Part shown: positions 1 to 64,000 of the stretch, one piece after another
How positions within the stretch are numbered: the first letter of the stretch is position 1
Layout: the number at the start of each line of letters is the position of its first letter
Origin: Rhizodiscina lignyota
Taxonomy: Eukaryota
Direction of reading: 5' to 3'
Assembly (NCBI GenBank): GCA_010015805.1
Contig: ML978122.1
Coordinates: 2,328,453 to 2,392,452 of the forward strand
DNA: 64,000 nucleotides
The notes under the pieces: generated by a model
The model's input: only the letters and a program-made list of their open reading frames with translations
Database searches by the model: none
What the model was told of the DNA's origin: nothing
Program-made: the position numbers and the translations under genes

Positions 1-676
1 AACAGTTCAGTGGTAACACATCTCTTAGCTCGTCCTCGTGCGAGTGTCTTCACATAACAATCAAACCTACACTTCATGGTGACTAGTTTCAATACGAATC
101 CGTCGCGCTATCGAAAGTATCGAGGCAGAATCGCCTATGTGGGTTCGATGTTTCATCGGCGCTCCCAACAAAGCATCTTGGTCCGTATAGCCCCTGATCG
201 AGACGGGGCAGTGTTATGGCAGCGGATGCTATTAGCAAATGAGACTTGAAAGTCAGAGGTAGACATAAGGAGGATGAGCGAGAAAAGCGCCGCCAGAGCT
301 GTTCTCAACCACCGAGGCCCAATTGATTGGTATCTGGAGGAGAGATTGCGGCGCCACTGATCGAAGGAGCCGGCAACACCGGGCAGCGCTCCAGACGCGT
401 TATCGTCCTATCGAATACGCCCTCAGAGTGGCATTTATGACAAAGCGCCATATGCGGCACAATTAGGATCCGTCTCACCGATCTGGCAGTGTATATAAAG
501 GATGACTATTCCAGACTGCTCGTGCTCCTCTCATCGTTCTTGTTCTAACCCATCACCTTCTAAAGTCTTGTCGTAATCCAGCGCAGCGGACTCGGCGTAC
601 GAATGCAACTTACCATTGTCTAATTCATTTCATCCGCTTATAAAGCAGTGTATGAGCCAATTGGACATCAGAAGCA

Positions 677-2024
677 ATGGATGTGATCGATCTCACTCAG
701 GACGATCCCAAGCCGATGATGAATGAGGTGATCGATCTCACCCAGGACGATCCCAAGCCGGTGACGTGTGAGGTAATAGACCTTACGAGATATGATGCAG
801 ATGCATCTCAGGAACAAGACCAATCCGCTCCACGTGTCAGCTCCGAGCCTGCTGAGGGCCTCGGGATCTGTTTCTTTTGCGGCAATGGCTTAAGCAATCC
901 CAAGCACATTTCGAGCTATCGAGCATTTCGATTCGCCGTCTGTGACTGCGTAAGTGGAGTACCAAATTGATGAACCGCGATTTGAGCTTACACGGTGTCA
1001 GGAGATGCGCATAGCGTTAGTTAGCACGAAGAACGTACACTCAGTATACTATAGCACTCCTCCCCTTCAGACATCTCTCGCTTCAATCGATCCACGATAT
1101 TCGCCACTTCTTGCTCGCTGTGTGCAGGCCTGCAGTGGATGTACATTCGACGGCGCTCTGCCTGAGCTAGACGTAGAGCGCTTAATGTGTATGCACCATC
1201 GACAATGCAGCCTGCAAAGCCTGAGAACCATTCAACTTCGGAGCTCTGAGGAGGCTGGTGCGACTAGCCCGACATCAAGTTGCGAGGAGAGTGCCATGAA
1301 TGACAACATCGACGATGAGGCAAATGCTCCCGAGCAAAATTGGGTTGGTCTCGAGAGCGAGATCGACGACTTCGAGGGTTCCTCTAATGAACCTAAGGAT
1401 GAACTTGAAGATTGCGATCTGCCAGGCCTTCCCATACTCAAGCGAGCAGTCTTCAGGCTCCGAGGAGCAGACATTTCAGATGCAACGAATGTCGGCATGA
1501 AGAGGAAACGAAACGACGATATAGACGGCCATGTCAGCTGTCGTATATGTCTAGAACCTATCATTCGTTCCAACGGTCTCGCGGACGATCCTAAGGCTCT
1601 CAGGTGTGGCCACGAATTCCATTCCAGTTGCATTCGTTCATGGCTTTTAAAGGCATTGAGTTGCCCAGTTTGTCGTTGCGAACCGTTCCAGCAGGACGTA
1701 CAAGAAGCTGTCAAGAGTGAGCGGGAGCGATATCGAAACAACATCGAGGAATTCCGCAGTCTATGGGAGCAAGAGCAAGATATAGAAAACAAATGGGAGA
1801 ACGGATACAAGCGCCTAGAATCTCTCGAACAGCAGCAAGATGATCTCGAAGTTCAGCTCGAAGAGGCAAACAAATGGCTAGAATCTCTCAAACAGCGGCA
1901 GCATGATCTTGATACTGATTTTAAGGATTATCGGAACTGGGAAGACAGCCAAAACGATGCTTTGAGGGGTATTTGGAAGCGTAGACGTACCCTAATAGGT
2001 CCGGATGACGATGTAGACTTCTAA
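677..2024 (+). CDS. SIM-repeat + RING-H2 protein (SUMO-targeted ubiquitin ligase-like), at least 2 exons
   Basis: Three VIDLT+acidic motifs at N-terminus. Intron 950-1001 (GTAAGT..CTTAC..CAG) joins ORF 677 in frame to ORF 954. RING-H2 CRICLEP..CGHEFHSSC..W..CPVCR, then C-terminal coiled coil. Confidence 0.8.
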
Positions 2025-2282
2025 TTACCAGCTGCCGATCCGAAGAAGTTGGGACTGTTTATTGTTAATCAAGTTTCGTCTTTTCGATGTCGTGAAAAAT
2101 CTGCGTGTGGTCACGTGATGGAAACCGAGACTTCAGCGCCTGGGTCCAGGTGTTTGGTATCATGAGAACGAGTGCTGGGATCCTAGATCAAGAGCCCGCG
2201 CAGCTCTATGAATAGACTCTATTTAAGAACGGTCTTTTCAATTATTAATTTCTATCCTGCGCCTCCGATTAGCATAACTGAA

Positions 2283-3179
2283 ATGCTCGCTTTTATAGTC
2301 CTCCTATCTCAGCTTCTTTCCGCCTGCATTTGTCACTCATGGGTCGAACAGGTTCGTCTTATATCTGCACATAGCGGCGAATATTTTGGCCAACCTGGGT
2401 ATATGCGTGGCTACGTTCCTCGTACACCCAGCTTTCGAGACGATTTTAACCAGAATCTCCTGCCTCGCACATCCGGTCGTACGAGACTTGAGCTTACCGA
2501 CCCGATCTGCAGATCGTCCCAGAAAGAGGCAAATTATACGACCGCCTTTCCCAAGCTCGTTGCATCCCCGGGTGACTTTATCGCGCTACGATACCTCGAA
2601 AACGGACACGTCACACTGCCTCACATTCAGATTGGTAAGCCTGGTTCGGGCGGGACGATACTCGTATATGCAACAACTCGGCCAGCTGTCGATGAGACAA
2701 TCGGCGAGGTGCTAAGCTGGAGTTCAAACACATCACGAGACAGTCGCGGACGCCTTCTAACCGTGCAGAACTTTGATGATGGCCGCTGCTACCAGATCAA
2801 TAACTCCCCACTGCAACTAGCACGAGCTGAAGAAGTTCCAAACGTGCCCCCAGGCGCTGCTCCAGGAGCGCCAAATGAAGAGCTGTGGTGTGAGACCAAC
2901 GTGCAGATCCCAGTGGAAGTTCGTGGTGACATCACAGTATACTGGGTGTGGGAGTGGAGTACACTTCCAGCTCGCGACCTGGGTCTTCCTGAAGGGAAAG
3001 CGGAATGGTACACTAGTTGCCTAGACATTACTGTCATTGATCCCGTTCAGGCCAGTCTAACATCAAAGACATTCCCTAGTCTCCTCGTCCAAGACCCGCA
3101 TGCTAATGCAGTCACTAATTTTAAGGAAAGAGCAGCGAATACAACAGTGCCAGAAGGTCCGCCAGACCTTTGGATATAG
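2283..3179 (+). CDS. Secreted protein with N-terminal His (HSWVEQ family, LPMO-like features)
   Basis: Signal peptide MLAFIVLLSQLLSACIC then HSWVEQ. Second His in ENGHV. C-terminal YWVWEW and EWYTSCLDI motifs. Confidence 0.7.
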   Translation: MLAFIVLLSQLLSACICHSWVEQVRLISAHSGEYFGQPGYMRGYVPRTPSFRDDFNQNLLPRTSGRTRLELTDPICRSSQKEANYTTAFPKLVASPGDFIALRYLENGHVTLPHIQIGKPGSGGTILVYATTRPAVDETIGEVLSWSSNTSRDSRGRLLTVQNFDDGRCYQINNSPLQLARAEEVPNVPPGAAPGAPNEELWCETNVQIPVEVRGDITVYWVWEWSTLPARDLGLPEGKAEWYTSCLDITVIDPVQASLTSKTFPSLLVQDPHANAVTNFKERAANTTVPEGPPDLWI

Positions 3180-3398
3180 AACAGTCTTGATATTAAGAGA
3201 TTCTTAGCGTGGAATGGGCAATGAAGTCGGGGGATTACCTCGATATTCAATGGTTTATCGTATATAAATGTATATATTGAAAGGCTCTTACCTTTGACTC
3301 TTGCCACATATTGCGTTCCTTCTGTCATCGAGATGGTACAAGCTGTACCAAGCTTGAAATTACATAACAACTAACCCCTGAATTACATAATTACGCTA

Positions 3399-3798
3399 NN
3401 NNNNNNNNNNNNNNNNNNNNNNNNNNNNNNNNNNNNNNNNNNNNNNNNNNNNNNNNNNNNNNNNNNNNNNNNNNNNNNNNNNNNNNNNNNNNNNNNNNNN
3501 NNNNNNNNNNNNNNNNNNNNNNNNNNNNNNNNNNNNNNNNNNNNNNNNNNNNNNNNNNNNNNNNNNNNNNNNNNNNNNNNNNNNNNNNNNNNNNNNNNNN
3601 NNNNNNNNNNNNNNNNNNNNNNNNNNNNNNNNNNNNNNNNNNNNNNNNNNNNNNNNNNNNNNNNNNNNNNNNNNNNNNNNNNNNNNNNNNNNNNNNNNNN
3701 NNNNNNNNNNNNNNNNNNNNNNNNNNNNNNNNNNNNNNNNNNNNNNNNNNNNNNNNNNNNNNNNNNNNNNNNNNNNNNNNNNNNNNNNNNNNNNNNNN
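3399..3798. other. Assembly gap (N run), probably a collapsed tandem repeat
   Basis: About 400 N, flanked on the right by degenerate 15-bp units. Confidence 0.95.
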
Positions 3799-3800
3799 AT

Positions 3801-3860
3801 ATACAAAGCTCGAACGTACAAAGCCTGAGCATCCAAAGTTTGAATATACAAATCTTATGC
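3801..3860. repeat. Degenerate 15-bp tandem repeat
   Basis: atacaaagctcgaac/gtacaaagcctgagc/atccaaagtttgaat/atacaaatcttatgc, running into the gap. Confidence 0.7.
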
Positions 3861-3893
3861 ATATTTTTAATAAATAGAGAAAAGAGATCGGAG

Positions 3894-4949
3894 TCACTTA
3901 AAATAATCCGGAATAAGAAGCATTTCACCCCGATCGAACTCCTTAATATACCAAAAGTCGAATCCTACTCTAATCTTTCCCTTATACTCTCGAATTCCAG
4001 GCCTCGCTACTCTGTCGACTTGGAACTGATTTTTCTTGAGAGTAATATATTCGATGCCGATTCCTGCTTCAGGCCCCTCTAGACGATCTACTAAGTCAGG
4101 AAAATACTTGGATTGACCGCTACAGAGTTCTAGACAGGCCGCCGTGGATCTATTTGACTTGTGCTGGCTGATAAAGAAGAGAACTTCAATTCCATTTTGA
4201 TTTGGTACTCGGGAAATATACCAGTCCAGGCCATTATTATCTCTCGCGTAGTCGCTCACTCCTCCAGGTGGCGCGATGTACATCGTAACGAAGGTTTCGG
4301 GTATTACGTTCGGAACTGGGCTGGTGATTTTGGCTCTGCTAACACTTCCGTCGATATTCATGAAAACGGTTTCGTCCTTACGGTCGTTCTCTTCTATTAG
4401 TCGAGGATTTGCTTGTGAATGGAGGACTAATAGCCATAGAACGATCTTCTCTTGGCCGCGATGTTTAGACCAGAACTGGAGGGGTCGCTCAATTCTTTCC
4501 ATCAGGAGCCGTCTATCTTTTCCTACAATTCTGACCTCATGTCCTTCGGAGAGCATTGTCTCCACCCACGGTCTATGCTCGGGCATGTCTCTGAGATAGG
4601 ACAACCATCTCCCCTTTTCAGCATCAGTAAACTGGTAGCGGACTAGAGCTGCCGCCAAAGCAACCTCGGATGCTGTAAGATACTGAAACAAGATGACCTT
4701 GATAGGATAGAGACGGACGAAAATATCGTATAAGAAATTCTTTGCCATCGAGAAAATAGTTTGATACCTGCCATCGAACATTTCCAGCCGTAGACTTTGG
4801 GGTGCCTTCAGTCTATAGTCGTTTCGGTACAATACATCGGATCTTGGATTCAGCATTTTGGTTCCGCGACAGCAGAACCCGGAGCTGGGCACATATTTTT
4901 GTTTGTGGTCGCGAGATCCAGGAAGTGGAAACCGGGGTTGGCGATCCAA
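3894..4949 (-). CDS. Hypothetical protein with possible F-box-like segment (true ATG start probably 4856 or later); 3' end possibly truncated by RIP
   Basis: Long ORF; shares a motif pattern with the 16013-16825 ORF. Confidence 0.6.
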   Translation of the reverse strand: MDRQPRFPLPGSRDHKQKYVPSSGFCCRGTKMLNPRSDVLYRNDYRLKAPQSLRLEMFDGRYQTIFSMAKNFLYDIFVRLYPIKVILFQYLTASEVALAAALVRYQFTDAEKGRWLSYLRDMPEHRPWVETMLSEGHEVRIVGKDRRLLMERIERPLQFWSKHRGQEKIVLWLLVLHSQANPRLIEENDRKDETVFMNIDGSVSRAKITSPVPNVIPETFVTMYIAPPGGVSDYARDNNGLDWYISRVPNQNGIEVLFFISQHKSNRSTAACLELCSGQSKYFPDLVDRLEGPEAGIGIEYITLKKNQFQVDRVARPGIREYKGKIRVGFDFWYIKEFDRGEMLLIPDYFK

Positions 4950-5130
4950 GACCCTGGTTCAGGCGCTCTCCAGGGGTGCCCAGGGACGGTGCATTACCAT
5001 TACTAGCGCCGTATTTCATCTAGCTCACCAAGTAAATGCAATGCATAAGTGCGTAGAGATTGTATTGTGTAGGTAATGAGAATTTATTCGATATTTTATT
5101 AGATAGCTATTTACGGTAGAGTCACCAGCT

Positions 5131-5643
5131 CTACATAGAAACCAAAAGCCATCCCGCGAGCATTCCTGCAGATAGAGACGCAAACATGACCCTAAACATT
5201 AACAAAGGTTGTCTCGCGTCACTCGTAAATGGTGATTGGGGTCCGCTAGGAGTATGTAGCAAGCTTATAGTAGCCGTCCCAACATGTGTGCCAGCAGTCT
5301 CAGTGTGCCATCCATCGATAGGAGAAGTTGAGGTTGCATTCCTGTACGGAGGCATCTGCCGCCTTGGAGGATCGGGCGAGTCGGTTTTGGATGGCGGAAG
5401 CTGATGTACGTGTGTTGCATTGGTTGAGATGTTTATGCCGGACCTGCCGGCTGACTTGAGAACTTCGGTTGCTGTGCCATGGTTGAGGGTTGGTGCAGGG
5501 CAAGCACGTTGGGCTGAATTTGGCAACGTAGTCAAAACAAGAGTGTGCCGATGCGGCGTCGAGTCCGTGTTTATGGCCAGAACCCCTGCCACTAATAGTA
5601 GAGCGCAGATGACGCGAGTAAACTTTTCAGACGGACAAGTCAT
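5131..5643 (-). CDS. Secreted, putatively GPI-anchored S/T/P-rich protein
   Basis: Hydrophobic N-terminus (VICALLLVAGVLA), S/T/P-rich middle, hydrophobic C-terminus. Confidence 0.6.
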   Translation of the reverse strand: MTCPSEKFTRVICALLLVAGVLAINTDSTPHRHTLVLTTLPNSAQRACPAPTLNHGTATEVLKSAGRSGINISTNATHVHQLPPSKTDSPDPPRRQMPPYRNATSTSPIDGWHTETAGTHVGTATISLLHTPSGPQSPFTSDARQPLLMFRVMFASLSAGMLAGWLLVSM

Positions 5644-5964
5644 TATTTCTCGTTAAGGTAACAAAAGCGCACCTTTGAGTGCTTTAAGGGGAAAACCAAG
5701 CTATGGACATGCGTTATTCCCGACTCCCAGGTGCTTGTTCCATGTTCCATGTTACTGGGAGCCTAAGTAAGCGTCCCAGCTCCTGGACGCTGGAATCCAG
5801 GATTTCGATTTTTGGACCTGAACTATATACAATATAAGGAAGTTGCAAATTCCACCCAAGAATCTTCTTCAGATCACTTTCTTATTCCTTAAATCGAGGT
5901 CGAATTGTCTTTACGCAATCTCCCTCCGCGTCCTTTTCGACAGCTACAGAGTGCGTATACGAAA

Positions 5965-8349
5965 ATGGAAGTACATTCAGCCCAAGCAAATATTCCCGGG
6001 CCAAGTAAGCCGATCCCCGACGCAGGCGTCAACAGAACTCATACTGGCTCTGGGGTGTTTGGCGCGGACACTACAAGTGCAAGCGACCCCGACCTCTCGG
6101 ACTCAATTTTCGTGCCTACTCGCAGTGATAAGGGGAAGGGGAAGGCGAAGGCGAAGGCAAAAATTAATCCTTTTGCAGCAAGGGTTGAAGATGAAGATGA
6201 AATGGAAAAAGTAAAGCAGCGAGAAGATGAGGCCAAAAGGGCGAACGAAGCCGCAATAGAGAGAATGCGCGAAAGAGGAGGGGGTCATCAAGTAGTTGAC
6301 CAAGAAGAACGCGACTGGGGGCGCGACCTTCGCACGGCGTATAGAGACAGATTTAAGGCATCTCTGGAAAGGAAAGAAGAGGAGTATCAAGAGCTGAAGG
6401 CGCGTAAAAAGCAGCCGGGAACGCATTTAACACCCCTACAAATCGCGTTGAATCGATACATCTCTACCCAAATGGAGGAAGAGGGCGATGACGATGATAA
6501 CGAAGAGGGCAACGAAGAGGGCAACGAAGAGGGCAACGAAGCTGGCAAGGATGAGGATGAGGATGAGTCAGAACACAATGAACTTCTTAGAAAGGGGACA
6601 GAAAATGCGAAGGTTGGGGGAAATGATGTTTCGCCCAAGTATGCCGTAAAGGAATACACAAAGCTTTTCCCGATTATTAAGAACCTATGGGAGAGACCTA
6701 ACGCGGTGCTGTTGAATGATGAAGAGAAGATACATCAAACTGTTAGGAAGAATATCGCAAAAGCCAATACGAAGAACGGACATCGCGAGGAAGCTTACCA
6801 ATTCCCTATGGAGGCCACGCGGGCGAAGATACTCGGAATCTCTACCACATATACTAAGTGGTGCAATGAAACGAATACGTTAGCGAAAACTCGATTGTCT
6901 GGAGCGCTTGCGAAGGAGGTTTTTATGCTTGCTGGTAGTCTGCGGCGTGACTATGGGGTTTCTTGGCGATACCTCGCGAGTATCGATATCAAAACAGCCC
7001 TTGCAGAGGCGATCGGAAATAGCGAGCCCGAGTTCCGGGAATGGTTCTTCGAGATGACGCCATATCAGAAGGAGTTAGTAAAAGACGATAATGAGACTGT
7101 TCAAGCGGTCACGAAGCTGTTCGAAACGGACGTCTCTGCTACTGACGCTAAAGATATAGTAAAACGAGTGAAAACAAGGCTCGAAGATGCTAACAAGCGA
7201 CTTGAACTACAAAACGAGGAATATGGCCTGTCAGAGGAGGACGTATCGCTTACTATAACGAATCTCAATACCATGGAGGCGGCAATTCACAGCCAAAATG
7301 CCGACAAGTTCAAGGAACAGGTGCGATACCTATGGAGTTACTTGAACATGCTAGGGTTCACCTTCAACCAACCATATCCAGACTTTCAAAAAGATATACC
7401 AGTAAACGACCTCGTGGATTACCTCGGCATCACTTATAAAATTCCTCCAGGGGGTGCCAATTCGGGCGACACTCCAGGGGGTGCCAATTCGGGCGACACT
7501 CCAGGGGGTGCCAATTCGGACGACACTCCAGGGGGTGCCAATTCGGACGACACTCCAGGGGGTGCCAATTCGGACGACACAATAAAAGAAGCAGACTATT
7601 TGGCTGAATACAGGGCTCGTCACTTTACGTTTCAGGCAGACGAAAGACACGATTATACACGATTTGGGAAAATCGTACAAGTCAGACCAGTGGGTAGAGG
7701 TTACCGGGTGATAATCAACGCCGGCACAGATGCGATGTTTAGATTGATAATCAAGACGTCCAGCGAACTAGGTGCAGAGTCGGACAAGCCTAGAAAACTT
7801 TTTGAAAATCATAAAGAAGAATTCACGCCGAAGCCCACAGGCGATGTAGGCGAAGCAGATATAGCAGAGATACTTGATTTTGTTGAGATACCATGGAAGA
7901 CGAACGCGCGCGAAGATGGAGTACAGCTACGCCGCCCTCGGGGCAGTCCTCCTAATACCATACCAACGATTCCGGTACGGCCAGTTGGCATGTGGGCTGT
8001 AAAGATGAAGCAGACAAGTAAGCTCTACCCTGGCGAGGTAGTGATCTGGTCCCACTCGGATTTTATCAAGAGAGCCAAGAAGAAGCGAGCGGAAGAATAT
8101 CGAACGCACTACAAGACTGTCCGTGTAAGGTGGGAGCGGCATTTTGAGCAAATGAAGGCCAACTCCAGGAATCCAGCTAACGGAAAGCCGCTCACACAAA
8201 ACGAGATCAAAAAGATGCCATGGCTTGCCCCAGACCGCATGCAGACAGCTGCAGACCAGCCAACGCAACAAGAGGGCAGAACAGATGAGAGCGCAGATGA
8301 GAGCGAAGCGGATCTCCCGCCATTACGGGGAGGTCCTCCTACAGTTTGA
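5965..8349 (+). CDS. Large hypothetical protein with coiled coil, acidic tract and 9-aa repeats
   Basis: About 790-codon uninterrupted ORF from ATG 5965; no family recognised. Confidence 0.8.
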   Translation: MEVHSAQANIPGPSKPIPDAGVNRTHTGSGVFGADTTSASDPDLSDSIFVPTRSDKGKGKAKAKAKINPFAARVEDEDEMEKVKQREDEAKRANEAAIERMRERGGGHQVVDQEERDWGRDLRTAYRDRFKASLERKEEEYQELKARKKQPGTHLTPLQIALNRYISTQMEEEGDDDDNEEGNEEGNEEGNEAGKDEDEDESEHNELLRKGTENAKVGGNDVSPKYAVKEYTKLFPIIKNLWERPNAVLLNDEEKIHQTVRKNIAKANTKNGHREEAYQFPMEATRAKILGISTTYTKWCNETNTLAKTRLSGALAKEVFMLAGSLRRDYGVSWRYLASIDIKTALAEAIGNSEPEFREWFFEMTPYQKELVKDDNETVQAVTKLFETDVSATDAKDIVKRVKTRLEDANKRLELQNEEYGLSEEDVSLTITNLNTMEAAIHSQNADKFKEQVRYLWSYLNMLGFTFNQPYPDFQKDIPVNDLVDYLGITYKIPPGGANSGDTPGGANSGDTPGGANSDDTPGGANSDDTPGGANSDDTIKEADYLAEYRARHFTFQADERHDYTRFGKIVQVRPVGRGYRVIINAGTDAMFRLIIKTSSELGAESDKPRKLFENHKEEFTPKPTGDVGEADIAEILDFVEIPWKTNAREDGVQLRRPRGSPPNTIPTIPVRPVGMWAVKMKQTSKLYPGEVVIWSHSDFIKRAKKKRAEEYRTHYKTVRVRWERHFEQMKANSRNPANGKPLTQNEIKKMPWLAPDRMQTAADQPTQQEGRTDESADESEADLPPLRGGPPTV
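7444..7578 (+). repeat. 27-bp coding tandem repeat x5 (TPGGANSG/DD)
   Basis: Five near-identical ccagggggtgccaattcgg(a/g)cgac(act) units. Confidence 0.95.
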
Positions 8350-9168
8350 GGGCCGTGCATGAAAGGCTAAGGGGATCGAGTAGCTTCCAATTCAACCCGT
8401 TCGTCCATTTCTTTTCGAACCTCTGATTGCGTCATGCGGTAGAGTAGAGCGGACCCAACCTTAGCAACAACGAATCCGGCGATGGTGAGAAGAGTTATCG
8501 AACTCACAAAACATGGACGTCGGCCGCCTCGATCTTCATGACCTGGGATGTGCAGCTCCTGTAACGGAAAATAAATTGGAGGAGACGAGCGTACTTCAAG
8601 TCTTAATGATTTCAGTTCAAGTCTTTTGACTATACAAGCCGAGCCTGATGAGGAGAGAACGAAAACAACTGTCTTACACCTTCCTCCAGCTGGCCTGGAG
8701 AGTGTGTGTTCAGAGAATGAGACACAGTCGGGCATTCAGTTGAAAATTAGAGTATTGATTTGATAGAAATTGAGACAAACTGAGAGGATTATTATAAAAT
8801 TCTTCTGAATTCCGCGTCGTACCGAAACTCTGCGTCCCGGAACGAAGCGGCGATTGCCGGAGCCAAGAACCCGAACAGCGAACTTGGCCATGTATTCCCC
8901 CATTCCGATACTGTTCTGCTGAATCTGCTCAGTTCATTAGATTTCTACTGTCTCCTCCATACCCAGTACAAATTATCGCCTCAGAGTGCGCTGTAGAACC
9001 TGAGAATGAAAAGCACCGGAAAGATCGCTTAAGCTGTCGCCCCTCTCCGATGTTACGCACAATTCACGATGAAGATCATACGGTCATGAATGGGAATATT
9101 GCTTTGTTATAAGCCAAATACAGCATCCGCCGCGCATTCTTAATGCTGTAATCATATCTTTAGTTCGT

Positions 9169-9643
9169 CTATGCGAAACATGCGAAGAGGAGATGAAGGA
9201 CAATAAGACCGAACACCATAGTGAGGACCGGAATTGCGACGACCAATTTGACGGCCAATTTGACAACCAACCAATCAGTCCTCCGAGACTCTTTCATCGA
9301 TCCGACAGTCCATTCAATAACCTGTCCGTCAAATAAGTTTCGTATCAATCGCCTTACGAGTTACGACCAATACTCACCACATTTCGGTTCTCATGAGATA
9401 TACACAGAAGGGAGTGTACTGTGCCCATAACGGAAGAAGCTTCACAGATGGCGTTCTAGCGACAGCTTTAGCTCTGCTTTTTAATGGATGCAATAAGCTT
9501 ACTGGAATGAGTGTCGCTCGCAAGTCCTCTTCGTATAACGCCGAGCCGTCATCGCTGTCGGCGTCCTCTTTCAAGGTAAAGTAGTGGTCCCTTTCATTTT
9601 CGTTTCTTCCATATGGAGCGGTATCAGGAGCTTGAGAATCCAT
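9169..9643 (-). CDS. Small 3-exon protein with C-terminal transmembrane helix
   Basis: MDSQAPD..LIP|NAICE..RNV|VIEW..VVAIPVLTMVFGLIVLHLLFACFA*, joined by phase-0 GTAAGC..TAG and GTGAGT..CAG introns. Confidence 0.5.
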
Positions 9644-10375
9644 GATAATACTGATGAGCTGATGGTGCGGTTGGCCTCGAAGATTTATAGCCATCTTGGA
9701 AGGATCCTCGCTAACACAGAGGCTTCAGGCTAATGAGCGAGTCCGGAGCTCCTATGACGCTGGCACTCCAGCTAACGTCGCAGGTTGTTGTGCAGAGTGT
9801 CACCATAGGCTGTGAGTGTATCTTAGGCAGTTAACAAAGCCTCTGTGATTCCTATAAGATCCTCAACGGTCCTAGCATGAACTTGCGAGAGTCTCCGTCA
9901 TCCAATAATCATGGCTCAGCCGAGGTGCCAATGCGAAAGGAGTGCCGCATGCATGAACACGGCGTGGTGTCACATTGCGTTATCCGAAGGGTCAGTTGCA
10001 TCGGAGGTTGGCACGGGCGCTACTGTAGCCCCTTTAGACCGTATAGATTGGACAACGCCTGCTAAATCACGCAGGTGGCCAAACGATAGTCTGGGAGTCC
10101 AAGATGCCTGTTCCACCGCCGAGCAATTGATTGGATATAAACGATGCTCCCTTCTTATCATGGATTTTTGCTCCGCCTTCAGGCATCCCTTTACGGGCGA
10201 CACTTTATCATGCGATGCCTAGTTGCGGCATTGCACGTTGCATCGACAATCATAGCTAGGCGAAGTCATCGATGATCATACAGGACAGATGGAAACGCCG
10301 GCCACGTCTCGCTGGCGTATAAGAGCAAGCCGCTCGAGGCCACCTTCACTCCTTGCCATTTCTTCTTTTATCACC

Positions 10376-11574
10376 ATGCGTCCGATCACTGTGGCAACCG
10401 AAACCTTTGATTTTAGACCTACGCAGTTCGTCGACCGGCATGAGCGGCGCTCAGTTGCACTTGACTCACCTGCCAGAGGTAGCCAAGCCACAAACGGCGA
10501 GGGGCACAGTATGGTGTGTTGTCAGATTCCTGACCTTGCGAAGTTGCTCACCTTTTTAGGCTTTAGTGAGAACATCTGGCGAGAGCTCTGAAGGCCCGGA
10601 TCCGCCTGAGAGGATCTCCTCCAGCGTCGAACACCCTGCGCTAGAGAAACAACCGGAACCAAACAGGGAGGAGAGTGAGTAACATCTACAGAATTGAGAA
10701 ATATTACTGATTGCAGCGAAGACACCTATGCATTACCCCGAGATGGAGACAGCGGTGATAGGTGGCAGTCGCGATCAGATACTAAGCAGAAACTCTCAGA
10801 GAAGCGTAAGAGAACTTCGAGCCCCACATTCACAACACCACCGGATCGTGGATCACCCGATGCCTATCGAAAGCGCCATCGCATAGGCGCGGAGGATGAC
10901 CAAACGAACGGTGACGGAGAATTTATATGCACGATAGATCAAGACTGCAAAGATCTGACCTTCAACAGACGTTCTGAGTGGAAGTGAGTCTCCTCAAGTT
11001 CCGCCCCCTAAGCCGATATGAGCTTACAGTCTATAGGAGACACATCGAAAAGCATACACGGCCATATAAGTGCGAAGAGCCCAATTGCGATCGCCTGGAA
11101 GGATTTACTTACGGTAGTGGTTTGACTCGCCATCTGAGGGAAGTGCACGGAAAGGGTGCGAATCGCTCCTTTTTCTGTCCCGAGGCCAACTGCAAACGAC
11201 ACACAGGTCGACCTTTCTCCCGGACGCAGAACCGGGACGAGCATATTCGGAGAGTACACTCTGGGCCTAGCCTTTTCACCACATCAGCCTCTCGGAAGGA
11301 ATGGACGAAGGACAGCGCCAGGCCATCTTGCGTTGCTACATCGGCTGAAACGATAGAAGACTTAGCCCTACTTCCACAATCGGAGAATGCAGTGGTCATC
11401 GAATCTACAGCGTTTGGCAAGCAACGCAGTTCGATGCTACACATATCGCAGCAGATCCTGGTAGACTTGCGTGAGACTATCAGCAGCCAGCAGAAACAAG
11501 TTCGACTACAGGAGAAAGGGATTGACAGGCTAGAACAGCTACTATTGGAGACGCAGCTTGCTATTAAGAGATAA
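10376..11574 (+). CDS. C2H2 zinc-finger transcription factor (3 fingers, ZfpA-like), multi-exon; start uncertain
   Basis: FICTIDQDC..FNRRSEWK|RHIEKHTRPYKCEEPNC..GFTYGSGLTRHLREVH..FFCPEANCKR..FSRTQNRDEHIRRVH; intron GTGAGT at 10984; C-terminal coiled coil. Confidence 0.85.
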
Positions 11575-11843
11575 AAGCCAGCGAATGGGGATTAATGCGA
11601 TATCAGTCGCTTTAGAGAGTAATTATACTGGCTCTAGCCTCTGCCGTTTGGCAGTATCCATTATGCGCCTCAAGCACCCCTTACCCTCCTCATTGGGACC
11701 TTCATAGATGTCTTTAAGAAGCCCTTTATTTTCAATAATGTCTCAACGAACTACTTATCGGTCGCAGTAGACGGATCTCGGAAGCCTAGGAGGACGCATC
11801 CTTTACATGATCGATCGGTTTTCGATCTGAGGCATGACAAATT

Positions 11844-12416
11844 CTAGTTCCTGGACAACATGACGAAGCGCGTATCAAGTGCTTCACCTGATAGAGAGCC
11901 AGACGAGCCCTCCGTGCTCGGAGAATCGCAAGGTAAGTTGGCGTGTTCGCTGGAGGTCGCAACGCATTCGCTCCTGGGGGTCTGTACTCCATGATGATAA
12001 AATGGTGGAATAGGCACGACCTGAATAAGAGTATTCACATCTGTGCGGAGCTCCTGGAGCTGATCTAGGCAGTCGCAACTTGTGTAAACAGGTGCTGGTG
12101 GGGGTGGGTATCGCTCGTGAACTTGGGGCTCGTTCGCTGGCGGCTGGGTTGGATAGCCATACGGTTGTAAAGGGTATTGATAAGGCAGGCAGTAATCTTG
12201 ATGCACGTAGCTCGGATGCCTCTGTGAGTACCACGGATCTTGCTGTGAGTAGTACACATCTTGCTGCACATTCGGTGGTATTGGAAAGCTATTGGTGTAC
12301 GCAATTGGCTGAACACCAGCCTGGAGCTGACATCGCATCATTGCCAGCTGGAGCATCTGAGGCAGTACGTGCTCGATCCATTGGGCCAGAATGTGATTGC
12401 TCGAAGGCGCTGCCAT
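11844..12416 (-). CDS. Q/P/Y-rich hypothetical protein (3' structure uncertain)
   Basis: ATG ORF with low-complexity Q/P/Y region followed by a short helix. Confidence 0.5.
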   Translation of the reverse strand: MAAPSSNHILAQWIEHVLPQMLQLAMMRCQLQAGVQPIAYTNSFPIPPNVQQDVYYSQQDPWYSQRHPSYVHQDYCLPYQYPLQPYGYPTQPPANEPQVHERYPPPPAPVYTSCDCLDQLQELRTDVNTLIQVVPIPPFYHHGVQTPRSECVATSSEHANLPCDSPSTEGSSGSLSGEALDTRFVMLSRN

Positions 12417-12775
12417 GTTTGGTCTTCAAATGGGCGGTGATGTGAATGATTGGACAAGATCTGTTGTAGTGGATTATTGATTTCCAACAATGCGGCCGCT
12501 GAAGTTATTTTATGTCATGCTTGAGAACTATTACAAGAACACGAGAGATTCGAAAGTACTATGAAATCTGAGAGTCACATTCCTAGAAGCTGCTCCTTGG
12601 ACTATGGATGGCCGGATAGTTTGTCGGCCTGGAACCTGGAATCGGGCTCTGGACTCGGGCTCTGAGAACCACTCTCAAATCCAATCCAGGCAAGCGATAA
12701 TTCGCTTATATAGGGCGTTTTTAGCAACCGGTTTCCCAAAGACTTTCGGCTCGATTAAAAATACGCTCCTTTTCC

Positions 12776-13204
12776 ATGTCACCACAACTGCACCTGCGAT
12801 ATGCCGATCCTGAGGCGTGCCCGCGATCAGCCCGGCGGCTGCCGCAAAGCCCATACCCTTGGACGTCGCAGCCTGCATCACCACTCTTTTCAGTCAAATT
12901 CTCTAAAATTAAAAAAGCCGTGCGCTTTAAAGACGAGGTAGAAATCCTCTTTCCTCCTACTCGGATCAACGAAAGGGCGTTAGCCGAGTCTGAAGTGGAT
13001 GCCATCGAAGCTTCTTGTTATAATCCGCGTTGTGGGAATCAATTGGAGTATTTAGTGCGCAGGCGCGGTTCTGGGCGAAAGAAATCATGGGAGCCGGCAT
13101 GTAATCTCGTAAATTGTGATGCCGCACTAGCCATCTTCCACTTGTGCAGCCCTACCAGTCCGGGCATGACTTGGGCTGCTTATAAGGTTCGGCGGGACAG
13201 GTGA
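12776..13204 (+). CDS. Small protein with degenerate chromodomain
   Basis: EVDAIEAS..LEYLVRRRGS..KSWEPACNLVNCDAALAIFH; aromatic-cage residues lost. Confidence 0.7.
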   Translation: MSPQLHLRYADPEACPRSARRLPQSPYPWTSQPASPLFSVKFSKIKKAVRFKDEVEILFPPTRINERALAESEVDAIEASCYNPRCGNQLEYLVRRRGSGRKKSWEPACNLVNCDAALAIFHLCSPTSPGMTWAAYKVRRDR

Positions 13205-14105
13205 GATTTACAAATGCTCCTAAGCGATAAGAGGCTGACCGTTTTATAAAGGCGTATGTAGAGCGTGCAAATGGCAGAAAGTGGTGAAAGAGCGACATGG
13301 AGCTGTAACGTCCATCCCTACGTCGCCGGACGCCCCCTGTTACCGGACAAAGTCCATTATTCGTACACATTAATTCTTCCCCTCGCGAGTCTATTAAGTT
13401 ATAGTCGGAATATAAATATTCTTTAGCTATTTATTAGTAGGTAACCGGTCTGCGATAAGAAAATTACCGCGGTCTTGATCATACTATTAATTATTCCATC
13501 GATGTCGTTAAGAGCCGCTCTAGTGAATTCCCCCTGCTCCATCACGACTATTAGCCTATCTGCGAATTCTGCGGCTATAGTACGAAGGTTTTATCAAGAG
13601 AGAATATCGCTATAACTTTTGAAGATAATAATTCATCGGAATTAAGTATTCCAAGTTTGACCGAGCGAAAGAAGGGGTTTGTTCGGCTTACAAGTCTTGG
13701 CATATGGATTTAGCTTGCTTACATTATGCTGTATTAATCTATGTATTGTTTTGACACTGGTTGTGGCGCATGCTAAGCCACTCTCGATTTGCCAATTCGC
13801 TTCGCCCGCATTCGCAGCTAGCTTTGCCGTTCATCACTGCACACCGAATACTGTATCATACACGGAGTCGAGACACAAACGGCCGATTCAGAATTGTCAA
13901 CACTAATTTGAACTTTTGGACTTCAATTCGTCAGTTCCGCTAGTTTCCAGTCCGCCGCCTCGCCTATGCCAGGTTACTGACGTCCCGTAGGAGCAGCAAA
14001 GCGTATACCGGCTTGATCCCTTCCACCCCTCTGGGCCGTATCCTACCATCGTAGCCGCCCTCCCCTCCTTCGGCGAATCTGAAGTCGATTTCATACAATG
14101 AGACA

Positions 14106-14996
14106 ATGAAGGATGTTACAATGCTCGGTCTCGCTCGACGTGCGCTAGGGTTTACTCGAAGTGTCGTGCTCTGGTTCACTGGAAATATTCGACGGCTTAC
14201 TGCGGCTGGAATAACCTGGTTTACTTATCGAGTCGACGCTCCTCTTGTAAAGTCTCTTGGAGACTTGCGGACGCTTTGCAACCACAACACGATCAATGAC
14301 GATGGCAATCTAGAGTTTTCGTACTCTACATTCTCCTTTGTCACCAAGGAACATACCGTCTATTGCGGCCGATCATTGATGAGGAAGCTTACTCTTGAAG
14401 TTGTCAATGAGAGCTTGAAACCGGTTGCCGATAAGGATGTGTATCCGGAAGCGCCGTCACATATAACAAGAGTTACGACGACAGAGAGCGGTTTCTTTAT
14501 CAAAGGGCCAGCGCTTACATTTTATGACGAACTCGAAGGCTCAAAGAAGATAGCACAGTCACTTCTACAAGAAGCTGAGATGCTAGAACGGATAGAGCAT
14601 AACCCCCACCCCAATCTTGTTCGGTATCACGGCTGCCAGGTCTATCGAGGTCGTATTGTAGGGCTGGTTTTGGAACGTTACCCTTGCACACTGGAGGAAC
14701 GTATGCGTAACGGTAGCGGCGATGTCGACTTGGAGTTAGGCTTTAATGGACTTAAGTCTGGAGTAATGCACCTCCATTCTCTTGGGCTTGCTCACAATGA
14801 CATTAAGGCAAGCAACATCATGGTTGGTGTGGACAACACATGGATTCTGGTAGATATGGGCTCTTGCCGGCCCTTCGGCGAAGATCTCATCATGGCAGGT
14901 AATCCACAATGGGAAACTTCATCACAACAGCATGACAAGGATGCACTGAGTGAACTCTGGATCTGGCTAACGGATCGCAAGCCAGCAGAGGTTTGA
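14106..14996 (+). CDS. Minimal protein kinase-like protein
   Basis: FFIKGP, E..LE....HPNLVRYHG, HNDIKASN, DMG; short C-lobe. Confidence 0.85.
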   Translation: MKDVTMLGLARRALGFTRSVVLWFTGNIRRLTAAGITWFTYRVDAPLVKSLGDLRTLCNHNTINDDGNLEFSYSTFSFVTKEHTVYCGRSLMRKLTLEVVNESLKPVADKDVYPEAPSHITRVTTTESGFFIKGPALTFYDELEGSKKIAQSLLQEAEMLERIEHNPHPNLVRYHGCQVYRGRIVGLVLERYPCTLEERMRNGSGDVDLELGFNGLKSGVMHLHSLGLAHNDIKASNIMVGVDNTWILVDMGSCRPFGEDLIMAGNPQWETSSQQHDKDALSELWIWLTDRKPAEV

Positions 14997-15144
14997 GTGA
15001 AGGCCGATCTTGACGGCAGTCTCTGCCTAGTATATAGCCACCTTGTGTGGTTCACATTTCCTTGTCGAGAGTCAAGTTGAACAAGCTAAGCTCCAACATA
15101 TATCCAATGTACCATCCACAATTTGAGTGTAGTTGTGATCGAGT

Positions 15145-15390
15145 TTAAGATCCGCGGCCAGCCTGAAGGAGCTTGGTCACCTCGGCCTCATTCGTTGTTC
15201 CATTATTCGCCGAGTTGCGGGAAGATGCTGGACATTCGGGTTGATTACAGTCTACGGTGACTGAAGTTACTTGTCTCCTAGACTCGCCGTTCGTTACTCT
15301 GATGATGCAGGTGGTTCTGCGGTGGCACCTACTTGTGGTTAGCTCGTTTGGCGAAAAGGAAGTGAAATAGCCCACATAGCGACAGGACAC
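15145..15390 (-). CDS. Small Cys-rich protein (GTG start, ATG possibly lost)
   Basis: 81 codons with 5 Cys including CNQPEC; convergent with the kinase. Confidence 0.4.
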   Translation of the reverse strand: MSCRYVGYFTSFSPNELTTSRCHRRTTCIIRVTNGESRRQVTSVTVDCNQPECPASSRNSANNGTTNEAEVTKLLQAGRGS

Positions 15391-16012
15391 GATGACGATT
15401 TCAAAGTGAGGTTATAATGCCATAAAATAATCATTAGAGAGACGCGCTACAATCACCAGAGCCCCGACGTGGCGAGGCGCCAGCACTACTGGGGTGGATC
15501 TGCCATCACGAGAACCAAAGCCACAGACACAGACAGCCACAGAGCTTGGCAGGTCTCATGGGTCTTGAAAAATACATGGTAATCAATTGAGCGAGCCGTC
15601 TCACACGTGCTAGGAAGTCAAGACCCGTGCTAGAAATCCCTGCTCTATTGGCTCCCATGTACCGAGCGGCGTTGGGCCATGTCGCATGAATTAGCGCGAT
15701 GGCGCAACTAAGGCTGACGATGACTAAGGAGCGTCATGGTAAGGTTCGTAAACCTTATTTGGACTACCCTTTGAGTTTAAAGAACTAAAAAAGCTCGGTG
15801 TTAGTGCTGTGAACCATGGAGGCCTGATGTATCATGAAATGAGGCTCTCCGTAATCGGCCTCGGAGGCGACGACGTGATGTAAATTTTCAGAGCTGCCAG
15901 GGTGGGGAGGGCGAAGGATTAGTCACTACACACGAATGAACTGGACCGAGGATATTAAATGCTGTGTCTGCGTTGCTAAAAGTCAAATGCCATAATAACA
16001 TCGTCGGATAAG

Positions 16013-16825
16013 TTACTGCCTTTCAACCTTTCCGTTCCGAAACGCGTAGCCATTCCTCAATTGCCATCCCTGAATCAATCCATGAGAGTATGTCTCTCCA
16101 TCCTTGTAAATTGCGAAGATCGAGGCACTAGGTCCCTGATAAATAAAAGATTCCTGAGGCTCGAAGATAATTTGCTGGTATACACGTTGTGTCGGATGGT
16201 AAAGCCTAAGACAGACGATAGGACCAATATCCTCTAGTCTAGTAGTATTTTCCATTATGCCGATAATGCTTTGTCTTTCAGCGACCCTTAACCTGTTTTT
16301 TGGGTCATCCCAGAAACAGTAAGTAGTACGAAGATTTTCGTTAAAAAGAGGTCGAAGTGTCTTCAACTCTAAGTCTTCGCAGCTTGTTACTGCTTGCTTA
16401 ATATTTAGCGTGATTCCGCAAGTAAGCGACACCTCAAAGGTTTCTGAATTATAAGTATGCTCTTGCAGATCCTGAAACAGTTTAACTGCATCATATCGGA
16501 GATCTCCATTAAAGTCAATAGCAAGAAGTACCATATACATCCCGTTGTATAATGTCTTCAAATCGGCGTAGCCATGCTTCTTAACTGTAGGGCTCTTTGA
16601 ATAGTTATAGTACTTCTTCAAGTCGGAGCCAACTAGTACGGGATTTACGTCGTGCAGGCTTACTGCTAGTTCCAGCCAGTTGTCATTTTTGAAGATCGCT
16701 CTCCATAGTAATTCATGGCAAATTTGATTTTCCGTACGCCTGAAACAAAATGCTTCAGCCGCATTCTTGACTCCGAAAGAGGAGAGGTATTGTGTGACAT
16801 TATCCCAAAGCTCTTGTGCAACCAT
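16013..16825 (-). CDS. Hypothetical protein with possible F-box-like N-terminus
   Basis: 270-aa ORF beginning MVAQELWDNVTQYLS. Confidence 0.65.
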   Translation of the reverse strand: MVAQELWDNVTQYLSSFGVKNAAEAFCFRRTENQICHELLWRAIFKNDNWLELAVSLHDVNPVLVGSDLKKYYNYSKSPTVKKHGYADLKTLYNGMYMVLLAIDFNGDLRYDAVKLFQDLQEHTYNSETFEVSLTCGITLNIKQAVTSCEDLELKTLRPLFNENLRTTYCFWDDPKNRLRVAERQSIIGIMENTTRLEDIGPIVCLRLYHPTQRVYQQIIFEPQESFIYQGPSASIFAIYKDGETYSHGLIQGWQLRNGYAFRNGKVERQ

Positions 16826-17445
16826 TAGAAAGTATGGATGTGTCGAATTAGCTTCGGCTTCTCTCTTATGTCGTTCTAGGACACCCCGTTTCCTTTAGAG
16901 TAAAAACCGTGTCGAATGCTGTAGGAGTTGCTAAATTATAGGATTGTATAGAGCTCGGCGGTAATGATTGGCTTGACTCAGAGCAAGGAATCCCTATGCG
17001 ACAAGGGCGCTACAGAATCTCTAAGCGTGCAAAGAGTGAAGGCGGTTCTGTCAAGGACCGTATGGCTATAAGCTGTTAGGCCGTACTATTTATTATGCTC
17101 GAAAGGAACTAAAATCGGACCTGGGTTAGAAGGGGATCAAAAATCGGAAATCTGGAGCGCGACCAAAACTGAGCCCTTGCCCGTGGATATTAGGGCGGTT
17201 AAAGTAACTATATAGGTATCCTTTAGCCAAGGTCTAATTAAAGGCCAGGTTCCAAGGATTTGGTTTCTACCTCGTCTTACGCCCAGTTCCGGGATCTTAA
17301 CTATTGCTATTTCCGCTTCTTGATTCCTGGTTTTAGAGCTCTAACGAGCGAATCCGCCTAGCTTAAATAAGGCGCTATAGCTAACTAAGTTAATTCCTAA
17401 GCATTAAAGAAACAGACTCTCTCCTCTTCCCTAGATATAGACGAC

Positions 17446-17919
17446 ATGTCCACTGCTCAGCACCTCGCTAAAGAAGCCCTTCACCCTAGTGTGTTAAGTC
17501 CTACGAGTAATATCGGACGTATGCTCGCGATAGCTTCATATAACCCTCAGTCGAATGCCGATCCGTCTATTATCTATCCTACTCGTCGACAACCTGCACT
17601 TCCTACGAACGTTTACCGTGTCTTCCTCGATCCGACTTGGGAACCTCCCGCGCGACAGGAGATGCGCGAGGTACTTCGATTGATTGTCGATTGGTATTTT
17701 CGAATAGAAGATAGTACTCTAGCATTTTCTCGTTCTGAAACAGATAAGATGTTAAGACGGGTGATTGATAATTTAAAAGATACAGCAGAGATAGTCTTGC
17801 AGGATGGCGTTCGGGATCTCCAAGTCTATTCTAAGAATCGATTTAGATCGCCGCCTAGTCGGCGAAAGAGAACTCATCCTACAACTCTTCCTAAGCTTCC
17901 ATTTATCCATGAAGAATAG
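17446..17919 (+). CDS. Hypothetical protein in RIP-affected context
   Basis: 157-aa ATG ORF; flanks are TpA-rich. Confidence 0.5.
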   Translation: MSTAQHLAKEALHPSVLSPTSNIGRMLAIASYNPQSNADPSIIYPTRRQPALPTNVYRVFLDPTWEPPARQEMREVLRLIVDWYFRIEDSTLAFSRSETDKMLRRVIDNLKDTAEIVLQDGVRDLQVYSKNRFRSPPSRRKRTHPTTLPKLPFIHEE

Positions 17920-18129
17920 AATACAAGGTCTATAGGTACTAAGAGAAGTAATCTATAAATTAGGCAGAGTATTCTAGCAATCTAATTTTACAAGAGGAAT
18001 AAAAGTAAGGAGGTTGACAAAGAAAAGATAGAATCGAGTATGCATTTGTCAATGCTTCTTATTATTACAGCTAAGAAGATATAATATAAATTAGAATTAG
18101 ATGGCTATGTGAGAAACATCTTAAACATC

Positions 18130-18858
18130 ATAAATTAATCGTTCTAAAACTCTACAACGCAACTACGCTATGGACCAGCCATAAGTTTTATGCGTTAAGC
18201 GGGGACATAGTACAAATCCCCCGCGATATCTGACATAGAGTGCTCTAAAATTGTAGCTTTCTCCTCTACTATTCTAGGCCCAAAGCGATCCGCCATCGTT
18301 TCTGTTAGCGCTTTTAACTGTTGGTCAACGCGCCTACCCCAATGACACTTGCTCCTATCCTCTTTCGCCCATGCTTGAGCGAGGCCAGCGAGCTGCCACT
18401 CAACTGCGTTTAAGCGACTAACTATAGAATCCCTAACTACGATTTAGCATTACCTCTAGATTTAAAAAAGTAGATGGCACCTTACTGTGGATGAAGGCTG
18501 TGCTCTAGTTGAACCGCTGATAACGAGCCTGGGAAGCCGACCGTCGGCCCAGAGGCTTGCGCTCGTCCTTCTAGGTGCGATCTTTTGGTGTCATTAGTTC
18601 CTCTAAGCTCAGAAGAAATCCGTAGCACTCTTACCTGGCGAGGCGCTCGACCTGCGCTTCTAGTCGTGCAAAGCGCTGCTCAAGGAGCGTCTGAGCCGTC
18701 GGCTGGGGGCTTTGCGAATTACCGCGGTCTAAGGCCGATAGGGTGTTTTCAGCCGCAGGAGTGAAGCCTAAGAAGCCTGTATCTGGAGAAGGATAGGAGA
18801 GATCAGGCAAATCAGGGAAGTCCGAGAGCTGTTCGAAGTTGGAATAAAAAGACATTAA
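18130..18858 (-). pseudogene. Multi-exon hypothetical gene, probably RIP-damaged (3' end approximate)
   Basis: MSFYSNFEQ..RFARLEAQVERLAR followed by a GTAAG donor; downstream exon-like sequence is TpA-rich. Confidence 0.35.
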
Positions 18859-19436
18859 TTCTACTAATTTCTCAACGGGATATAGGGCGAATTGAAAAAA
18901 AAAAAAGAACTGGATAGGAACCACTCTAGAATAGGTGTAATTTGGTGCTTTAAGATATTGTTGTAAAGGTTAAGCACTACTTATACCTCCTTCGCTGCCT
19001 ACGTCTTTAACGCAATCAAGTTCTGGTTCCAAGCTCTTAGTTTATAGTCGGAACCGAGTTCATGGCACGAAGCCGCGCGATAGTACTTTTCCGGCGCCCT
19101 AGATCCTGGGATATAGAACTCTCATAAGGGATTGGTAAGTTGGAGGTATACAGTCCAGACACCAAGATCCCGATACTAAATATGAAACGGGCGCGAAAAC
19201 TTGAAACAGGCGCAGAATAGACACCGTGTCTAGAAATAGAAAGCGGGTCGGGCCGTGCGCCAGGGCAGGGGCAACGATACGATACTCGGCGTTTCCCTCA
19301 AAAGAAAAAAAGAAGAAGAAAAGGCAACTCGCAATTCGAGTGAAAGGAGCGGGGATTGGCCTTCGACTAGCCAAGCGAATGCTTATGGAAATCTATTGTT
19401 TCCTACCTACAAAATCTATAATATGACTTAGGCTAT

Positions 19437-19754
19437 TATTCAGTCGACGAGTTTCCAGCCCTGAAAACTCCTAAATTTTGAGGGGGGGCTGGAACTGGAG
19501 GGGGTCTTCAGTCGTATCTGGAAATTTTTTCAGTTCAGGTGAAAATAATGCTAAGAGCGCGCCTATTTCTAAATAACTGGAGCTGCCAAGTGCTTCCAGT
19601 CCTAGCCCCGTTTCCCGCCCGTTTCTCACGGGTTTTACACCCCGGCTCCCCGTATCTGAAATCTGACCAAACACCCCCTAGATTCATGTTCAGGTTCCAC
19701 ACTTAATCACACTGATCTGGAGCCTGAAATTCACGGCTGATTTGCGACTGAACA
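19437..19754. mobile_element. MITE-like element, copy 1
   Basis: Ends TATTCAGTCG...CGACTGAACA; homologous in reverse orientation to 38379-38700. Confidence 0.65.
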
Positions 19755-19758
19755 TACC

Positions 19759-20879
19759 CTAAGTATACCATATGCTCCGCTTCGGGTTCATCTTCCAGCG
19801 CATGTAAGTTGCCATCGGCACAATGTCTAAAACAGGGTCGAAAATTGACCTTTTCGGAATTTTATCCAGGTAGTTATGCTGCTTACTTCTCTTAGTTTGC
19901 TGATCTAGGGATCCGAGAGTTCTAACTCACGATTTTGGCAAATTTTTGCTCCACAGGTCGAGAAAGGCTATAAAGATCATCAAGAAAGTCCATCAGGACT
20001 TTGTTGCCGCTCCAGCGCTCAGGGTTAATCAGGCCAAAGACGCGATTTGCACGTCGCTCCTGGCGGACAAACTCAGCTGTGTGATGTGGGCTAATTGTGC
20101 CGTTCATACAGTCGATGAGGAGACGGCCTAAACCTTCAAGGTCGGTGTTTGGAGCAGGATTGTCGAATGACTCCGCAAGTTCGAAGTCCGCTTTTAAAGC
20201 GAGTTTAGTCACTACATGACTGATAGAAAGCCAAGCTGCTTACCGATGACGATATTAGCGTATGAGCTTCCAAATCTCACCGATATTGCCGAAACTCTTT
20301 GGTGCACGATGTTCTGCGAATGGAGATACTTGATCGCATCAAAGACCTGGGAAAGGGCAGTGAGTTTAGGTCTGAATGAGAGCCAAGCTGGACTCATACA
20401 TCGTACGCAATTGCTTGAATATGCTCTGAAGACAGGGGCACACAAAGTGCGTCCGCAAGCCGAAGTCTGCAGTACTCCAAACCGAGGTAGATCGTATTAT
20501 CTGCCAGGAATGATTCTTGGACTTGGATGATGTGAGCATGTCGCAAGTTGCAGAGCGCCTTCAATTCCTTCCTCCCACGACTTGCGCCGCACTTTTTAAA
20601 CATTCTTTTCACAGCACCATGTTCCTTTGAACAGAGCTCATATTCTACCTTATCCTGGGTGAGAGTCCCCCAATACTCGTAACCCTCCCATAGTTGTTCT
20701 CCGCCAACCTCTCGGAGGTACTGCTCTTCACCATATTTCCTAGGCGTTTGCAGATCAATCGAGAACGAGCGTTCCTTACGTTTTAAGTTTATAGCGGTTG
20801 GGATGGGAATGGTGGGCAAGCTCGGGTCTTGAGGTCTTGAAAGGCGTTTATGTGCATCTCCGAGCTCCTTGGTCTCCAT
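19759..20879 (-). CDS. Protein kinase-like protein (probable pseudokinase), 4 exons
   Basis: MFKK..ELKALCNLRHAHIIQV..LGLEYC..|VFDAIKYLHSQNIVHQRVSAISV..|ADFE; HRD replaced by HQR. Divergent from the ferric reductase. Confidence 0.75.
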
Positions 20880-21123
20880 AGTTGTGGGGATGCAGTAGGG
20901 TGTGTTATGGGAACATGGAACGTTAAATTTGCAGACGAACCACGGCATAAAGAGGCTTCTGGACTCGAGAACACGGATCCCGGCCCCTGGGCTGGGTTCT
21001 TGGATCGCGACGTTGTGGTATCCAGGGGCCAAGATCTGAGGTTAAGGTTCGACAAAATGCTTAAAAGAAATCGCACGTCGCAGCATTGCCGGAGCCAAAG
21101 TTAGAAACAAAGCACAAATCGCC

Positions 21124-22942
21124 ATGGCTAACCAACTAGCCATCATGATCTACATCTGGTGCTTGAGCGGAACATTTGCTAGCTTTATCGTGTGGCGCAT
21201 CTGGTTGCTCTTCAGTGACCAAGCCCGCAACTGGGTTTTGGCGGCTGTGAGGAAGAGATTGGTCTACAGTTTGGTCGCACGAAGACTTAAGGGATCATCC
21301 AGTCTCAGTTACGCCCACCTGACTTTTCTGCTCTTATATGTAGCTGCCAACCTAATAGCTCTTTTGATCGGCCTCCCATCAAGGAAAGAGCTTAGCCAGA
21401 GGTCGGCATCTTTGTTTGTCATCAATTCTATTCCTCTGTACCTAGGAGGAAGGACGAGCATTTTTGTCGATCGTGTACTCCAGATACCGCTGAACACTTA
21501 CTATCTGGCACATCGGTGGCTCGGTCGAATCTGTGCGTCACTGGCTGCAATTCATGTAGCCGTCTCCCTTTTCCGGACAAATGGAAAACTCGATGGTATC
21601 GACTCAGCGGTATGGATTCCGTAGCTAGGTGAAAGGAGTGATATTGACAGCTTGCAGTTGATTTCTGTCCTCGGGTCCTTAGCATTGCTCTCATTACTAC
21701 CGGTGCGTCGCCGACTCTATGAGGTATTTCGGGTGAGCCATTCGTGGCTTGCAATCGCACTCATTGGCCTGATATGGGTCCACATCGGCATCCGCCAGCG
21801 CCTCCCTGCAATTTGTCTTGGGATTGCGTCAGGGATCTGGATTTTCCAACAGCTCTTTCGTATTTTCTCCATAGCAAAGCGCAACAGAGGCCTGCGCGCT
21901 AAGAATACGACAGACGTTCAATACATTGAGGAATCGAGCGGCCTGGCGCAGACCATGAGGCTTAAGATCAATTTGAGGCGCCCTTGGAAGATCCAGCCTG
22001 GCCAATATGTGTATCTCACTATACCTGCAGTCGGAAGGCTGGGCGCAGGGTACTTGCAGGCCCATCCATATTTCGTAGCTTGGGCGACTGAGGGCGCCAC
22101 CAATTCGATAACGCTGCTGATCGAAAGCCGCCGGGGTTTCAGTCGAGATCTTCTCCTGAGTCGACAGACAGCACTCAGTGCCCTTATCGAAGGCCCGTAC
22201 GGGACAGGACTCCAGTTGGATGAATATGACACTGTTTTGCTCATGGCCAATGGCATTGGCATCTGTCCGCTCTTATTAGCAGCGAAATGTCTTGTTGAGG
22301 CTCATTTAAACAAGACAGCTCGAGTACGACGCCTTACTCTAGTATGGCTCTTGGACAGTCCGGGTGAGGGTGAACACAGTTTGTTGGCGAACGCACGAGC
22401 TAATCCTCTACGCAGGCCAGGAGGCGTTGGCGATAGATTTCCTTCACCAGCTCCTTGAGCAGGACGCGGTCCGTCGCATTCTGACCGTGCACCTATACGT
22501 CGACAATCCAGCCCAGGGACGCCCCGTTGCCAAAGGACCAATTCGACTGTTCAGGGTGAATCAGACACTCGATATGTCATGGATGATTGAGACTGAGTGG
22601 AGAGCTGAGGCTGGAAACATGGCGATTGCAGGTGAGACCTCCGAATCTTGCGTAGGCATGCCGGCTGACCGAAATTTAGCATGTGGTCCACCGGACTTCG
22701 AATATGCCATTAGACAGGCTCTGAGGCGAACCGCATCCGACATCAGGCTCGTGAATCTGGGGTTCGAGCCCGACGCACATCGAGCATCAGCTAAGCTAGC
22801 AGAACGCTTTGTGGTGAGGGCAGCCGGTGCGCAACCCGGTCGTAAATCAGAGAAGGAGACTGAAGCAGTCGGTCGTCGCAATGGTGAGATTGAGATAATC
22901 GAGCGTCGAAATGAGAGGGAACTTGTTATTACAAACGTTTAG
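21124..22942 (+). CDS. Ferric reductase / NADPH-oxidase-like transmembrane protein (Starship FRE), multi-exon
   Basis: Heme His in HRWLG..IH and YEVFRVSH..H; FAD motif PGQYVYL..AHPY; IEGPYG; ANGIGI; CGP. Confidence 0.92.
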
Positions 22943-23195
22943 AAACAAGGGGTGAATTTCGATTTGAAGGCAGACGTACCTGCTATTAGTGCCCCGCTGT
23001 TTATTTCCCTTTTATTATACAGTCCAATCAATTCATAAAAATATTTCAAAACCTCGTTTGTCAACGTAAGGCATGCGCGCACATCGAGAGCTACAGAAAA
23101 GTTATTTATCATTATAGCTAGGAAATTGGCTCCTCTTTTCGAAGACGTTGGACCTGCACGCGCTTCTAAGAAGGACCTGGCGATCACCAGTCTTT

Positions 23196-24059
23196 TTACG
23201 CATTTCGAGACAGTTGTGAGCGAAGGGGATGACGGGCGCTGGGTTGATAGCGGCGCAGCAGTTTGGTGACTTCGCGTTGAAAATCAAGGGGCTCCCAGAA
23301 GGAGCGAAGACTGAAGCCTATAAAAACTTGGAAGAGACGGCAAAGCAAATGGGCCGTGCTTTGGTCGAAGTCGATAATAAGTGACGCGGTGGTGGTGGCA
23401 GAGGCAGAGCAAGGAGGTACCTGAGGCTTCTCATGGATCAAGGCTCGATTAGGGGCAGGGGAGGAGCTGAAGCGGTTAAGAAATGCTTTCAAAATACCAT
23501 CGCTACTATCTATACAAGGTATCCCAGAAATTCCTTTTCGTGTTCCTGTAATACCCTCACTGACGGTAACCTTCTCACTATTCGGCCGTGCCTTCCTAGC
23601 GTGCGTTCTGTAATCCTGCAGGAATTCCCCTCTGAATACACGGAGAATTGGTCGGCTCTTCCACCTTCGTCACTCGTGAAGCGATCTTTGAGTTTATTGG
23701 GGTGTAGCAACGCTGAAAGTGTCATCCATACATTTAGCGAACAGTTCGAAGAATTCCCAGATGTTCAGGAATTGGACCTGGGCTTCGTATTTGTAGGACT
23801 GAAGGTCTTCGATGACGTGGTCGAGGGCTTGGAGCCGGGAGTGAATCTCCGCCACAAACACCAAGGTTTCGAGTGACGTTGGGCTGCAGCATTCGCCCCC
23901 AGCGTGACTGCGGGTTGACAGCCCTAACAGCGGTGCATGGGTTCCGGATTCGACTGTGCGGAGACGACGATGATTATCGCCCTGCCCTGACCGGCGTCTC
24001 CAGTCTCGGCTGTTTCTGGGTCGTCTGGTCGAACGCGTTTGTTTCGATCGGCGAGACAT
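23196..24059 (-). CDS. One or two poorly resolved hypothetical genes or fragments
   Basis: Adjacent minus-strand ORF pieces (e.g. helical EIHSRLQALDHVIEDLQ); exon structure not resolved. Confidence 0.3.
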
Positions 24060-24342
24060 AGCGGGGCAAGAAAATGGTAATTAATATATTTTTGCGCACA
24101 AGAATGATGAGAAAGGCGGTTGAAGGTCTCAAGGGAAGAGATATGGGCGGTTCTATATGTTCGTCGAGGTACAAACCTCTGGCACTCCAACGCACGAGTG
24201 AACGCTTGGCAAGCGCTTAAAAAAGAGGCGGCGTCGCACGCACAGACAGATCACGAAAAGACGGCTCTGTCACTGCAGCGCTTACGCTTCCATTTCGGTT
24301 ATTATTACATGCAAGCTAACATGAATGAGGAATACAAGGAAG

Positions 24343-25007
24343 CTATGAGCAGGGACCAGCTGCAGATGTTGGGCGTAAGCGAGGATACCCTGTTGGACGC
24401 CCAGTCGGTCGCGGGTAGAAAGTGCCCGTTTGGCCCGTTCCCACACCACCGCGGCTGCTCGTCAAATTGGACCTCAAAGTGCCATCCCCAGCAATGCAAT
24501 CAACGCGCGACTTCAATATCTTGGATTCGAGCAAGAAGCTGCTCGGGTCGGCCTTGCCAGCGGTAATGTCGAACGTGCTGCAGGATGCTTGCGCACTTCC
24601 AGCGCAATGCCTAGCCACCGAATCAGTAGTAATCTTTGAGTGTCGGGCACGACGTACCATTGCAGAGCAGCCATCCCATTCGGCGCATTCTCTGGTATCT
24701 GGAATCTGACGATCTGATCGCCAAAGCACTGTTGGGGAATAGTGGTCCAGGTGATGGGCAGAAACGATGGGTCTGCAAAGGCCACCGTAGCTTCGCAAGG
24801 CGTGTTCTGCATCAATCTACTTCGTGTCAGTAAAGACAAGCCGCAACAAGGTGTCGCACGTGCTGACTGAAACGCCAGTTCATCTCCAGCTTGAACCGTA
24901 AACCTCGGACTCAGCAAACAGGGGAGCGAGGGCTCGGTAACGGACAGCTGCGCCAAAGCTGTCTGTGCGACAAGAAGAAGCGCGCAAAGGGACGAGCGGG
25001 GAGCCAT
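24343..25007 (-). CDS. Secreted Cys-containing protein, multi-exon
   Basis: Signal peptide MAPRSSLCALLLVAQTALA; FQIPENAPNGMAALQW|..CAGSAQASCSTFDI; T/P/G-rich tail. Confidence 0.65.
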
Positions 25008-25276
25008 GGTAGTGGTTATTGTGGTATGTCGACTTGAGAATAGCATACTTTAGATTGCGACTTACTGACACGGATTGGCTTTATAGCACGTTTCATCAGC
25101 AGCACGGATCTGGGAGCCACGAAGCGGCCACCGTACCATCATCAAGCGTACACTATCCCCTTCGACCTCCATGGAGGCGAGAGTCGAGAGTCAAGAGCTC
25201 GGATCGGGTCTTGGAATCCAAATGTCAGTTTCAGAGCCCCAGGAAGGAACACGGCTCCAAGCGTGTGTGTCTCTAT

Positions 25277-25597
25277 ATGTGGCGAGCGGCGAATCGCTGG
25301 GTTCTGCATCAGACCAACATGGGCAATGACGATCTTTCGTTAGCTGGCTCTCTGAGGCTGCATGCACCGAACGTCCGTATTGTCCGAAAGATCAAAGCAG
25401 ACTGCGAAGCCACCGAGAACCTGCGTGTTCTCGCTGCGGCAAATGCGCTCCGCAAACGCCTCGAGGACATTTCTTGCATGTGCTCTCAATCTCGATGCGA
25501 TGTCGATTTCATAAACGAGCAGGAGGTTCTGCTCACGATCACACTTAGCCCAGACGATGTCGAACAAGATTCGGAAGATTTTTATTTTCTCGCTTGA
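25277..25597 (+). CDS. Small hypothetical protein
   Basis: ATG ORF of about 106 aa, divergent from the secreted gene. Confidence 0.4.
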   Translation: MWRAANRWVLHQTNMGNDDLSLAGSLRLHAPNVRIVRKIKADCEATENLRVLAAANALRKRLEDISCMCSQSRCDVDFINEQEVLLTITLSPDDVEQDSEDFYFLA

Positions 25598-25734
25598 TTA
25601 CTAGTGCGTACAGCTATGAAAGCGCGAGACGCCGCAGAAGAGAGCCCAAGACAACTATCCCTCCACAAATGAAGAGACGCCCCTATTCCATGTTCCGCTC
25701 TGGCCCGGGGCGTCGGACCTTGCGTCTGAAGTTA

Positions 25735-26372
25735 TTAGGGCCTGGGAGTGGGCAGGCGAAGCTGTCCAAGGCGTGGCGGCAATATCAAAGGCGAAGGCAC
25801 GGCCGACCGCCGCATCGTGGGCGGCCCGGTTTCTGGCATAACATCTGGCTCTCCATGGTGCTCTGTCTTGGACCGAGGAGTGGCGATTGTGCACTCCGTC
25901 GTAGCTGTGGGAAGCGAAGTCGAAGCTCCGTCGTTGTAATCGATTATTTCAGCCATCTCCTTGTGCAGTCCATAGATCTCCGCGGTCTTGTCAGCGATCA
26001 TCTGGTTGAGACGGCCGATCTCGCGCTCGCCCTCCTCGAGTCTCATAGAGCACTGGCGCAGGTGATTATCGCTGTAGTCCAAGTCTTGCAGACATTTCTT
26101 GTACAAATCTTTAACTCGGCCGAACTGCTGCTCAGTCTGGACCCTCTTGTACATTTCTTGTCGAAGCTGCTCGCGGGTCCAATTGTGGAACTGGACTTCG
26201 TTGTGCAAGGCCTCGGCATCAGTCACTACGATCGTGTCAGGTGGTCAGTACTTCTAAAGAATAATCGGAATCTCGTACGAGGAGCGCGGTGAGTAAATGC
26301 CTGGCCATGTTGAGCATCGTTCGGCAACGCCACCTGGGCGATCTGATATGGGTGCGCAGGCATTCCCTCCAT
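25735..26372 (-). CDS. Coiled-coil protein, 2 exons
   Basis: MEGMPAHPY..RAP|LTDAEALH via GTACGA..TAG intron; heptad-rich core. Confidence 0.65.
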
Positions 26373-26888
26373 TGTGTGAGAAGGCAGAGAGGGCACAGAA
26401 CGAAAGGAGTGAAATACTCAATAAGAAAGGGAGCGAAATATCAGATGCTGAGGGAATATTCTGAAATATTATTTTGCCTATCATGCAGCTGTATTTAAAT
26501 ATTCAGTAAGACTGAGCTCGCCCACAACCATCTGTCTACGTTCTGCCGACGAGTTGTTTCAAAGTGACGCTCTAAGCAATGCTAGCGCTAAAAAAGATAG
26601 AGAACTGTGGGGAACATGTTGTATCTGCGCTTTGCATTAGCGGCGCTAATAAGATGGGTCGCTATCTGGGATCTCGATTCTAGAAACCGGGATTTCCTCC
26701 GTGCTTGCATTGCCGCTTGGTGGGGTCCTTTGCGACGGCACAGTAACAGCAAGCGCTAAGCGCTATCTTCCGAGCCATTTATGCTTCACGTAGCCAGTTC
26801 CAAGATACTAGATCCAACTTATTCTTTTCCTATCGGACATTCGTTTACGCTTTCTCAACATAGTCTTATCCTTTACCCATCACCTAAC

Positions 26889-27717
26889 ATGGCTCCTGCG
26901 CTGAAGACGCGGACCCCGTCGTGGAATGACAAGCTGAGGAAGCAGCGCCTAGAAGCATTCTTCAATAAGATTTACGACTTTGATTGGGGGCATATGTCGA
27001 CCTGGGACGTGAAAGTCAGTCTCCTCCTCGAAGGAAACGAAAAGTTTGGAGTGCACATGTATCAGAGCGACGAATCATTCAATCCTTTTAGAGACGATTA
27101 CGTTAGTAGCTGGTTCACTAGTCTTGGAGCATTTTTCTAACATTCCACAGCCCGGTATTGGGAGAGCTGACCGGAGGGATCGAAGCAACTGGTGGACCGC
27201 GCGTCACGAGCAAGAGAGAGCATCTGCGACAGATGATTCCGTCGCCGATTCGTCCGTGGCAGAGGCATCTGGGGTAGAAGTATCTGAGGCGGCTCTTGCC
27301 GTCCCACCGGCTGAGTGCTGGCCGTCCGCTCGACGACAATCATCGCCGATGCCGAACATGCAGACGCTTCGAAGAACCTCACCACATCCAAGCCGTCGAC
27401 TGCACGATGCCACTGCTGCCGCATCGGGATCGCAGGTCTCAGCACAACAAGCCGCCCCTCAGCAGGCAGTTTCTCCGCCGCAAAACCCTCAGCAAACGGC
27501 ACCGACTGAGCAATGGCAGAAGTTCGACGCTCTGGGATGGTCACCTACTTCTTCCTTCGGTGTAACACAGTCTACAGGTCAGTATGGGCTCATCATGCCG
27601 TCCGCAAGCGGTGGCATACACGCGAGCACGATCCCACCATATACTGGCAAGTATCCTGAGAAGGCCCACACACGTCTGCCGAGCGACACCATGAATGGGA
27701 TGGGGGTATACCAGTGA
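26889..27717 (+). CDS. Divergent MADS-box-like protein, 2 exons
   Basis: KLRKQRLEAFFNKIYDF..VKVSLLLE..HMYQSDESF; intron 27102-27150 (GTTAGT..CTAAC..CAG) joins in frame to a low-complexity exon. Confidence 0.55.
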
Positions 27718-27918
27718 GCACTTGGTCACGCAGGATTAAAGTTTGAATGATAGAGCAGCGCGAAGCACAGACAGAAAGGAATTGTAAAGAGTGGGAGGTC
27801 TAGTTAAGCGTTACAACCATCGTTACTTTTTTCTCCGAATGTAATCCAGTCCAATCTTCGTAATCGCTTGCTTCCATCCTTTTTTGTTTCCTGGTTGTAT
27901 ATGTTAGAAGTGCGAGAA

Positions 27919-28479
27919 TTATCTGCATTCGAGGGAGGGCAAGGTACCTTTATCTGCAACAGTAGCTTCCGCGAGGATACAGTTCAGAACCTGCACAATA
28001 ATCTCATACATCGTGCTTCTTAGTGGTGTCGATGACTGTTCATTTGAAGAGAACAGGAGATCTGGGGCGAGCAACTGGAACTGTCTATCAAGGGGAACGA
28101 GCGATGCGGAAACATTTCTCAGAGTCGGCTGGAGACTGTTCGATAGTGAGATTGGCACGGCTGTTGAGGTAGTGGCGTCGGTGGTAGTGGCGTCGGTGTT
28201 AGTGGCGTCGGTAGTCGTAGTGGCGGAACCTTCGGTAGCTTTGAGCCTCTTCCACTGTGGTGGATTTGGGTGTCTCAATTCCTGCAGAAGCGCCATGATG
28301 CCTTCATGTCTCGCGAGCTCCCCTTTCTCGAAGGCGGCTAAGCGCCTGGCAAGCGTCCGGTTTGCCAATTGGTGTTGCGCTGTGCTTGTCAGCCTTGCAA
28401 GCGTCAAATGTCTCTGAGAAGCGCTCGTACTCTCCAACCACTGCTCAGAGTCCAGAGATCGGGCTCTCTTCCGCGTCAT
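27919..28479 (-). CDS. Hypothetical protein with Thr-rich repeat
   Basis: 186-aa ATG ORF; TTTDA repeats; basic N-terminus. Confidence 0.55.
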   Translation of the reverse strand: MTRKRARSLDSEQWLESTSASQRHLTLARLTSTAQHQLANRTLARRLAAFEKGELARHEGIMALLQELRHPNPPQWKRLKATEGSATTTTDATNTDATTTDATTSTAVPISLSNSLQPTLRNVSASLVPLDRQFQLLAPDLLFSSNEQSSTPLRSTMYEIIVQVLNCILAEATVADKGTLPSLECR

Positions 28480-28751
28480 GTTCGCAATGCTGTATCTGCC
28501 TGGGGCGGAACAGTCCGAGCTTTCACGGCCCTTAATATACTGTGAGAATTCGCAATAGCAAGATCTGGAATCCGGGTAGCGGACTCTTGACCATCAACAG
28601 ACGGCGGCTTAACTCCAGTGTCCACGATAAGGGTATCAAAATCCTAGACCCAAGAGTCGCGATCTAAAGTAGATGTTGAGAACCTTAAAGACTTTAAATA
28701 CGGTTCGTCCGTCTCCTATTGTCACATACAACACATTTCACCCAACTCACG

Positions 28752-29306
28752 ATGGCATTTTCGTTCGCCTACCAAGTACAGCAAGTTCAACATCGATCAC
28801 TGGTCAGTCATTTGCTGGCTCGCATATTCTCGTCGCGGCCAAAGATCCCCAACGACCAGAGCAGCGCCGTTGGGAATGAGCTTCACGAACCTTCTTTCCC
28901 CAACGAAATCATCGTTTACATACCTCCCAACCGAGCGGATCCTGCTGGAAATGCCAGAAGAGTCCGATTAGATCAGGGCCGCAACACTTTTGAGTGTCCA
29001 ATCAGGAACGCGACAGGCGCAAAGCAAATCGTCGACATTATCCAACTCAATATGGAAGTTCCTCGTGAACGGGCTGAGCCGCTCGAATTGAAGATCCCCT
29101 TGACGCCAGAGGCCCCGTACTTGTCCATCCCAAGGCCGCCTCGCTACGAGGAAGGAGAGAACGGTTCGGCAGAGGGGAGCAGGGGTGTGGGAATCGCTCC
29201 TTCGCAGGGGCCGCAAGAGTCTAATGTGAACGCGGCTCTCGGTGATGATGAGACTCTGGTGGGAGGCGAGTGCCGCGAGTGTGGGAGGCCAGAGTTTTCT
29301 TGGTAG
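28752..29306 (+). CDS. Hypothetical protein
   Basis: ATG ORF of 184 aa, terminal CxxC. Confidence 0.55.
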   Translation: MAFSFAYQVQQVQHRSLVSHLLARIFSSRPKIPNDQSSAVGNELHEPSFPNEIIVYIPPNRADPAGNARRVRLDQGRNTFECPIRNATGAKQIVDIIQLNMEVPRERAEPLELKIPLTPEAPYLSIPRPPRYEEGENGSAEGSRGVGIAPSQGPQESNVNAALGDDETLVGGECRECGRPEFSW

Positions 29307-29948
29307 CTAGGCTTGGATGGGGATGTCGTGGTGGCGTTTCTACGTATAGGTGCCCCATAGATAGACAATGAGACTCCTGTCCTGTTGCATGATGATTTAA
29401 GCTCCCGTGATTTCGTGCGTAAGTGGTTAGGTCCAAATGGCCAACTGCATAAAGGATGTTCCATGGAGGTAGGCGCTTACATCGCTTACGATTCTAGCTT
29501 CCTGATTAGGCTACGTTCCCGCGATGCTGTGCCACATCTAGACGCCGCCCTCCTCGTCACACCTGCCACATCCCACCCGCATCTACGGTTCTACCCAAAG
29601 CCTCCAAAGTTAATTACCGAGTTACGTGTCGTCCCTGCCACGCTGACCGCAGCTCCTGTTAGGGTTTGCTGCATGCAACGCGCCTGCTATCACGTTCTCT
29701 TCGCTTCCACCTCCCGCGTAGCGACGATGCAGGTACACTATCGGTGTTAGCGCTGGAACCGCAGACGGTGGCGGTAACGAGTATGGGTCCTGGATTCTGT
29801 TGACTGCGCAAAGCGCTTCGCACCAAGTGATATTTTCTTTTTAACTAACACTGTATGTTTCCCAGACAAAATTGTATCATTTGCGATTCCTGTTTTCAGT
29901 TTATACATCACCATTGCGCACATTCGTGCGTCCTTTCTTCCTTTAACA

Positions 29949-30285
29949 ATGCACTCGGACTCTTGGCTCGACAAGCTCCGAGCAAAGAGACGGACTTTCC
30001 ATCGACGCCGACCGGCCGCTTTCAAAAAGATGAACGAACTTCACGTGTTAGGAGGGGTAGAGGTCTTCTTTCAAGTTCGTGGATATGGTAGCATATGGGA
30101 GTACAAGTCTTCAAATGAGACTCGTCCGCTCTCTCCCGAGCAGCTCGTTAGTCTTCTTTTGCGATCAATCGTCCTAATGATAACTTCTATAGAAAAACTC
30201 CTTTCCTCCTCCGATAGAGCTACGTCCAGAAATGTTCAAACTAAAGGGGTCAGAGCTCCTCCTCGATCTCGAACTCCGCGATTGA
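29949..30285 (+). CDS. Small MADS-box (SRF-like) protein, 2 exons
   Basis: KRRTFHRRRPAAFKKMNELHVLGGVEVFFQV..WEYKSS matches the MADS pattern; intron GTTAGT..TAG ending at 30192; overlaps the DUF3723 3' end. Confidence 0.7.
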
Positions 30286-33200
30286 CTGGGTTTGGAGTTG
30301 GACAACGGCATCAGATATTTCTTCGGAACCATTGGGCCTTGGCGTGTCGTCGCCGATCATCATCCTCGTTTCTGTCATTTGTTTGAGCTGCGAGTTTGCG
30401 TCTTCCTGTACCTCAGCCGCTATCATTAATGCAGTGCCTTGAAAAGCACCGTTGGCTGCCCACTGATCCATGACTGTTTTCTCTCCCGCAAAAATGATGT
30501 GGATCCGCTCCCATATCTCGATTAACTCCTCAAACTCGCCAGGGAATATCTTACCCGTCCAATCGCGGAATATAATGTGTTGTCCTTTTCGGAAAGCGTT
30601 TTCTAAAGATCGGCGTAGTTTCGGCGCAAAGTCCTCCAGATCATCCGTGATGAGCGGGACTGGAGGCTGCGCAGCATCGTAAACGAACCACATCGCCCAC
30701 CGACCACTGGAGGCAATCGATTTCTGAGTGCTCTTCAGAAATTCCAGTGTCGACTGACCCGACTGTGCGATGGTATTTACGAAGTACTTCGCACTGTCGA
30801 GGAGCTGTAGTTGTAGTTCCTGTTGGCTCAGTTGCATTCTACACATCTGTTCCATTGTTATGATGGCTGTCTCGTGAGCGCTTTGGGACGCTTGCTGACT
30901 CGCATTAATGACTCCCTGGGTGGTTTGCAGCGCTTGCTGGCCGATTTGAAAGACTTGCTCATTATTTTGTGCCGCGCGATTCATGAACTCTTCCTGCTTC
31001 TGTTCCTTCCAGTTACTCGCTTCGACCATCAGTTGTGTCTTCTGGATTTGTAATTGTAAGTCTCTCTGGTCAATGGCAACGTCCGCCTTTGCTTTGAGCA
31101 ATTCCAAATCTATTTGGAGTTGACGGATCTGTGCAGATTTCTCTGTATTTTCAAGGATAAGCTCCCTTTGCTTTACCGACAGCTCGTTCTTTTCGCCGTG
31201 GCCAGCTTCGAGCTGCGTGTTTAGTTCCACATTTTTCCTACGAAGGACATCTCTTTCTTTTCGTAGAGCTGAGTACTTCTTGGTAAGCTCGTCATTCTGT
31301 TGCTTTAGACGGTCTCTTTCGTCTTTTAACAGAGTATTGCTGTCACTGAGGGCCTTTTTCTGACGTTTCATGGCCTCTATATCGGCGCCTTCATCGAGTT
31401 TCCTTTTTCTCCCACTCTCGACAGTCTGCGTCAATTCGTTCAGTTTCACCGTCTGCTCCTCGAGCCTTTCTTTCAATTGCGTCTTTTCTGTTGCTAATGA
31501 TTGCAGCTCTTTCTCTTGATTCACATTTAGCCTGCGGAGGTTCTCACTTTCTTCCACCGCCTTCAGAGCTTTCGCTCCCATACTGCTTGCCTTTCCCTGC
31601 AGCTCTCGGTACGATGTCTTTTGGTGCTGAAGCTGCTCGTTAAGGTCTCTGTTCTCCGCTGCTAACGTGTCGCAGTACTGTTCTTGCTGCGGGTGCAACA
31701 CTTCGTCAACGCTCTGGCCTATGCGTTGTTCAATTATGGAAGCGGCATCTTCTAGAGGCTCAGTTGGACTCGAATCTGTTCGGCCTACAGGTCGAAGATC
31801 CTCAAGTGGCTGATCTGCGTCGAGCGCTGTGCCCAAGTAGGTTCTATACGTCGTATCCTCAGCTAAGAAAGTCCAAAAGATGTCTCTTTTCACGAAGAAC
31901 GGCGAAATGTCTCCGTCGGCTGAGTTGTCAGCCGCGCTGTCTGCAGCAAAGAAGCTTGGTATGAAGAGTTGCTTCTGGTCATACCAGTAGTCTTTCTCAA
32001 ATGGTCTTCCGTAGCGCCGTCCGCGCATCAGCCGTCCATCTATTCTCAAGCTCGGCGTTGCGTGTACTGCAGGTCCTACCTTAGCAGTGCATGAAATGTC
32101 CAATTTTGGCCGTGGCAAGTTGAACCCCAACTTCACAGCGAGATTGTAGAGTTCTAATTCGACGTGGGGAGTGGCAGCGGCGTGCATGGCTTGGTGCTTT
32201 CTATCCTCTTGACGGGGGTTGAGCTTGCCTAGTTGGGGAAAGTTGCGAAGACAGAACACCCACAGAGAGACCCAAGCCACCCATCGATCCGATTCAAATG
32301 TTTGCTGTCCGTATATTGCAAAACACCCGTCGCCAACTTCGATGAGACGATGTGCAGGCGGCCGATATCGGGCATAAAAACTCTGTCTGAGGGAGACTCG
32401 GTCCAGGTATCGGCGACCCCCTAGAAGATTCTGCAATGGTACGGTACAAAGCTCAAGAACCTTCTGGTTCTCAAAGAAGATCCTGAGACTCGGTATGAGG
32501 CAGGGCTTCGCACAGAGCCGCTCTAAGAGCTGTCTACGTACTTCTAGATCATCAATTGTCCGAAATATGCTTTTAGATGCCATCAGCTGCTGAAGTTGCA
32601 AGCGGTCAACTTTAGAGACCGCAGGAGCGAGCTGCTCGAGCTGGTCGACTGTTTCAACGTCCACGTCTTCAGGAGCGATGAGGGTTCCGATTACGTTGTC
32701 TTTCCAATAATTTCGTACATGGGTGAGGCCATTAACAAGCTCCTATATCGCATTTAGCTTGCTGCCGAAGATTCATCGATGCTCAACGAATACCTCATCG
32801 CATTTCAAGGAGTGATGCCTGTGGATCTGTCCGAGCATTATCCGCGGCCATAGCCCTGGAATGTCTACCAAGTCCAAAAGCAAATCTCGAGTCGCTTCAT
32901 CTCGCAGCAGTTGCCTCAGGTCATTCTCCTTAGTCTGTGACTTTTCTGACAATCGGCCCCACCACTTTTGTTCTTCGTCGACCTTCAGATCCCGCCTGTA
33001 GCGCAGGATTTTATATAATATGTCTCCATCGCTCGGCGGTTGTTCGTCGGCAGCATTCTCCAGAAAGCCGATAGCGATACGTTCAGGCAGATCTAATTCG
33101 GCCTTTCAGCTACGTCACTGGCCTTGGGGCCACGTGTCATACCTTGAAATAATCGAACCGTCCACCATTGCTCGTCATCCGCCGGATTCAGATGCTGTCT

Positions 33201-33545
33201 AGCAGCTTCGATGCGATGGAAGCCTTCCAAACACCAGGTTCCATCGATTACAAGTGGTGCCTTGTCGCTTGCAGCATGGAGATCATTCTCCGTTCCATTG
33301 ACCTTTCCAAGTGCTGCTGCTATTGCCCTGGCGGACACATTGGCGACGATGAAATTCTTGGTCACGTCGCGAAGACATCCCTGGCGCGAAAAGATTCTCT
33401 TCAGTCCATCTACCCTCGCTTGCGAGACTGGTCTGTGATGATGTCGGGCCCATGTATGGTTAAGATCTATGCTACTAAGCTTCACTCTCGCAATTCCGAC
33501 AAAGTACTTCGTGGCTTCCCGCTCGTGAGCCGGCGTAGATGCCAT
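30250..33545 (-). CDS. DUF3723 protein with long C-terminal coiled coil, multi-exon
   Basis: CLEGFHRIEAA..WWTVRLF, PSDGDIYYKILRY, LIPSLRIFFEN, LWVFCLRNFP, RRYGRP. Confidence 0.88.
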
Positions 33546-33845
33546 CTCCAAGAGGAGAGAAAGAAGTCAGCATCACAAGTCTCACCGAGGCCCAACCCCA
33601 TCTTCCCGCGTTGAAAACCCTCTGAGATTCACTCCACAATCCGGGATCTCGGAACGGGCCGAGGCGTCCAGATCTCAGATTGTGGCGCGCAGATCACAGC
33701 GCCTCAGGAGTCAGATCCAAGGATCCAGATCTCACGGCTCGGACCCGAGCAGCGCACTAAGAACGACTAGCATAATAAACCGTTCAAGACCCGATCGATC
33801 GGATGCAATAATCTCCTGAGCGTCGCCTCTCTAATATCCGTCGCT

Positions 33846-36800
33846 ATGGCTCTCACTTTCCCGTGGATGACGATAACGCACGAACTCGCCCAGACTCGCG
33901 TGACGAGGTATCCGCACGCTTTCCGCGCAGTGCAGACAAGATCACGTGACTTACCCCAGTTCGTCGTTCTGGTTGGGAAACAATCCAAGTCATCTATGCT
34001 CCGTACAATATTAGACACTCCAAATGATCCACTCCTGCGAGGCACGCACGGTCAGATCTATATCCGCGCTGATACAAGATCGAATCGACCTCTTTACTAC
34101 ATAGACTGTGAGGCTAATCTCTTCAAGCCGAAGCACGCAGACTCGGCAAAGGGCGTTGGCCCGTCCGACGTTACGAAAGTGAACTGGCTGAGTACGCAAC
34201 GGCTGTCAACTTGCTCATTTGGTAATCTCCTCTGTGCCGACGTACTCGCTCCTTTGTCGAGCTTAGTGTGCTATTTTGCCGCTGACCTTGGAGGCCTGCG
34301 TGGCGTTGCAAGACTGCTCGCCGAGCAGCTGCTGCATTCCAAAGGTACTGACCTACCGCCGGAAGCATCAGCAGCTATCCTTATTATTACAGACACCAGA
34401 TCAGCCACATTTGAGCAGGCTGTGGCGGAGTCAAGGATGGTGGAGTTGGTGAAGCATTTTATTGCTGCTGAAGCCCCTATTGAGCCGCAGCTAGCCGCGA
34501 AGGTCGATAGGCTGTGTAAGTCCTTGCGTGTGATCGGTTTCCATAACAGTCTCAACCTCCAGAAGCGTTGCAAAACATTCCGGAGCATCGTGTCAGCAGT
34601 ATCCGACGCGCAGGCCACTTCGCGCTCATTGTTATGTCTGGCATTTTCCGCGAGGCACGCAGAGGCCCTTTTCACTTCTCTCCTTCATCATTTTAGTACC
34701 CAGAACCAGGATCGGTTTTCTTTCGTAGATGCTTCAAGGCCGGATGGATTCAGCATCAGCCGTTTCCCTCAGCAGCTCCAAAAGTTACTCCAGCTGATGC
34801 CTTCAGAAGCTTACCTCTGGCATTCGGTCGTACCTTATGTGGCCAATGCTTTGCTTCTGGCGTCCTTTCCTCCAGGAAGCCACTGTGAGTGGATACTTGT
34901 ATATTTATTCATGGCCAACCTAATTTTGGACCTAGATTTCTCGGCAGCGACGTTGTTCCGACATCTCTATTACGAGGTGTGTCGGGATGCAATTCAAAAC
35001 TATACTCATCGCATTGATATTCAAGAGAAATTCCTGTCCGATCTCGAACATGAGCTGGAACGACAATTGAGCGAACTACAGTCCCAACAGGGACGCACTG
35101 CACTGCACTATACTAAGACTCTGCGCCACCTCAACAGCGAAATCCCGATCCCTAAAAGCCACGAGCTCTGTTCTTGTCTAATGCGCATGCCAGAGCGCGA
35201 TTTAAGTTGTGGGCACTCGTTCTGTGAAACCTGTTTGCAACTAATCGCCCAGAAATGCAACATGCGGAGATATCATTACACCATTACCGGGTGTCCGGCC
35301 TGCGGTGAAGAACAGAAAGAGCCTTGTTTCAGATTGTTGCCGCCAACAGCCGGGGTTAGGTTGCTGAGCATCGACGGTGGGGGCGTTCGGGGGGTGATCC
35401 CGCTCATGGTCCTGAGCAGCGTAGAAAAAAGTCTCTCGTATTTACAATGCCCTCTGCGAGATTATTTCGATCTTATTTTGGGATCTTCAGCTGGTAAGTG
35501 GAATGACCGTGTGCAGTGTCTTCCAAAACTGATGAGATCGCAGGAGGCGTAGTCTCCATAGGGATCGGGGTCAAGCAATGGTCTACCGATGATTGCCTAG
35601 GCAACTTCGAGAAGCTCGTCTACAATCTCTTCTCTCGAAAGTCCAGCAGTTACGCATCGTTCCACCTCGTCCGAGACTTCGTGCAACTGTGTCTAAGCGA
35701 TTGCCAGTACGATTCTGAACTAGTCAACACCGCATTTAGTAATACCTTCGGCCGCGGTCTTTCTCTTTTTAGCACCCTGAGCACTTGTTCAAAGGTTGGG
35801 GTCACTACGACTAGGGTTCGGGATGCTATGCCTTGTTTGATCACAAACTATAATGGAACCGACCCGCGGCAGGATGTTGGTGAGTGTTCGAGCCATATCC
35901 GGATTTGTGTTTGCTGATGCAGCCAGGCTATCATATCGTCCGTGCAGAGAAACCCCAGGAGGACATACAGGTTGCCGATGCGTCAGTATCATGCCCCTGT
36001 TCCTGACGTACACTAACAATCGGACAGGGCAATCTGCACCTCCGCGGCACCCTGGTAGAGTAGCAGTTCATATATCCATGGGTTTAGAAAGGCTGATTTG
36101 TTGCCAGGTTCTTCAAACCGAAAGCAGTTCCTAGGCTAGACACATACGAGGACGGGAGCCTTCAGGAAAACAATCCTATAGCGATTGCACTTTCTGAATT
36201 TAGGACCATTTGGCCCAACCGGGGAGAACATCCTGACATTGGGCTCTCTCTTGGGACAGGGTGGGCGAGGAACGGGGCACCCCGAGGCGGCAGCGACTTA
36301 CCCGTCAGGGACAGAATGCCTACTCGCCTGGCAAGGAATTTCAAGCAAAGCCTGAATGGACAGAAGATCTGGCGGAGGTTCTTTAACACCTTGCCCAACA
36401 GTGCCCGGCATCGGTATCATCGCTTGGAGCCTATGTTCGGTAAGGAGGAGCCGCGCATAGACGAGCTGACGGCTCTCGAAGATTTAAAATCGTTTATTGA
36501 AGACTGGATGAGCTCAAACGAGTGGGTACAAGAGGTAAGATTGGTCCTCGACGGTCTGATTGCCTCGATATTCTACTTCGAGCTTGACGCCCTTCCTGAA
36601 TTCATCGATGGCCGCTATCACGTCTCTGGCCAGATACTCTGCCGACTTAATTTGTCGCGGCTAGGTCAGCAAAATCTGTACGAAATGCTAAGAAGTACAA
36701 AGTCCTACTTCTTAGTAAACGGAGACCCTAAATCCTGTCTTGAGGCCAAATTGCGAAATCGTCTTCCGTTTCGGAAACGCATCGAGTTCTCCTGTGAAGA

Positions 36801-36984
36801 CGGAGCGGTCGCGATATCTATTGGGGGAATCACTTCACGCTCATGTTCGATAAGCGGTATGCCTAGGGCTATAGACGACCTTATCCGTTGTCAGAAGCTT
36901 GATGCCCCTTTCGGCACAGTAGAACACGACACTATGGAAAAGCCACTTCCTTCGATACCTACGAAGAGAAAGGTCTGTGGATGA
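33846..36984 (+). CDS. Patatin-like phospholipase with RING-like zinc finger (Starship PLP), multi-exon
   Basis: C..CGHSFCETC..CPAC; LLSIDGGGVRG; FDLILGSSAG nucleophile motif; DGSLQENNP; IASIFYFEL. Divergent from DUF3723. Confidence 0.92.
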
Positions 36985-37096
36985 GCTGTTGTTTATTGTG
37001 CCGCGACAGAGGTATTATACAATGATGTACTCCGTAAAGATAAAAAATCAAATCTAATTATCTGTTATGAAAGCAGATGCTGCTCAGTCTACTAAC

Positions 37097-38042
37097 TTAA
37101 AGAAGTTGTCCAGCTGCCTCCTCGTTTCCGGGCGTTGCAGAACGCTTCGAGTAATATTCAGCAAGTAGGTCATTGCAGTTGTCCACATTTTCGGCGGGCT
37201 CCCATGTGCGCTCGTCTGACTCCCAATGGACAAAATAATACAAGGCCGTCCGGCTCCCTTCTATACGAATGTCCGAATCAAGAATAGCCCGTACACCATA
37301 AGCCGGGGGGGAGTCAGCTCTACACGTTCGCCGCAAGCGACCCTGACGCTTTGCTCTCTGATCATAGGGTTTCTGTCTCTGTGCGTGCCTGTTGTTGCTG
37401 GGTTTTGGTAGATGCTTCAGCCGTGGGTTCGCAGAAGCAACAATTTCTGATCCGTCATCCTGCAACGAATCATGTTGTGGTATTGGAGACGCGTGGACTG
37501 GGGCGTCATGGACGCTTAGTGAGTACGACTCGAGGCCCTCTTGCCATGAATGTAGTGACGGTGAAGGTGCGATTGCGCATAAGAAATCCTCAATACCCTC
37601 AATATACGGCGAAGAGATGAAGACTGGACTCGAGCTCTGTGTTCGGCTTCCTTCGGCGTTTGAGATGTTCGATGAGACTGCTGGCCGGAAGGAATAGTCA
37701 GAGCTGTCACCCATAGATGCGCTAGGAGGCTGTGTAGACGTAGGCGTATTTTGCGGTAATTTGGGTATCTCTGTGGCGTGGCAGACTGTGACGGTTGGAT
37801 CGCAGTGACGCTCCTCTTCCCTGTGTGCAGAGGTCGAAATGGCGACTGTCGTAGGGGTTGGAGCTGTCGGCTGGAAATGAACATTTTGAGGCCCCCCAAG
37901 AATATAACATTTGAAATCTTCGATCGCAACTCTTGCACTTCGTGATGGTACGTTCTCTGGAACAGGCCAGCCCACGTAATACCACGTCTGGCCACCCTCG
38001 TAGGTAATTTCATGGGAAACGAATTGAATTTGATTAGACATG
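37097..38042 (-). CDS. Chromodomain protein (C-terminal chromo)
   Basis: YGVRAILDS..YYFVHWESDERTWEPAENVDNCNDLLAEYY; likely start MSNQIQ. Confidence 0.85.
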
Positions 38043-38378
38043 GCTAGGTAATGAATTGTCAAGGCCTTTAACTTTAACATGTAGATTATAGCTAATCGCA
38101 ATATATAGTCCTCGCAATGGAAAAAGTACCTCCAGAGGACGATTTTACTGTCCGACGCTAAGCCTTTTTTTCGCCCAGCATAACCGCTGCAGAAGGCCTG
38201 TCGCCGGCGCCTATCTTCTCTACGAATTACTCTTCGGTAGTGTTCGATGTTCATAAACGCTGTCGGGCTCTCTTACTAGCTAGAGACAGTGCCTATATCC
38301 GTGTACCTGTATCCGTACACCTGGTACTCCGTAGGCGCCTTGAACTTGGCGCCCTAGCTTTGACGCTAACCCTTTTTC

Positions 38379-38700
38379 TGTTCAGTCCGCAAGTTTCCAG
38401 CTCCAGGTTTTCAGCTCCAGGTTTTAAGCTCCAGGATAACGTATAATTTAGCGCGTGTACCTGAAATCTGAAATATAGGGGGGTATTTAGCTAGACTTCA
38501 GGTGCAGGGAGCCGGGCGTTAAAAACCGTGAGAAACGGGCTGGCCAGTACTGGAGAATAGCCTTCTAGCCGGTTCCAGCTCTAGGTTTTACTTTATTTAG
38601 AAACCAGGCGCGCTCTTAGTACTGTACAGGTCTTCAGACCCAGCTCTAGCGCAAGCTCGAAGTTTAGGGCTTTATAGGGCTAGAAACTTGAGACTGAACA
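38379..38700. mobile_element. MITE-like element, copy 2 (inverted)
   Basis: TGTTCAGTC...GACTGAACA ends; shared blocks ccgtgagaaacgggc and ttatttagaaa..aggcgcgctcttag. Confidence 0.65.
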
Positions 38701-38954
38701 TAACTTTAGCCGCCTAATATATCCAAGAAGCTGGATCTGAACGATGAGATGCCAAGTTCCAACCTTCAAGATCACAGAGAAGCGGCTATGATATGATAAT
38801 AGTTACAGAATTAGCGGCTCGAAATTCCAAGAATCTAAGAAAGTTAAGCGTTCGTCCTGTAGCTATATAAGATGACGCGATCCGAACGAAAACTTATAAT
38901 TTCTAAAGAACTATTTCTCCTTTAAAACTACACTATCTACTTCCTCCTATCGAA

Positions 38955-39446
38955 ATGTACTTCTCTTCCGTTATTGCTCTTTCCCTCGCTAGCGGTTTTG
39001 CTACTGCAATCTGTGGTCTAGAACCATTTCAGTTCGGAATTACTGTACAAGTATCAGACCCGAATGGACTACCTGAGTGTAAGTCTCTAAACTTCAGAAA
39101 ATATCTGTTCTAAAACTATGTAGGGTTCGTTTTTACCCAGGACTGTGAAGAGCATGAGAGCTACAACTCCCAGGGTGGCTTTACTGGTAACCCATGCGAT
39201 TCTGGCTTTTTCACCTGTACGCCCGAGCCGATCACATTTGATGGATATCTCGAGCCGTACAATAACAAATGGTATGCTCCCAGAATTAGTAGTAATCATG
39301 GATAGCAAATTAACGTAAATTAATAGGCTGTCCTGTTATCCGGACCCTGATACTGATGTGTGTGGGGGCCACCAGATCTCTGTTTGCGTAAGTTTTCGTA
39401 ACAACCTAAGGTATATAAACTAATTATTATATACTAGTGCCATTGA
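38955..39446 (+). CDS. Small secreted cysteine-rich protein (effector-like), 4 exons
   Basis: MYFSSVIALSLASGFATA signal; three GT-AG introns give an open ~110-aa product with 8 Cys ending ISVC|CH*. Not in the ORF track. Confidence 0.8.
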
Positions 39447-39772
39447 GAGGCGCTAGTTGGGAGCGAGTTAGGGGATATCAGTTTTCGAATGTATTTTTAT
39501 ATATTCAGTCTCGCTATTAGCTACTTAGATCTTCGTACTCTTCTATGTACCCGCGGTTATCTAGATAAGAGCGAGATTATTGTATCTGACGCTGGAGTGC
39601 TATTTAGTAAATCGGCACTAAAAGGTGTGCATTTATATTAGTTCGAAAACTGTGGATCGGGTTTTGTTTCTTGACTTTGGGAAGGCGGGATCTTGGACTC
39701 AGATATTGAGAAGCAGGGTCTACGTATCTGTAGATGATGTGTGCAGTCTGTTTCGCGCTGGCTATCGTTTCC

Positions 39773-41470
39773 TTACACACGCAAATGCGCTCCGTCCAGA
39801 GTCTCCTCAATTTTAAGACAATCAATAAGTCCACCGGCAATCCGTAAACTGCCTGTTGCAAAGACTTTCACAATCTGGCCCTTCCCAACCCGTAGCACAA
39901 TTTCCATGGCTTCTTCAATTGTTCGCCTTACATGCACTACCGTATTCTGGTCAAGATCCTTCCTCCAGAAGGCTGCATTTTCGTTTTGACCAACGAGACG
40001 CTCTATTCGCCGAATATCCTTGTTTAGGTCAACAAGGTCTGCGGTTCAGTTAGATACGTTCAGAGGTGTTACCGGAGCCAGATCCTTACCTAACTGATTT
40101 ACGTCAGAGGCTCGGACGGCATTCGTGCAAAATATGGCATGGGAGAAGTGTAGATCGTACTTATACACAACGCGGTGGATAGTACGGAGCAATTGACGAA
40201 CATCACGGACCGATTCCTGGTTGAAGATCAGTACGACCTGATACGAGTCCCTGAAAAGTGTAAGCGACGTGCCATTAGTATATTTAAAAGAGGTCTTCAC
40301 CAAGCTTCTTTTTCCTTGACCAGCTGTGCAAACCACTCGGAAGAGACTTCAAGGGCACCTTCATTATGGCCTCCGTCGATACACCAAGTGATGTCTCCTT
40401 GGACAAGTTTATGGAAACGGCCTGGCAACTGCGCATGTTCCGCAATGCGAACTAACTCTTCTTCATCTAGCTCTAAGCTTCGCCCAAAGCTGCTCAAGAA
40501 CCTCTCGACACTAATGATACCAGCCGAAGCATTTCGAAGTTGTATTTCGTTCATCGAAGAGCCTTGAAGAGCTTTATGAATACCAACAAAGTCTAGGTGG
40601 ACGTCCTTCTCCTCAGCTCTTTGTCTAAGTGTATCTTCAACAACTTTCTTTTGCTGTACCGAGATCGCAGGACATTGCGGTTTAAAAATCCCAGACTTGT
40701 GTTGTGATATTTCTTCAAGAGTGTCTCCCAAAGATATTGTGTGATCCCTACTAATCTCAGAGATCACCGTCACCTTTGGCTGGTCAAAGACGTTAGTGGA
40801 GTCGAACTTTCCGCCGATTCCGGTCTCAATAATAGCGGCGTCCACGCCCACACTGTCGAAAAGATGTAATGCTACTAAGGTCAAAAACCGCGCGTAGGAG
40901 GGGAACTCAGCGAGGGGGACCTCAGACGCCTCGAGCTTCTGGTAGACTTCGAAGAAGCATTTCGCGAACATGTCTTCGCTGATGATCGTTCCATTAACCC
41001 TGAACCGTTCACAAACTGAGCTGAGATGAGGTGAAGTATATAAGCCGATAGCAGTGGGCCATCCATATATATCGCGGTAGCAATTCAACAAGTGATTCGC
41101 AACAGCGCATACACTTCCTTTGCCATTCGTCCCAGCACAGTGTATAGCGTTCATACGATCCAAGTGCGATGGCTATAAGGAGGTTAGAAATCGAGAGAGC
41201 ATATAGTAAGCTAAAATACCGTGAGCCCGCAAGCATGATGAAGCAAATATTTGAAATCGTCCAAGTTCTTCCTGCGCCGTTGGTATTTTCCCGCCCTATC
41301 CGCATCCGATCGCAGCTTCTGTAACGAGGAGAATCCTGTTTGAAGCTGATTCAGGAGTACCAGGGCATCCTATGAGTTATGAGTAAACCATCTTACAACG
41401 TTGCGTGGGTACAGACTTTATAGCTACGTTGTGATCCCGACAATGGGGTAAGGAGGGGAGCTCGAAACAT
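39773..41470 (-). CDS. Folylpolyglutamate synthase (FolC/Met7 family), multi-exon
   Basis: IHCAGTNGKGS, GLYTSPHL..ERF, ETGIGGKFDSTN, LPGRF, IDGGHN, VFATGSL. Confidence 0.93.
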
Positions 41471-42438
41471 CTGCCTGTTGAATGTATGGCCGAAGTTCGA
41501 TACTGTTGGAAAAGTGAGAATGTTGATTCGAGTATCAACTGGACAGAAGGATACGATGCTAGGAGCCCTGCGATGAGTTTTTCACAGCGAACGAGAGTCG
41601 GGCGGCGTGCGGTAAATACCGTTAAAGCTGGGCTAAAGGAGGCCTCCCTCGTGCCGAGGTCGTTTTGTCAGCGCTGTCCGCTGTGGGATATTACGAAGTC
41701 TCCGCCACACTGCCTGGGGGGCCTGACACAGGTCACACACTCTCTCATTAATCAGAGGTAAAACAAAAAAATGGTGGCGGGCGAAGTAGGTTACTTCCGC
41801 TGATGGTTTATTTGACTAAGTAAAGATTTCCTTTCCATAGTGAGCCCGTTTTCGCTCGTTGGCTTCCTATACACTTCTCGCATCCTCCTGAATTGTGGCG
41901 CCGCTGACAAGGTTCTCATAGCGCCGGTTGTCGACCTTGTACCTTATATATCCCGCGCAAAGTCCGATGCAAAGAATGATCAGTCCCGAAAGGATGAGTG
42001 CAACGGTGATGGCTGGGCCCGATAAATCCTTAGGAGGAGTGGCTAATGTTGTCTATTGTCCAACGTATGTTAGCCGCAATATCAGTTATATTAACATGTA
42101 GACATACGTTAACAGCCGGTTGTGACATCATGAACAGTGTTGTTTGCATTCAAAATGTGCAATTCTGAGTTTAAAGCGACACTTTAAGAGAAAGCGTCCT
42201 CATTTTCTCAACGCGAGTCGCTGTTCCTGATTCCTGGTTCCTCGCACTTGGGTTCAAAGCACCAAAACCCAAGCACCAGACCTCAAACCCCAAAATCATG
42301 CCTGCAGCGCGCTTAACTTTAACCTACGATAGGACGATTATTTCTGGCAATGTTGTGAGGAAAGGCATGGTTAAAAGGTTTATATCATACGAAGTGCGCA
42401 GTTGGTACTATCTCCCCAAGTGTGACGAACATCTTAAG

Positions 42439-43167
42439 ATGGACAACAATACGTTATCCCATCACGCTGTTCCTCCTCTCTCTTTTCAATGTATCGCACC
42501 AGATGGCTACAAGTGGAACTTCATAATGTGGCTAGACCCGAACTAATCTGCTGATTCTACTTCTCTCAATCAGGAGCAACAATGCGATTTTGAACAGTTC
42601 ACACAGGGTCTCCAGCAAGCCGCTAATCAGACAAAATTCAAAGAATCGGCTATTCGGATGCGTTTTTGGCTTATCCAACAACCCTAGGCCTAGGCATTCA
42701 TTCAATCAACTCGGCGGAATTGGACGAGCTGTTTACAGAGAGCAACAACTCCGAAGGGAGATTGTCGGTTCCTTGTGGTCCCGCAACCCCACCGGACACC
42801 AACGTTTCCCCCTCTTACACCCAAAGCACAGCTGTCAATTTCACGCCCAAACAGCACCGAAGGCGCATCTACCGCTGAAGGGGCCGAAGCTCCCGTATCG
42901 ACGACTGACCGTGATGGAATGGGAAGTAAAAGCAATTCTAGGATCTCGCGTAGGAAAGGATATACAGACAGAGAGCTTATTTTACCGTATACTATGGGAA
43001 GGTGGAGAGACACTTGGGAAGCGGCCGAAAACTTAACTAATTCTGATATATCGCTGGCTGAGTATCATGAGAAGAACCTCCAAGCTCCTGCTCGACGTTT
43101 ATTTCCGCTACGGCCATTTGAAGATAGTCTATTCAGCGAGTGGCTAAGCTCGTGGTCGAGATCGTAG
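42439..43167 (+). pseudogene. Chromodomain gene pseudogene
   Basis: Stop at 42544 and several frameshifts; chromo split across frames: WEVKAILGS..FYRILWEGG / DTWEAAENLTNSDISLAEYH. Confidence 0.75.
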
Positions 43168-43968
43168 ATAACTATCTCGACTTTTCGTGTTATTGCTATT
43201 TCTACTTAAGGCTAAGGTCAGGCGCCGCGCATTGCTCCTTCATTGTTACCCAGTCCATGATTGTGGGTGTTGGGCACGTGACTGATTGGAGGGATTTGCG
43301 CAACGGTCAATGTGTCCCTCCTGTGCTACTAATGGAATTGTTTTCTTCGCTGCTTAATTCCATAAAGACACTCTCCCCCTATTTGATGATTTGATTAGAA
43401 GGCAGTGTATAAGGCGTTGTGCGTTCGAAGGTAGGCCCAGTGGAGGAGAAGATAGCGGCCGGAGTGCGTACAGAGAGCGTTGACGTAGTTCGCTGATAGC
43501 GGCGCCGAAATTTGAAAGTCCAGCCAAGCCTGTGGCTGGTAGACATGTGACTTCAGCCATCTGGGCGAGAACGGCTAGATGTAAAAAGACCTCCGCTGAC
43601 TAATATTCATCGCGACAACAAATCTCTGCTACGAATCTATTATCTTGAGTCTGAAGCCGTTTAATCATCAAATTTTCTATACCTTTTTGGCCGTTATCAG
43701 CAGCTCACCAACGGCACCAAATACGAGTATTTAAGATACCTGCGCTGCGGTTAAGGTTTTTCCCCTCTCTCCAAGCTACTCAGCTGCTTTGCTTTGTGGA
43801 TCGCTAACGTCGCCCCAGCCAACAGGTCTATCGAGTCACTATCGTACGAACGGCCTCCCAGTCGACGGCTAATACGAGTGAACGTCGGAACAACGTTTCA
43901 TCTACGACCGCCCACACGTCCGATGAAAAGCACTGAAGTCCTGTACTGCCGAAAACCGCGTCTCTCCT

Positions 43969-44712
43969 ATGCCCTCTATCTCGCAACAAACTATTATATC
44001 CGTTGGTATCTTCGCTGTTGTACATCGGCTCAATGACACAACGGTGAGAAAGTTGCCTCGAACCGATGATCTAGAAAACCTAGCTGGAAACATCCAAGCC
44101 ACGCGTAATGAGGCATACATCTATACCCTACTCGGAGATGACCCGCTTATTGCGAATTGTCTATCGCGCAGTAAAACCGAGGACTATGTCGATCTCCAAT
44201 ATTATGCGAACGGCACGCTTCCAGACTACATTGACAAGAATAAAAACAATATATCAGACAAACTCCGGGCACAATGGAGCTGGCAGGTTATTAAAGCGGT
44301 AGCGCGAATTCACGAGCTTGGGATTATTCACGGAGATCTTGCCTTGAGGCAGTATTTGCTTGATGACAGTCTTAACGCTCGCCTGAGCGACTTTTGCGGC
44401 TCCGGATATCCTGGACAGAGGGCACTGGCTATCGAAGGCTCTAGTCACTGCTTACCAAGAGACTTTGATCGACCTAGCACAACAGAATCAGACCTGTTTG
44501 CACTCGGGTCTACCCTCTATGAGCTTTGGTCTGGCGAAACTCCCTTCTGCACGCTCAACGATCAGGAGATTGAGACACGTTATATGCAAGCGGACTTCGC
44601 TGATGTTACAGGCATTCACTGCGGTCATATCATCCTTTGTTGTTGGAGGCGAGAGTTCTCATCTGCAGACGAAGTGCTTTCCCAGTACAACAAATTGTCA
44701 TTAGACCTTTAA
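43969..44712 (+). CDS. Minimal protein kinase
   Basis: SVGIFAVV, VRKLP, HGDLALRQYLL, DFCGS, SDLFALGSTLYE. Confidence 0.9.
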   Translation: MPSISQQTIISVGIFAVVHRLNDTTVRKLPRTDDLENLAGNIQATRNEAYIYTLLGDDPLIANCLSRSKTEDYVDLQYYANGTLPDYIDKNKNNISDKLRAQWSWQVIKAVARIHELGIIHGDLALRQYLLDDSLNARLSDFCGSGYPGQRALAIEGSSHCLPRDFDRPSTTESDLFALGSTLYELWSGETPFCTLNDQEIETRYMQADFADVTGIHCGHIILCCWRREFSSADEVLSQYNKLSLDL

Positions 44713-44819
44713 ATCATCACTAAGCTAGGAGGACCGCGACAATGAACTAACTACCTTCAACCAAATTACATTCTTGAGTTGCCAGCGATCCCCTCAATCC
44801 CCCCCACCCCCAGAGCCCC

Positions 44820-45026
44820 CTACGTCGAGTGACTATGTCCTGGCCGTGGCCCGGCCCTCCTAGAAGACCCAGCCGTACGGAGTAAGTAGTTTGGACACTC
44901 CTGAATGTTGCCGTTGGCAGGCTTGCTTGGACATGGAGGCCCTGGTGTCCGGTCGACCTTGTTACAGTCTGGATTCTTACAACCACCACCTTGGTAGATG
45001 ATCGTGGTCTCGTATTCGACGCACAT
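44820..45026 (-). CDS. Small Cys-rich intracellular protein
   Basis: MCVEY..CKNPDC..CP..ECP; 5'UTR intron-like signals (CTAAC..CAG) just upstream; convergent with the kinase. Confidence 0.55.
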   Translation of the reverse strand: MCVEYETTIIYQGGGCKNPDCNKVDRTPGPPCPSKPANGNIQECPNYLLRTAGSSRRAGPRPGHSHST

Positions 45027-45776
45027 GATGCTGTGCTACCTGAAAATTGTTAGAAAGTCGCTATCTGCTGGTTTCCCGATGCTCACTACCAGTACGGTTC
45101 GGATTCGTAGAAGGGAAATTCTCTGTCTCACGATTGAGGACTGTGTGCGCTTATGACGTTGATGTTCGAATTGCCTCAGCTCGGTATGGACGTGAGTTAT
45201 GATAGAGCGGCGCCTGAGTAGAAGCAGGAATGGTCGGAAACCGACCTCATATCTTATCCTCTGTATGTGGGATAGATAGGCCTGCGGCCAATCGCTGCTT
45301 GCAACGTGTTTCTGCACGATATGCGGCCTGGACAAACTATCATGAACTCACAAAATCATGGTGTATGTAGGAGATGCATTAGCGGTTGATGCAAGACATT
45401 CGGCTAAGTGCGTTTCCGTTAGCGACGCAGATGACACTTTCCTATTTGCCCATTGAGGAGAAGTGCTCCCACGAAACGCTGATCGTCGACCGGCGAACAT
45501 CATTATCCTGGATGCTTGGGCACTCGTGCTTCGACGCATTCTCAGATTAACTCGAGTTATACCGCGTACGAGCACGTCCGGCGGACCATAAGGCTTGATC
45601 GGGACGCGACGATGAACAACAGCACTGTAGTTAAACTTAACAATATATGCTCACAGCTCTATTATACAAGGAGAAATGTCACATCTGCCCAGCCTCGCTA
45701 CACCTCATTTGGAAGACCGAATGCAAATTGCGCTGAGTCAAGTTATACAAGTAAACGCTTGATTGTCTAGTCAGAG

Positions 45777-48524
45777 TTAGCGCTGGATCGGGTAGGAAAG
45801 ACCGCGACGTACCTTCAGATTCGCTTTAAATCTTTTGATAACATCTTCACCGCCGAGCTCATCAATTTGCCCCTGTTTGGCTGCATCAGCGAAGAGCGTT
45901 TCAACAGCCGCAACGTATTGAGGCGCTGTATCCTTCATATCCTCGTTTGTAGTATTTGGATGAGTTAGTTCTTCGCACATTACTTCGCTCCACCGGTCAG
46001 TATCGGACCAGAATAGGATATGGCCAGCGATCGCAAGAGTCTGAGTATTGTCGTCTCTGAAAACACAGTGCACCAGGCCGGAGGGTATCAAGATAGTCTG
46101 ACCACGATGTAGTATTTTATACCGCCACTCTCCGCCCGTGAAACCGTAGGGGTCATCCATCCATTCCTTGAGGACTTGCTCTGTCGGGCGTGACAACCAC
46201 GCAAAGCCTATCTGGCCCTCTTGTGCAGTGATCCACGTGGCAAGTGCGTTTGCATCTCGGTGGGGTCCGGTGTTGTATCCAAACGCTAATAACAGAAACT
46301 CAAGTACTTCCATCCATTCATTCCATATCTCGGTCGATGCTTTCGGCCGCTCGACAGAATCGCCGGCTAAAATAATATCGCGCATGCGATGCAAAAGCTG
46401 AGGATTTTCGCCCATTAAAAAGCTCGGGAATACAGATGGAAGAGGACTCTGGACGTCGAGGAGGTTGTAGGTGTCCTTGACAGGGCGCTGCTTTCTGAGG
46501 AATAGCTCTAGTACATCCTGAAGTGCCCACGGCTTAGCCGAATGTTCAGACACTCTTCGGGAAGATACCTGAACAGACACAGTTCGACGAAGCTTGTATG
46601 AGATGCGGCGGAGGAGTTGCTCTATAGGTCGAGACCCCGTAGCCCATTGAAAATTTTGCCGATCTTCGGTGAAAAGTGGGATGTCAAGTCCGCCTTTGTC
46701 CACAGCAGCCTTAGCTTCATCAGGGCCACAGATCAATGCTTCGTCTGCCTGAGGAGATCGGCTCTTCGTTAAGATTTCAAGGATCTGTTTGTCTGTCCTC
46801 TCACCATGAGAATTGTGCACCCTTTTGTGCTGCAGATTTTGCTTCAACTGAACAATGATTTGCTCGCGAAATGCATCGTCGGCACATTGTAGAAACGTAG
46901 GCGCATTTCTCAGAAATCCAGAAGGCCCCGGGCTTAGATACACTGGTCTTTGGCGCTTCGCTTCGGTTATATCCGACATTGAGCTTGAGCGTGGACGTTT
47001 ATGAGGTGCGTCTTCGGTACAGTTTGCTGAAAGGCGGGTTGTAGTTTGTATTCCTGTAGCAGACGCAACTTCCAACATTATGTTGGAAAAGAGAAGTAGA
47101 TGGTCACGACAGAGATAGACTCGCAGTTCTGCGTACTTTTTGGCAACCATTGCGCGATGAGAGTGGTCTTCGCTGTCGTTCAAGACAGATATAAAGGCAT
47201 CGGGAACCTGGCTGGGACAACATCGACCTTTGTCTATCTTACCACCTTTCTCCCTGGCTTTTGGCTTTCTCGCTCTTGTCCCTTCATCGTACGATGGTAG
47301 CGCCTTCTGTTGAGATCGCTTTGAGCGCCGTAAGGCTCGCTCTTCGTCTGTAACACCGGGATATGGGTATGCAATGGAACATTCTTCGTCATCCTCAACA
47401 TTCTCGTCACCGGGTTGCTTCGTGTCGCCAGCCCGCTCGTTGTCGCCAGCCCGCTCGTTGTCGCCAGCCCGCTCGTTGTCGCCAGTCCGTATTGTGTGAG
47501 TCGGCAAATGAGCGCCTTCCGTCTGATTCTCAGTTGTGTTGCCCATTCCCTCTACGCGTTCGGAATTCGAGCCTTCTTGCTGGCCAAGGTCCTGTATGGT
47601 ATGCTCCAACTCCGCATTTACCGGATCCGTAGTATCACTGAAGCTTGGAGCGTCATTCGATTTTGGTGGGCTATTGTCAGCCACTGGTGGCGGTGGATCG
47701 GGGGTTTTGGCAAACTGTTCACGTACGAGTACGCCAAACTTGTCGAAACCATAGCCTTTGGGGAGTTCGCCGCGCGTCAACTTCCGAAACGAAAGTTCTT
47801 TTTTCTCTGGATCTTTCGGCATAATGAACGAATCCGCACCATTCCAGTCTCTGACAGTGTGTAGGATATGCGGTTCAAGGGGATCGACTCCCATAGTGAC
47901 GTAGCGCGCTTGGGGAAGTTGCATCTTACGTCGTTGTACCTGGTTCGCCATGATGACAAAGTTCTCCCAATTGCGGACCTTGTTTGCAGTAGTGCAAAGC
48001 TCTTTACAGCGCTTAAGACCCCGATACACCCATCCATAATGCTTGATTTTGTCCCAGCCCCAAAATGTGCTAACTGTCTTGAGCACCGAGACAGACTCTA
48101 AGACGTACGTTGAGTTTTCCTCCAGAACACCAACGAAGCGGTTCCAATTTGCTTCATAATCTGCTGTTAGATTCTTTGGGCGACCTCCTTCATGCTTTCT
48201 TCTGTATTTGTAACCTTCACATTCCGCTGACATGACCTGGTCATATATCATGATTAACGTCACAGCGGCATCGTGACTTCGCACTAATTGGTCGAGCTTC
48301 TCTTCGCAGATCGTAACTTTCGCGATCTCTGTTTCGCACGCCCGGAGTCGCGCTACGAAGGTTTCCATTTCTTTCGTATCAGTATGGTTCAAAACTTCGG
48401 TAAAGCAGACGTCGAGCTCAGTTAACTGCTCGGGAGGGGAAGGGGGACAGGAGCGCGGCCGGCTACTGAGAAGAGAAGCAGACAATCCATTTTCACAACC
48501 CTCAGAAGGGCGGCCGTCATCCAT
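45777..48524 (-). CDS. JmjC/cupin domain protein (possible extra 3' exon)
   Basis: NLLDVQSP, GPHRDANALATW, IPSGLVHCV (HxD...H triad), TNED; 18-bp GDNERA repeats at about 47420-47485. Confidence 0.85.
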   Translation of the reverse strand: MDDGRPSEGCENGLSASLLSSRPRSCPPSPPEQLTELDVCFTEVLNHTDTKEMETFVARLRACETEIAKVTICEEKLDQLVRSHDAAVTLIMIYDQVMSAECEGYKYRRKHEGGRPKNLTADYEANWNRFVGVLEENSTYVLESVSVLKTVSTFWGWDKIKHYGWVYRGLKRCKELCTTANKVRNWENFVIMANQVQRRKMQLPQARYVTMGVDPLEPHILHTVRDWNGADSFIMPKDPEKKELSFRKLTRGELPKGYGFDKFGVLVREQFAKTPDPPPPVADNSPPKSNDAPSFSDTTDPVNAELEHTIQDLGQQEGSNSERVEGMGNTTENQTEGAHLPTHTIRTGDNERAGDNERAGDNERAGDTKQPGDENVEDDEECSIAYPYPGVTDEERALRRSKRSQQKALPSYDEGTRARKPKAREKGGKIDKGRCCPSQVPDAFISVLNDSEDHSHRAMVAKKYAELRVYLCRDHLLLFSNIMLEVASATGIQTTTRLSANCTEDAPHKRPRSSSMSDITEAKRQRPVYLSPGPSGFLRNAPTFLQCADDAFREQIIVQLKQNLQHKRVHNSHGERTDKQILEILTKSRSPQADEALICGPDEAKAAVDKGGLDIPLFTEDRQNFQWATGSRPIEQLLRRISYKLRRTVSVQVSSRRVSEHSAKPWALQDVLELFLRKQRPVKDTYNLLDVQSPLPSVFPSFLMGENPQLLHRMRDIILAGDSVERPKASTEIWNEWMEVLEFLLLAFGYNTGPHRDANALATWITAQEGQIGFAWLSRPTEQVLKEWMDDPYGFTGGEWRYKILHRGQTILIPSGLVHCVFRDDNTQTLAIAGHILFWSDTDRWSEVMCEELTHPNTTNEDMKDTAPQYVAAVETLFADAAKQGQIDELGGEDVIKRFKANLKVRRGLSYPIQR

Positions 48525-48638
48525 AGTAGCGGTGGTAAAAGAATGTAGGTATATGCTGACATTGTCTAATGTCCAATGCGGTCGAGTGTCAAGTTCTTAA
48601 CTGTTCAACCGGCGAAGTCGTGCATTGTGACAGGGTCG

Positions 48639-48694
48639 TGACGCTTTGACACAGGGAACAAAAACTAGTTTTTGTTCCCTGTGTCAAAGCGTCA
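48639..48694. repeat. Perfect 56-bp palindrome
   Basis: tgacgctttgacacagggaacaaaaact|agtttttgttccctgtgtcaaagcgtca. Confidence 0.97.
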
Positions 48695-49006
48695 GCGCTA
48701 AACTATTTCTGTGCAGAGCTTTTCTTCCCGGAGGTTCCCGAAGTCGCCAAAACCACCACACACAAATCGAAGACGCCAGAATATTGTTGTCGTATCACCC
48801 AAGGGAGGACCACAACGATTGTTTATGGAGATATTCCAACGCAAATACAAAAAAGTCTATCTCACAGAAGTAATCAATTTCAAGTCGTCGGATGGGCAGC
48901 GTGCCGGTGCTGCAAATTCATGCCATTGTGGACCTTCGTTACCTGAACAGCAGTAATGATTGTATGTATTACTCTTCAGACTATGCTACGCTGCTTGGCT
49001 AACCGG

Positions 49007-50317
49007 TCAATCACTTGTTAAACCACATTCTCCATTTTCCTTCACTAACTCGGCCAGGGAGCCAACAGCAGCATCGGGATCGTCCATATTCTTGATGAAG
49101 TGATTCTGGATAGACGCTGGAGAGAGAGAAGTTTCGGGTATGCCATTTTCGAACTTGTCCACTAGTGGGTTTGATTTGGGCAGCTCATAATGAACCATGA
49201 ACATCCTCTTTGCTTGGGCCTTCGTCGCTAACGGCAGCTCGACGCGGCGGCCGATTCGTCCAGGTCTAATCAATGCAGGGTCCAGGTTCTCTAGATGGTT
49301 CGTTGTCATAATTAGGACCCTTCCCTCTACAGCTCCCGCTCCATCGATCACATTCAACAAACCAGAGAGCGTGACACCATCTGGGCTGCCCTGTTGCTCC
49401 CTTTGCAGCCCCGCACTGTCGATGTCTTCCAGAATAATCATACTAGGTTTCCGGGTTCTTCCGAATAGTACTCTTATCTCCACATCAGTCATGCTTCTTT
49501 CAGCGAGGGAGAGCGTGTAGACTTCCAGCTGGAAATGACTTGCGAGGGCAAGGGCAAAACTTGACTTGCCAGTCCCTGGTGGACCGTAGAAGAGGTAGCC
49601 ACGACGGTATGGGATGCCTCGTCTCGCATACGTCTCGGCATCCGCAATGTAGCTTCTAACATCGTCAATAACGTCTCGTTTCAGCTCTTCGTCCAGGATA
49701 ACGGTCTCTAGACGCCTCGGAGCACAGCTTCGATCCAAATACCAGCGGCCTTGGTTACCATCGCATTCTTTACTCGCAGGTCGTTTGATGCTGAGAGAGT
49801 ACTTCTTCCGCCCAGCAGACCAAGATCCAATCTTTTCCAACAGCTCTTTTAGAGGAGTGCATGACCATCCAACCGTCCGGATGATAATGGATTCTTTGAC
49901 TCGCAACTGTGAAGGATTGGGGTCCCTTTCTCTTGTAAAGAAGAAAGGTCTCTTCCAGTACCAATCAGTAACAGTAGAGCCTGGGCCGAGCTCGTATGTG
50001 ATGGTGGTAGTCCGCTTGGCTAGTGAATGTCGGCCTTGCACTCTATCGCTCAACCAATCCACAACCTCTTGGAAGAATTCGCTATTACCATCTATTAACA
50101 TAGATGGTAAGACCTTAAGGAAGCTTAGCCAAATGCGAGGGTAAATATATATAAGAGAGGTGGAAAAAATGCAAAATTGTAGTATTCGTTCGACCGGGCT
50201 GCCGTTTTTCAAGATACGAATCCAGGAGCTGAAGCTGGAGCTAATGGGCATGGCAAATCCAGGAAGATCTTCGACGTGTATCTGACGCTTGGGAGATGCA
50301 ACATTGTTTTTGTCCAT
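49007..50317 (-). CDS. BCS1-like AAA ATPase
   Basis: RGIPYRRGYLFYGPPGTGKSS, IILEDID, VTLSGLLNVIDG, DPALIRPGRI; N-terminal TM segment. Confidence 0.93.
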   Translation of the reverse strand: MDKNNVASPKRQIHVEDLPGFAMPISSSFSSWIRILKNGSPVERILQFCIFSTSLIYIYPRIWLSFLKVLPSMLIDGNSEFFQEVVDWLSDRVQGRHSLAKRTTTITYELGPGSTVTDWYWKRPFFFTRERDPNPSQLRVKESIIIRTVGWSCTPLKELLEKIGSWSAGRKKYSLSIKRPASKECDGNQGRWYLDRSCAPRRLETVILDEELKRDVIDDVRSYIADAETYARRGIPYRRGYLFYGPPGTGKSSFALALASHFQLEVYTLSLAERSMTDVEIRVLFGRTRKPSMIILEDIDSAGLQREQQGSPDGVTLSGLLNVIDGAGAVEGRVLIMTTNHLENLDPALIRPGRIGRRVELPLATKAQAKRMFMVHYELPKSNPLVDKFENGIPETSLSPASIQNHFIKNMDDPDAAVGSLAELVKENGECGLTSD

Positions 50318-50638
50318 TGCGGAATCGTGGCCACAGCCTTACTCGGACCTTAGGTGCAACATCAGAGCGACCGAGCACTGTGTCCCTCCTATATACGTTA
50401 AACCGATTCTTAGAGCCGCTTTCCTGAGCAAGGGCCTCCAACCCCCAGCCCTGCTCCCGTGTCGCCTCGGATGCAGCCTACGTTCAGCTGGTCGAAACAT
50501 GCTTGCAATTGCATAGAAAGCATCGGCGTGGCTGGCTTAATCGCACTACCAAAGTGGGGGGAAATTCCATTTTGGCCATTTTCAGCTACGCCTCGATTAA
50601 CGAATACTCCTCGCTATCTCACTTCTAATGCCTTATCT

Positions 50639-51355
50639 CTACATGAACTTGACCCCAGCAGATCCACTATGCCACTTTAATCCAGAAACTTTCACAAATC
50701 TGACTGGAAGCTCATCATCCCCAGAATCACAAATCCTCAACGTGTATACATTGTTTGCCCACTTGTCGAAGGGCGCCTCAAAGCCCGTAAGTATACCGCC
50801 AATTTTTTCATGACCATCTTCAATCTCGATTTTACGGTTCAACCCCTTCGTTAGTTGAAGTCCACGTATCATCTTCGGCGAAAATTGGTTCCTATGGGTG
50901 CCATGTCTCTTGTCGTAGCATTCTGTAGCAATTCTCTTGAGCTCTTCAATAAGAGCGTTGATCTCGTTGGTGTCTTCCTGCTCCCTGTGGCGAACATGCA
51001 GAAATAGAGAAGCAGCTTCGGCCACCCTTACGATGGGCTCCCGGTAATTTGGGCTCGAATCCCCTCCAATGCGCTTGAATAGCGAGCTGCGTACGTATAT
51101 CTGAGGTTCATACGGATCCTTTGTGACATCCTCGAACGCCTGAGCTGTTTTATCGTCCTTGTCATCGGTGACTGGTGTCCGCCGGATAATCGATCGACTG
51201 TTTTTCGGTTTCTTTTTACAGTATTGCACAAATATACAATTCATGATGATGAAAATAAGGTATGGTAACGATTGCTTCAATATGACAGAAGGTACGATCC
51301 CACCAAACAATCCCATGATTCCTATCTCTTTGTTTGAGGACAGATTGAAGTTCAT
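50639..51355 (-). CDS. Hypothetical protein with N-terminal hydrophobic segment
   Basis: 238-aa ATG ORF. Confidence 0.55.
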   Translation of the reverse strand: MNFNLSSNKEIGIMGLFGGIVPSVILKQSLPYLIFIIMNCIFVQYCKKKPKNSRSIIRRTPVTDDKDDKTAQAFEDVTKDPYEPQIYVRSSLFKRIGGDSSPNYREPIVRVAEAASLFLHVRHREQEDTNEINALIEELKRIATECYDKRHGTHRNQFSPKMIRGLQLTKGLNRKIEIEDGHEKIGGILTGFEAPFDKWANNVYTLRICDSGDDELPVRFVKVSGLKWHSGSAGVKFM

Positions 51356-51898
51356 TCTCCGATTAGCTGAGGAGGTTTAATGTGAAGAGACGGAAATTTG
51401 CAAGCTGAAGGTGAGGCCGGCTGGAGGTTATATCTTCACCCTGACGAAAACAAACATTCGAAGATTGGAGCTTTGGCAATACGGATACACTAAAGGAACT
51501 ACGCTCGTGTAGTTTAGCATAGTCAGAGATTTCCATTGATCAATCACGATCTTCGCCAGTTCGTGCTCGCTATGTGCTCTGACAAAGTACAGACGTTTCG
51601 TATATAGATACTATGATTTATGAATGAAAAACAAGTCTTAAGTCTCAAACATAAGCTACGGTACTCTCTCGTATTCCTCCCTTCGAAATCATCGGCTGGA
51701 CAACCGGCGCAGGTGATGAAATCGGGCGCTCGGAATTTGTCAATGCTTGAGTTGACCTCGAGAGCTGTATGTCGCTCCTCTGTTGGCCTTCCAAAATATC
51801 AAAAACACGTTGACATCTCTGTTCGATCTGTTCCCTGAAAATCCCGTATCTACTTAAGCTCGCTTGAGTGATAGCCGATGATATCTGCGGAATATTAG

Positions 51899-52680
51899 CT
51901 ATAATCGATTACCCAATGACGAACAACGAACCCATATGATTATAGAGAGTCGCTCTGTATCCCGTTTTGGAACATAAAGAACTAGAGTGAACATAAAGAC
52001 AAGCCCCAGCGTACAAGGTGTAAGGATCGGTGATGCCCTTTTCAATGCCCGATTTGTCGGAAGGAGATAACAAAGACACGGCGAATAGGCAACAAACCAA
52101 ATCACCAACCGAATTTTCACATGTTCTGATCTTGGCCTAGGTTTCGTGAGCTGATTAGATACATAATTACGAGAAGACTTACATTAACAAAACGCAGGCG
52201 TTGGCAAAACAGCAAAGAGTGATCCACGTCATAAAAACCCACGCCCAGGTCCGGCGGGTTATAAAGAGGTGAATAAAAATATACTCTCCCTAGGTACAGT
52301 TTAGCGGGAATAGTACTAAAGTAAAAGCATACATACCTCGAGTACAGTTGGCAGGAATTCTGCAAAGCCAGAAACGTATTGTACAGTATCTGAGAGGCCG
52401 GGGTCTCTTGTATTCACCGCGAAGAGAATCGTAGCAGCTACAAAAGTAACTAGCGACACAGTACTCGATACCAAAATAATGATGACGAGGATACGATAAG
52501 TGGCTGGATCGGCTGGTGACCGACGCCACTGCGACAAGCCATTGGATGGAAATGATAAAAGGCCTAGAACCAATAACAAAGCAGAAAAGATAATGCCCGT
52601 AAATGGCGCAGGGCCAGCATCTGATGCTAGCTGCATCAGTCAAACCGGGAAGGGGCGAAAAATTGGATACAGACACGATG
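51899..52680 (-). CDS. Multi-pass membrane protein, multi-exon (structure uncertain)
   Basis: Hydrophobic segments FTGIIFSALLLVLGLLSF and ILVIIILVSSTVSLVTFVAATILFAV; GTATGT donor after PTVLE. Confidence 0.45.
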
Positions 52681-53158
52681 ACAATGTGGAAACCAAAGGT
52701 TGACCGGTGAGAATGGAATCAGAGCATGCAGCAAGTACAGCTCAGCAGGGCGTTGAACGGGGCGTAAGGAGATGCATATATAACAGTCAGGATTTACCGA
52801 TTAATGTACGAGCGCCTGGAGTGTCGTGGACGACCCACATCGAATGCTCGTGAAGGATCGTACGCTTTGAGACCTGATCAGGAAGCGAGGGCGTGTCTGC
52901 AGAGGAAGATGCGTGGTAATGGTGGATGTAAACACCCACGTTAGCCGAGTGGGAATATCGTTTTTAAGGTGCCCTGGGCCCGCATAGCACAGGGGTCATG
53001 TCAAGGCGGCACGGGAGCCTATGCATTAGTCCTATCCCCTTCTGGACGAAGTTGGAAAGCACTTTCCAACTTCGTCCAGAAGGGGATAGGGCGAGCCAAG
53101 ACCTGCTTTGAAGGCGCGCAGAAGCGCCCGACCCTTCTTTTACTCCAATAACTTCTAC

Positions 53159-55992
53159 ATGGCCGAGTCTTTATTCACAAGACTAACAAAAGGGGACTAC
53201 AAGGCTGTTACGGACGATGAGGTATGAGCAAAACTTCTTTCTAAAGATATGATCTCACTGAACTATAGTGCGAATTTCTCACCCGTATTCTCAACGCTGC
53301 GCCATACTTGTTCCTTCATGACTCAACCCTAGGTAACAAGAGGACATCCGATACTCCAGATGCCGGCAGAAGTGCAAAGAAGGCGAAGTCAAAAACCGAG
53401 AAACTTAATGAGAGTTACTACCCCGAGGGTTTTGTGAGCTTGTTAGAAGAGAAAAGAGAAGGCTGGGAGTCAGATCCCAAATCCTTTTTCGGCGAGCTTG
53501 AGATCCAATCTGACGACACTGATGGTTCTGCTGCCAGCATCTTCTCTTTCGCTGTGCGGTTGGATATTTCAACAACATTCACGGATCGTCAAAAGCGACT
53601 AGTCCACGTGGCACTCGCGTTATTACACGAGCCGTATACTCATGTGGACGCGATTTGGAGTCGAATCCAGGAAAGCCGAATAGCGAAGACACTGCAAAAA
53701 CAGCATCCTCAACACTTCTCAAAAAACAGATTGCGAACTGTTTTGAAATATGGTCGGAAATGGTGGATTATTGCGCACCTCTGTGCAAAGCTGGACCAGC
53801 GGAGCCACCGACCTCACGAAAACTGTAGTCATGTTCTTGATTGTCCTCATTCTGGTCTCTGTGAGAGTGATGACGAGTGTGCCGGTAGGGGCTGCGACCT
53901 TTCGGGGGAATGCTTCTTTCATCCACCACACGTAGTGCAAAGGATGATTGGTGTCATATTGCTCCTGGATCAAGGCTACTCGTAAGTCGTAGTGAGCAGC
54001 CTAATGAACGCTCGCTGACGAAAGAAAGATGGGAGGCCGCCAAGTACGATCAATGCGAGGCAGCTCTGGCTTGCCTCGGTGTCCGCACCGATCTATTTAA
54101 ACGTGCAAAGGCCAATAGCGGTGTGGTCCAAGCTATCTTGAAAATGTTGAAGGGGGGTAAGTTGTAAGGACCGATTTGATTCTAGTTGCTGACGCTCTTA
54201 GGCGCGACCTTTCCTCATCACGACAACGAGGAACCAACCCGGGCACCTTCGTCATTGCAGTCGAGACCAGAGATTCCCACCCCAGAACAAGCGCGATTTC
54301 AGGTACCAGGTGCAGTGCAGCAGACTCGCCCTCCAATCCACGCTCTTAGCGATGCCGACCATGCCTCCGGGATTGTATCAGGTCTTCTACTGTTCCTTCA
54401 TTTCTTGGTCGGACCTGATTTGAAAGTGGAGATCCCGCTCCTGACATTCATTGGGTACCAGCGGAAGAGGTGGAAGGAAGATGGCGATCAGGAAATGTAC
54501 ACAGCACTCGAACATGGTCTTAGCGAAGAGCTCCACAAACTTTTCCAGGGCGAGCACAAGCTGGAAGGGGCATTACGGACTCTTCACAGACAAGGATATA
54601 TTGAATTCGTCTCCGACTACCAAGCTATTCAGTTGCGGCGCCACGTAGAGAAGTTCCTTTTAGATGCGGATACTCAGTCTTACTGGAAAGACCAAGTGCT
54701 ACGAGCCATTTGTTACTTGTTCACCGGGAATGCGAATTCAAAGGAGTAGGTTGCAGCTCTGTCGTCCATCGTTCCACCTCTGATGGCGCACTAGGTTCTC
54801 GAGGGTCGGCTGTCTAGCGTTACCCTACTTCGAGCGACTTATGAATAGCAGCATGTCAGAAATGCCACCATCTACCCGCGATCTCATGGTTGAAGCGCTT
54901 GTTACCTCCAGCAGCTTCTCAACACTTGAGTGGAAGGAACGAGCGCTAGAACGCATCGAACATATAACGACGAAGAGTGGACACACGTTAGATACATCGA
55001 CGGAGCTTCTCATTCTAGTTCGGAAATCCTTCGTCCATCGTATGAAGAAACAACCAAATTGTTCCATCCAACTTATCGAGCCGCACCTACGGAACATTGA
55101 AGACATTTCAAATCGAAAGATGCATGTTATGATAGGCAAGCTCCACCTTGAGCTCGGCTATGCTTTCCACGAGAGGGGAGAGTTCAATAAGGCGCAGTGT
55201 ATTCTCCAATCATGGCCATACAAGTCTTGCGTTCATGAGGATATAAATCTTTCGCTCTTCGAACTGAGCATCATGAGGAAGATCGCTGAGGCCCGTGGCT
55301 GGGTCTCCACCTGTGCCAAGGATTTCCAGGCAGCGGAGAACTCCCTTACCATCGCGCTGACATACTACCCAGAAGGGGAACCGATCAGTTACAGGAGCCG
55401 AAGCCTCCTTGCAGGTATATACTGTGAGCAAGGAAGATCGAGCGACGCGGTCTCACTGCTGAAGAAACACGTTGCATGCTCTATGGAACGACTCGACTAC
55501 AGACCATACCGAGAACTCCTGGTATCGTACACAGAGGTTTTAGTCTGTGCCAACGAGTTCGATGAGGCGGCCAAGTATCTTCCAAAGCTAAGCGAGTACT
55601 TTGATGGCAACTCTAACCCACTAGAACAGAAGAAGAAGGTTCGAGTTATGATTTCCTCGGCCCGGCGGGAGCACCACCTCGCCAAAGATCGCGTTCAGTG
55701 GAGTAACACACTAACTTGCTGGGAAAGAGTTATGACAGAAATTAAGGGATCCGGCATACTGGATATGGCTGGGGCTGACTGTGGCGTTATACGTTTGTTC
55801 ATGTCATTTGCTGCCAGTGAGCTTGGACGGCACACAGAGGCTGAAAGCTACAGGCGTGTTGGGCGTGAAGCACTTAAATCGCGTTCTGATTTCTGGATTC
55901 ATGGTCTGGGAACGCATTGTCTTCGATATGCTGAGGAAAAGCTGAGGTCGAAGAAAGGGAGCGGTAGCAATGTCGCGCTAGATTGTGAATGA
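53159..55992 (+). CDS. Multi-exon TPR-repeat protein (NLR-like C-terminal half, no P-loop seen)
   Basis: ORFs 53308, 54186 and 54841 appear linkable by short GT-AG introns. Winged-helix-like ALRTLHRQGYIEF..IQLRRHV, then TPR-like LHLELGYAFHERGEFNKA and LLAGIYCEQGRSSDAVSLL. Confidence 0.7.
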
Positions 55993-56465
55993 ACTGTGAG
56001 ATGTATCTAGAGCTAACCATGACTTTGCCGGTCGACGATCATCGTTGTATGTAAGCTCTTCTCCTCAATGGGCAAATAGGAAAGTGTCATTATGCTTCCT
56101 GATATGACTGCGTCGCTAACGGAAACGCACTGAGATGAGTGTCTTGAATCAACCGCTAAGGGGGCATGGCGATAGCACATATCTAGTCTGCAAGCATTCG
56201 CTAATCTCTCCTGAAAACATACTAGTGCTTTGCCTCTTTCTGATGCATCAGCTTCGATGCCCGAAGCTTCTCGCGTCGCGCAGTTCTAAGTTCGCCTCGC
56301 AGGGGACGAGGGGCCGATGCATGGATTGTCGTGCTAGTATTTGGCGAAAGTGCGAATTTATCACGGTGATAGGCTCTATAAATTTCTAAGATTTCTCTCT
56401 CGTTCTAATCAACCCCCACCAGATAAATATCCTCTCAAGTCTGTAATGGGCTAGCTTCGGAGAGA

Positions 56466-58680
56466 ATGGCTAATAACAACACCGGCAAGAGAGGCAAGCA
56501 AAAGTGTGGCTACTGTAAGAAGACTGGCCATAAGAAGAAGGACTGCAGCAAGAAGAAGGAAGATCAAGAGGAGGAAGATCAAGAAAAGGAAGATCAAGAG
56601 GAGGAAGGTCAAGAGGAAGATCAAGAGGAAGATCAAGAGGAAGATCAAGAGGAGGAAGATCGAGAAAAGGAAGGATATGAAGAGGGAGATAAATTTTTTC
56701 TCTGGAGTTCTCGTAAAATAACCACACTCCCGCGATTAGTATAAGTTACTAATTTGGCCGTAGGTAAATATCCGGACCAACTTGTGGATTTCATCGACCT
56801 CAACTCCACGCTTCTAAGAGACGCTGTAGGCAAGATTCTGAGAGACGCATGCAGAATATTACTCGAGCGTGACGTCGCGGTATGGACCCCCACCAACACT
56901 CTACCAGGATAGGATATATACTAATCATACGAACAGGTTGAAGGAATAATCATGTTTCATTGCCTTCCAGAGCTACAAGCATATAAGGATGCTTTGGAGG
57001 AGATTGAGCAACAATCTTCACTCAGGAGACAATTCGAGCTTCTAATTAATAGTGTCCACAAAAAATATGGCACAATACAGAAACAGCTCGACGACCTCCT
57101 TGCGAGACAAGAGATCACATTTGATTTGCTCCCATTCATCTTCAAACCGAGCACGGAGGTATATACAACATGTCCCGATACCGGCTCTCCATGGATAGCT
57201 CGACTCAATTACGCAATGCTCCAAAGCAGGGAACTCCACCTTGAGTGCCGGGGCCTAGATCATGTTGGCGGCTTCTTTGCCGAGAATACATTCCCTCGGA
57301 CGATCAAGTGTTTTCAAGCAGCCATGCGAATCGACTCTCTCGTAGTGTATCCCCTCAAATTCCATCGCGAGGCAGACCTAATAAGAATAAGGCTTACTGA
57401 GCGCGGACGACACTTCATTTCACTGAAAGAGTACCAGCATCAGCAGTATCACGGTATTGCATTTACACCCGGAGGCACTGCTCCGTGCCGTTCTGTCCAT
57501 GGTCGCATTATCATAGACACACTCAGCTTCCAAACAACGGATCTTCCTCCGATACCACCGCTATTGCCTCCAATACCACCGCTGTTATTGAAACGTCGTG
57601 CGCCTCCACCGATCCTTACCTATCCAGAAGTGAGGATCAACAGACTCGACGAACAAGATCTCGTTCTGTGTGTTCCAACGCTGCGTGGCTACTGCCTTCA
57701 AGCTAAAGCTTTCTGTATGTCTTTGAGTACATTGTTCAGCTTATGACCTAACGACGTCAGTTCGCTTTGCCGTTGAATGTATCAGCGATATTGAATGGAA
57801 CGAATCCATGATTGATGAAATTCACATTTCCGCGAATTACAAGCAGATGATTCGCGCTCTTGCCTCGAGGTATACCAAGGTTGACTATATCGAGGAAGGA
57901 AAAGCTCATAGATGTATTCTCCTGCTATAGTATGGTAATCAAGCCTCGTGATTTATTCAGATCGCTTACTACTGTAGTGGACCGCCCGGCGTTGGGAAGG
58001 CCTCCACCGTCGAAGCAATCGCTGAGTGGTTAAAACTTCCACTCTTTGTCGTAAGTAGCTATTGGAAGATCGATTGAAATCCTATTAACAGGTATAGATC
58101 TCCGCCAAAGATATGCTGCCAAATGGTATGAACGAAATGCTACCGGAATACCTCACTCTTGCAACCCGGTGGGGATGTGTAACGCTTGTAAAGGAAGCGG
58201 ATCGGTTGGTCGATGCGCATCAGCAGCTCTTACGCATCATTCAGTACCCTTGCGGCGGCATCTTGTGTCTGAACACAAATCGATTGAGGAAATTCGATGA
58301 AGCAATGATCAACAGAATAAACTTGGCCATCCCATTTTCAACTCTAAGGCGAGGTACTCGAACCAAGATTTGGAAGGCGCTCCTCGAGAAAGAGAAAAGT
58401 GTATTTGGACACCCGAAGTATAGTAGCCAGGATCTTGATGAGTTGTCTAAGATGACACGGGGTCTTAACGGGCACGAAGTGACTATAACCCTCTCTTCCT
58501 TCCACTCTATTAACTAAACCATTGAGATAGATCAGAAATATTATATCGACTGCCGCTACGACTGCTTCATTCGAAGGATCTTGTGTAACTTATAGTTACC
58601 TAGACGTGGCTGCTACGGCTGCAGTAAGTCTGCGGCAAGGGTGGGAGAGAGGAGTGAAAGATCTTGAGATGTACATATGA
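56466..58680 (+). CDS. AAA+ ATPase-like protein with N-terminal zinc knuckle and acidic repeat; degenerate Walker motifs; multi-exon
   Basis: CGYCKKTGHKKKDC; EEDQ repeats; ITFDLLPFIFKP; GPPGVGKASTVEAIAE; VTLVKEAD; LNTNR..FDEAMINRI; LNGHE|IRN. Confidence 0.85.
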
Positions 58681-58767
58681 AAAAGAAGAGTGAATACATT
58701 GGAGCTATTCAGTAACTGTGTATATGAACTGCGAAATAGCCAGCGTTTTACGTCTGTAGTGTCTGCT

Positions 58768-61052
58768 TCAACAGACTCGTACTGAGAGAAAGCCAGCCGA
58801 TCGCTGCCTTGGCAGAGGCGTTTTGTGATCAAGCTCTGCATGACTCTTCAGGCCGTTTACAGAATCGACCAGCACGCTGCAAGAGGGATGCGGACAGATC
58901 ATCCCACCGTTCCACTTACTGAAATGTTCGTCCGACATATGGCGGCTGAGACTGCTCCGATTCGCATACTGTCGGGTCCTGTCCTCGTAGCTCATAGATT
59001 CGTCGCCCAGGCAGAAAATGCACTGCGTTTCCTCGCACTCAATGGGAAATGCTTGAATAGGCTTTTCTTCCGAGGGGAATCTCAGGCTCTCCGAGGCGTC
59101 GCTCTCTATCCCCTTCACAGCTGCGAATACGGCCCTACGTCCCGATCGTCCGGGCACATAGCGTTCCCTTTTACCGCAGAGATTGGCAATAGCTTGCACC
59201 GCTCGAGCGCGACACGCAGCCTCATTTCCCGGATCAGAAGTCGTCCTGACCATTAGTGCTGATATCGCTTCTCTGCGCTCGGGTAGATGGTGGATCTCGG
59301 GCGCCGTTTCGAGGCTTGGGATTTCGACTGGGAGGCCTTGAAGCTGTCTCTGGATGTCTAGAACAGGCTGCTCTTGAGAGAATCGATCCTTTACCTCGTC
59401 AACCACTCGACGTTCACATTTTTTCTTTGCTGCCAGATATTTGTTCTTCTTCTTCTTAACTTGCTCATCTCCCGACGTCGATTCGTCTCTTTTCCGCTTG
59501 AGCTTAGCATTCTGCCATTCTTGTCGGCATTTCACAACCTCAGGGTCGTTGTTAACGAGCTGGTCCCTTTGGGCGTCATCAAGCCCCTTCGGCCTTCTCG
59601 GGTCTTGGCTTTGAATCATGGAGGTGGCCAGCCGTATGATATCACTCTGAGGCGTTGTGCCGTGGAACGAAGCCTGAAGATCTGCACGAATATCGTTCGA
59701 TTGGTAATTACGTTGATATACGTCGATTTTTTGATGATCCATCACCAAGGCTTGTTGCTCTGGGCTGATGTCCTCTATTGCATATTGGGTAAGCAAGGGA
59801 TTGACAAATAGAGTATCATATTCATAGACTTACTGCTTAGATTGATCCCTTCACCACCGCCATAGCGGAAGGAGTATGGCTTGGTGTCCCACTCAATACT
59901 CGTATCCTCCGCGATCCTCTTGAGCGCATTTCGCAGTATGGAATATGTGAGCTCGGAAAACACCGGAGTGTCGAGCTTTGATGAATCCAAGGGGAACACC
60001 TGTCTTTTTAAGCCGGTTGGAACACGTAAGCTATAAATAGAGCTAGCATCCTTCAGTCCAGCCAGAGGGTGAAAGATCTTGCGGCCAATAGCTAGGCCGA
60101 ACATCGCGACTTGCGGATCAAGGAGTAGGCATGACTCGTACATGGCCGGATAGGTATGCGTTTTACTGGAAGCGTGTCAGAATGTACGCTCACGAATATC
60201 TGTGAGAGGCAAAAGACGAGCGAAGATCAATACGTACGGTTTCTTTGGCCCCAAATACGTTTTTGTGCCATTGAATCGAATCTTAATAGTGGGGACGTCG
60301 CCTCGAAGCTCGTCAGGGTAGAGCACGAACTTGATGTCACCCCATTTCAGGCCCAGAAGAGCTGCTGGCCTACTTGTCGACAATCCGGCCAAGTTCATAG
60401 CTACTGAAATCTCCGCGCGGAGATCCTCGGACTTAAAGGTCATCCGCTTAGAGCACCAGAGCGTCTGCTCAAACGCGAACATCTCTTCCGAGCGAACGCA
60501 TCGCTTCTCTTCCTGCTCTGTCACATCTCCAGGGGGGATCAGCCCATATTTCATGCTCAGCTGAGCTCGAATCTTATTATGCGATCAGCAAATGCCCAAC
60601 TTGAGCTTTTCCAGTTGGACGTACTCCATCTGCCAGGTAGGTAATGACAGGGTTGACGTTCTCGGCACAGGCAGCCTTCATATGCAGAGTCCGGAGCGCG
60701 TCCCAGTACGTCCGTAGGGAGTTATCTTTATTGATTCTAAAGTTCATGAGCATCCAGTCAAGGAAGCCATAGATCGTCGATGCCTTTAGCTGAACGAGCT
60801 CTTCGTCTCGGTTAGTGCCTCTCAGGGAATGGTACCTGCAGCGAAAAGTCAAATACTATCTCCGTTGCGAGTGTAAGAAGCTCACTCATTCCATCGCCGC
60901 TCGACTAGAGATATGAGCGCTTTTGTGTTTTCACTAAGATTTTTTTCGGCGTCTCTAGACGGGTCGAAATTTTCCGCTTTTTGCTGGAGGGCGGCTTGAG
61001 AATTGTCGAGAGTAGTGCTTACTGGTACGGCACGCTCGCGGCGGGCTACCAT
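58768..61052 (-). CDS. DUF3435 tyrosine recombinase (Starship captain), 5 exons
   Basis: Spliced frame is open: RRWNE|YH..GFLDW..SLRTYW|..TSRPAALLGL..|..LLLDP..PYSFRYGGG|..LVMDHQKIDVYQRNYQS..DPRRP..QCIFCLGD..SLSRH..CPHPSC..LKSHAELDH. Confidence 0.95.
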
Positions 61053-61284
61053 TTTGATTTTCGTCTGGAAGAATTTATCCAAGCTATTATTACGGCTCGA
61101 GGATAACGCATTACTTATCTACTGCAATCTCTCTTTTTCGGATACAGTGGAAAACTTGGATCCAGGAGTTGTTCGTACGCGACTTGGGGCCGGGATCCGT
61201 GTAGTGCTAAAAACTATTGGCGGCTAGAGAATCTCTAATGAATACGCGCTATGTTTTAATAGACCCGATATTTAGACTTTATTT

Positions 61285-62345
61285 GCCTTATTTTAGGACT
61301 AATTTAACGAAGACTACTTTTAATACTATAATAGCTATATAAATATACGCTTTCTAGATTAGTATAATAAGTATAGAGTACTTATAGTAGTATTTCTACC
61401 TTATTTAACCTACTAGCTATAGCTACTAGATCTTACCTATTTTTATAGTATTAGGTACTACTATAGTATTAATCTAAATAAGTAGTAAATTAAAATATAA
61501 GGCCTTACCTCTCTAAGCAAGTAGTAGTTCTTTTTACTCTTTTAGCCTACCTAGTAAGTAGTATTTAGTAAGGAAATCATTAAATCTAGTTAGAAATAAG
61601 TAGGGATTTAGCTACTTAATCTAGAGTTAGTTATAGTATAAGTTAAACCTCCCTCCTAGCCTCTATTAAGTAATTTAGTAATCTTAAAGACCTTAGCACT
61701 CTTAGTATCTAAATAGAGGAAGGTAGAAGACCTTCTATATAACTCTATAAATACGCATTCTTAGAAGATCCTTAATATAATCTAGTATCTCGTATTTAAA
61801 GTATATTAACTTAGAAGTAAAAGAGATAGACTAAGACTAGTAGTAGGTATAGAGAAGCTTAAAAGCTATTAAGGCAAGCTATTATTTAACTAAATTCGGG
61901 ATAAATCTAACTATAAAGCTATAATATACTCCCTATTAAAGGTCTAGCTAGTACGAGAGAAGATAGCTTAAAAGGAGATTCAATAATAATAAGAAGATAT
62001 ATATAAACAAGAAGAAAAGAGTCGTAAATAAGCAGCTAAATAAGAGAAGGAACGTTTAGCTTAGGAAAGGCGAGAATAGTTAGCGGCGGCGAGGTTACGA
62101 AAAAGAGAGGAGGTAGCTCAAAAAAAGGTACAACTTTAGAAGGCTTATACATAGAAATAAGCAAACAAACAGCTTTAATCTAAGGCTAAAGCAGCTAATA
62201 AAAAGCTAAGGAATAAGTGTAACAAGAATCAAGAGATTCTAGAAGAGGTTGAAATTTTTAATAAGGAAAATGCTATTCTAGGCACTTAACCCACCCAAAC
62301 ACGATTAGGGCGTAAAACAAAGCCAATAAGGCGTTATCAGTATTA
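61285..62345 (+). mobile_element. RIP-degraded, 5'-truncated pogo/Fot1-type (DDE) DNA transposon remnant
   Basis: Very TpA-rich. Reversing transitions by eye gives RRLLLILD..FLDWC..VFPPHSTHRLQPLD..FWPAW..GIWPLNP..RGKPLF..YSPSKVQ..TRSGRK. Confidence 0.85.
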
Positions 62346-63850
62346 AGTTTCATAGCAAAACTTATAGGCAATAATCTCATCTATCACCAAATTAAATTTA
62401 AAGCTATTATCTCTTATAGTTATTGAGAAATCGTGCTCTGAAGTTGGTGGTGAAGTTGAAGGATAGGAGATCATCAGGTGGTGTAGATCACGTGACAGGG
62501 ATATCTCGTAAGCAGCCTCATGCAAAGGCAAACCCCAGGACGCTTGTCGCAGTTGACGACGCTTGTGCGAGTCAGGTACGCTACATCAGGCTACCCAGGT
62601 ACTGGATCATGAAGGTGACGCTGATGAGGCTCTGATCAGCGACGGTTTGCGGGACTCTCTTTAATTTTTGCAACCACATTTACAAACATACTATTGATTA
62701 GACTTCGTCTGTGGATCACTTGCATCGTTACGTCCCGTAGTGTCCAATCCGCTTTCTAGTCTTTTAATGTAGTGAGTCGATAGTTTAAGGGCTCATGAGC
62801 AACACACCCAAGGCAAAAGATTCGTAAGTTGTTGCAGTTTACGACGCTTTTACGAGTCAGGCATGCTGTTGGATCACAAGTGACATTATTCACCAGAGGT
62901 GCGATTCCATTTCCCTTGCAGATATGTCGAGTCAGGTGTGAGACATCTTGTTGGTCCACGAGGGAATGAGTTCTTTTGCTTAGACATCTTCTAATATAAT
63001 TGGGGATCTCTATTCTTGTGGTCACATCAGCAAATGTATTATCGAATAACATCCCTTCCCCAGTGCCGGAAATCGCCCCGCGACGGAAAACCGGCGTTTG
63101 TGAAGCCGCCAGTGTCTGCGTTTGTGGAAAAGTTTAGATTTTCTCATAATGTCTTTCAGCAAGCCCTCTTTCATGTTCATCGTCTTCGGCTAATGATATC
63201 ATGCTTTGTTGGGTGCTGCTCGCTCGCGCGTACTGGACACGATACGACGCCACGGCTAAAATATCTCACCAAAACACCACTATTGCCAAAATATCGCTTT
63301 TAAATCTAGATAAGTGAAGAAACCAAGATCCTCAATGCGTCTGATGCTTGTAAATCATCACATACGATGCTGGGAGGGTTTAAAAGGGCAAATGGCCCTC
63401 GATCGCATCTGGAGTGTCACGCTTTTGATATGAGCTAACCGTATTCGCTTAGCGCATATCTTTATTGCTGAGTAACTCACTCTCGTGCCAAGCCATTAAA
63501 TTCTTGGCATGTTTGACAAGTGCGTTCGTTTGAACCTTTCGATCACCAGCAGACCAGCAGACTGATGCAGTTCTCAGGCCTCGCGCCGCGCCTCTTGCGG
63601 CGAGGAACATTGAAGGGCGTGATCTGATAAGCTAATCAGTAAGGCTTGGCATTTCGTGCCACATTTGCACTGCCACAGTGCTTCAGTCCTCAGTTCTGCT
63701 CAGCCTCGCTCAACTTCAGCTCAGCAATTAATCTTGCACTGTACTTATACTCTCCTCAACTCTGCTAAGTCTCAATTTAACATCAGGTGAATCTGAAGCA
63801 TTAATGATCATATTAATCCGGACAAAAACTCGCTGCCAACACCACCGACC

Positions 63851-64000
63851 ATGGCTGAAGTCGAACACCACTATTTTCAGTACAATCCAATTGAAAGTGC
63901 CGAGATAAGGCTGGTACAATTCCACGAGACAGAAAATGGCATATCTGGACGGTTTGAGACATTCCTTCTCGACGACGAATCCCGCCCAGTTCCCGCCTAT
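63851..64000 (+). CDS. Start of probable HET-domain (HET-6-like) protein, truncated by window end
   Basis: MAEVEHHYFQYNPIESAEIRLVQF..ISGRFETFLL..PAY resembles the segment that precedes the ALSYxWG motif. Confidence 0.65.
   Translation, partial: MAEVEHHYFQYNPIESAEIRLVQFHETENGISGRFETFLLDDESRPVPAY

Follow-up and report, generated by a model that had tools for sequence, protein, structure and literature searches.

A candidate Prometheus-family Starship with an open captain gene in Rhizodiscina lignyota

In a 64-kb stretch of DNA (the window) from Rhizodiscina lignyota, a fungus living on wood, the region catalogued as rhilig1|candidate|h36 is best explained as a Prometheus-family Starship that is structurally intact and present in a single copy, a reading to which we give a probability of about 0.55. 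Starships shift genes by the tens to hundreds of kilobases, both inside a fungal species and from one species to another, and any intact captain that has cargo may therefore be a gene-transfer vehicle. Gene integrity, the catalytic residues, the fold, the gene content and the composition of the flank were read directly in the sequence or in the structure model; the listing as a candidate and the assignment to a family are taken from print.

Locus and captain are already known from two published Starship surveys. In 2022 Gluck-Thaler et al. (Mol Biol Evol 39:msac109, PMC9156397) listed the locus at scaffold_2:2330735-2389504, which is 2283-61052 of the window, with 28 genes, the DUF3435 gene last and on the minus strand, and with the accessory genes DUF3723, ferric reductase (FRE) and patatin-like phospholipase (PLP) called. 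After subtraction of 2328452 all 28 published gene starts fall on an ATG; the listed locus and the region described here are the same, with no differing features. In 2024 Gluck-Thaler and Vogan (NAR 52:5496, PMC11162782) entered the captain in their Table S4 as tyr, fam05, and by their Table 1, in which captain family 5 is Prometheus, it is assigned to that family. To the published listing we add a check of the catalytic residues and a fold prediction for the captain, and for the DNA a RIP-mutated flank, internal repeats and a 17-nt motif. The region otherwise adds little that is new, its ends and mobility being unproven; of use are a captain that appears complete and Cre-like and a concrete candidate for a 5′ junction at ~61.25 kb against a RIP-mutated repeat.

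The captain: gene model, catalytic residues and predicted fold

The captain gene (Table 1) has four introns of 50, 52, 72 and 59 nt, all of them GT..AG, and its open frame agrees letter for letter with P0001, the [quoted passage not shown]. A Pfam scan, the profile search that had been suggested as a check, placed DUF3435 (PF11917) colinearly on three exon ORFs (E 6.5e-15 for profile positions 2-87, 1.5e-17 for 95-213 and, as the best, 3.6e-39 for 213-417 of 418). The motifs SRP (193-195), YSFR (335-338), MDH (360-362) and RNY (370-372) were located in the frame, and the catalytic set R194, K230, Y335-x-x-R338, H362 and nucleophile Y372 stands in the order of the tyrosine recombinase superfamily. 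In an alignment of the captain with 21 full-length relatives (22 sequences) only R194, K230, R338, H362 and Y372 together with P410 are invariant. The frame is intact and, judged by its sequence, the enzyme appears catalytically complete. At the C-terminus a Cys/His pattern is kept in most of the 21 relatives; its similarity to C2H2 fingers of solved structure is weak (best E 0.0011). The original prediction had described an open five-exon DUF3435 frame with SRP, YxxR, MDH and RNY, a C-terminal zinc finger, and a captain placed first on the minus strand, all of which was borne out: the captain sits at one edge of the region, is transcribed inward, towards the cargo, and is the last annotated gene before an AT-rich block at 61.25-62.1 kb.

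Searched by sequence only, the captain found no solved recombinase (XerA, E 0.88). Its AlphaFold2 model (mean pLDDT 82.8, pTM 0.77) had as top PDB matches in Foldseek the chains of Cre recombinase (E 3.4e-6, probability 1.00; target-normalised TM 0.59-0.65 over 364-389 alignment columns), followed by Flp, integron integrase, XerH, Tn1549 integrase and protelomerase, with 35 matches at E <= 0.001. The captain is predicted from this model to have a Cre-like fold of two domains, one core-binding and one catalytic, in common with Cre, Flp, Xer and the integrases of bacteria, phages and yeast plasmids; it shares with them the catalytic R, K, (H/Y)xxR, H and Y at a sequence identity of 10-14%. Unlike these enzymes it has a Tyr in place of the His in the xxR box and a C-terminal extension of 230 aa with a long helix and the C2H2-type finger.

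Hephaestus from Paecilomyces variotii (Urquhart et al., 10.1101/2022.08.04.502770, PMC10104507) is the experimentally proven case: according to PMC12153272, transposition needs its captain tyrosine recombinase, and that enzyme suffices for it. Hephaestus belongs to family 2 and has the target TTAC(N7)A (PMC11162782); the enzyme class and architecture suggested for the region are the same, whereas activity is proven there and the region is known from its sequence. By analogy the R. lignyota captain would act as a Cre-fold tyrosine recombinase via the catalytic residues named above, would bind both ends of the element and excise it, and would re-insert it at a short target motif, with everything between the ends carried along. 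The C-terminal finger would probably aid DNA recognition.

Among 1.84 billion representatives the closest relative of the captain is only 38% identical, so that there is no sign of recent movement or transfer. The cluster of the captain at 90% identity has one member on one contig, and the interior of the region carries no RIP signature; both fit a single copy. A relative from A. wentii, P0009 (OJJ29631.1; E 5.3e-50, ~30% identical), is also a fam05 captain (PMC11162782).

Cargo and accessory genes

From the captain the element would extend leftwards over at least 59 kb, through the DUF3723/PLP pair, the FRE gene, a kinase gene and three more Starship-associated genes, past 2283 (Table 1). The leftmost of these, the DUF7492 gene, sets the minimum extent of the region. 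The genes for DUF3723, FRE and PLP all lie on the 3′ side of the captain, at most 40 kb away, and their frames can be read open. DUF3723 was found on three colinear ORFs (30253-33566, minus strand; E 6e-47, 1.4e-21 and 1.5e-11), and the domains Ferric_reduct and FAD_binding_8 at 21046-22455 (plus strand). The PLP gene stands head-to-head with the DUF3723 gene; its Pfam match to patatin covers the start of the profile only and is below threshold (24.9 bits vs a cut-off of 27.7), and GGGxRG and GSSAG, then DGS, are readable in its frames.

Table 1. Features of the Starship-type region and its captain-side flank (window positions)
Feature	Position	Strand	Basis
DUF7492 gene, homologue of Voyager mp102_11362	2283-3179	+	Pfam DUF7492 E 5e-79, published row
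Homologue of Voyager mp102_11336	5965-8349	+	published row; no Pfam family, no usable Atlas match
Segment of 19 kb bracketed by weaker inverted repeat (arms 19551-19678 and 38479-38619)	19551-38619	.	
Protein kinase gene, homologue of Voyager mp102_11342	19922-20879	-	Pfam Pkinase, published row
Ferric reductase (FRE) gene rhilig1_72223	21124-22942	+	Pfam, introns, published row
Homologue of Voyager mp102_11344	24343-25007	-	published row; no Pfam match
DUF3723 accessory gene rhilig1_72229	30250-33545	-	Pfam; open frame, two short GT..AG introns
Patatin-like phospholipase (PLP) gene rhilig1_31891	33867-36984	+	partial Pfam, motifs, published PF01734
Further cargo: chromodomain gene, folylpolyglutamate-synthase-like gene, kinase, BCS1-type AAA ATPase, TPR gene, DUF7025/AAA gene	37097-58097		Pfam, published rows
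Further cargo: JmjC-like gene, 915 aa	37097-58097		Atlas match, a mere lead
Segment of 10.8 kb bracketed by real inverted repeat (arms 45379-45497 and 56024-56159)	45379-56159	.	
Captain gene, 5-exon DUF3435 tyrosine recombinase, 683 aa	58768-61052	-	NA57DRAFT_72239 / rhilig1_72239
Captain exons (last one including stop)	61052-60886, 60835-60625, 60572-60238, 60165-59834, 59774-58768	-	
Captain upstream region, normal composition	61053-61253	-	sequence and composition in 100-nt steps
RIP-mutated AT-rich repeat, ~0.85 kb, captain-side flank	61254-62100	.	composition, dinucleotides

The gene content had been foreseen in part. DUF3723, FRE and a patatin-like gene, named in the original prediction as recurrent Starship accessory genes, are present; the NLR-type gene named with them dropped out, no NACHT, NB-ARC or HET domain being found by Pfam in 376 stop-to-stop ORFs of at least 62 aa (94 + 150 + 132), nor in 17 ORFs re-scanned at E up to 1. 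A cargo of at least 60 kb had also been claimed. Since Starship-associated families span the region from the captain to 2283, and since 8 of its 28 annotated genes match genes of the Voyager reference element (table in PMC9156397), a Starship-type cargo of about 59 kb is a fair description; that it forms one element with defined ends is a reading that goes beyond this.

Flank, ends and mobility

About 200 bp upstream of the start codon of the captain unique sequence passes into the RIP-mutated repeat (GC 0.32, TpA/ApT 1.78 and (CpA+TpG)/(ApC+GpT) 0.30 at 61001-62000; CA+TG 0-2 per 100 nt at 61301-61950), which is the only strongly RIP-like block in the window. Read through its stops the block gave no Pfam domain, and it could not be assigned to a known transposon; the contigs that cover it are short and loose-ended. 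It is probably the insertion context, outside the element. Insertion sites of the Prometheus family are mostly AT-rich and often in transposable elements, as a tendency and not a rule (PMC11162782); the AT-rich, RIP-like flank, with a GC of ~0.3 and visible on one side, would be a typical context for this family and fits a position of ~61.25 kb, at the outer edge of the captain upstream region, as the probable 5′ end. The composition changes at ~61254, whereas another contig has a loose end at 61326, so that the exact junction is uncertain. The 3′ end probably lies left of 2283, outside the window. The stretch is present in one sequencing run only, possibly that of the source sample. The ends of the element, its status as a single element and its present mobility are what we infer.

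In PMC9156397 a Starship is described as having its captain at the 5′ end, reading towards the cargo, and target-site duplications, terminal inverted repeats being frequent and optional, and as recognisable by an empty site, by presence/absence polymorphism or by copies at several loci; a region that combines DUF3435 with DUF3723, FRE, PLP and/or NLR and has no target-site duplications is called "Starship-like" and not a Starship. Direct repeats or terminal inverted repeats linking the captain-side edge to the rest of the window were not found (42 exact matches of at least 10 nt vs 21-62 in ten shuffles), and with DUF3435, DUF3723, FRE and PLP the region is thus "Starship-like" by this definition. 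The proposal of one possibly mobile Starship is supported in part, by the intact captain at the edge and the Starship-associated genes; flanking repeats were not found in the window. The rows for rhilig1|candidate|h36 in the supplement of PMC9156397 give no ends; the 57 mentions of "rhilig1" in that supplement are fully accounted for by one genome row plus 28 gene rows that each name it twice, and hence the region stands in none of its tables of curated ends.

Taken literally, the published label "Starship-like" would mean a fixed, immobile relic, the ends of which were eroded or rearranged, so that the open captain has nothing to act on. We regard this as a serious competitor of the intact element, if a less probable one. 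The missing direct and terminal inverted repeats would be expected of such a relic, but direct repeats of Starships are short, 2-6 bp (PMC11162782), and therefore recognisable only with an empty site for comparison. The same holds for the starfish run of PMC11162782, which found two recombinase genes and delimited no element in the R. lignyota genome: starfish requires another genome in which the site is empty, whereas R. lignyota is represented by one genome (Table S8), and the zero says little. The identity of at most 38% to any relative of the captain would suit an old insertion, the Starship-associated genes are scattered unclustered through the whole 59 kb, and the two internal inverted-repeat pairs (Table 1) hint at an earlier rearrangement; contigs break at both arms of the pair at 45379-56159, and the segment at 19551-38619 contains the conserved accessory genes. 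An eroded relic agrees less well with a captain that keeps an intact frame, its four introns and each of the five catalytic residues, and with DUF3723, FRE and PLP frames that are also readable as open.

A shared upstream motif and related elements

The 17-nt sequence ACACGGATCCCGGCCCC lies at 61186-61202 upstream of the captain and again at 20971 upstream of the FRE gene, 133 nt and 136 nt before the respective ATG and in identical orientation relative to the gene. It is the sole match of more than 12 nt between the 320 nt upstream of the captain and the remaining window, in which it occurs in two copies only, even when up to 3 mismatches are allowed, and upstream of both genes it is followed by a second short motif, TC(T/C)TGGATC. 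Captain and FRE might share ACACGGATCCCGGCCCC as a cis-regulatory element, a suggestion drawn from sequence that we put forward as rather doubtful. If true, it would be the first hint of a Starship accessory gene co-regulated with the recombinase, and would bear on the role of FRE, DUF3723 and PLP in these elements. Together with the accessory block bracketed by inverted repeats (19551-38619) the motif is a lead on how accessory genes are organised in Starships.

The same two copies, inverted to each other, could be the terminal inverted repeats of a smaller Starship of 40 kb (20971-61202), which would enclose FRE, DUF3723, PLP and captain and leave the genes left of 20971 to an older neighbouring remnant. 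The uniqueness of the match speaks for such an element, which we nevertheless hold to be very improbable: no direct repeat lies outside the copies, the adjoining bases differ and the similarity ends at 17 nt, 20 simulations of the window gave 0-3 chance pairs of distant 16-mers each, the matching distance and orientation before the ATG are more in keeping with a promoter element, sequence of normal composition and free of RIP goes on for ~50 nt past 61202, and to the left of 20971 there are three genes of Voyager type.

Cryptons, which are small and cargo-free, are with the captain another use of a tyrosine recombinase by eukaryotic transposons, whereas here the recombinase gene is followed by a 59-kb set of Starship-type genes. 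That there is no cargo element at all, and that a lone recombinase gene of DUF3435 or Crypton-like type stands beside an ordinary accessory-gene neighbourhood, as the undefined ends and the many fungal DUF3435 genes without a delimited element would allow (10,771 recombinases predicted in the survey by the title of its Table S3, with no element here; PMC11162782), is the least probable reading of all, in view of the eight genes in Voyager families, among them DUF3723, FRE and PLP, by which Starship-like regions are defined, the captain at the edge reading inward, the head-to-head DUF3723/PLP pair in six of the ten published candidate regions examined that have both genes, and the 2024 tree, which uses CryptonF only as outgroup to these recombinases (PMC11162782).

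The preferred reading, an intact Prometheus-family Starship, can be set beside two kinds of known elements. With Voyager of Macrophomina phaseolina the region has eight gene families in common, DUF3435, DUF3723, FRE, PLP and the relatives of mp102_11342, mp102_11344, mp102_11336 and mp102_11362. Voyager, in contrast, is of family 10 and targets 5S rDNA (PMC11162782), and the Starships with this target (Voyager, Arwing and many of the Enterprise family) interrupt a 5S rRNA gene, whereas neither 5S rRNA nor tRNA genes, nor any Rfam family at gathering score, were found in the window. Voyager also carries NLR genes (PMC9156397), of which the scanned ORFs of the region held none. Among the Prometheus-family elements are two from Aspergillus fumigatus, Gnosis and Logos (PMC12153272, Table 1), for both of which target motifs are predicted. 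The region differs from them in its host, which the published survey places in the Aulographales, and in the direct and terminal inverted repeats that were not found in the window; in size it is similar, the Prometheus elements of A. fumigatus averaging 56-93 kb as given in PMC12153272.

Published record of the locus

In 2022 Gluck-Thaler et al. listed in their supplement a region 'rhilig1|candidate|h36' of 28 genes at scaffold_2:2330735-2389504, closing with the minus-strand DUF3435 gene rhilig1_72239 (2387220-2389504) (PMC9156397). All 28 published starts fall on an ATG in the window after subtraction of 2328452. According to the supplementary rows, 8 of the 28 genes match reference genes of Voyager, the reference Starship of Macrophomina phaseolina (mp102_ identifiers), and no row of rhilig1 h36 has an NLR match (PMC9156397). 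The authors reserve the name 'Starship' for regions with target-site duplications at the bounds and a DUF3435 gene at the 5' end; regions of the rhilig1 h36 type, without target-site duplications, they call 'Starship-like' (PMC9156397).

In 2024 Gluck-Thaler and Vogan listed the captain, the DUF3435 tyrosine recombinase gene rhilig1_72239, as a predicted recombinase (Table S3) and assigned it to fam05 (Table S4), where at 50% identity it serves as its own representative; family 5 is named Prometheus in their Table 1 (PMC11162782). In their Table S8 a single genome is entered for R. lignyota, with two recombinase genes and no delimited element (PMC11162782). The only other predicted Starship recombinase in the genome is a 1.2-kb piece (scaffold_2:1464178-1465417; Table S3), which belongs to family 2 (Hephaestus) and lies on the same scaffold about 0.9 Mb from the captain (PMC11162782). 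A literature search found no paper naming Rhizodiscina and Starship together in its main text. The locus is not new, both region and captain being already catalogued in two surveys (PMC9156397; PMC11162782), and its novelty is therefore low.

The captain recombinase

The window is fungal DNA. In a protein search the largest exon of the captain was 100% identical to the NCBI entry 'hypothetical protein NA57DRAFT_72239 [Rhizodiscina lignyota]' (683 aa). A gene model built from the DNA contains four introns of 50, 52, 72 and 59 nt, every one of them GT..AG, and its translation equals NA57DRAFT_72239 letter for letter. The original prediction had described a five-exon open DUF3435 frame on the minus strand with SRP, YxxR, MDH and RNY motifs and had proposed an HMM search. 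This description was right in every detail, because Pfam DUF3435 matched three colinear exon ORFs (E 6.5e-15, 1.5e-17 and, best, 3.6e-39) and the model, with SRP at 193, YSFR at 335, MDH at 360 and RNY at 370, is identical to the annotated protein.

The captain was aligned with 21 full-length relatives chosen from the best 150 of 731 phmmer matches. Only R194, K230, R338, H362, Y372 and P410 are invariant in the 22 sequences; R194, K230, R338, H362 and Y372 are, as read from this alignment, the predicted catalytic set of a tyrosine recombinase. The HxxR box of tyrosine recombinases usually begins with His, whereas the captain has Tyr335 at this position.

An AlphaFold2 model computed from the same alignment (mean pLDDT 82.8, pTM 0.77) was compared with the PDB by Foldseek, where the top matches were chains of Cre recombinase (E 3.4e-6, probability 1.00, target-normalised TM 0.59-0.65), followed by Flp, integron integrase, XerH, Tn1549 integrase and protelomerase, with 35 matches at E <= 0.001. 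By sequence alone no solved recombinase was reached in a PDB search with the family profile (XerA, E 0.88); the C-terminus of the profile picked up C2H2 zinc fingers, and zinc fingers only (best E 0.0011).

With the captain as query, phmmer found in the full library 731 representative proteins at E <= 0.001, 273 at E <= 1e-10 and 34 at E <= 1e-30. The top match, with 38% identity, is from Aulographum hederae, which belongs to the same order as R. lignyota; further near relatives among the matches listed are from Vezdaea, Friedmanniomyces, Coniosporium, Aspergillus wentii and Elasticomyces. The A. wentii relative (P0009, OJJ29631.1) is likewise fam05 (PMC11162782). Word-index protein searches returned for the captain exon only the window's own protein, and for the whole captain this protein and one 23% relative. 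Among metagenome contigs searched with the captain protein there were 308 pattern matches, 0 of which were confirmed as relatives. Two short proteins encoded on one 2.4-kb contig of a public run, P0008 (144 aa) and P0013 (118 aa), match consecutive parts of the captain at 81% and 74% identity; an unsampled organism therefore carries a captain relative much closer than that of any named genome.

Gene content and internal repeats

The window was scanned with Pfam in 376 stop-to-stop ORFs of at least 62 aa (see table). Of the accessory genes that the original prediction named as recurrent in Starships, DUF3723, ferric reductase (FRE) and patatin (patatin-like phospholipase, PLP) were recovered, the last with a sub-threshold Pfam start and with GGGVRG, GSSAG and later DGS readable in its frames; an NLR-type gene was not, since NACHT, NB-ARC and HET domains were not found in the 376 ORFs. 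An ORF starting near 63850, at the window end, resembled a HET-domain N-terminus but was dropped for want of a Pfam match at E <= 0.001.

With two short GT..AG introns an open reading of the DUF3723 gene is obtained; 48 intron combinations work, so that the exact splice sites are not fixed. The single in-frame stop of FRE falls within a plausible 46-nt intron. DUF3723 (-) and PLP (+) stand head-to-head with 321 bp between them (30250-36984), an arrangement shared by six of the ten candidate regions having both genes in supplement parts 236-237 (PMC9156397). An ORF at 29778-30383 (+) overlaps DUF3723 at the 3' end of that gene and does not figure in the published gene list; its SRF-type (MADS) DNA-binding motif, at 24.9 bits, falls just short of the Pfam cut-off of 26. 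SRF-type genes adjoin FRE in two other candidate regions, rhysec1 h19 and psever1 h21 (PMC9156397). A 915-aa gene was JmjC-like in an Atlas look-up (scores 0.88-0.92), which is a lead only; for the mp102_11336-like gene the look-up gave nothing usable.

Features of the region in window coordinates
Feature	Position	Strand	Source
RING	954-2021	+	Pfam
DUF7492	2187-3176	+	Pfam, E 5e-79
DUF7492 gene, mp102_11362 match	2283-3179		published row, PMC9156397
mp102_11336 match	5965-8349		published row, PMC9156397
Chromodomain, weak	12725-13201	+	Pfam
Inverted repeat of 19-kb block, arms	19551-19678, 38479-38619		repeat comparison
Kinase, mp102_11342 match	19922-20879		published row, PMC9156397
Protein kinase	three fragments		Pfam
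Ferric_reduct + FAD_binding_8	21046-22455	+	Pfam
FRE	21124-22942		published row, PMC9156397
mp102_11344 match	24343-25007		published row, PMC9156397
DUF3723	30250-33545		published row, PMC9156397
DUF3723	three colinear ORFs, 30253-33566	-	Pfam
Patatin	ORF 33771-35549	+	Pfam, only a sub-threshold start
PLP	33867-36984		published row, PMC9156397
Chromodomain, confident	37100-38272	-	Pfam
Mur-ligase-type (folylpolyglutamate synthase)	40300-41172	-	Pfam
Inverted repeat of 10.8-kb segment, arms	45379-45497, 56024-56159		repeat comparison
BCS1-type AAA ATPase	49010-50338	-	Pfam
TPR	54784-55989	+	Pfam
DUF7025 + AAA	56.9-58.1 kb		Pfam
DUF3435	58768-61052		published row, PMC9156397
Captain exons	61052-60886, 60835-60625, 60572-60238, 60165-59834, 59774-58768	-	gene model built from DNA

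A genuine inverted repeat, whose arms share 78-90% identity and have exact runs of 24 and 33 nt, encloses 10.8 kb with a JmjC-like gene, the BCS1-type AAA ATPase, a small gene and the TPR gene. Each arm lies just past the 3' end of an outward-pointing gene, and the two genes beside the arms are not paralogous. The contigs of X1, the sole public sequencing run found to contain the stretch and possibly the source sample, break at both arms. A second inverted repeat is weaker (65 nt at 80% and a further 27 nt at 93%), has both arms in mildly AT-rich stretches and encloses a 19-kb block of kinase, FRE, mp102_11344-like gene, DUF3723, PLP and chromodomain gene, which are accessory genes conserved among Starship-like regions. 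The two repeat pairs, when compared, were unrelated to each other.

The 17-nt sequence ACACGGATCCCGGCCCC occurs exactly twice, at 20971-20987 (+) and 61186-61202 (-), and has no third copy in the window with up to three mismatches allowed. It stands 136 nt before the ATG of FRE and 133 nt before that of the captain, is oriented alike relative to the two genes, and is followed in both by a short TC(T/C)TGGATC. Taken simply as a repeat, the pair does not exceed chance, since each of 20 simulated windows had 0-3 distant 16-mer pairs; only the matching position stands out. The copies were rejected as terminal inverted repeats of a 40-kb element, there being no flanking direct repeat and the similarity ending at 17 nt. 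Among 9-mers common to the 400-nt upstream regions of the 28 genes there was nothing convincing.

Probable ends and state of the candidate element

Upstream of the captain the composition changes abruptly. Normal composition ends near 61253, CA+TG falls to 0-2 per 100-nt step at 61301-61950, and the kilobase 61001-62000 has a GC of 0.32, a TpA/ApT ratio of 1.78 and a (CpA+TpG)/(ApC+GpT) ratio of 0.30. This RIP-like AT-rich block (61254-62100) is the only one of its kind in the 64 kb, and its RIP-type signature marks formerly repeated sequence; read through stops in six frames it matched no Pfam family. Most insertion sites of the Prometheus family are AT-rich and many lie in transposons (PMC11162782). 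Because the composition shifts there and the family's sites are mostly AT-rich, the 5' end of the element is likely near 61.25 kb, about 200 bp upstream of the captain ATG, in agreement with the right edge of 61280 in the original prediction. DNA folding at this presumed junction gave a z-score of 0.07, hence nothing there.

Over 44001-64000 the X1 contigs agree with the assembly and contain neither a joint nor an empty site. Inside the element they are long and break only at its internal repeats, whereas within and beside the AT-rich block short contigs occur whose loose ends lie at 61326, 62381, 62468 and 62505; the block has one C-to-T difference at 61381 and a contig depth of 59.8 (about 155 otherwise). 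Loose ends, difference and low depth suggest either related repeat copies elsewhere in the genome or poor coverage of AT-rich DNA. No RNA run containing the stretch is listed among the public sequencing runs.

Self-BLAST and repeat finders detected no direct or inverted repeats tying the captain-side edge to elsewhere in the window, and a 10-mer scan from this edge across the window stayed at chance level. The window contains no Rfam family or tRNA gene and therefore shows no 5S or tRNA target. The leftmost Starship-type gene begins at 2283. Left of the published candidate region lies the RING gene NA57DRAFT_52762 (677-2021, +, 431 aa), for which only itself was found, with no word-sharing relative among 5.8 billion proteins; it therefore does not look like conserved core genome, and for this reason the accessory region may run on past the window start. 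The 3' end of the element probably lies beyond the window. A run of 400 N (3399-3798) separates the DUF7492 gene from its right-hand neighbour, and the sequence to the right of the run is AT-rich (3801-4050, GC 0.36).

The possibly mobile Starship of the original prediction, said to span 1..61280, was right in kind, with a captain and Starship-type genes as far as 2283; its ends and its mobility are unproven, no edge-linked repeats having been found. We give an element that is intact but unobserved a probability of about 55%, and consider a fixed relic less probable, while still a substantial alternative. The 90%-identity cluster of the captain has one member on one contig, and the RIP signature is absent from the interior of the region; both fit a single copy.

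Follow-up and report, generated by a model that had tools for sequence, protein, structure and literature searches.

The locus described here raises the question of whether a mobile element of Rhizodiscina lignyota carries a STUbL (SUMO-targeted ubiquitin ligase) of its own, that is, a gene which would join several SIM-like motifs to a RING-H2 domain across an intron. The window, by which we mean the whole stretch of DNA analysed, is 64,000 nt long (G000:C2:2328453-2392452) and belongs to the 33.4-Mb assembly of this fungus. The features concerned are listed in Table 1.

Table 1. Features of the SIM/RING gene and of the element around it (window positions unless a contig is named).
Feature	Position	Strand	Remark
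TATA-like box	492-499	+	~180 nt upstream of the start codon; seen in the sequence, putative function
Exon 1	677-949	+	91 codons, with three SIM-like motifs, an acidic spacer and a Cys cluster (C65, C68, C89, C91)
SIM-like motif 1, VIDLT (VIDLTQDD)	683-697	+	codons 3-7, 45-nt unit 1
SIM-like motif 2, VIDLT (VIDLTQDD)	728-742	+	codons 18-22, 45-nt unit 2
SIM-like motif 3, VIDLT (VIDLTRYD)	773-787	+	codons 33-37
Predicted GT-AG intron, 52 nt	950-1001	+	prediction only; final 6 nt form the left terminus of the inserted repeat
Dispersed ~140-bp solo-LTR-like repeat, truncated copy	996-1125	+	gives the acceptor and 41 codons
Exon 2	1002-2024	+	340 codons plus stop
Second Cys/His cluster C135, C138, C154, H156, H157, C160	1131-1208	+	possible decayed zinc finger
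KRKR, nuclear-localisation-like	1500-1511	+	just before the RING; putative function
RING-H2 (C3H2C3), aa 271-315	1539-1673	+	C-C-C-H-H-C-C-C complete
Long coiled-coil-like helix	1680-1994	+	internal 63-nt duplication 1806-1868 / 1869-1931
Ferric reductase / NOX-like gene	21046-22942	+	PF01794, PF08022; Starship auxiliary family
DUF3723 gene (part)	30250-32742	-	E 6e-47; Starship auxiliary family
Patatin-like phospholipase with RING-like finger	33771-36984	+	PF01734 E 2.7e-5, under cut-off on that exon alone; Starship auxiliary family
Captain: DUF3435 tyrosine recombinase, several exons	58768-61051	-	first gene inside the right end; putative start
RIP-like AT-rich stretch inside the captain end	61250-62400	.	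GC 0.24-0.36, TpA/ApT up to 2.6
Right end: ~32-bp terminal inverted repeat + 6-bp palindrome	62468-62505	-	
Partner (far) end	G000:C2:2313733-2313770 = L011:5281-5318		14.7 kb left of window base 1

The gene model and its protein parts

Joining 677-949 to 1002-2024 gave a protein of 431 aa that is, letter for letter, the database protein P0003. The source label of P0003 is hypothetical protein of Rhizodiscina lignyota, and its cluster has 1 member on 1 contig. It is probably the gene model of this very DNA rather than independent support. The intron starts with GTAAGT and ends with CAG, and a branch-like GCTTAC lies about 11 nt before the acceptor; these signals were judged against the fungal splice consensus. 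Splicing at 950/1001 is predicted from them together with the one gene model. When exon 1 was read unspliced, a stop was met at codon 98, which leaves a 97-aa SIM peptide. A purine was found at -3 of the ATG. The contigs of run X1 span the stretch unbroken, showing neither a difference nor a joint, and they may be the source of this DNA.

The next gene downstream (window 2187-3179, +) encodes a DUF7492 protein (E 5e-79) whose N-terminus is hydrophobic and which matches LPMO_10 faintly. Some 1.4 kb downstream of the SIM/RING gene and still in the element, 400 N at window 3399-3798 mark either an assembly gap or a withheld stretch.

The three VIDLT motifs of exon 1 have an exact 15-codon spacing. 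A local duplication of the first two, which the preliminary description had suspected, was borne out by our analysis, units 1 and 2 being a 45-nt tandem duplication with 39/45 positions identical. They differ by one silent change in the core and by five changes outside it, all of which replace residues. Unit 3 keeps the same register and agrees with the other two only around the core: motif 3 differs from each other copy at five bases of the 15-nt core, all of them third-position and silent, and unit 3 has 19 base differences in its other ten codons. In simulation, five randomly placed changes spared VIDLT in 1.6e-4 to 3.5e-4 of trials (400,000 trials per setting, with a test picked after the motifs had been seen and with homology of unit 3 assumed). 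Because the five differences of motif 3 are all silent (simulated P ~0.0002-0.0003), VIDLT would have been kept as protein, which indicates past, not present, selection on the core peptide.

Across the 33.4-Mb genome, paired [VI][VI]DLT-coding motifs about 12-42 nt apart were found at this locus only, as 2 overlapping matches, and the reversed-pattern control gave 0. A chance motif cluster was rejected on the grounds of this genome-wide uniqueness and of the empty control. In a single-sequence model, which is weak evidence, aa 1-120 had no confident fold. Complex prediction of aa 1-48 with the host SUMO P0154 (aa 18-97) scored 0.01 against a mark of 0.34 in a run without controls, and was used neither way; a host SUMO gene, that for P0154, is present. 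Excerpts of PMC4083429 describe SIM2 and SIM3 of RNF4 as IVDLT and VVDLT with acidic neighbours, and as dominating SUMO-chain binding; that repeated SIMs favour poly-SUMO is stated in an excerpt of PMC12751080.

The RING-H2 matched Pfam zf-RING_2 at E 1.5e-9, above the cut-off, with all eight ligands present. I273, W305, P313 and R316 were also present in this region and occupy what are presumably the usual E2-contact positions. The RING is internal and is followed by about 100 residues of predicted helix, a layout that the preliminary description did not contain. In the single-sequence fold the mean pLDDT was 47 and the RING was unfolded; the tail helix (aa 318-422, pLDDT mostly >85) was the sole confident part. 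Of the differences counted over 14 codons of the 63-nt tail duplication, 3 are silent and 6 replacing, which gives no clear constraint signal. A second nuclear-localisation-like motif, KRRR, was seen at aa 417. The RINGs of RNF4, Hrd1, AMFR and Arkadia were among the top solved matches, as any RING would give.

Cys clusters were found on both sides of the repeat insert. Against a RING profile of 213 domains they scored 2.4-4.0 bits, compared with up to 9.4 for shuffles. A second RING split by the insert is unsupported by these scores, which lie within the shuffles, and is kept as a lead only.

The repeat at the splice acceptor

A repeat at 996-1125, which contributes to the acceptor and to exon 2, was likewise absent from the preliminary description. 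Our DNA search of the organism's own genome matched it at nine other places, and a search with one repeat copy gave 23 matches; these 23 and two from the first search made up the 25 copies that were compared pairwise. They are 122-151 bp long, and most start with TGTCAG or a close variant, many with a complement-like terminus at the end. A 5-bp flank duplication was perfect in 8/25 copies and in 5/600 swapped flanks; at 4/5 or better it was found in 18 of the 25, compared with 62/600 swapped-flank controls. Solo LTRs have TG...CA ends, a short inverted terminus and a 5-bp target-site duplication, and the family fits a solo LTR, with a MITE or a TRIM as possible alternatives. In the search for a parent retrotransposon, RVT_2 gave no match in the genome and its control likewise matched nowhere; three RVT_1 matches were found, none beside the 25 copies by coordinates. 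Three copies (L038, L040 and L041) are 98.5-99.2% identical with perfect 5-bp flank duplications and form a young subfamily, and several copies have TA in place of CA at the end, which is what RIP or deamination would produce.

The window copy shares 75-85% identity with the other copies, and the nearest (84.7%) only bounds the age of the insertion. It has neither a right end nor a target-site duplication; 14 nt beyond the point where the repeat should end, the sequence agrees with the left flank at 4/5 positions, which was discarded as chance-level. Its left terminus is the modelled acceptor. The 41 codons that it keeps open in exon 2 are weak evidence, with 12/72 frames open in the other 24 copies. 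Between 985 and 1300 there are 27 AG sites, 12 in frame and 15 out of frame, and three of the 12 are CAG acceptors (1001, 1070 and 1127). All 12 in-frame AGs keep the SIMs and the RING joined; downstream of the branch-like site, the first YAG is that at 1001.

The preliminary description had read a SIM array and a RING-H2 in frame across the intron. The motifs, the frame and the complete RING stand, and the product equals P0003; the junction is less secure than first stated because its acceptor is supplied by an inserted repeat. Since that repeat has lost its right end, the present gene structure may be damaged.

From 1128 on, however, the frame contains 0 stops, versus 17 and 19 in the other two frames. 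The 389 non-repeat codons have no stop, and the eight ligands and three SIMs are intact. In a neutral-drift simulation (3000 trials each, no indels), such an outcome was obtained in 14% of trials at 2% divergence, in 0.8% at 5% and in 0.03% at 7.5%. The gene is not RIP-like (TpA/ApT 0.54). We regard it as a real, apparently intact orphan with STUbL architecture.

The surrounding Starship and the host relatives

Whether the gene lies in a Starship had been left open by the preliminary description. Our self-comparison of 134 kb around the window revealed a 38-bp inverted match (37/38 identical, E 7e-10) that bounds an element of 77,225 bp, these bounds being drawn from one genome. The outer 6 bp of the ends are palindromic and can therefore also be read as a direct repeat. 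One further copy of the 38-bp end was found in the genome, with a control of 0. The SIM/RING gene starts 15.4 kb inside the far end, so that a position outside the element was rejected.

Starships are described in the accessible part of PMC11162782 as having a DUF3435 captain first, cargo downstream, a direct repeat with TIR, and the auxiliaries DUF3723, FRE, PLP and NLR. Three DUF3435 pieces were found here at 58.8-60.6 kb on the minus strand, with no ORF of at least 120 aa between 60584 and the end at 62505. DUF3723, FRE and PLP, i.e. three of the four auxiliary families, are present, and no NLR domain was found among 49 ORFs scanned in and beside the element. Among the rows listed in the tables of PMC11162782, as far as these were accessible, R. 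lignyota has at least 2 captain genes and 0 bounded elements. A weak DUF3435 locus, the second in the genome (G000:C2:1464181-1465035, -), was seen at E ~2e-4, under the cut-off. Rfam at gathering scores gave 0 matches in 104 kb, with no 5S rDNA or tRNA target.

At each end of the element there is about 1.1 kb of RIP-like DNA, and the element may be immobile because both ends look RIP-mutated. Near the start of G000:C1 there is a decayed RIP-like copy of the captain end including the terminal repeat (L060; 86-92% over ~620 bp), which could account for RIP at the captain end; its flank resembles the far-end flank, a hint that the target preference may be longer. Left of the far end core-looking genes resume, namely a GMP-synthase-like gene and a zinc-cluster factor (translations judged by eye). 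Beyond the captain end, a HET-domain gene and an HNH_2-like gene were found (window 63797 onward and L016:1-4752), so that the region next to the element looks accessory.

Other contents of the element were also noted. Chromodomain ORFs are present at L011:7029-8312 (+, E 0.003), window 12725-13204 (+, E 0.0095) and window 37097-38272 (-, E 4.5e-9), the first two under the cut-off; the three chromodomain-like ORFs, two of them weak, give a hint of a chromatin theme. Cargo ORFs include three that are protein-kinase-like (window 14055-14996, 20394-21041 and 43927-44712) and several that are host-like: a Mur-ligase-domain ORF, folylpolyglutamate-synthase-like by eye (window 40297-41172, -), a BCS1-like AAA ATPase (49007-50338, -) and a MADS-box (SRF-TF) ORF (29778-30386, +). 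Inside the far end there is a Zn2Cys6 factor (L011:8747-9754, -) that contains a degenerate tandem repeat. Inverted pairs were seen at 45379-45497 / 56024-56159 (78%, 136 columns) and 19614-19678 / 38479-38543 (80%, 65), and long palindromes at window 48639-48694 (perfect over 56 bp) and 53031-53090 (97% over 60 bp). Just outside the right end, at window 62560-62870, a short degenerate repeated unit was recognised by eye.

Short RING-HC patterns were found at 10 distinct loci in the genome. One of these loci, L064 (G000:C1), combines VIDLT and three IIDLS motifs with a variant RING at its terminus, which we take to be the Slx5/Rfp layout; another, L069 (G000:C2, 943-946 kb; P0177), has FIDLT and a terminal RING-HC, presumably the Slx8 layout. 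Both were typed by architecture alone. P0003 aligned to L069 at E 0.002 over 56 columns and to L064 at E 0.11, with a similar SIM pair (48% over 23 aa). The present gene, which the preliminary description had wished to see separated from the host Slx8 orthologue, thus stands apart from the Slx5/Rfp-type and Slx8-type genes, which on architecture lie elsewhere. A core orthologue was rejected on the grounds that the gene is inside the element, that L064 and L069 are elsewhere and that they align poorly. Membership of the Slx8/Slx5/Rfp/RNF4 family fails on RING type, on RING position and on homology beyond the RING core.

The nearest host relative was P0036 on G000:C7, which matched aa 230-379 at 31% over 151 columns (E 2e-14), the alignment covering the pre-RING helix, the RING and the start of the tail. 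P0036 has a RING-H2 plus helix and no SIM-like motif, and its N-terminal 400 aa are unrelated. At L018:4903-9175, P0036, a divergent neighbour with RING-like Cys and a transporter-like gene stand side by side, P0036 itself being a one-member cluster. Homologues of exon 2 were sought among 2602 candidates and those of aa 1-265 (at E 10) among 1533, with near lengths covered in both, and P0003 alone was found in each. In the best 150 of 2018 matches in a 50% library, all 149 others aligned best on the RING, and one of these 149 had a SIM-like motif (a single one). A metagenome scan gave 12 pattern matches and 0 confirmed. The atlas returned generic RING clusters only, under 0.9, for the whole protein and nothing usable for aa 1-170; its giant-virus rows were rejected as a sign of transfer. 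Across the protein, metagenome and atlas searches, no relative outside the RING half and no full-length homologue was found.

Candidate function and competing explanations

We consider it an evenly balanced proposition that the gene is Starship cargo and encodes a STUbL-like ligase, put together by shuffling, that works or worked until recently. Splicing would join the SIMs to the RING through the acceptor donated by the inserted repeat, and the protein product would go to the nucleus. The three motifs would bind poly- or multi-SUMOylated proteins by avidity and the RING would recruit a host E2, by which the bound SUMOylated proteins would be ubiquitylated; the helix probably dimerises or binds a partner, and the ubiquitylated targets would pass to the proteasome or to Cdc48. 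The C-terminal half would come from a SIM-less RING-H2-plus-helix gene of the G000:C7 kind, and the SIM array would have grown by local 45-nt duplication, so that the STUbL architecture would have been reached independently of Slx5, Slx8 and RNF4. For the target, the leading guesses are the SUMOylated recombinase of the element itself or chromatin factors present on it. The further suggestion, drawn by analogy, that the transposon's own STUbL strips SUMO-dependent silencing or repair factors or turns over the captain is in our view doubtful; such a self-serving STUbL would combine a RING-H2 of host type with a SIM array amplified in tandem and an exonised repeat. The step in which it degrades SUMOylated silencing or repair factors, as the preliminary description had put it, is offered by analogy alone.

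The state of the repeat leaves a real, if lesser, possibility that a once-functional SIM+RING gene is now decaying cargo and that the annotated splice is an in-silico rescue. The repeat would then have hit an old intron/exon boundary, a deletion would have taken its right end, and the gene would be silent or would give the 97-aa SIM peptide only. The truncated window copy without target-site duplication, compared with the 18 of 25 at 4/5 or better, agrees with this, as do the orphan status of the gene, the RIP-like ends of the element, and the Cys clusters that flank the insert and resemble a split finger, though their scores are within shuffles. The uninterrupted non-repeat codons with all ligands and SIMs intact argue against it, together with the gene's own TpA/ApT ratio and the retained TATA-like box and purine at -3. 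We think it quite unlikely that this is a real RING-H2 ligase in which the SIMs serve for location or networking and the substrate is chosen by the middle region or the helix. Here the SIMs would anchor the protein at nuclear sites rich in SUMO or on several SUMOylated partners, and the substrate need not be SUMOylated. In keeping with this, SIMs are absent from the closest relative of the RING half, and some 230 residues separate the SIMs from the RING; several distinct SUMOylated proteins may be bound by repeated SIMs, according to an excerpt of PMC12751080, and targeting by ICP0 is described in the accessible part of PMC3174244 as both SUMO-dependent and SUMO-independent. The three close, even VIDLT motifs with acidic flanks, however, match the chain-binding pair of RNF4.

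That the gene is a host core STUbL (Slx8 or Slx5/Rfp) in misplaced or captured form, or that it is a core gene lying outside the element, is very unlikely. The SIM pair of L064 is similar, but only at the E value given above, and the depth of the gene inside the element speaks against it. L064 and L069 are moreover terminal HC-type RINGs that align poorly, and the best match is a SIM-less RING-H2.

The STUbL-like reading also has to be set against known systems. RNF4 and Slx8 have a terminal HC-type RING, and the RING of Arkadia/RNF111 is a RING-H2. The cellular STUbLs RNF4, Slx5-Slx8 and Rfp1,2-Slx8 likewise have close N-terminal [VI][VI]DLT motifs, acidic neighbours and a RING, according to excerpts of PMC4083429 and PMC11986368. 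Unlike in these, the RING-H2 here is internal, with the helix of about 100 residues after it, and is encoded by a mobile element; no similarity to them was found outside the RING and the motifs. Arkadia/RNF111 likewise combines clustered SUMO-binding motifs with a RING (PMC12751080, in part), which matched at E 4.7e-6. It differs in being an animal protein with a SUMO1-specific SOB motif, and the match is limited to the RING, so that orthology is not claimed.

The targets of the viral STUbLs HSV-1 ICP0 and VZV ORF61 are PML bodies, which to our knowledge fungi lack. These two proteins likewise bring a RING and SIMs from a genetic parasite, three SIMs in ORF61, and they counter SUMO-linked repression, as stated in the accessible portions of PMC3174244 and 10.64898/2026.03.11.710994. 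In ORF61 the RING is N-terminal and the main SIM is C-terminal, and the viral likeness is one of functional analogy, not homology. The Flp recombinase of the 2-micron plasmid is restrained by SUMOylation and by turnover driven by Slx5-Slx8 (PMC6594588, in excerpt). The captain is also a tyrosine recombinase; the STUbL in the 2-micron case, however, is host-encoded. The captain pieces scanned gave no sign of SUMOylation beyond one FKSE motif, which is chance-level. The ICP0/ORF61 and Flp precedents suggest why an element would carry a STUbL.

SUMO-related Starship cargo is not unheard of, being already on record by catalogue labels in the accessible part of PMC11162782. Among the rows listed there, at least 7 cargo genes are Ris1-like SNF2-RING, several are RING and one is SUMO-like, and none is labelled Slx8; these labels are automatic, and the comparison is by label, not by SIM content. 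Our literature search, with subscription papers mostly outside it, found none on Starship cargo with RING plus SUMO or on a transposon-encoded STUbL; one review, known from a literature listing, joins SUMO, Starships and transposition in fungi. New here are the Starship bounds, the host STUbL-type genes elsewhere, the silent-site constraint and the repeat-derived acceptor, all for a single orphan in one genome.

The function of most Starship cargo, and how these elements cope with host genome defence, are open questions. Links to SUMO are so far known in viruses and in the control that the host exerts on the 2-micron plasmid. A transposon STUbL, if true, would be a concrete and cheap-to-test link to the SUMO pathway. 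It would be a fungal counterpart of herpesvirus ICP0 and ORF61, or would turn over the captain in the way that Flp is turned over by Slx5-Slx8 of the host. The gene also illustrates in compact form how a new gene is assembled, by motif duplication, domain fusion and a repeat-donated splice site that is predicted from the sequence.

Follow-up and report, generated by a model that had tools for sequence, protein, structure and literature searches.

Transposons that carry a gene against their own silencing have precedents. VANC of the Arabidopsis VANDAL elements and the TET/JBP genes in fungal KDZ transposons are reported to play this part. Published work on Starships reports that these elements carry adaptive cargo and that Arwing elements are euchromatic in Pyricularia, where the authors ask whether silencing is evaded. 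It also places CHROMO domains on some Enterprise captains and a chromodomain gene within the terminal 3.1 kb of Sanctuary, which is conserved. In 23% of non-redundant elements a MYB/SANT gene is described at the end facing away from the captain, and its authors propose a Harbinger-like helper function for it.

We analyzed a 64-kb stretch of Rhizodiscina lignyota DNA (hereafter the window), in which a sequence-only reading had proposed an element-encoded anti-silencing toolkit. The components exist and single parts recur in Starships; that they form one cooperating set is unsupported. On balance, we favor reading the chromatin-flavored genes as independent, fast-evolving accessory cargo of a Starship-like transposon, not as a coordinated system.

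A Starship-like element and its cargo

The window carries a DUF3435 tyrosine recombinase, or captain, at 58768..61052 (-). This multi-exon gene is apparently intact, with ATG and stop present. Its three ORF pieces span DUF3435 profile positions 2-417 (55, 64 and 135 bits), and Pfam detects no chromodomain on it. Beyond the captain, GC falls sharply to 0.26-0.32 from ~61.2 kb, ~200 bp upstream of the ATG. The element itself has a GC of ~0.5 and is not AT-rich, while the adjoining flank is AT-rich and RIP-like. Three further genes are of kinds auxiliary to Starships: a ferric reductase (FRE) gene at 21046..22939 (+; Pfam Ferric_reduct and FAD_binding_8), a DUF3723 gene at 30253..33566 (-; three ORF pieces match Pfam DUF3723, the strongest at E 6e-47) and a patatin-like (PLP) gene at 33771..36981 (+; Pfam Patatin E 2.7e-5, under the cutoff). 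The patatin-like gene includes a RING/zinc-finger-like stretch, and the ORFs downstream of the Patatin match probably belong to it. Because of the DUF3435, DUF3723, Patatin and Ferric_reduct matches, the captain frames and the drop in GC at 61.2 kb, we conclude that the region is Starship-like and that its genes are cargo of a giant transposon with a DUF3435 captain near one end. No terminal repeat marking the far end was found within the 64-kb window.

The chromatin-flavored genes all lie to the left of the captain, beside the DUF3723, patatin-like and ferric-reductase genes. They are spread over 38 kb on both strands, and kinase, ferric-reductase, DUF3723, patatin and folylpolyglutamate-synthase-like genes are interspersed among them. 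Several neighboring genes are fragments or pseudogenes. A Pfam scan of the other ORFs between 9 and 49 kb, which set aside the 66 of 348 short ORFs lying inside the DUF3723, patatin and JmjC long frames, returned no further chromatin domain and no Myb/SANT domain.

Chromodomain, transcription-factor-like and STUbL-like genes

Only the chromodomain at 37.1 kb is solid; the other two are defective. The ORF at 37100-38272(-) matches Pfam Chromo (PF00385) at residues 325-375 with E 4.5e-9 and 36.5 bits against a cutoff of 25.1. The intact gene (37097..38041, -) encodes a 314-aa protein with its chromodomain at the C-terminus. The model at 37100-38041(-) is identical to the annotated protein P0004, beside which no relative was detected, and we call the protein an orphan. 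Cage positions here and below were assigned from what we take to be the HP1 positions. The Y of the first cage position and the W are both present in the translation, as the sequence-only reading had claimed, and a D, placed by eye, occupies the third.

The 142-aa ORF at 12776..13204 (+) ends in a chromodomain-like C-terminus. It falls under the same cutoff in Pfam Chromo (E 0.0095, 16.3 bits) and aligns to the 37.1-kb domain by tblastn with E 0.008. S and R stand at the cage Y and W positions; the loss of the cage that had been noted is therefore borne out, while the domain itself is weak. The third copy, at 42914..43164 (+), had been called a pseudogene, a fair reading of a relic frameshifted within the domain. 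Its halves (42926-43009 and 42988-43092, from translations and tblastn) overlap in different frames, no single open frame crosses the domain, and Pfam returns nothing. Three chromodomain-like sequences within 30 kb are not there by chance. This clustering, together with the conserved places of chromodomain genes in some Starships, counts against independent cargo.

Of the two MADS-like genes that had been proposed, the first is borderline and the second barely supported. The first (29949..30386, +) is small and adjoins the DUF3723 gene at its 3' end. Its ORF at 29949-30383(+) matches SRF-TF (PF00319) over profile positions 6-35 of 48 with E 1.4e-5 and 24.9 bits, where the cutoff is 26. The nearest atlas clusters are labeled 'putative MADS-box domain-containing protein' (0.88), which we take as a lead only, and a word search gave no relative. 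The second (26889..27140, +) is very doubtful: Pfam is empty for 26889-27137(+), and the match to the first ORF covers only 10 residues (E 0.02).

The proposed C2H2 factor is a multi-exon gene at 10376..11574 (+) with three atypical fingers, identified by motif. Splicing gave 120 stop-free models, and the 12 inspected share a region with three C..C..H..H fingers (sought as C-x2-5-C-x12-16-H-x3-5-H) and an HTRPYKC linker. Support from Pfam is lacking, the zf-C2H2 match being not significant (E 1.5). The gene at 656..2021 (+) combines three VIDLT SUMO-interaction-like repeats with a RING-H2 domain (Pfam zf-RING_2 E 7.6e-10) and contains a 45-nt tandem repeat. This pairing of SUMO-interaction motifs and RING is that of a STUbL, a putative function here. 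It had been placed just upstream of the other genes; it lies 8.4 kb upstream, past an AT-rich block with an N run at 3399-3798, and may be outside the element.

Chromodomain, C2H2 and MADS-like proteins could instead bind chromatin or the element ends and aid the captain in transposition, with the JmjC gene as unrelated cargo. The proposed MYB/SANT helper, the Sanctuary gene and the Enterprise captains described above are consistent with such a role, as are Chromo+Myb_DNA-bind_6 genes in Aspergillus, Fusarium and Histoplasma Starships and the frequency of MADS-like (SRF-TF) genes in published Starships, where 116 occurrences make them common. However, the scanned ORFs of the window hold no Myb/SANT domain, the position of the genes relative to an edge is unplaced with the far end not found in the window, and the window's chromodomain proteins are poorly conserved. 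We therefore regard transposition helpers as an unlikely explanation.

A JmjC-fold protein lacking the usual 2-oxoglutarate lysine

The JmjC gene at 45777..48524 (-) is intact, running from ATG to TAA in one open frame of 915 aa. The protein has an all-helical N-terminal domain of no recognized fold (~aa 33-230), a disordered middle region and a C-terminal JmjC domain with a KDM2/7-like fold (~aa 600-915). Neither Pfam nor a structure search with the N-terminal model revealed a reader or DNA-binding domain; that model has a pLDDT of 69, and its best matches (Z up to 6.5) are to helical hairpins only.

Pfam JmjC (PF02373) does not match the window protein at E<=10, where the one hit is Cupin_1 (E 0.16); at E<=0.01 it recognizes 3 of the 46 family members, the strongest with 1.9e-5. 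The family profile, on the other hand, finds histone demethylases in the PDB, with matches spanning 4e-11 to 3e-8 (KDM7A 4.2e-11, KDM2A 1.5e-9, PHF8 1.1e-8, PHF2 2e-8). An AF2 model of the domain (pLDDT 91.4, pTM 0.90) has ceKDM7A, PHF2, KDM7A, PHF8 and KDM2A as its best Foldseek matches (E 1e-14 to 1e-11; TMq 0.57-0.69 to demethylase structures), and both indicate the double-stranded beta-helix of JmjC proteins. As modeled, the fold is nearest to histone lysine demethylases.

In the 316-aa C-terminal piece, by which residues are numbered here, the iron triad H156/D158/H220 aligns with the HxD..H of KDM7A and KDM2A. Among 46 relatives these residues are kept in 44, 43 and 44, respectively. The JmjC protein with intact HxD..H that had been reported is thus borne out by family profile, fold and triad conservation. 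Given the family-wide conservation of the metal triad, we predict that the protein probably works as an Fe(II)-dependent oxygenase.

Canonical JmjC enzymes bind the C5 carboxylate of 2-oxoglutarate through a Lys from the strand that follows HxD. This Lys is missing here: the column aligned with the K of GEK/GGK is I173 in the window protein, and it is K in none of the 46 relatives, where F, I, V and other non-Lys residues, hydrophobic in 46 of 46, stand instead. R224, four residues after the distal His, is invariant (46/46). We infer that R224 may replace the canonical Lys in holding 2-oxoglutarate. Judged by structural neighbors, our best guess for the putative substrate is methyl-lysine on a histone or other nuclear protein.

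P0001 and P0002 are full-length relatives. The family comprises 360 clusters at E<=1e-3. Among the 30 looked up, named members are from Sordariomycetes and Dothideomycetes, and 24 clusters are singletons at 90% identity. These data indicate a large, patchy, Pezizomycotina-wide family that is not element-specific as far as visible. That wide distribution, mostly as single copies per species cluster, would fit cargo directed at the host, in which the JmjC protein and transcription factors alter expression of host genes or other cargo (e.g. stress, virulence) and are kept for host benefit. Adaptive cargo on Starships, as reported in the published work cited above, would fit as well, and three kinase-like genes and other signaling-type cargo accompany the JmjC gene. 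Fragment and pseudogene neighbors, however, argue against strong selection on the whole block, and we find host-directed cargo doubtful.

Co-occurrence in Starships and comparison with known systems

The proposed toolkit implies that its families co-occur across Starships. We examined this in part, by annotation, in a table of 597 Starships (Gluck-Thaler and Vogan 2024, Table S7), reading all 38 JmjC and all 85 Chromo occurrences. JmjC-annotated genes are found in 33 of the 597 elements, and stand-alone Chromo genes also recur. No element carries both annotations (0/597), a count by annotation that the window's own JmjC would escape in Pfam. JmjC and SRF-TF occur together in six elements only, all Fusarium oxysporum Arwing elements from two naves, where the two genes are 7-14 kb apart. 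Co-occurrence as a set is thus not what the table gives: JmjC never accompanies Chromo, and it accompanies SRF-TF in a single species.

Arwing-family (fam09) elements carry JmjC in 15 of 63 cases versus 18 of 534 others; the naive odds ratio of 9 (p 1e-7) ignores relatedness, the 15 coming from 4 of 15 naves. The annotated genes measure 2.5-3.9 kb in most rows, a size similar to that of the window gene. None of the accessions from the 30 JmjC-family clusters equals a JmjC gene of the table, and the main text of Gluck-Thaler and Vogan 2024 mentions neither JmjC, histone, SRF nor MADS.

In the coordinated scheme, the JmjC protein would erase repressive methyl-lysine from the element, chromodomain proteins would read these marks and direct it to them, MADS-like and C2H2 proteins would activate the element's genes, and the RING/SIM protein would remove silencing factors. 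A fold nearest to H3K9/K27/K36/H4K20 demethylases with a conserved metal triad would suit it, as would JmjC enrichment in Arwing Starships, a family reported as euchromatic, the VANC and TET/JBP precedents, and an element GC of ~0.5 beside an AT-rich, RIP-like flank. Against it, only one chromodomain of three is intact, lacking the third cage aromatic, and its protein is an orphan; the JmjC protein is without the canonical 2-oxoglutarate Lys and carries no detected reader or DNA-binding domain; the RING gene is possibly beyond the element; and JmjC and Chromo annotations share none of the 597 Starships. Because the genes are scattered on mixed strands, two chromodomains are defective, the third is an orphan and co-occurrence is 0/597, the reader/eraser/degrader set is without support. 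Cooperation of the genes to keep the element unsilenced is unproven, and we consider such a set quite improbable.

If the genes are independent cargo, as we favor, a giant Starship-like transposon would carry the JmjC enzyme gene, the orphan chromodomain protein, the two decayed chromodomain copies and the small MADS-like and C2H2 proteins as separate riders. Its captain is the gene at 58.8-61.05 kb, and the DUF3723, patatin-like and ferric-reductase genes are its internal auxiliary genes. We infer this lack of cooperation from the evidence above. JmjC over-representation in Arwing, the family reported as euchromatic in Pyricularia, counts against independent cargo. So do the proximity of JmjC and MADS-like genes in F. 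oxysporum and the shared FRE-MADS-DUF3723 gene order. In view of these observations the genes may yet serve the element, and the JmjC gene is a concrete candidate for how some Starships stay euchromatic.

Among known proteins, the JHDM1-type KDM7A, PHF8, PHF2 and KDM2A are the best sequence-profile and structural matches of the window JmjC, sharing the motifs G..T..H.D and G....P.G..H.V and an aligned HxD..H. The window protein differs in having ~15% identity to them and escaping Pfam JmjC, in the F/I/V of its family in place of the GEK/GGK Lys with an invariant Arg after the distal His, in a His for the Asn of GGNFL, and in a helical N-terminal domain instead of PHD, CXXC or F-box.

VANC and TET/JBP are reported as genes of mobile elements that remove a silencing mark or keep it from forming, as the candidate JmjC would, and TET/JBP are also Fe(II)/2-oxoglutarate dioxygenases. 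Those proteins have DNA methylation as their target and go with their transposase lineages, whereas the window JmjC would act on protein methyl-lysine, with a tie to elements that is only statistical and comes from annotated JmjC genes. ROU50 at the Sanctuary end, the CHROMO Enterprise captains and the MYB/SANT edge genes are reported as small Starship-carried, chromodomain-bearing genes like those here. They hold fixed places, whereas the window's chromodomain genes lie, so far as visible, in the interior, two of them defective, its captain is without a chromodomain and its scanned ORFs without Myb/SANT.

Published Starships differ from this element in that none has JmjC with Chromo, and their JmjC genes are likened to the window's by annotation and size. 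The F. oxysporum Arwing elements, e.g. fusoxy2_s05890, nevertheless hold the same kinds of genes in a captain-bearing element. As in the window, their ferric reductase, MADS-like and DUF3723 genes follow one another in that order, and a minus-strand captain stands at the right end.

The captain and the extent of the element

The window sequence is fungal. Pfam was run on 136 of 142 stop-to-stop ORFs of at least 95 aa, the six overlapping a run of N (3399-3798) being omitted, and identified a DUF3435 tyrosine recombinase in three exon-sized ORFs (58771-60584(-)), a DUF3723 gene (30253-33566(-)), a patatin-like gene (33771-35549(+)) and a ferric reductase (21046-22455(+)). Based on these domain matches, the four genes are a predicted Starship captain and the usual auxiliary genes. 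The captain is multi-exon and apparently intact, running from an ATG at 61052 to a stop at 58768 when three frames are read. GC content drops from ~0.5 to 0.26-0.32 about 200 bp upstream of the captain ATG. The sequence at 61200-62400, which borders the captain end of the element and lies in this low GC range while the element is near 0.5, contains TA-rich words typical of RIP-mutated repeats.

When we searched the window for an inverted copy of the captain-side terminus, the only hit was a 17-nt exact match between 61186-61202 and 20971-20987. This match does not extend, and by our own estimate chance alone would give that query ~1e-3 such matches. The 20971-20987 site sits within a kinase-like ORF adjoining the ferric-reductase gene, and it may or may not be the element end. 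The last 15-20 bases of the terminus have no near match elsewhere in the window, and neither the terminal nor the direct repeats described for a published Arwing (family fam09) element occur near the captain-side terminus. No 5S rRNA or other Rfam family was found within the window. Because the far end was not found, the 10-21 kb region and the RING gene at 656-2021(+) may fall inside or outside the element.

Several further features were observed. Three ORFs, each with a partial protein-kinase profile, are scattered through the element (14055-14993(+), 20397-21041(-) and 43927-44709(+)). An 818-aa open frame at 5893-8346(+) has no Pfam match and includes, at 7445-7580, about five copies of a 27-nt unit. 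Two perfect palindromes, both far beyond chance, lie at 48639-48694 (28+28 nt, no spacer), 115 nt upstream of the ATG of a JmjC gene, and at 53031-53090 (29+29 nt, 2-nt spacer). An inverted repeat of ~120-140 nt (45377-45497 and 56024-56162; 88-90% complementary with one 17-nt indel) encloses a block of 10.8 kb that includes the JmjC gene, a BCS1-like AAA ATPase, a TPR gene and several unknown ORFs. This block (45377-56162) contains no transposase domain; it could be a non-autonomous element nested in the larger one, or may be bounded by two opposite copies of a small repeat.

A divergent JmjC protein

The 915-aa JmjC protein (45777-48524(-)) has no Pfam match; a scan of its last 307 residues yields Cupin_1 (E 0.16) and nothing else. 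With the last 316 residues as query, a full scan of 1.84 billion representatives returned 360 clusters at E<=1e-3 and 284 at E<=1e-10. Thirty of these clusters were looked up: 24 are singletons at 90% identity, and the named members belong to Dothideomycetes and Sordariomycetes. Pfam applied to an alignment of 46 relatives detected JmjC in three members, JmjC_2 in one and Cupin_2 in one. When the profile of this alignment was compared to solved structures, the matches were ceKDM7A (4.2e-11), KDM2A (1.5e-9), KDM7A (1e-8), PHF8 (1.1e-8) and PHF2 (2e-8). In the protein atlas, the domain is closest to JmjC-named clusters (0.98).

The AlphaFold model of the JmjC domain has a pLDDT of 91.4 and a pTM of 0.90. 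Foldseek placed the KDM7A, KDM2A, PHF8 and PHF2 enzymes at the top (E 1e-14 to 1e-11, TMq up to 0.69) and ranked JMJD6, JMJD5, UTY and TYW5 below them. In the numbering of the 316-residue piece, the metal triad is kept across the alignment at H156 (44/46), D158 (43/46) and H220 (44/46), as is T153 (43/46). The column aligned to the lysine of the GEK/GGK motif in KDM7A and KDM2A, which we take to be the 2-oxoglutarate anchor, holds K in none of the 46 sequences and mostly F, I or V. Four residues past the distal histidine, R224 is invariant in all 46. From the profile and fold matches, the kept triad, the absent lysine and the invariant R224, we conclude that this protein has a genuine KDM2/7-type JmjC fold whose cofactor pocket is altered. 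The sequence-only reading had noted a JmjC protein with an intact HxD..H motif, and profile, fold and triad (43-44/46) bear this out more strongly than Pfam suggests.

The first 600 residues comprise a confident helical domain (~33-230) and long disordered stretches, with a model pLDDT of 69. A wide fold search with this region recognized no fold, returning helical hairpins only (Z<=6.5). Because the matches were helical hairpins only, no reader or DNA-binding module was recognized in the N-terminal 600 residues.

Chromodomain, DNA-binding and RING genes

The sequence-only reading also listed three chromodomains. The copy at 37097-38041(-) is a clear Chromo match (Pfam E 4.5e-9), and its sequence is exactly that of an annotated protein of 314 aa. 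Among 5.8 billion proteins, a word-based search limited by tool sensitivity and a length window found no relative beyond the protein itself. The ORF at 12776-13204(+) has S and R at the positions of Y and W in the 37097-38041 copy, in agreement with the claimed loss of the aromatic cage, and its Chromo score of 16.3 bits is under the Pfam cutoff. The third copy (42914-43164(+)) is probably a pseudogene, as proposed, its domain split over two frames. The three chromodomains are weakly alike (35-39% identity over at most 38 residues, E 0.008). We considered whether they are parts of a chromovirus polyprotein and rejected this, because the scanned ORFs near the chromodomain genes include no reverse transcriptase or integrase. 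The interval separating the intact chromodomain gene from the relic holds a fragment of Mur_ligase_M type (folylpolyglutamate-synthase-like; 40300-41172(-)), an odd setting for a piece of a metabolic gene.

The calls of two MADS-like genes and a C2H2 factor held in part. The ORF at 29949-30383(+) falls one bit short of the SRF-TF cutoff in Pfam. Its atlas neighbors are small ascomycete proteins named MADS-box (0.88), which we treat as a lead only, and a word-based search limited by tool sensitivity and length window found no relative. The second candidate (26889-27137) has no more than ten residues in common with the first. The gene starting at 10376 requires two introns, and its spliced models (12 listed of 120) contain three C2H2-like fingers with a canonical linker, but the Pfam C2H2 match is not significant. 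The upstream RING gene carries three VIDLT repeats and a RING-H2, an architecture that fits the STUbL-like label it had been given.

The sequence-only reading proposed that these genes form a reader/eraser/degrader set that keeps the element expressed. A single cooperating set is unsupported, because two of the readers are broken, the intact reader is an orphan, the parts are scattered and the set is not seen again in published elements. The observations behind this proposal were largely right; its interpretation is not supported. The reading we consider most likely, with moderate confidence, is that the chromatin-type genes are independent accessory cargo.

Recurrence in published Starships and comparison with known systems

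Starships transfer large gene blocks among fungi, including pathogens and food moulds. We examined co-occurrence by whole-word annotation counts in the gene table of 597 Starships (Table S7 of Gluck-Thaler and Vogan 2024), which gave 38 JmjC, 85 Chromo, 116 SRF-TF and 152 Ferric_reduct. All 38 JmjC rows were inspected and belong to 33 elements, with gene lengths of 2.5-3.9 kb in most rows. These elements are mostly from Fusarium, with others from Colletotrichum, Ilyonectria, Lasiodiplodia, Macrophomina and Pyricularia and one fonped1 element. By sheet S9 and the main-text family table, 15 of the 33 are Arwing, two are fam10 and 16 belong to families 1-8. Within Arwing, JmjC is annotated in 15 of 63 elements and 4 of 15 naves (naive Fisher odds ratio 9, p 1e-7, ignoring relatedness). 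Compared by accession alone, the 30 looked-up clusters of the window's family had no match among the Table S7 JmjC genes.

All 85 Chromo occurrences were inspected; the majority are of the retroelement type. Chromo genes that stand alone were seen in Blastomyces, Coccidioides, Histoplasma, Paracoccidioides, Pyricularia and one further genome, and Chromo+Myb genes in Aspergillus fumigatus, F. oxysporum and Histoplasma. None of the 597 elements carries both JmjC and Chromo annotations, so the co-occurrence expected of a shared system did not appear. For SRF-TF, 36 of 116 occurrences were inspected; the remainder are all in Aspergillus rows, where there are no JmjC rows. Six F. oxysporum Arwing elements in two naves combine JmjC with SRF-TF. 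JmjC genes, with MADS-like genes alongside, thus recur in Arwing Starships, and the JmjC gene of the window is intact, well modelled and may be an example of the same kind. Aspergillus rows hold 98 of the 116 SRF-TF occurrences, and the family is absent from the paper's main-text discussion. The small Aspergillus Starship aspasp9_s00556 (fam05) has two divergent SRF-TF mini-genes and a Peptidase_C48 (Ulp1-type SUMO protease) beside its captain.

A bolder possibility, which we think improbable, is that some Starships, Arwing above all, carry their own histone-mark eraser. A divergent KDM2/7-like JmjC protein, with Arg for the 2-oxoglutarate Lys, would be brought to the element by MADS-like, C2H2 or chromodomain proteins and would remove methyl marks from H3K9 or H3K27 in cis. 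If true, this would explain how such elements, once in a new genome, remain euchromatic and continue to be expressed and to move. Together, the window and the Starship gene tables offer a concrete candidate for Arwing escape, a JmjC gene family missed by standard domain scans. Should the enzyme act on chromatin of the element itself, this would be the first case of anti-silencing by a giant eukaryotic transposon; otherwise, it still represents a widespread fungal lineage of JmjC proteins, so far uncharacterised, whose cofactor site is altered.

The main text of Gluck-Thaler and Vogan 2024 makes no mention of JmjC, histone, SRF, MADS or transcription factor, and a further paper cited on this subject leaves JmjC, jumonji, cupin, chromodomain and MADS unmentioned. 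A full-text literature search for Starships and JmjC together returned no paper, and a search on JmjC in Fusarium accessory regions yielded nothing relevant. A 2026 preprint describes Arwing-family Starships escaping heterochromatin in Pyricularia and calls the existence of an escape mechanism unclear. Other reports place CHROMO domains in some Enterprise captains, a chromodomain gene in the conserved last 3.1 kb of Sanctuary, and, in 23% of elements, a MYB/SANT gene at the edge that faces away from the captain. Precedents are VANC, a transposon-encoded anti-silencing factor, and the transposon-borne TET/JBP dioxygenases. Among published Starships, the F. oxysporum Arwing element fusoxy2_s05890 is arranged as kinase, JmjC, two genes, ferric reductase, SRF-TF, one gene, DUF3723, NLR and, last, the captain. 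The window resembles this element in its order of ferric reductase, MADS-like gene, DUF3723 and captain, and kinase-type sequences are present in both.
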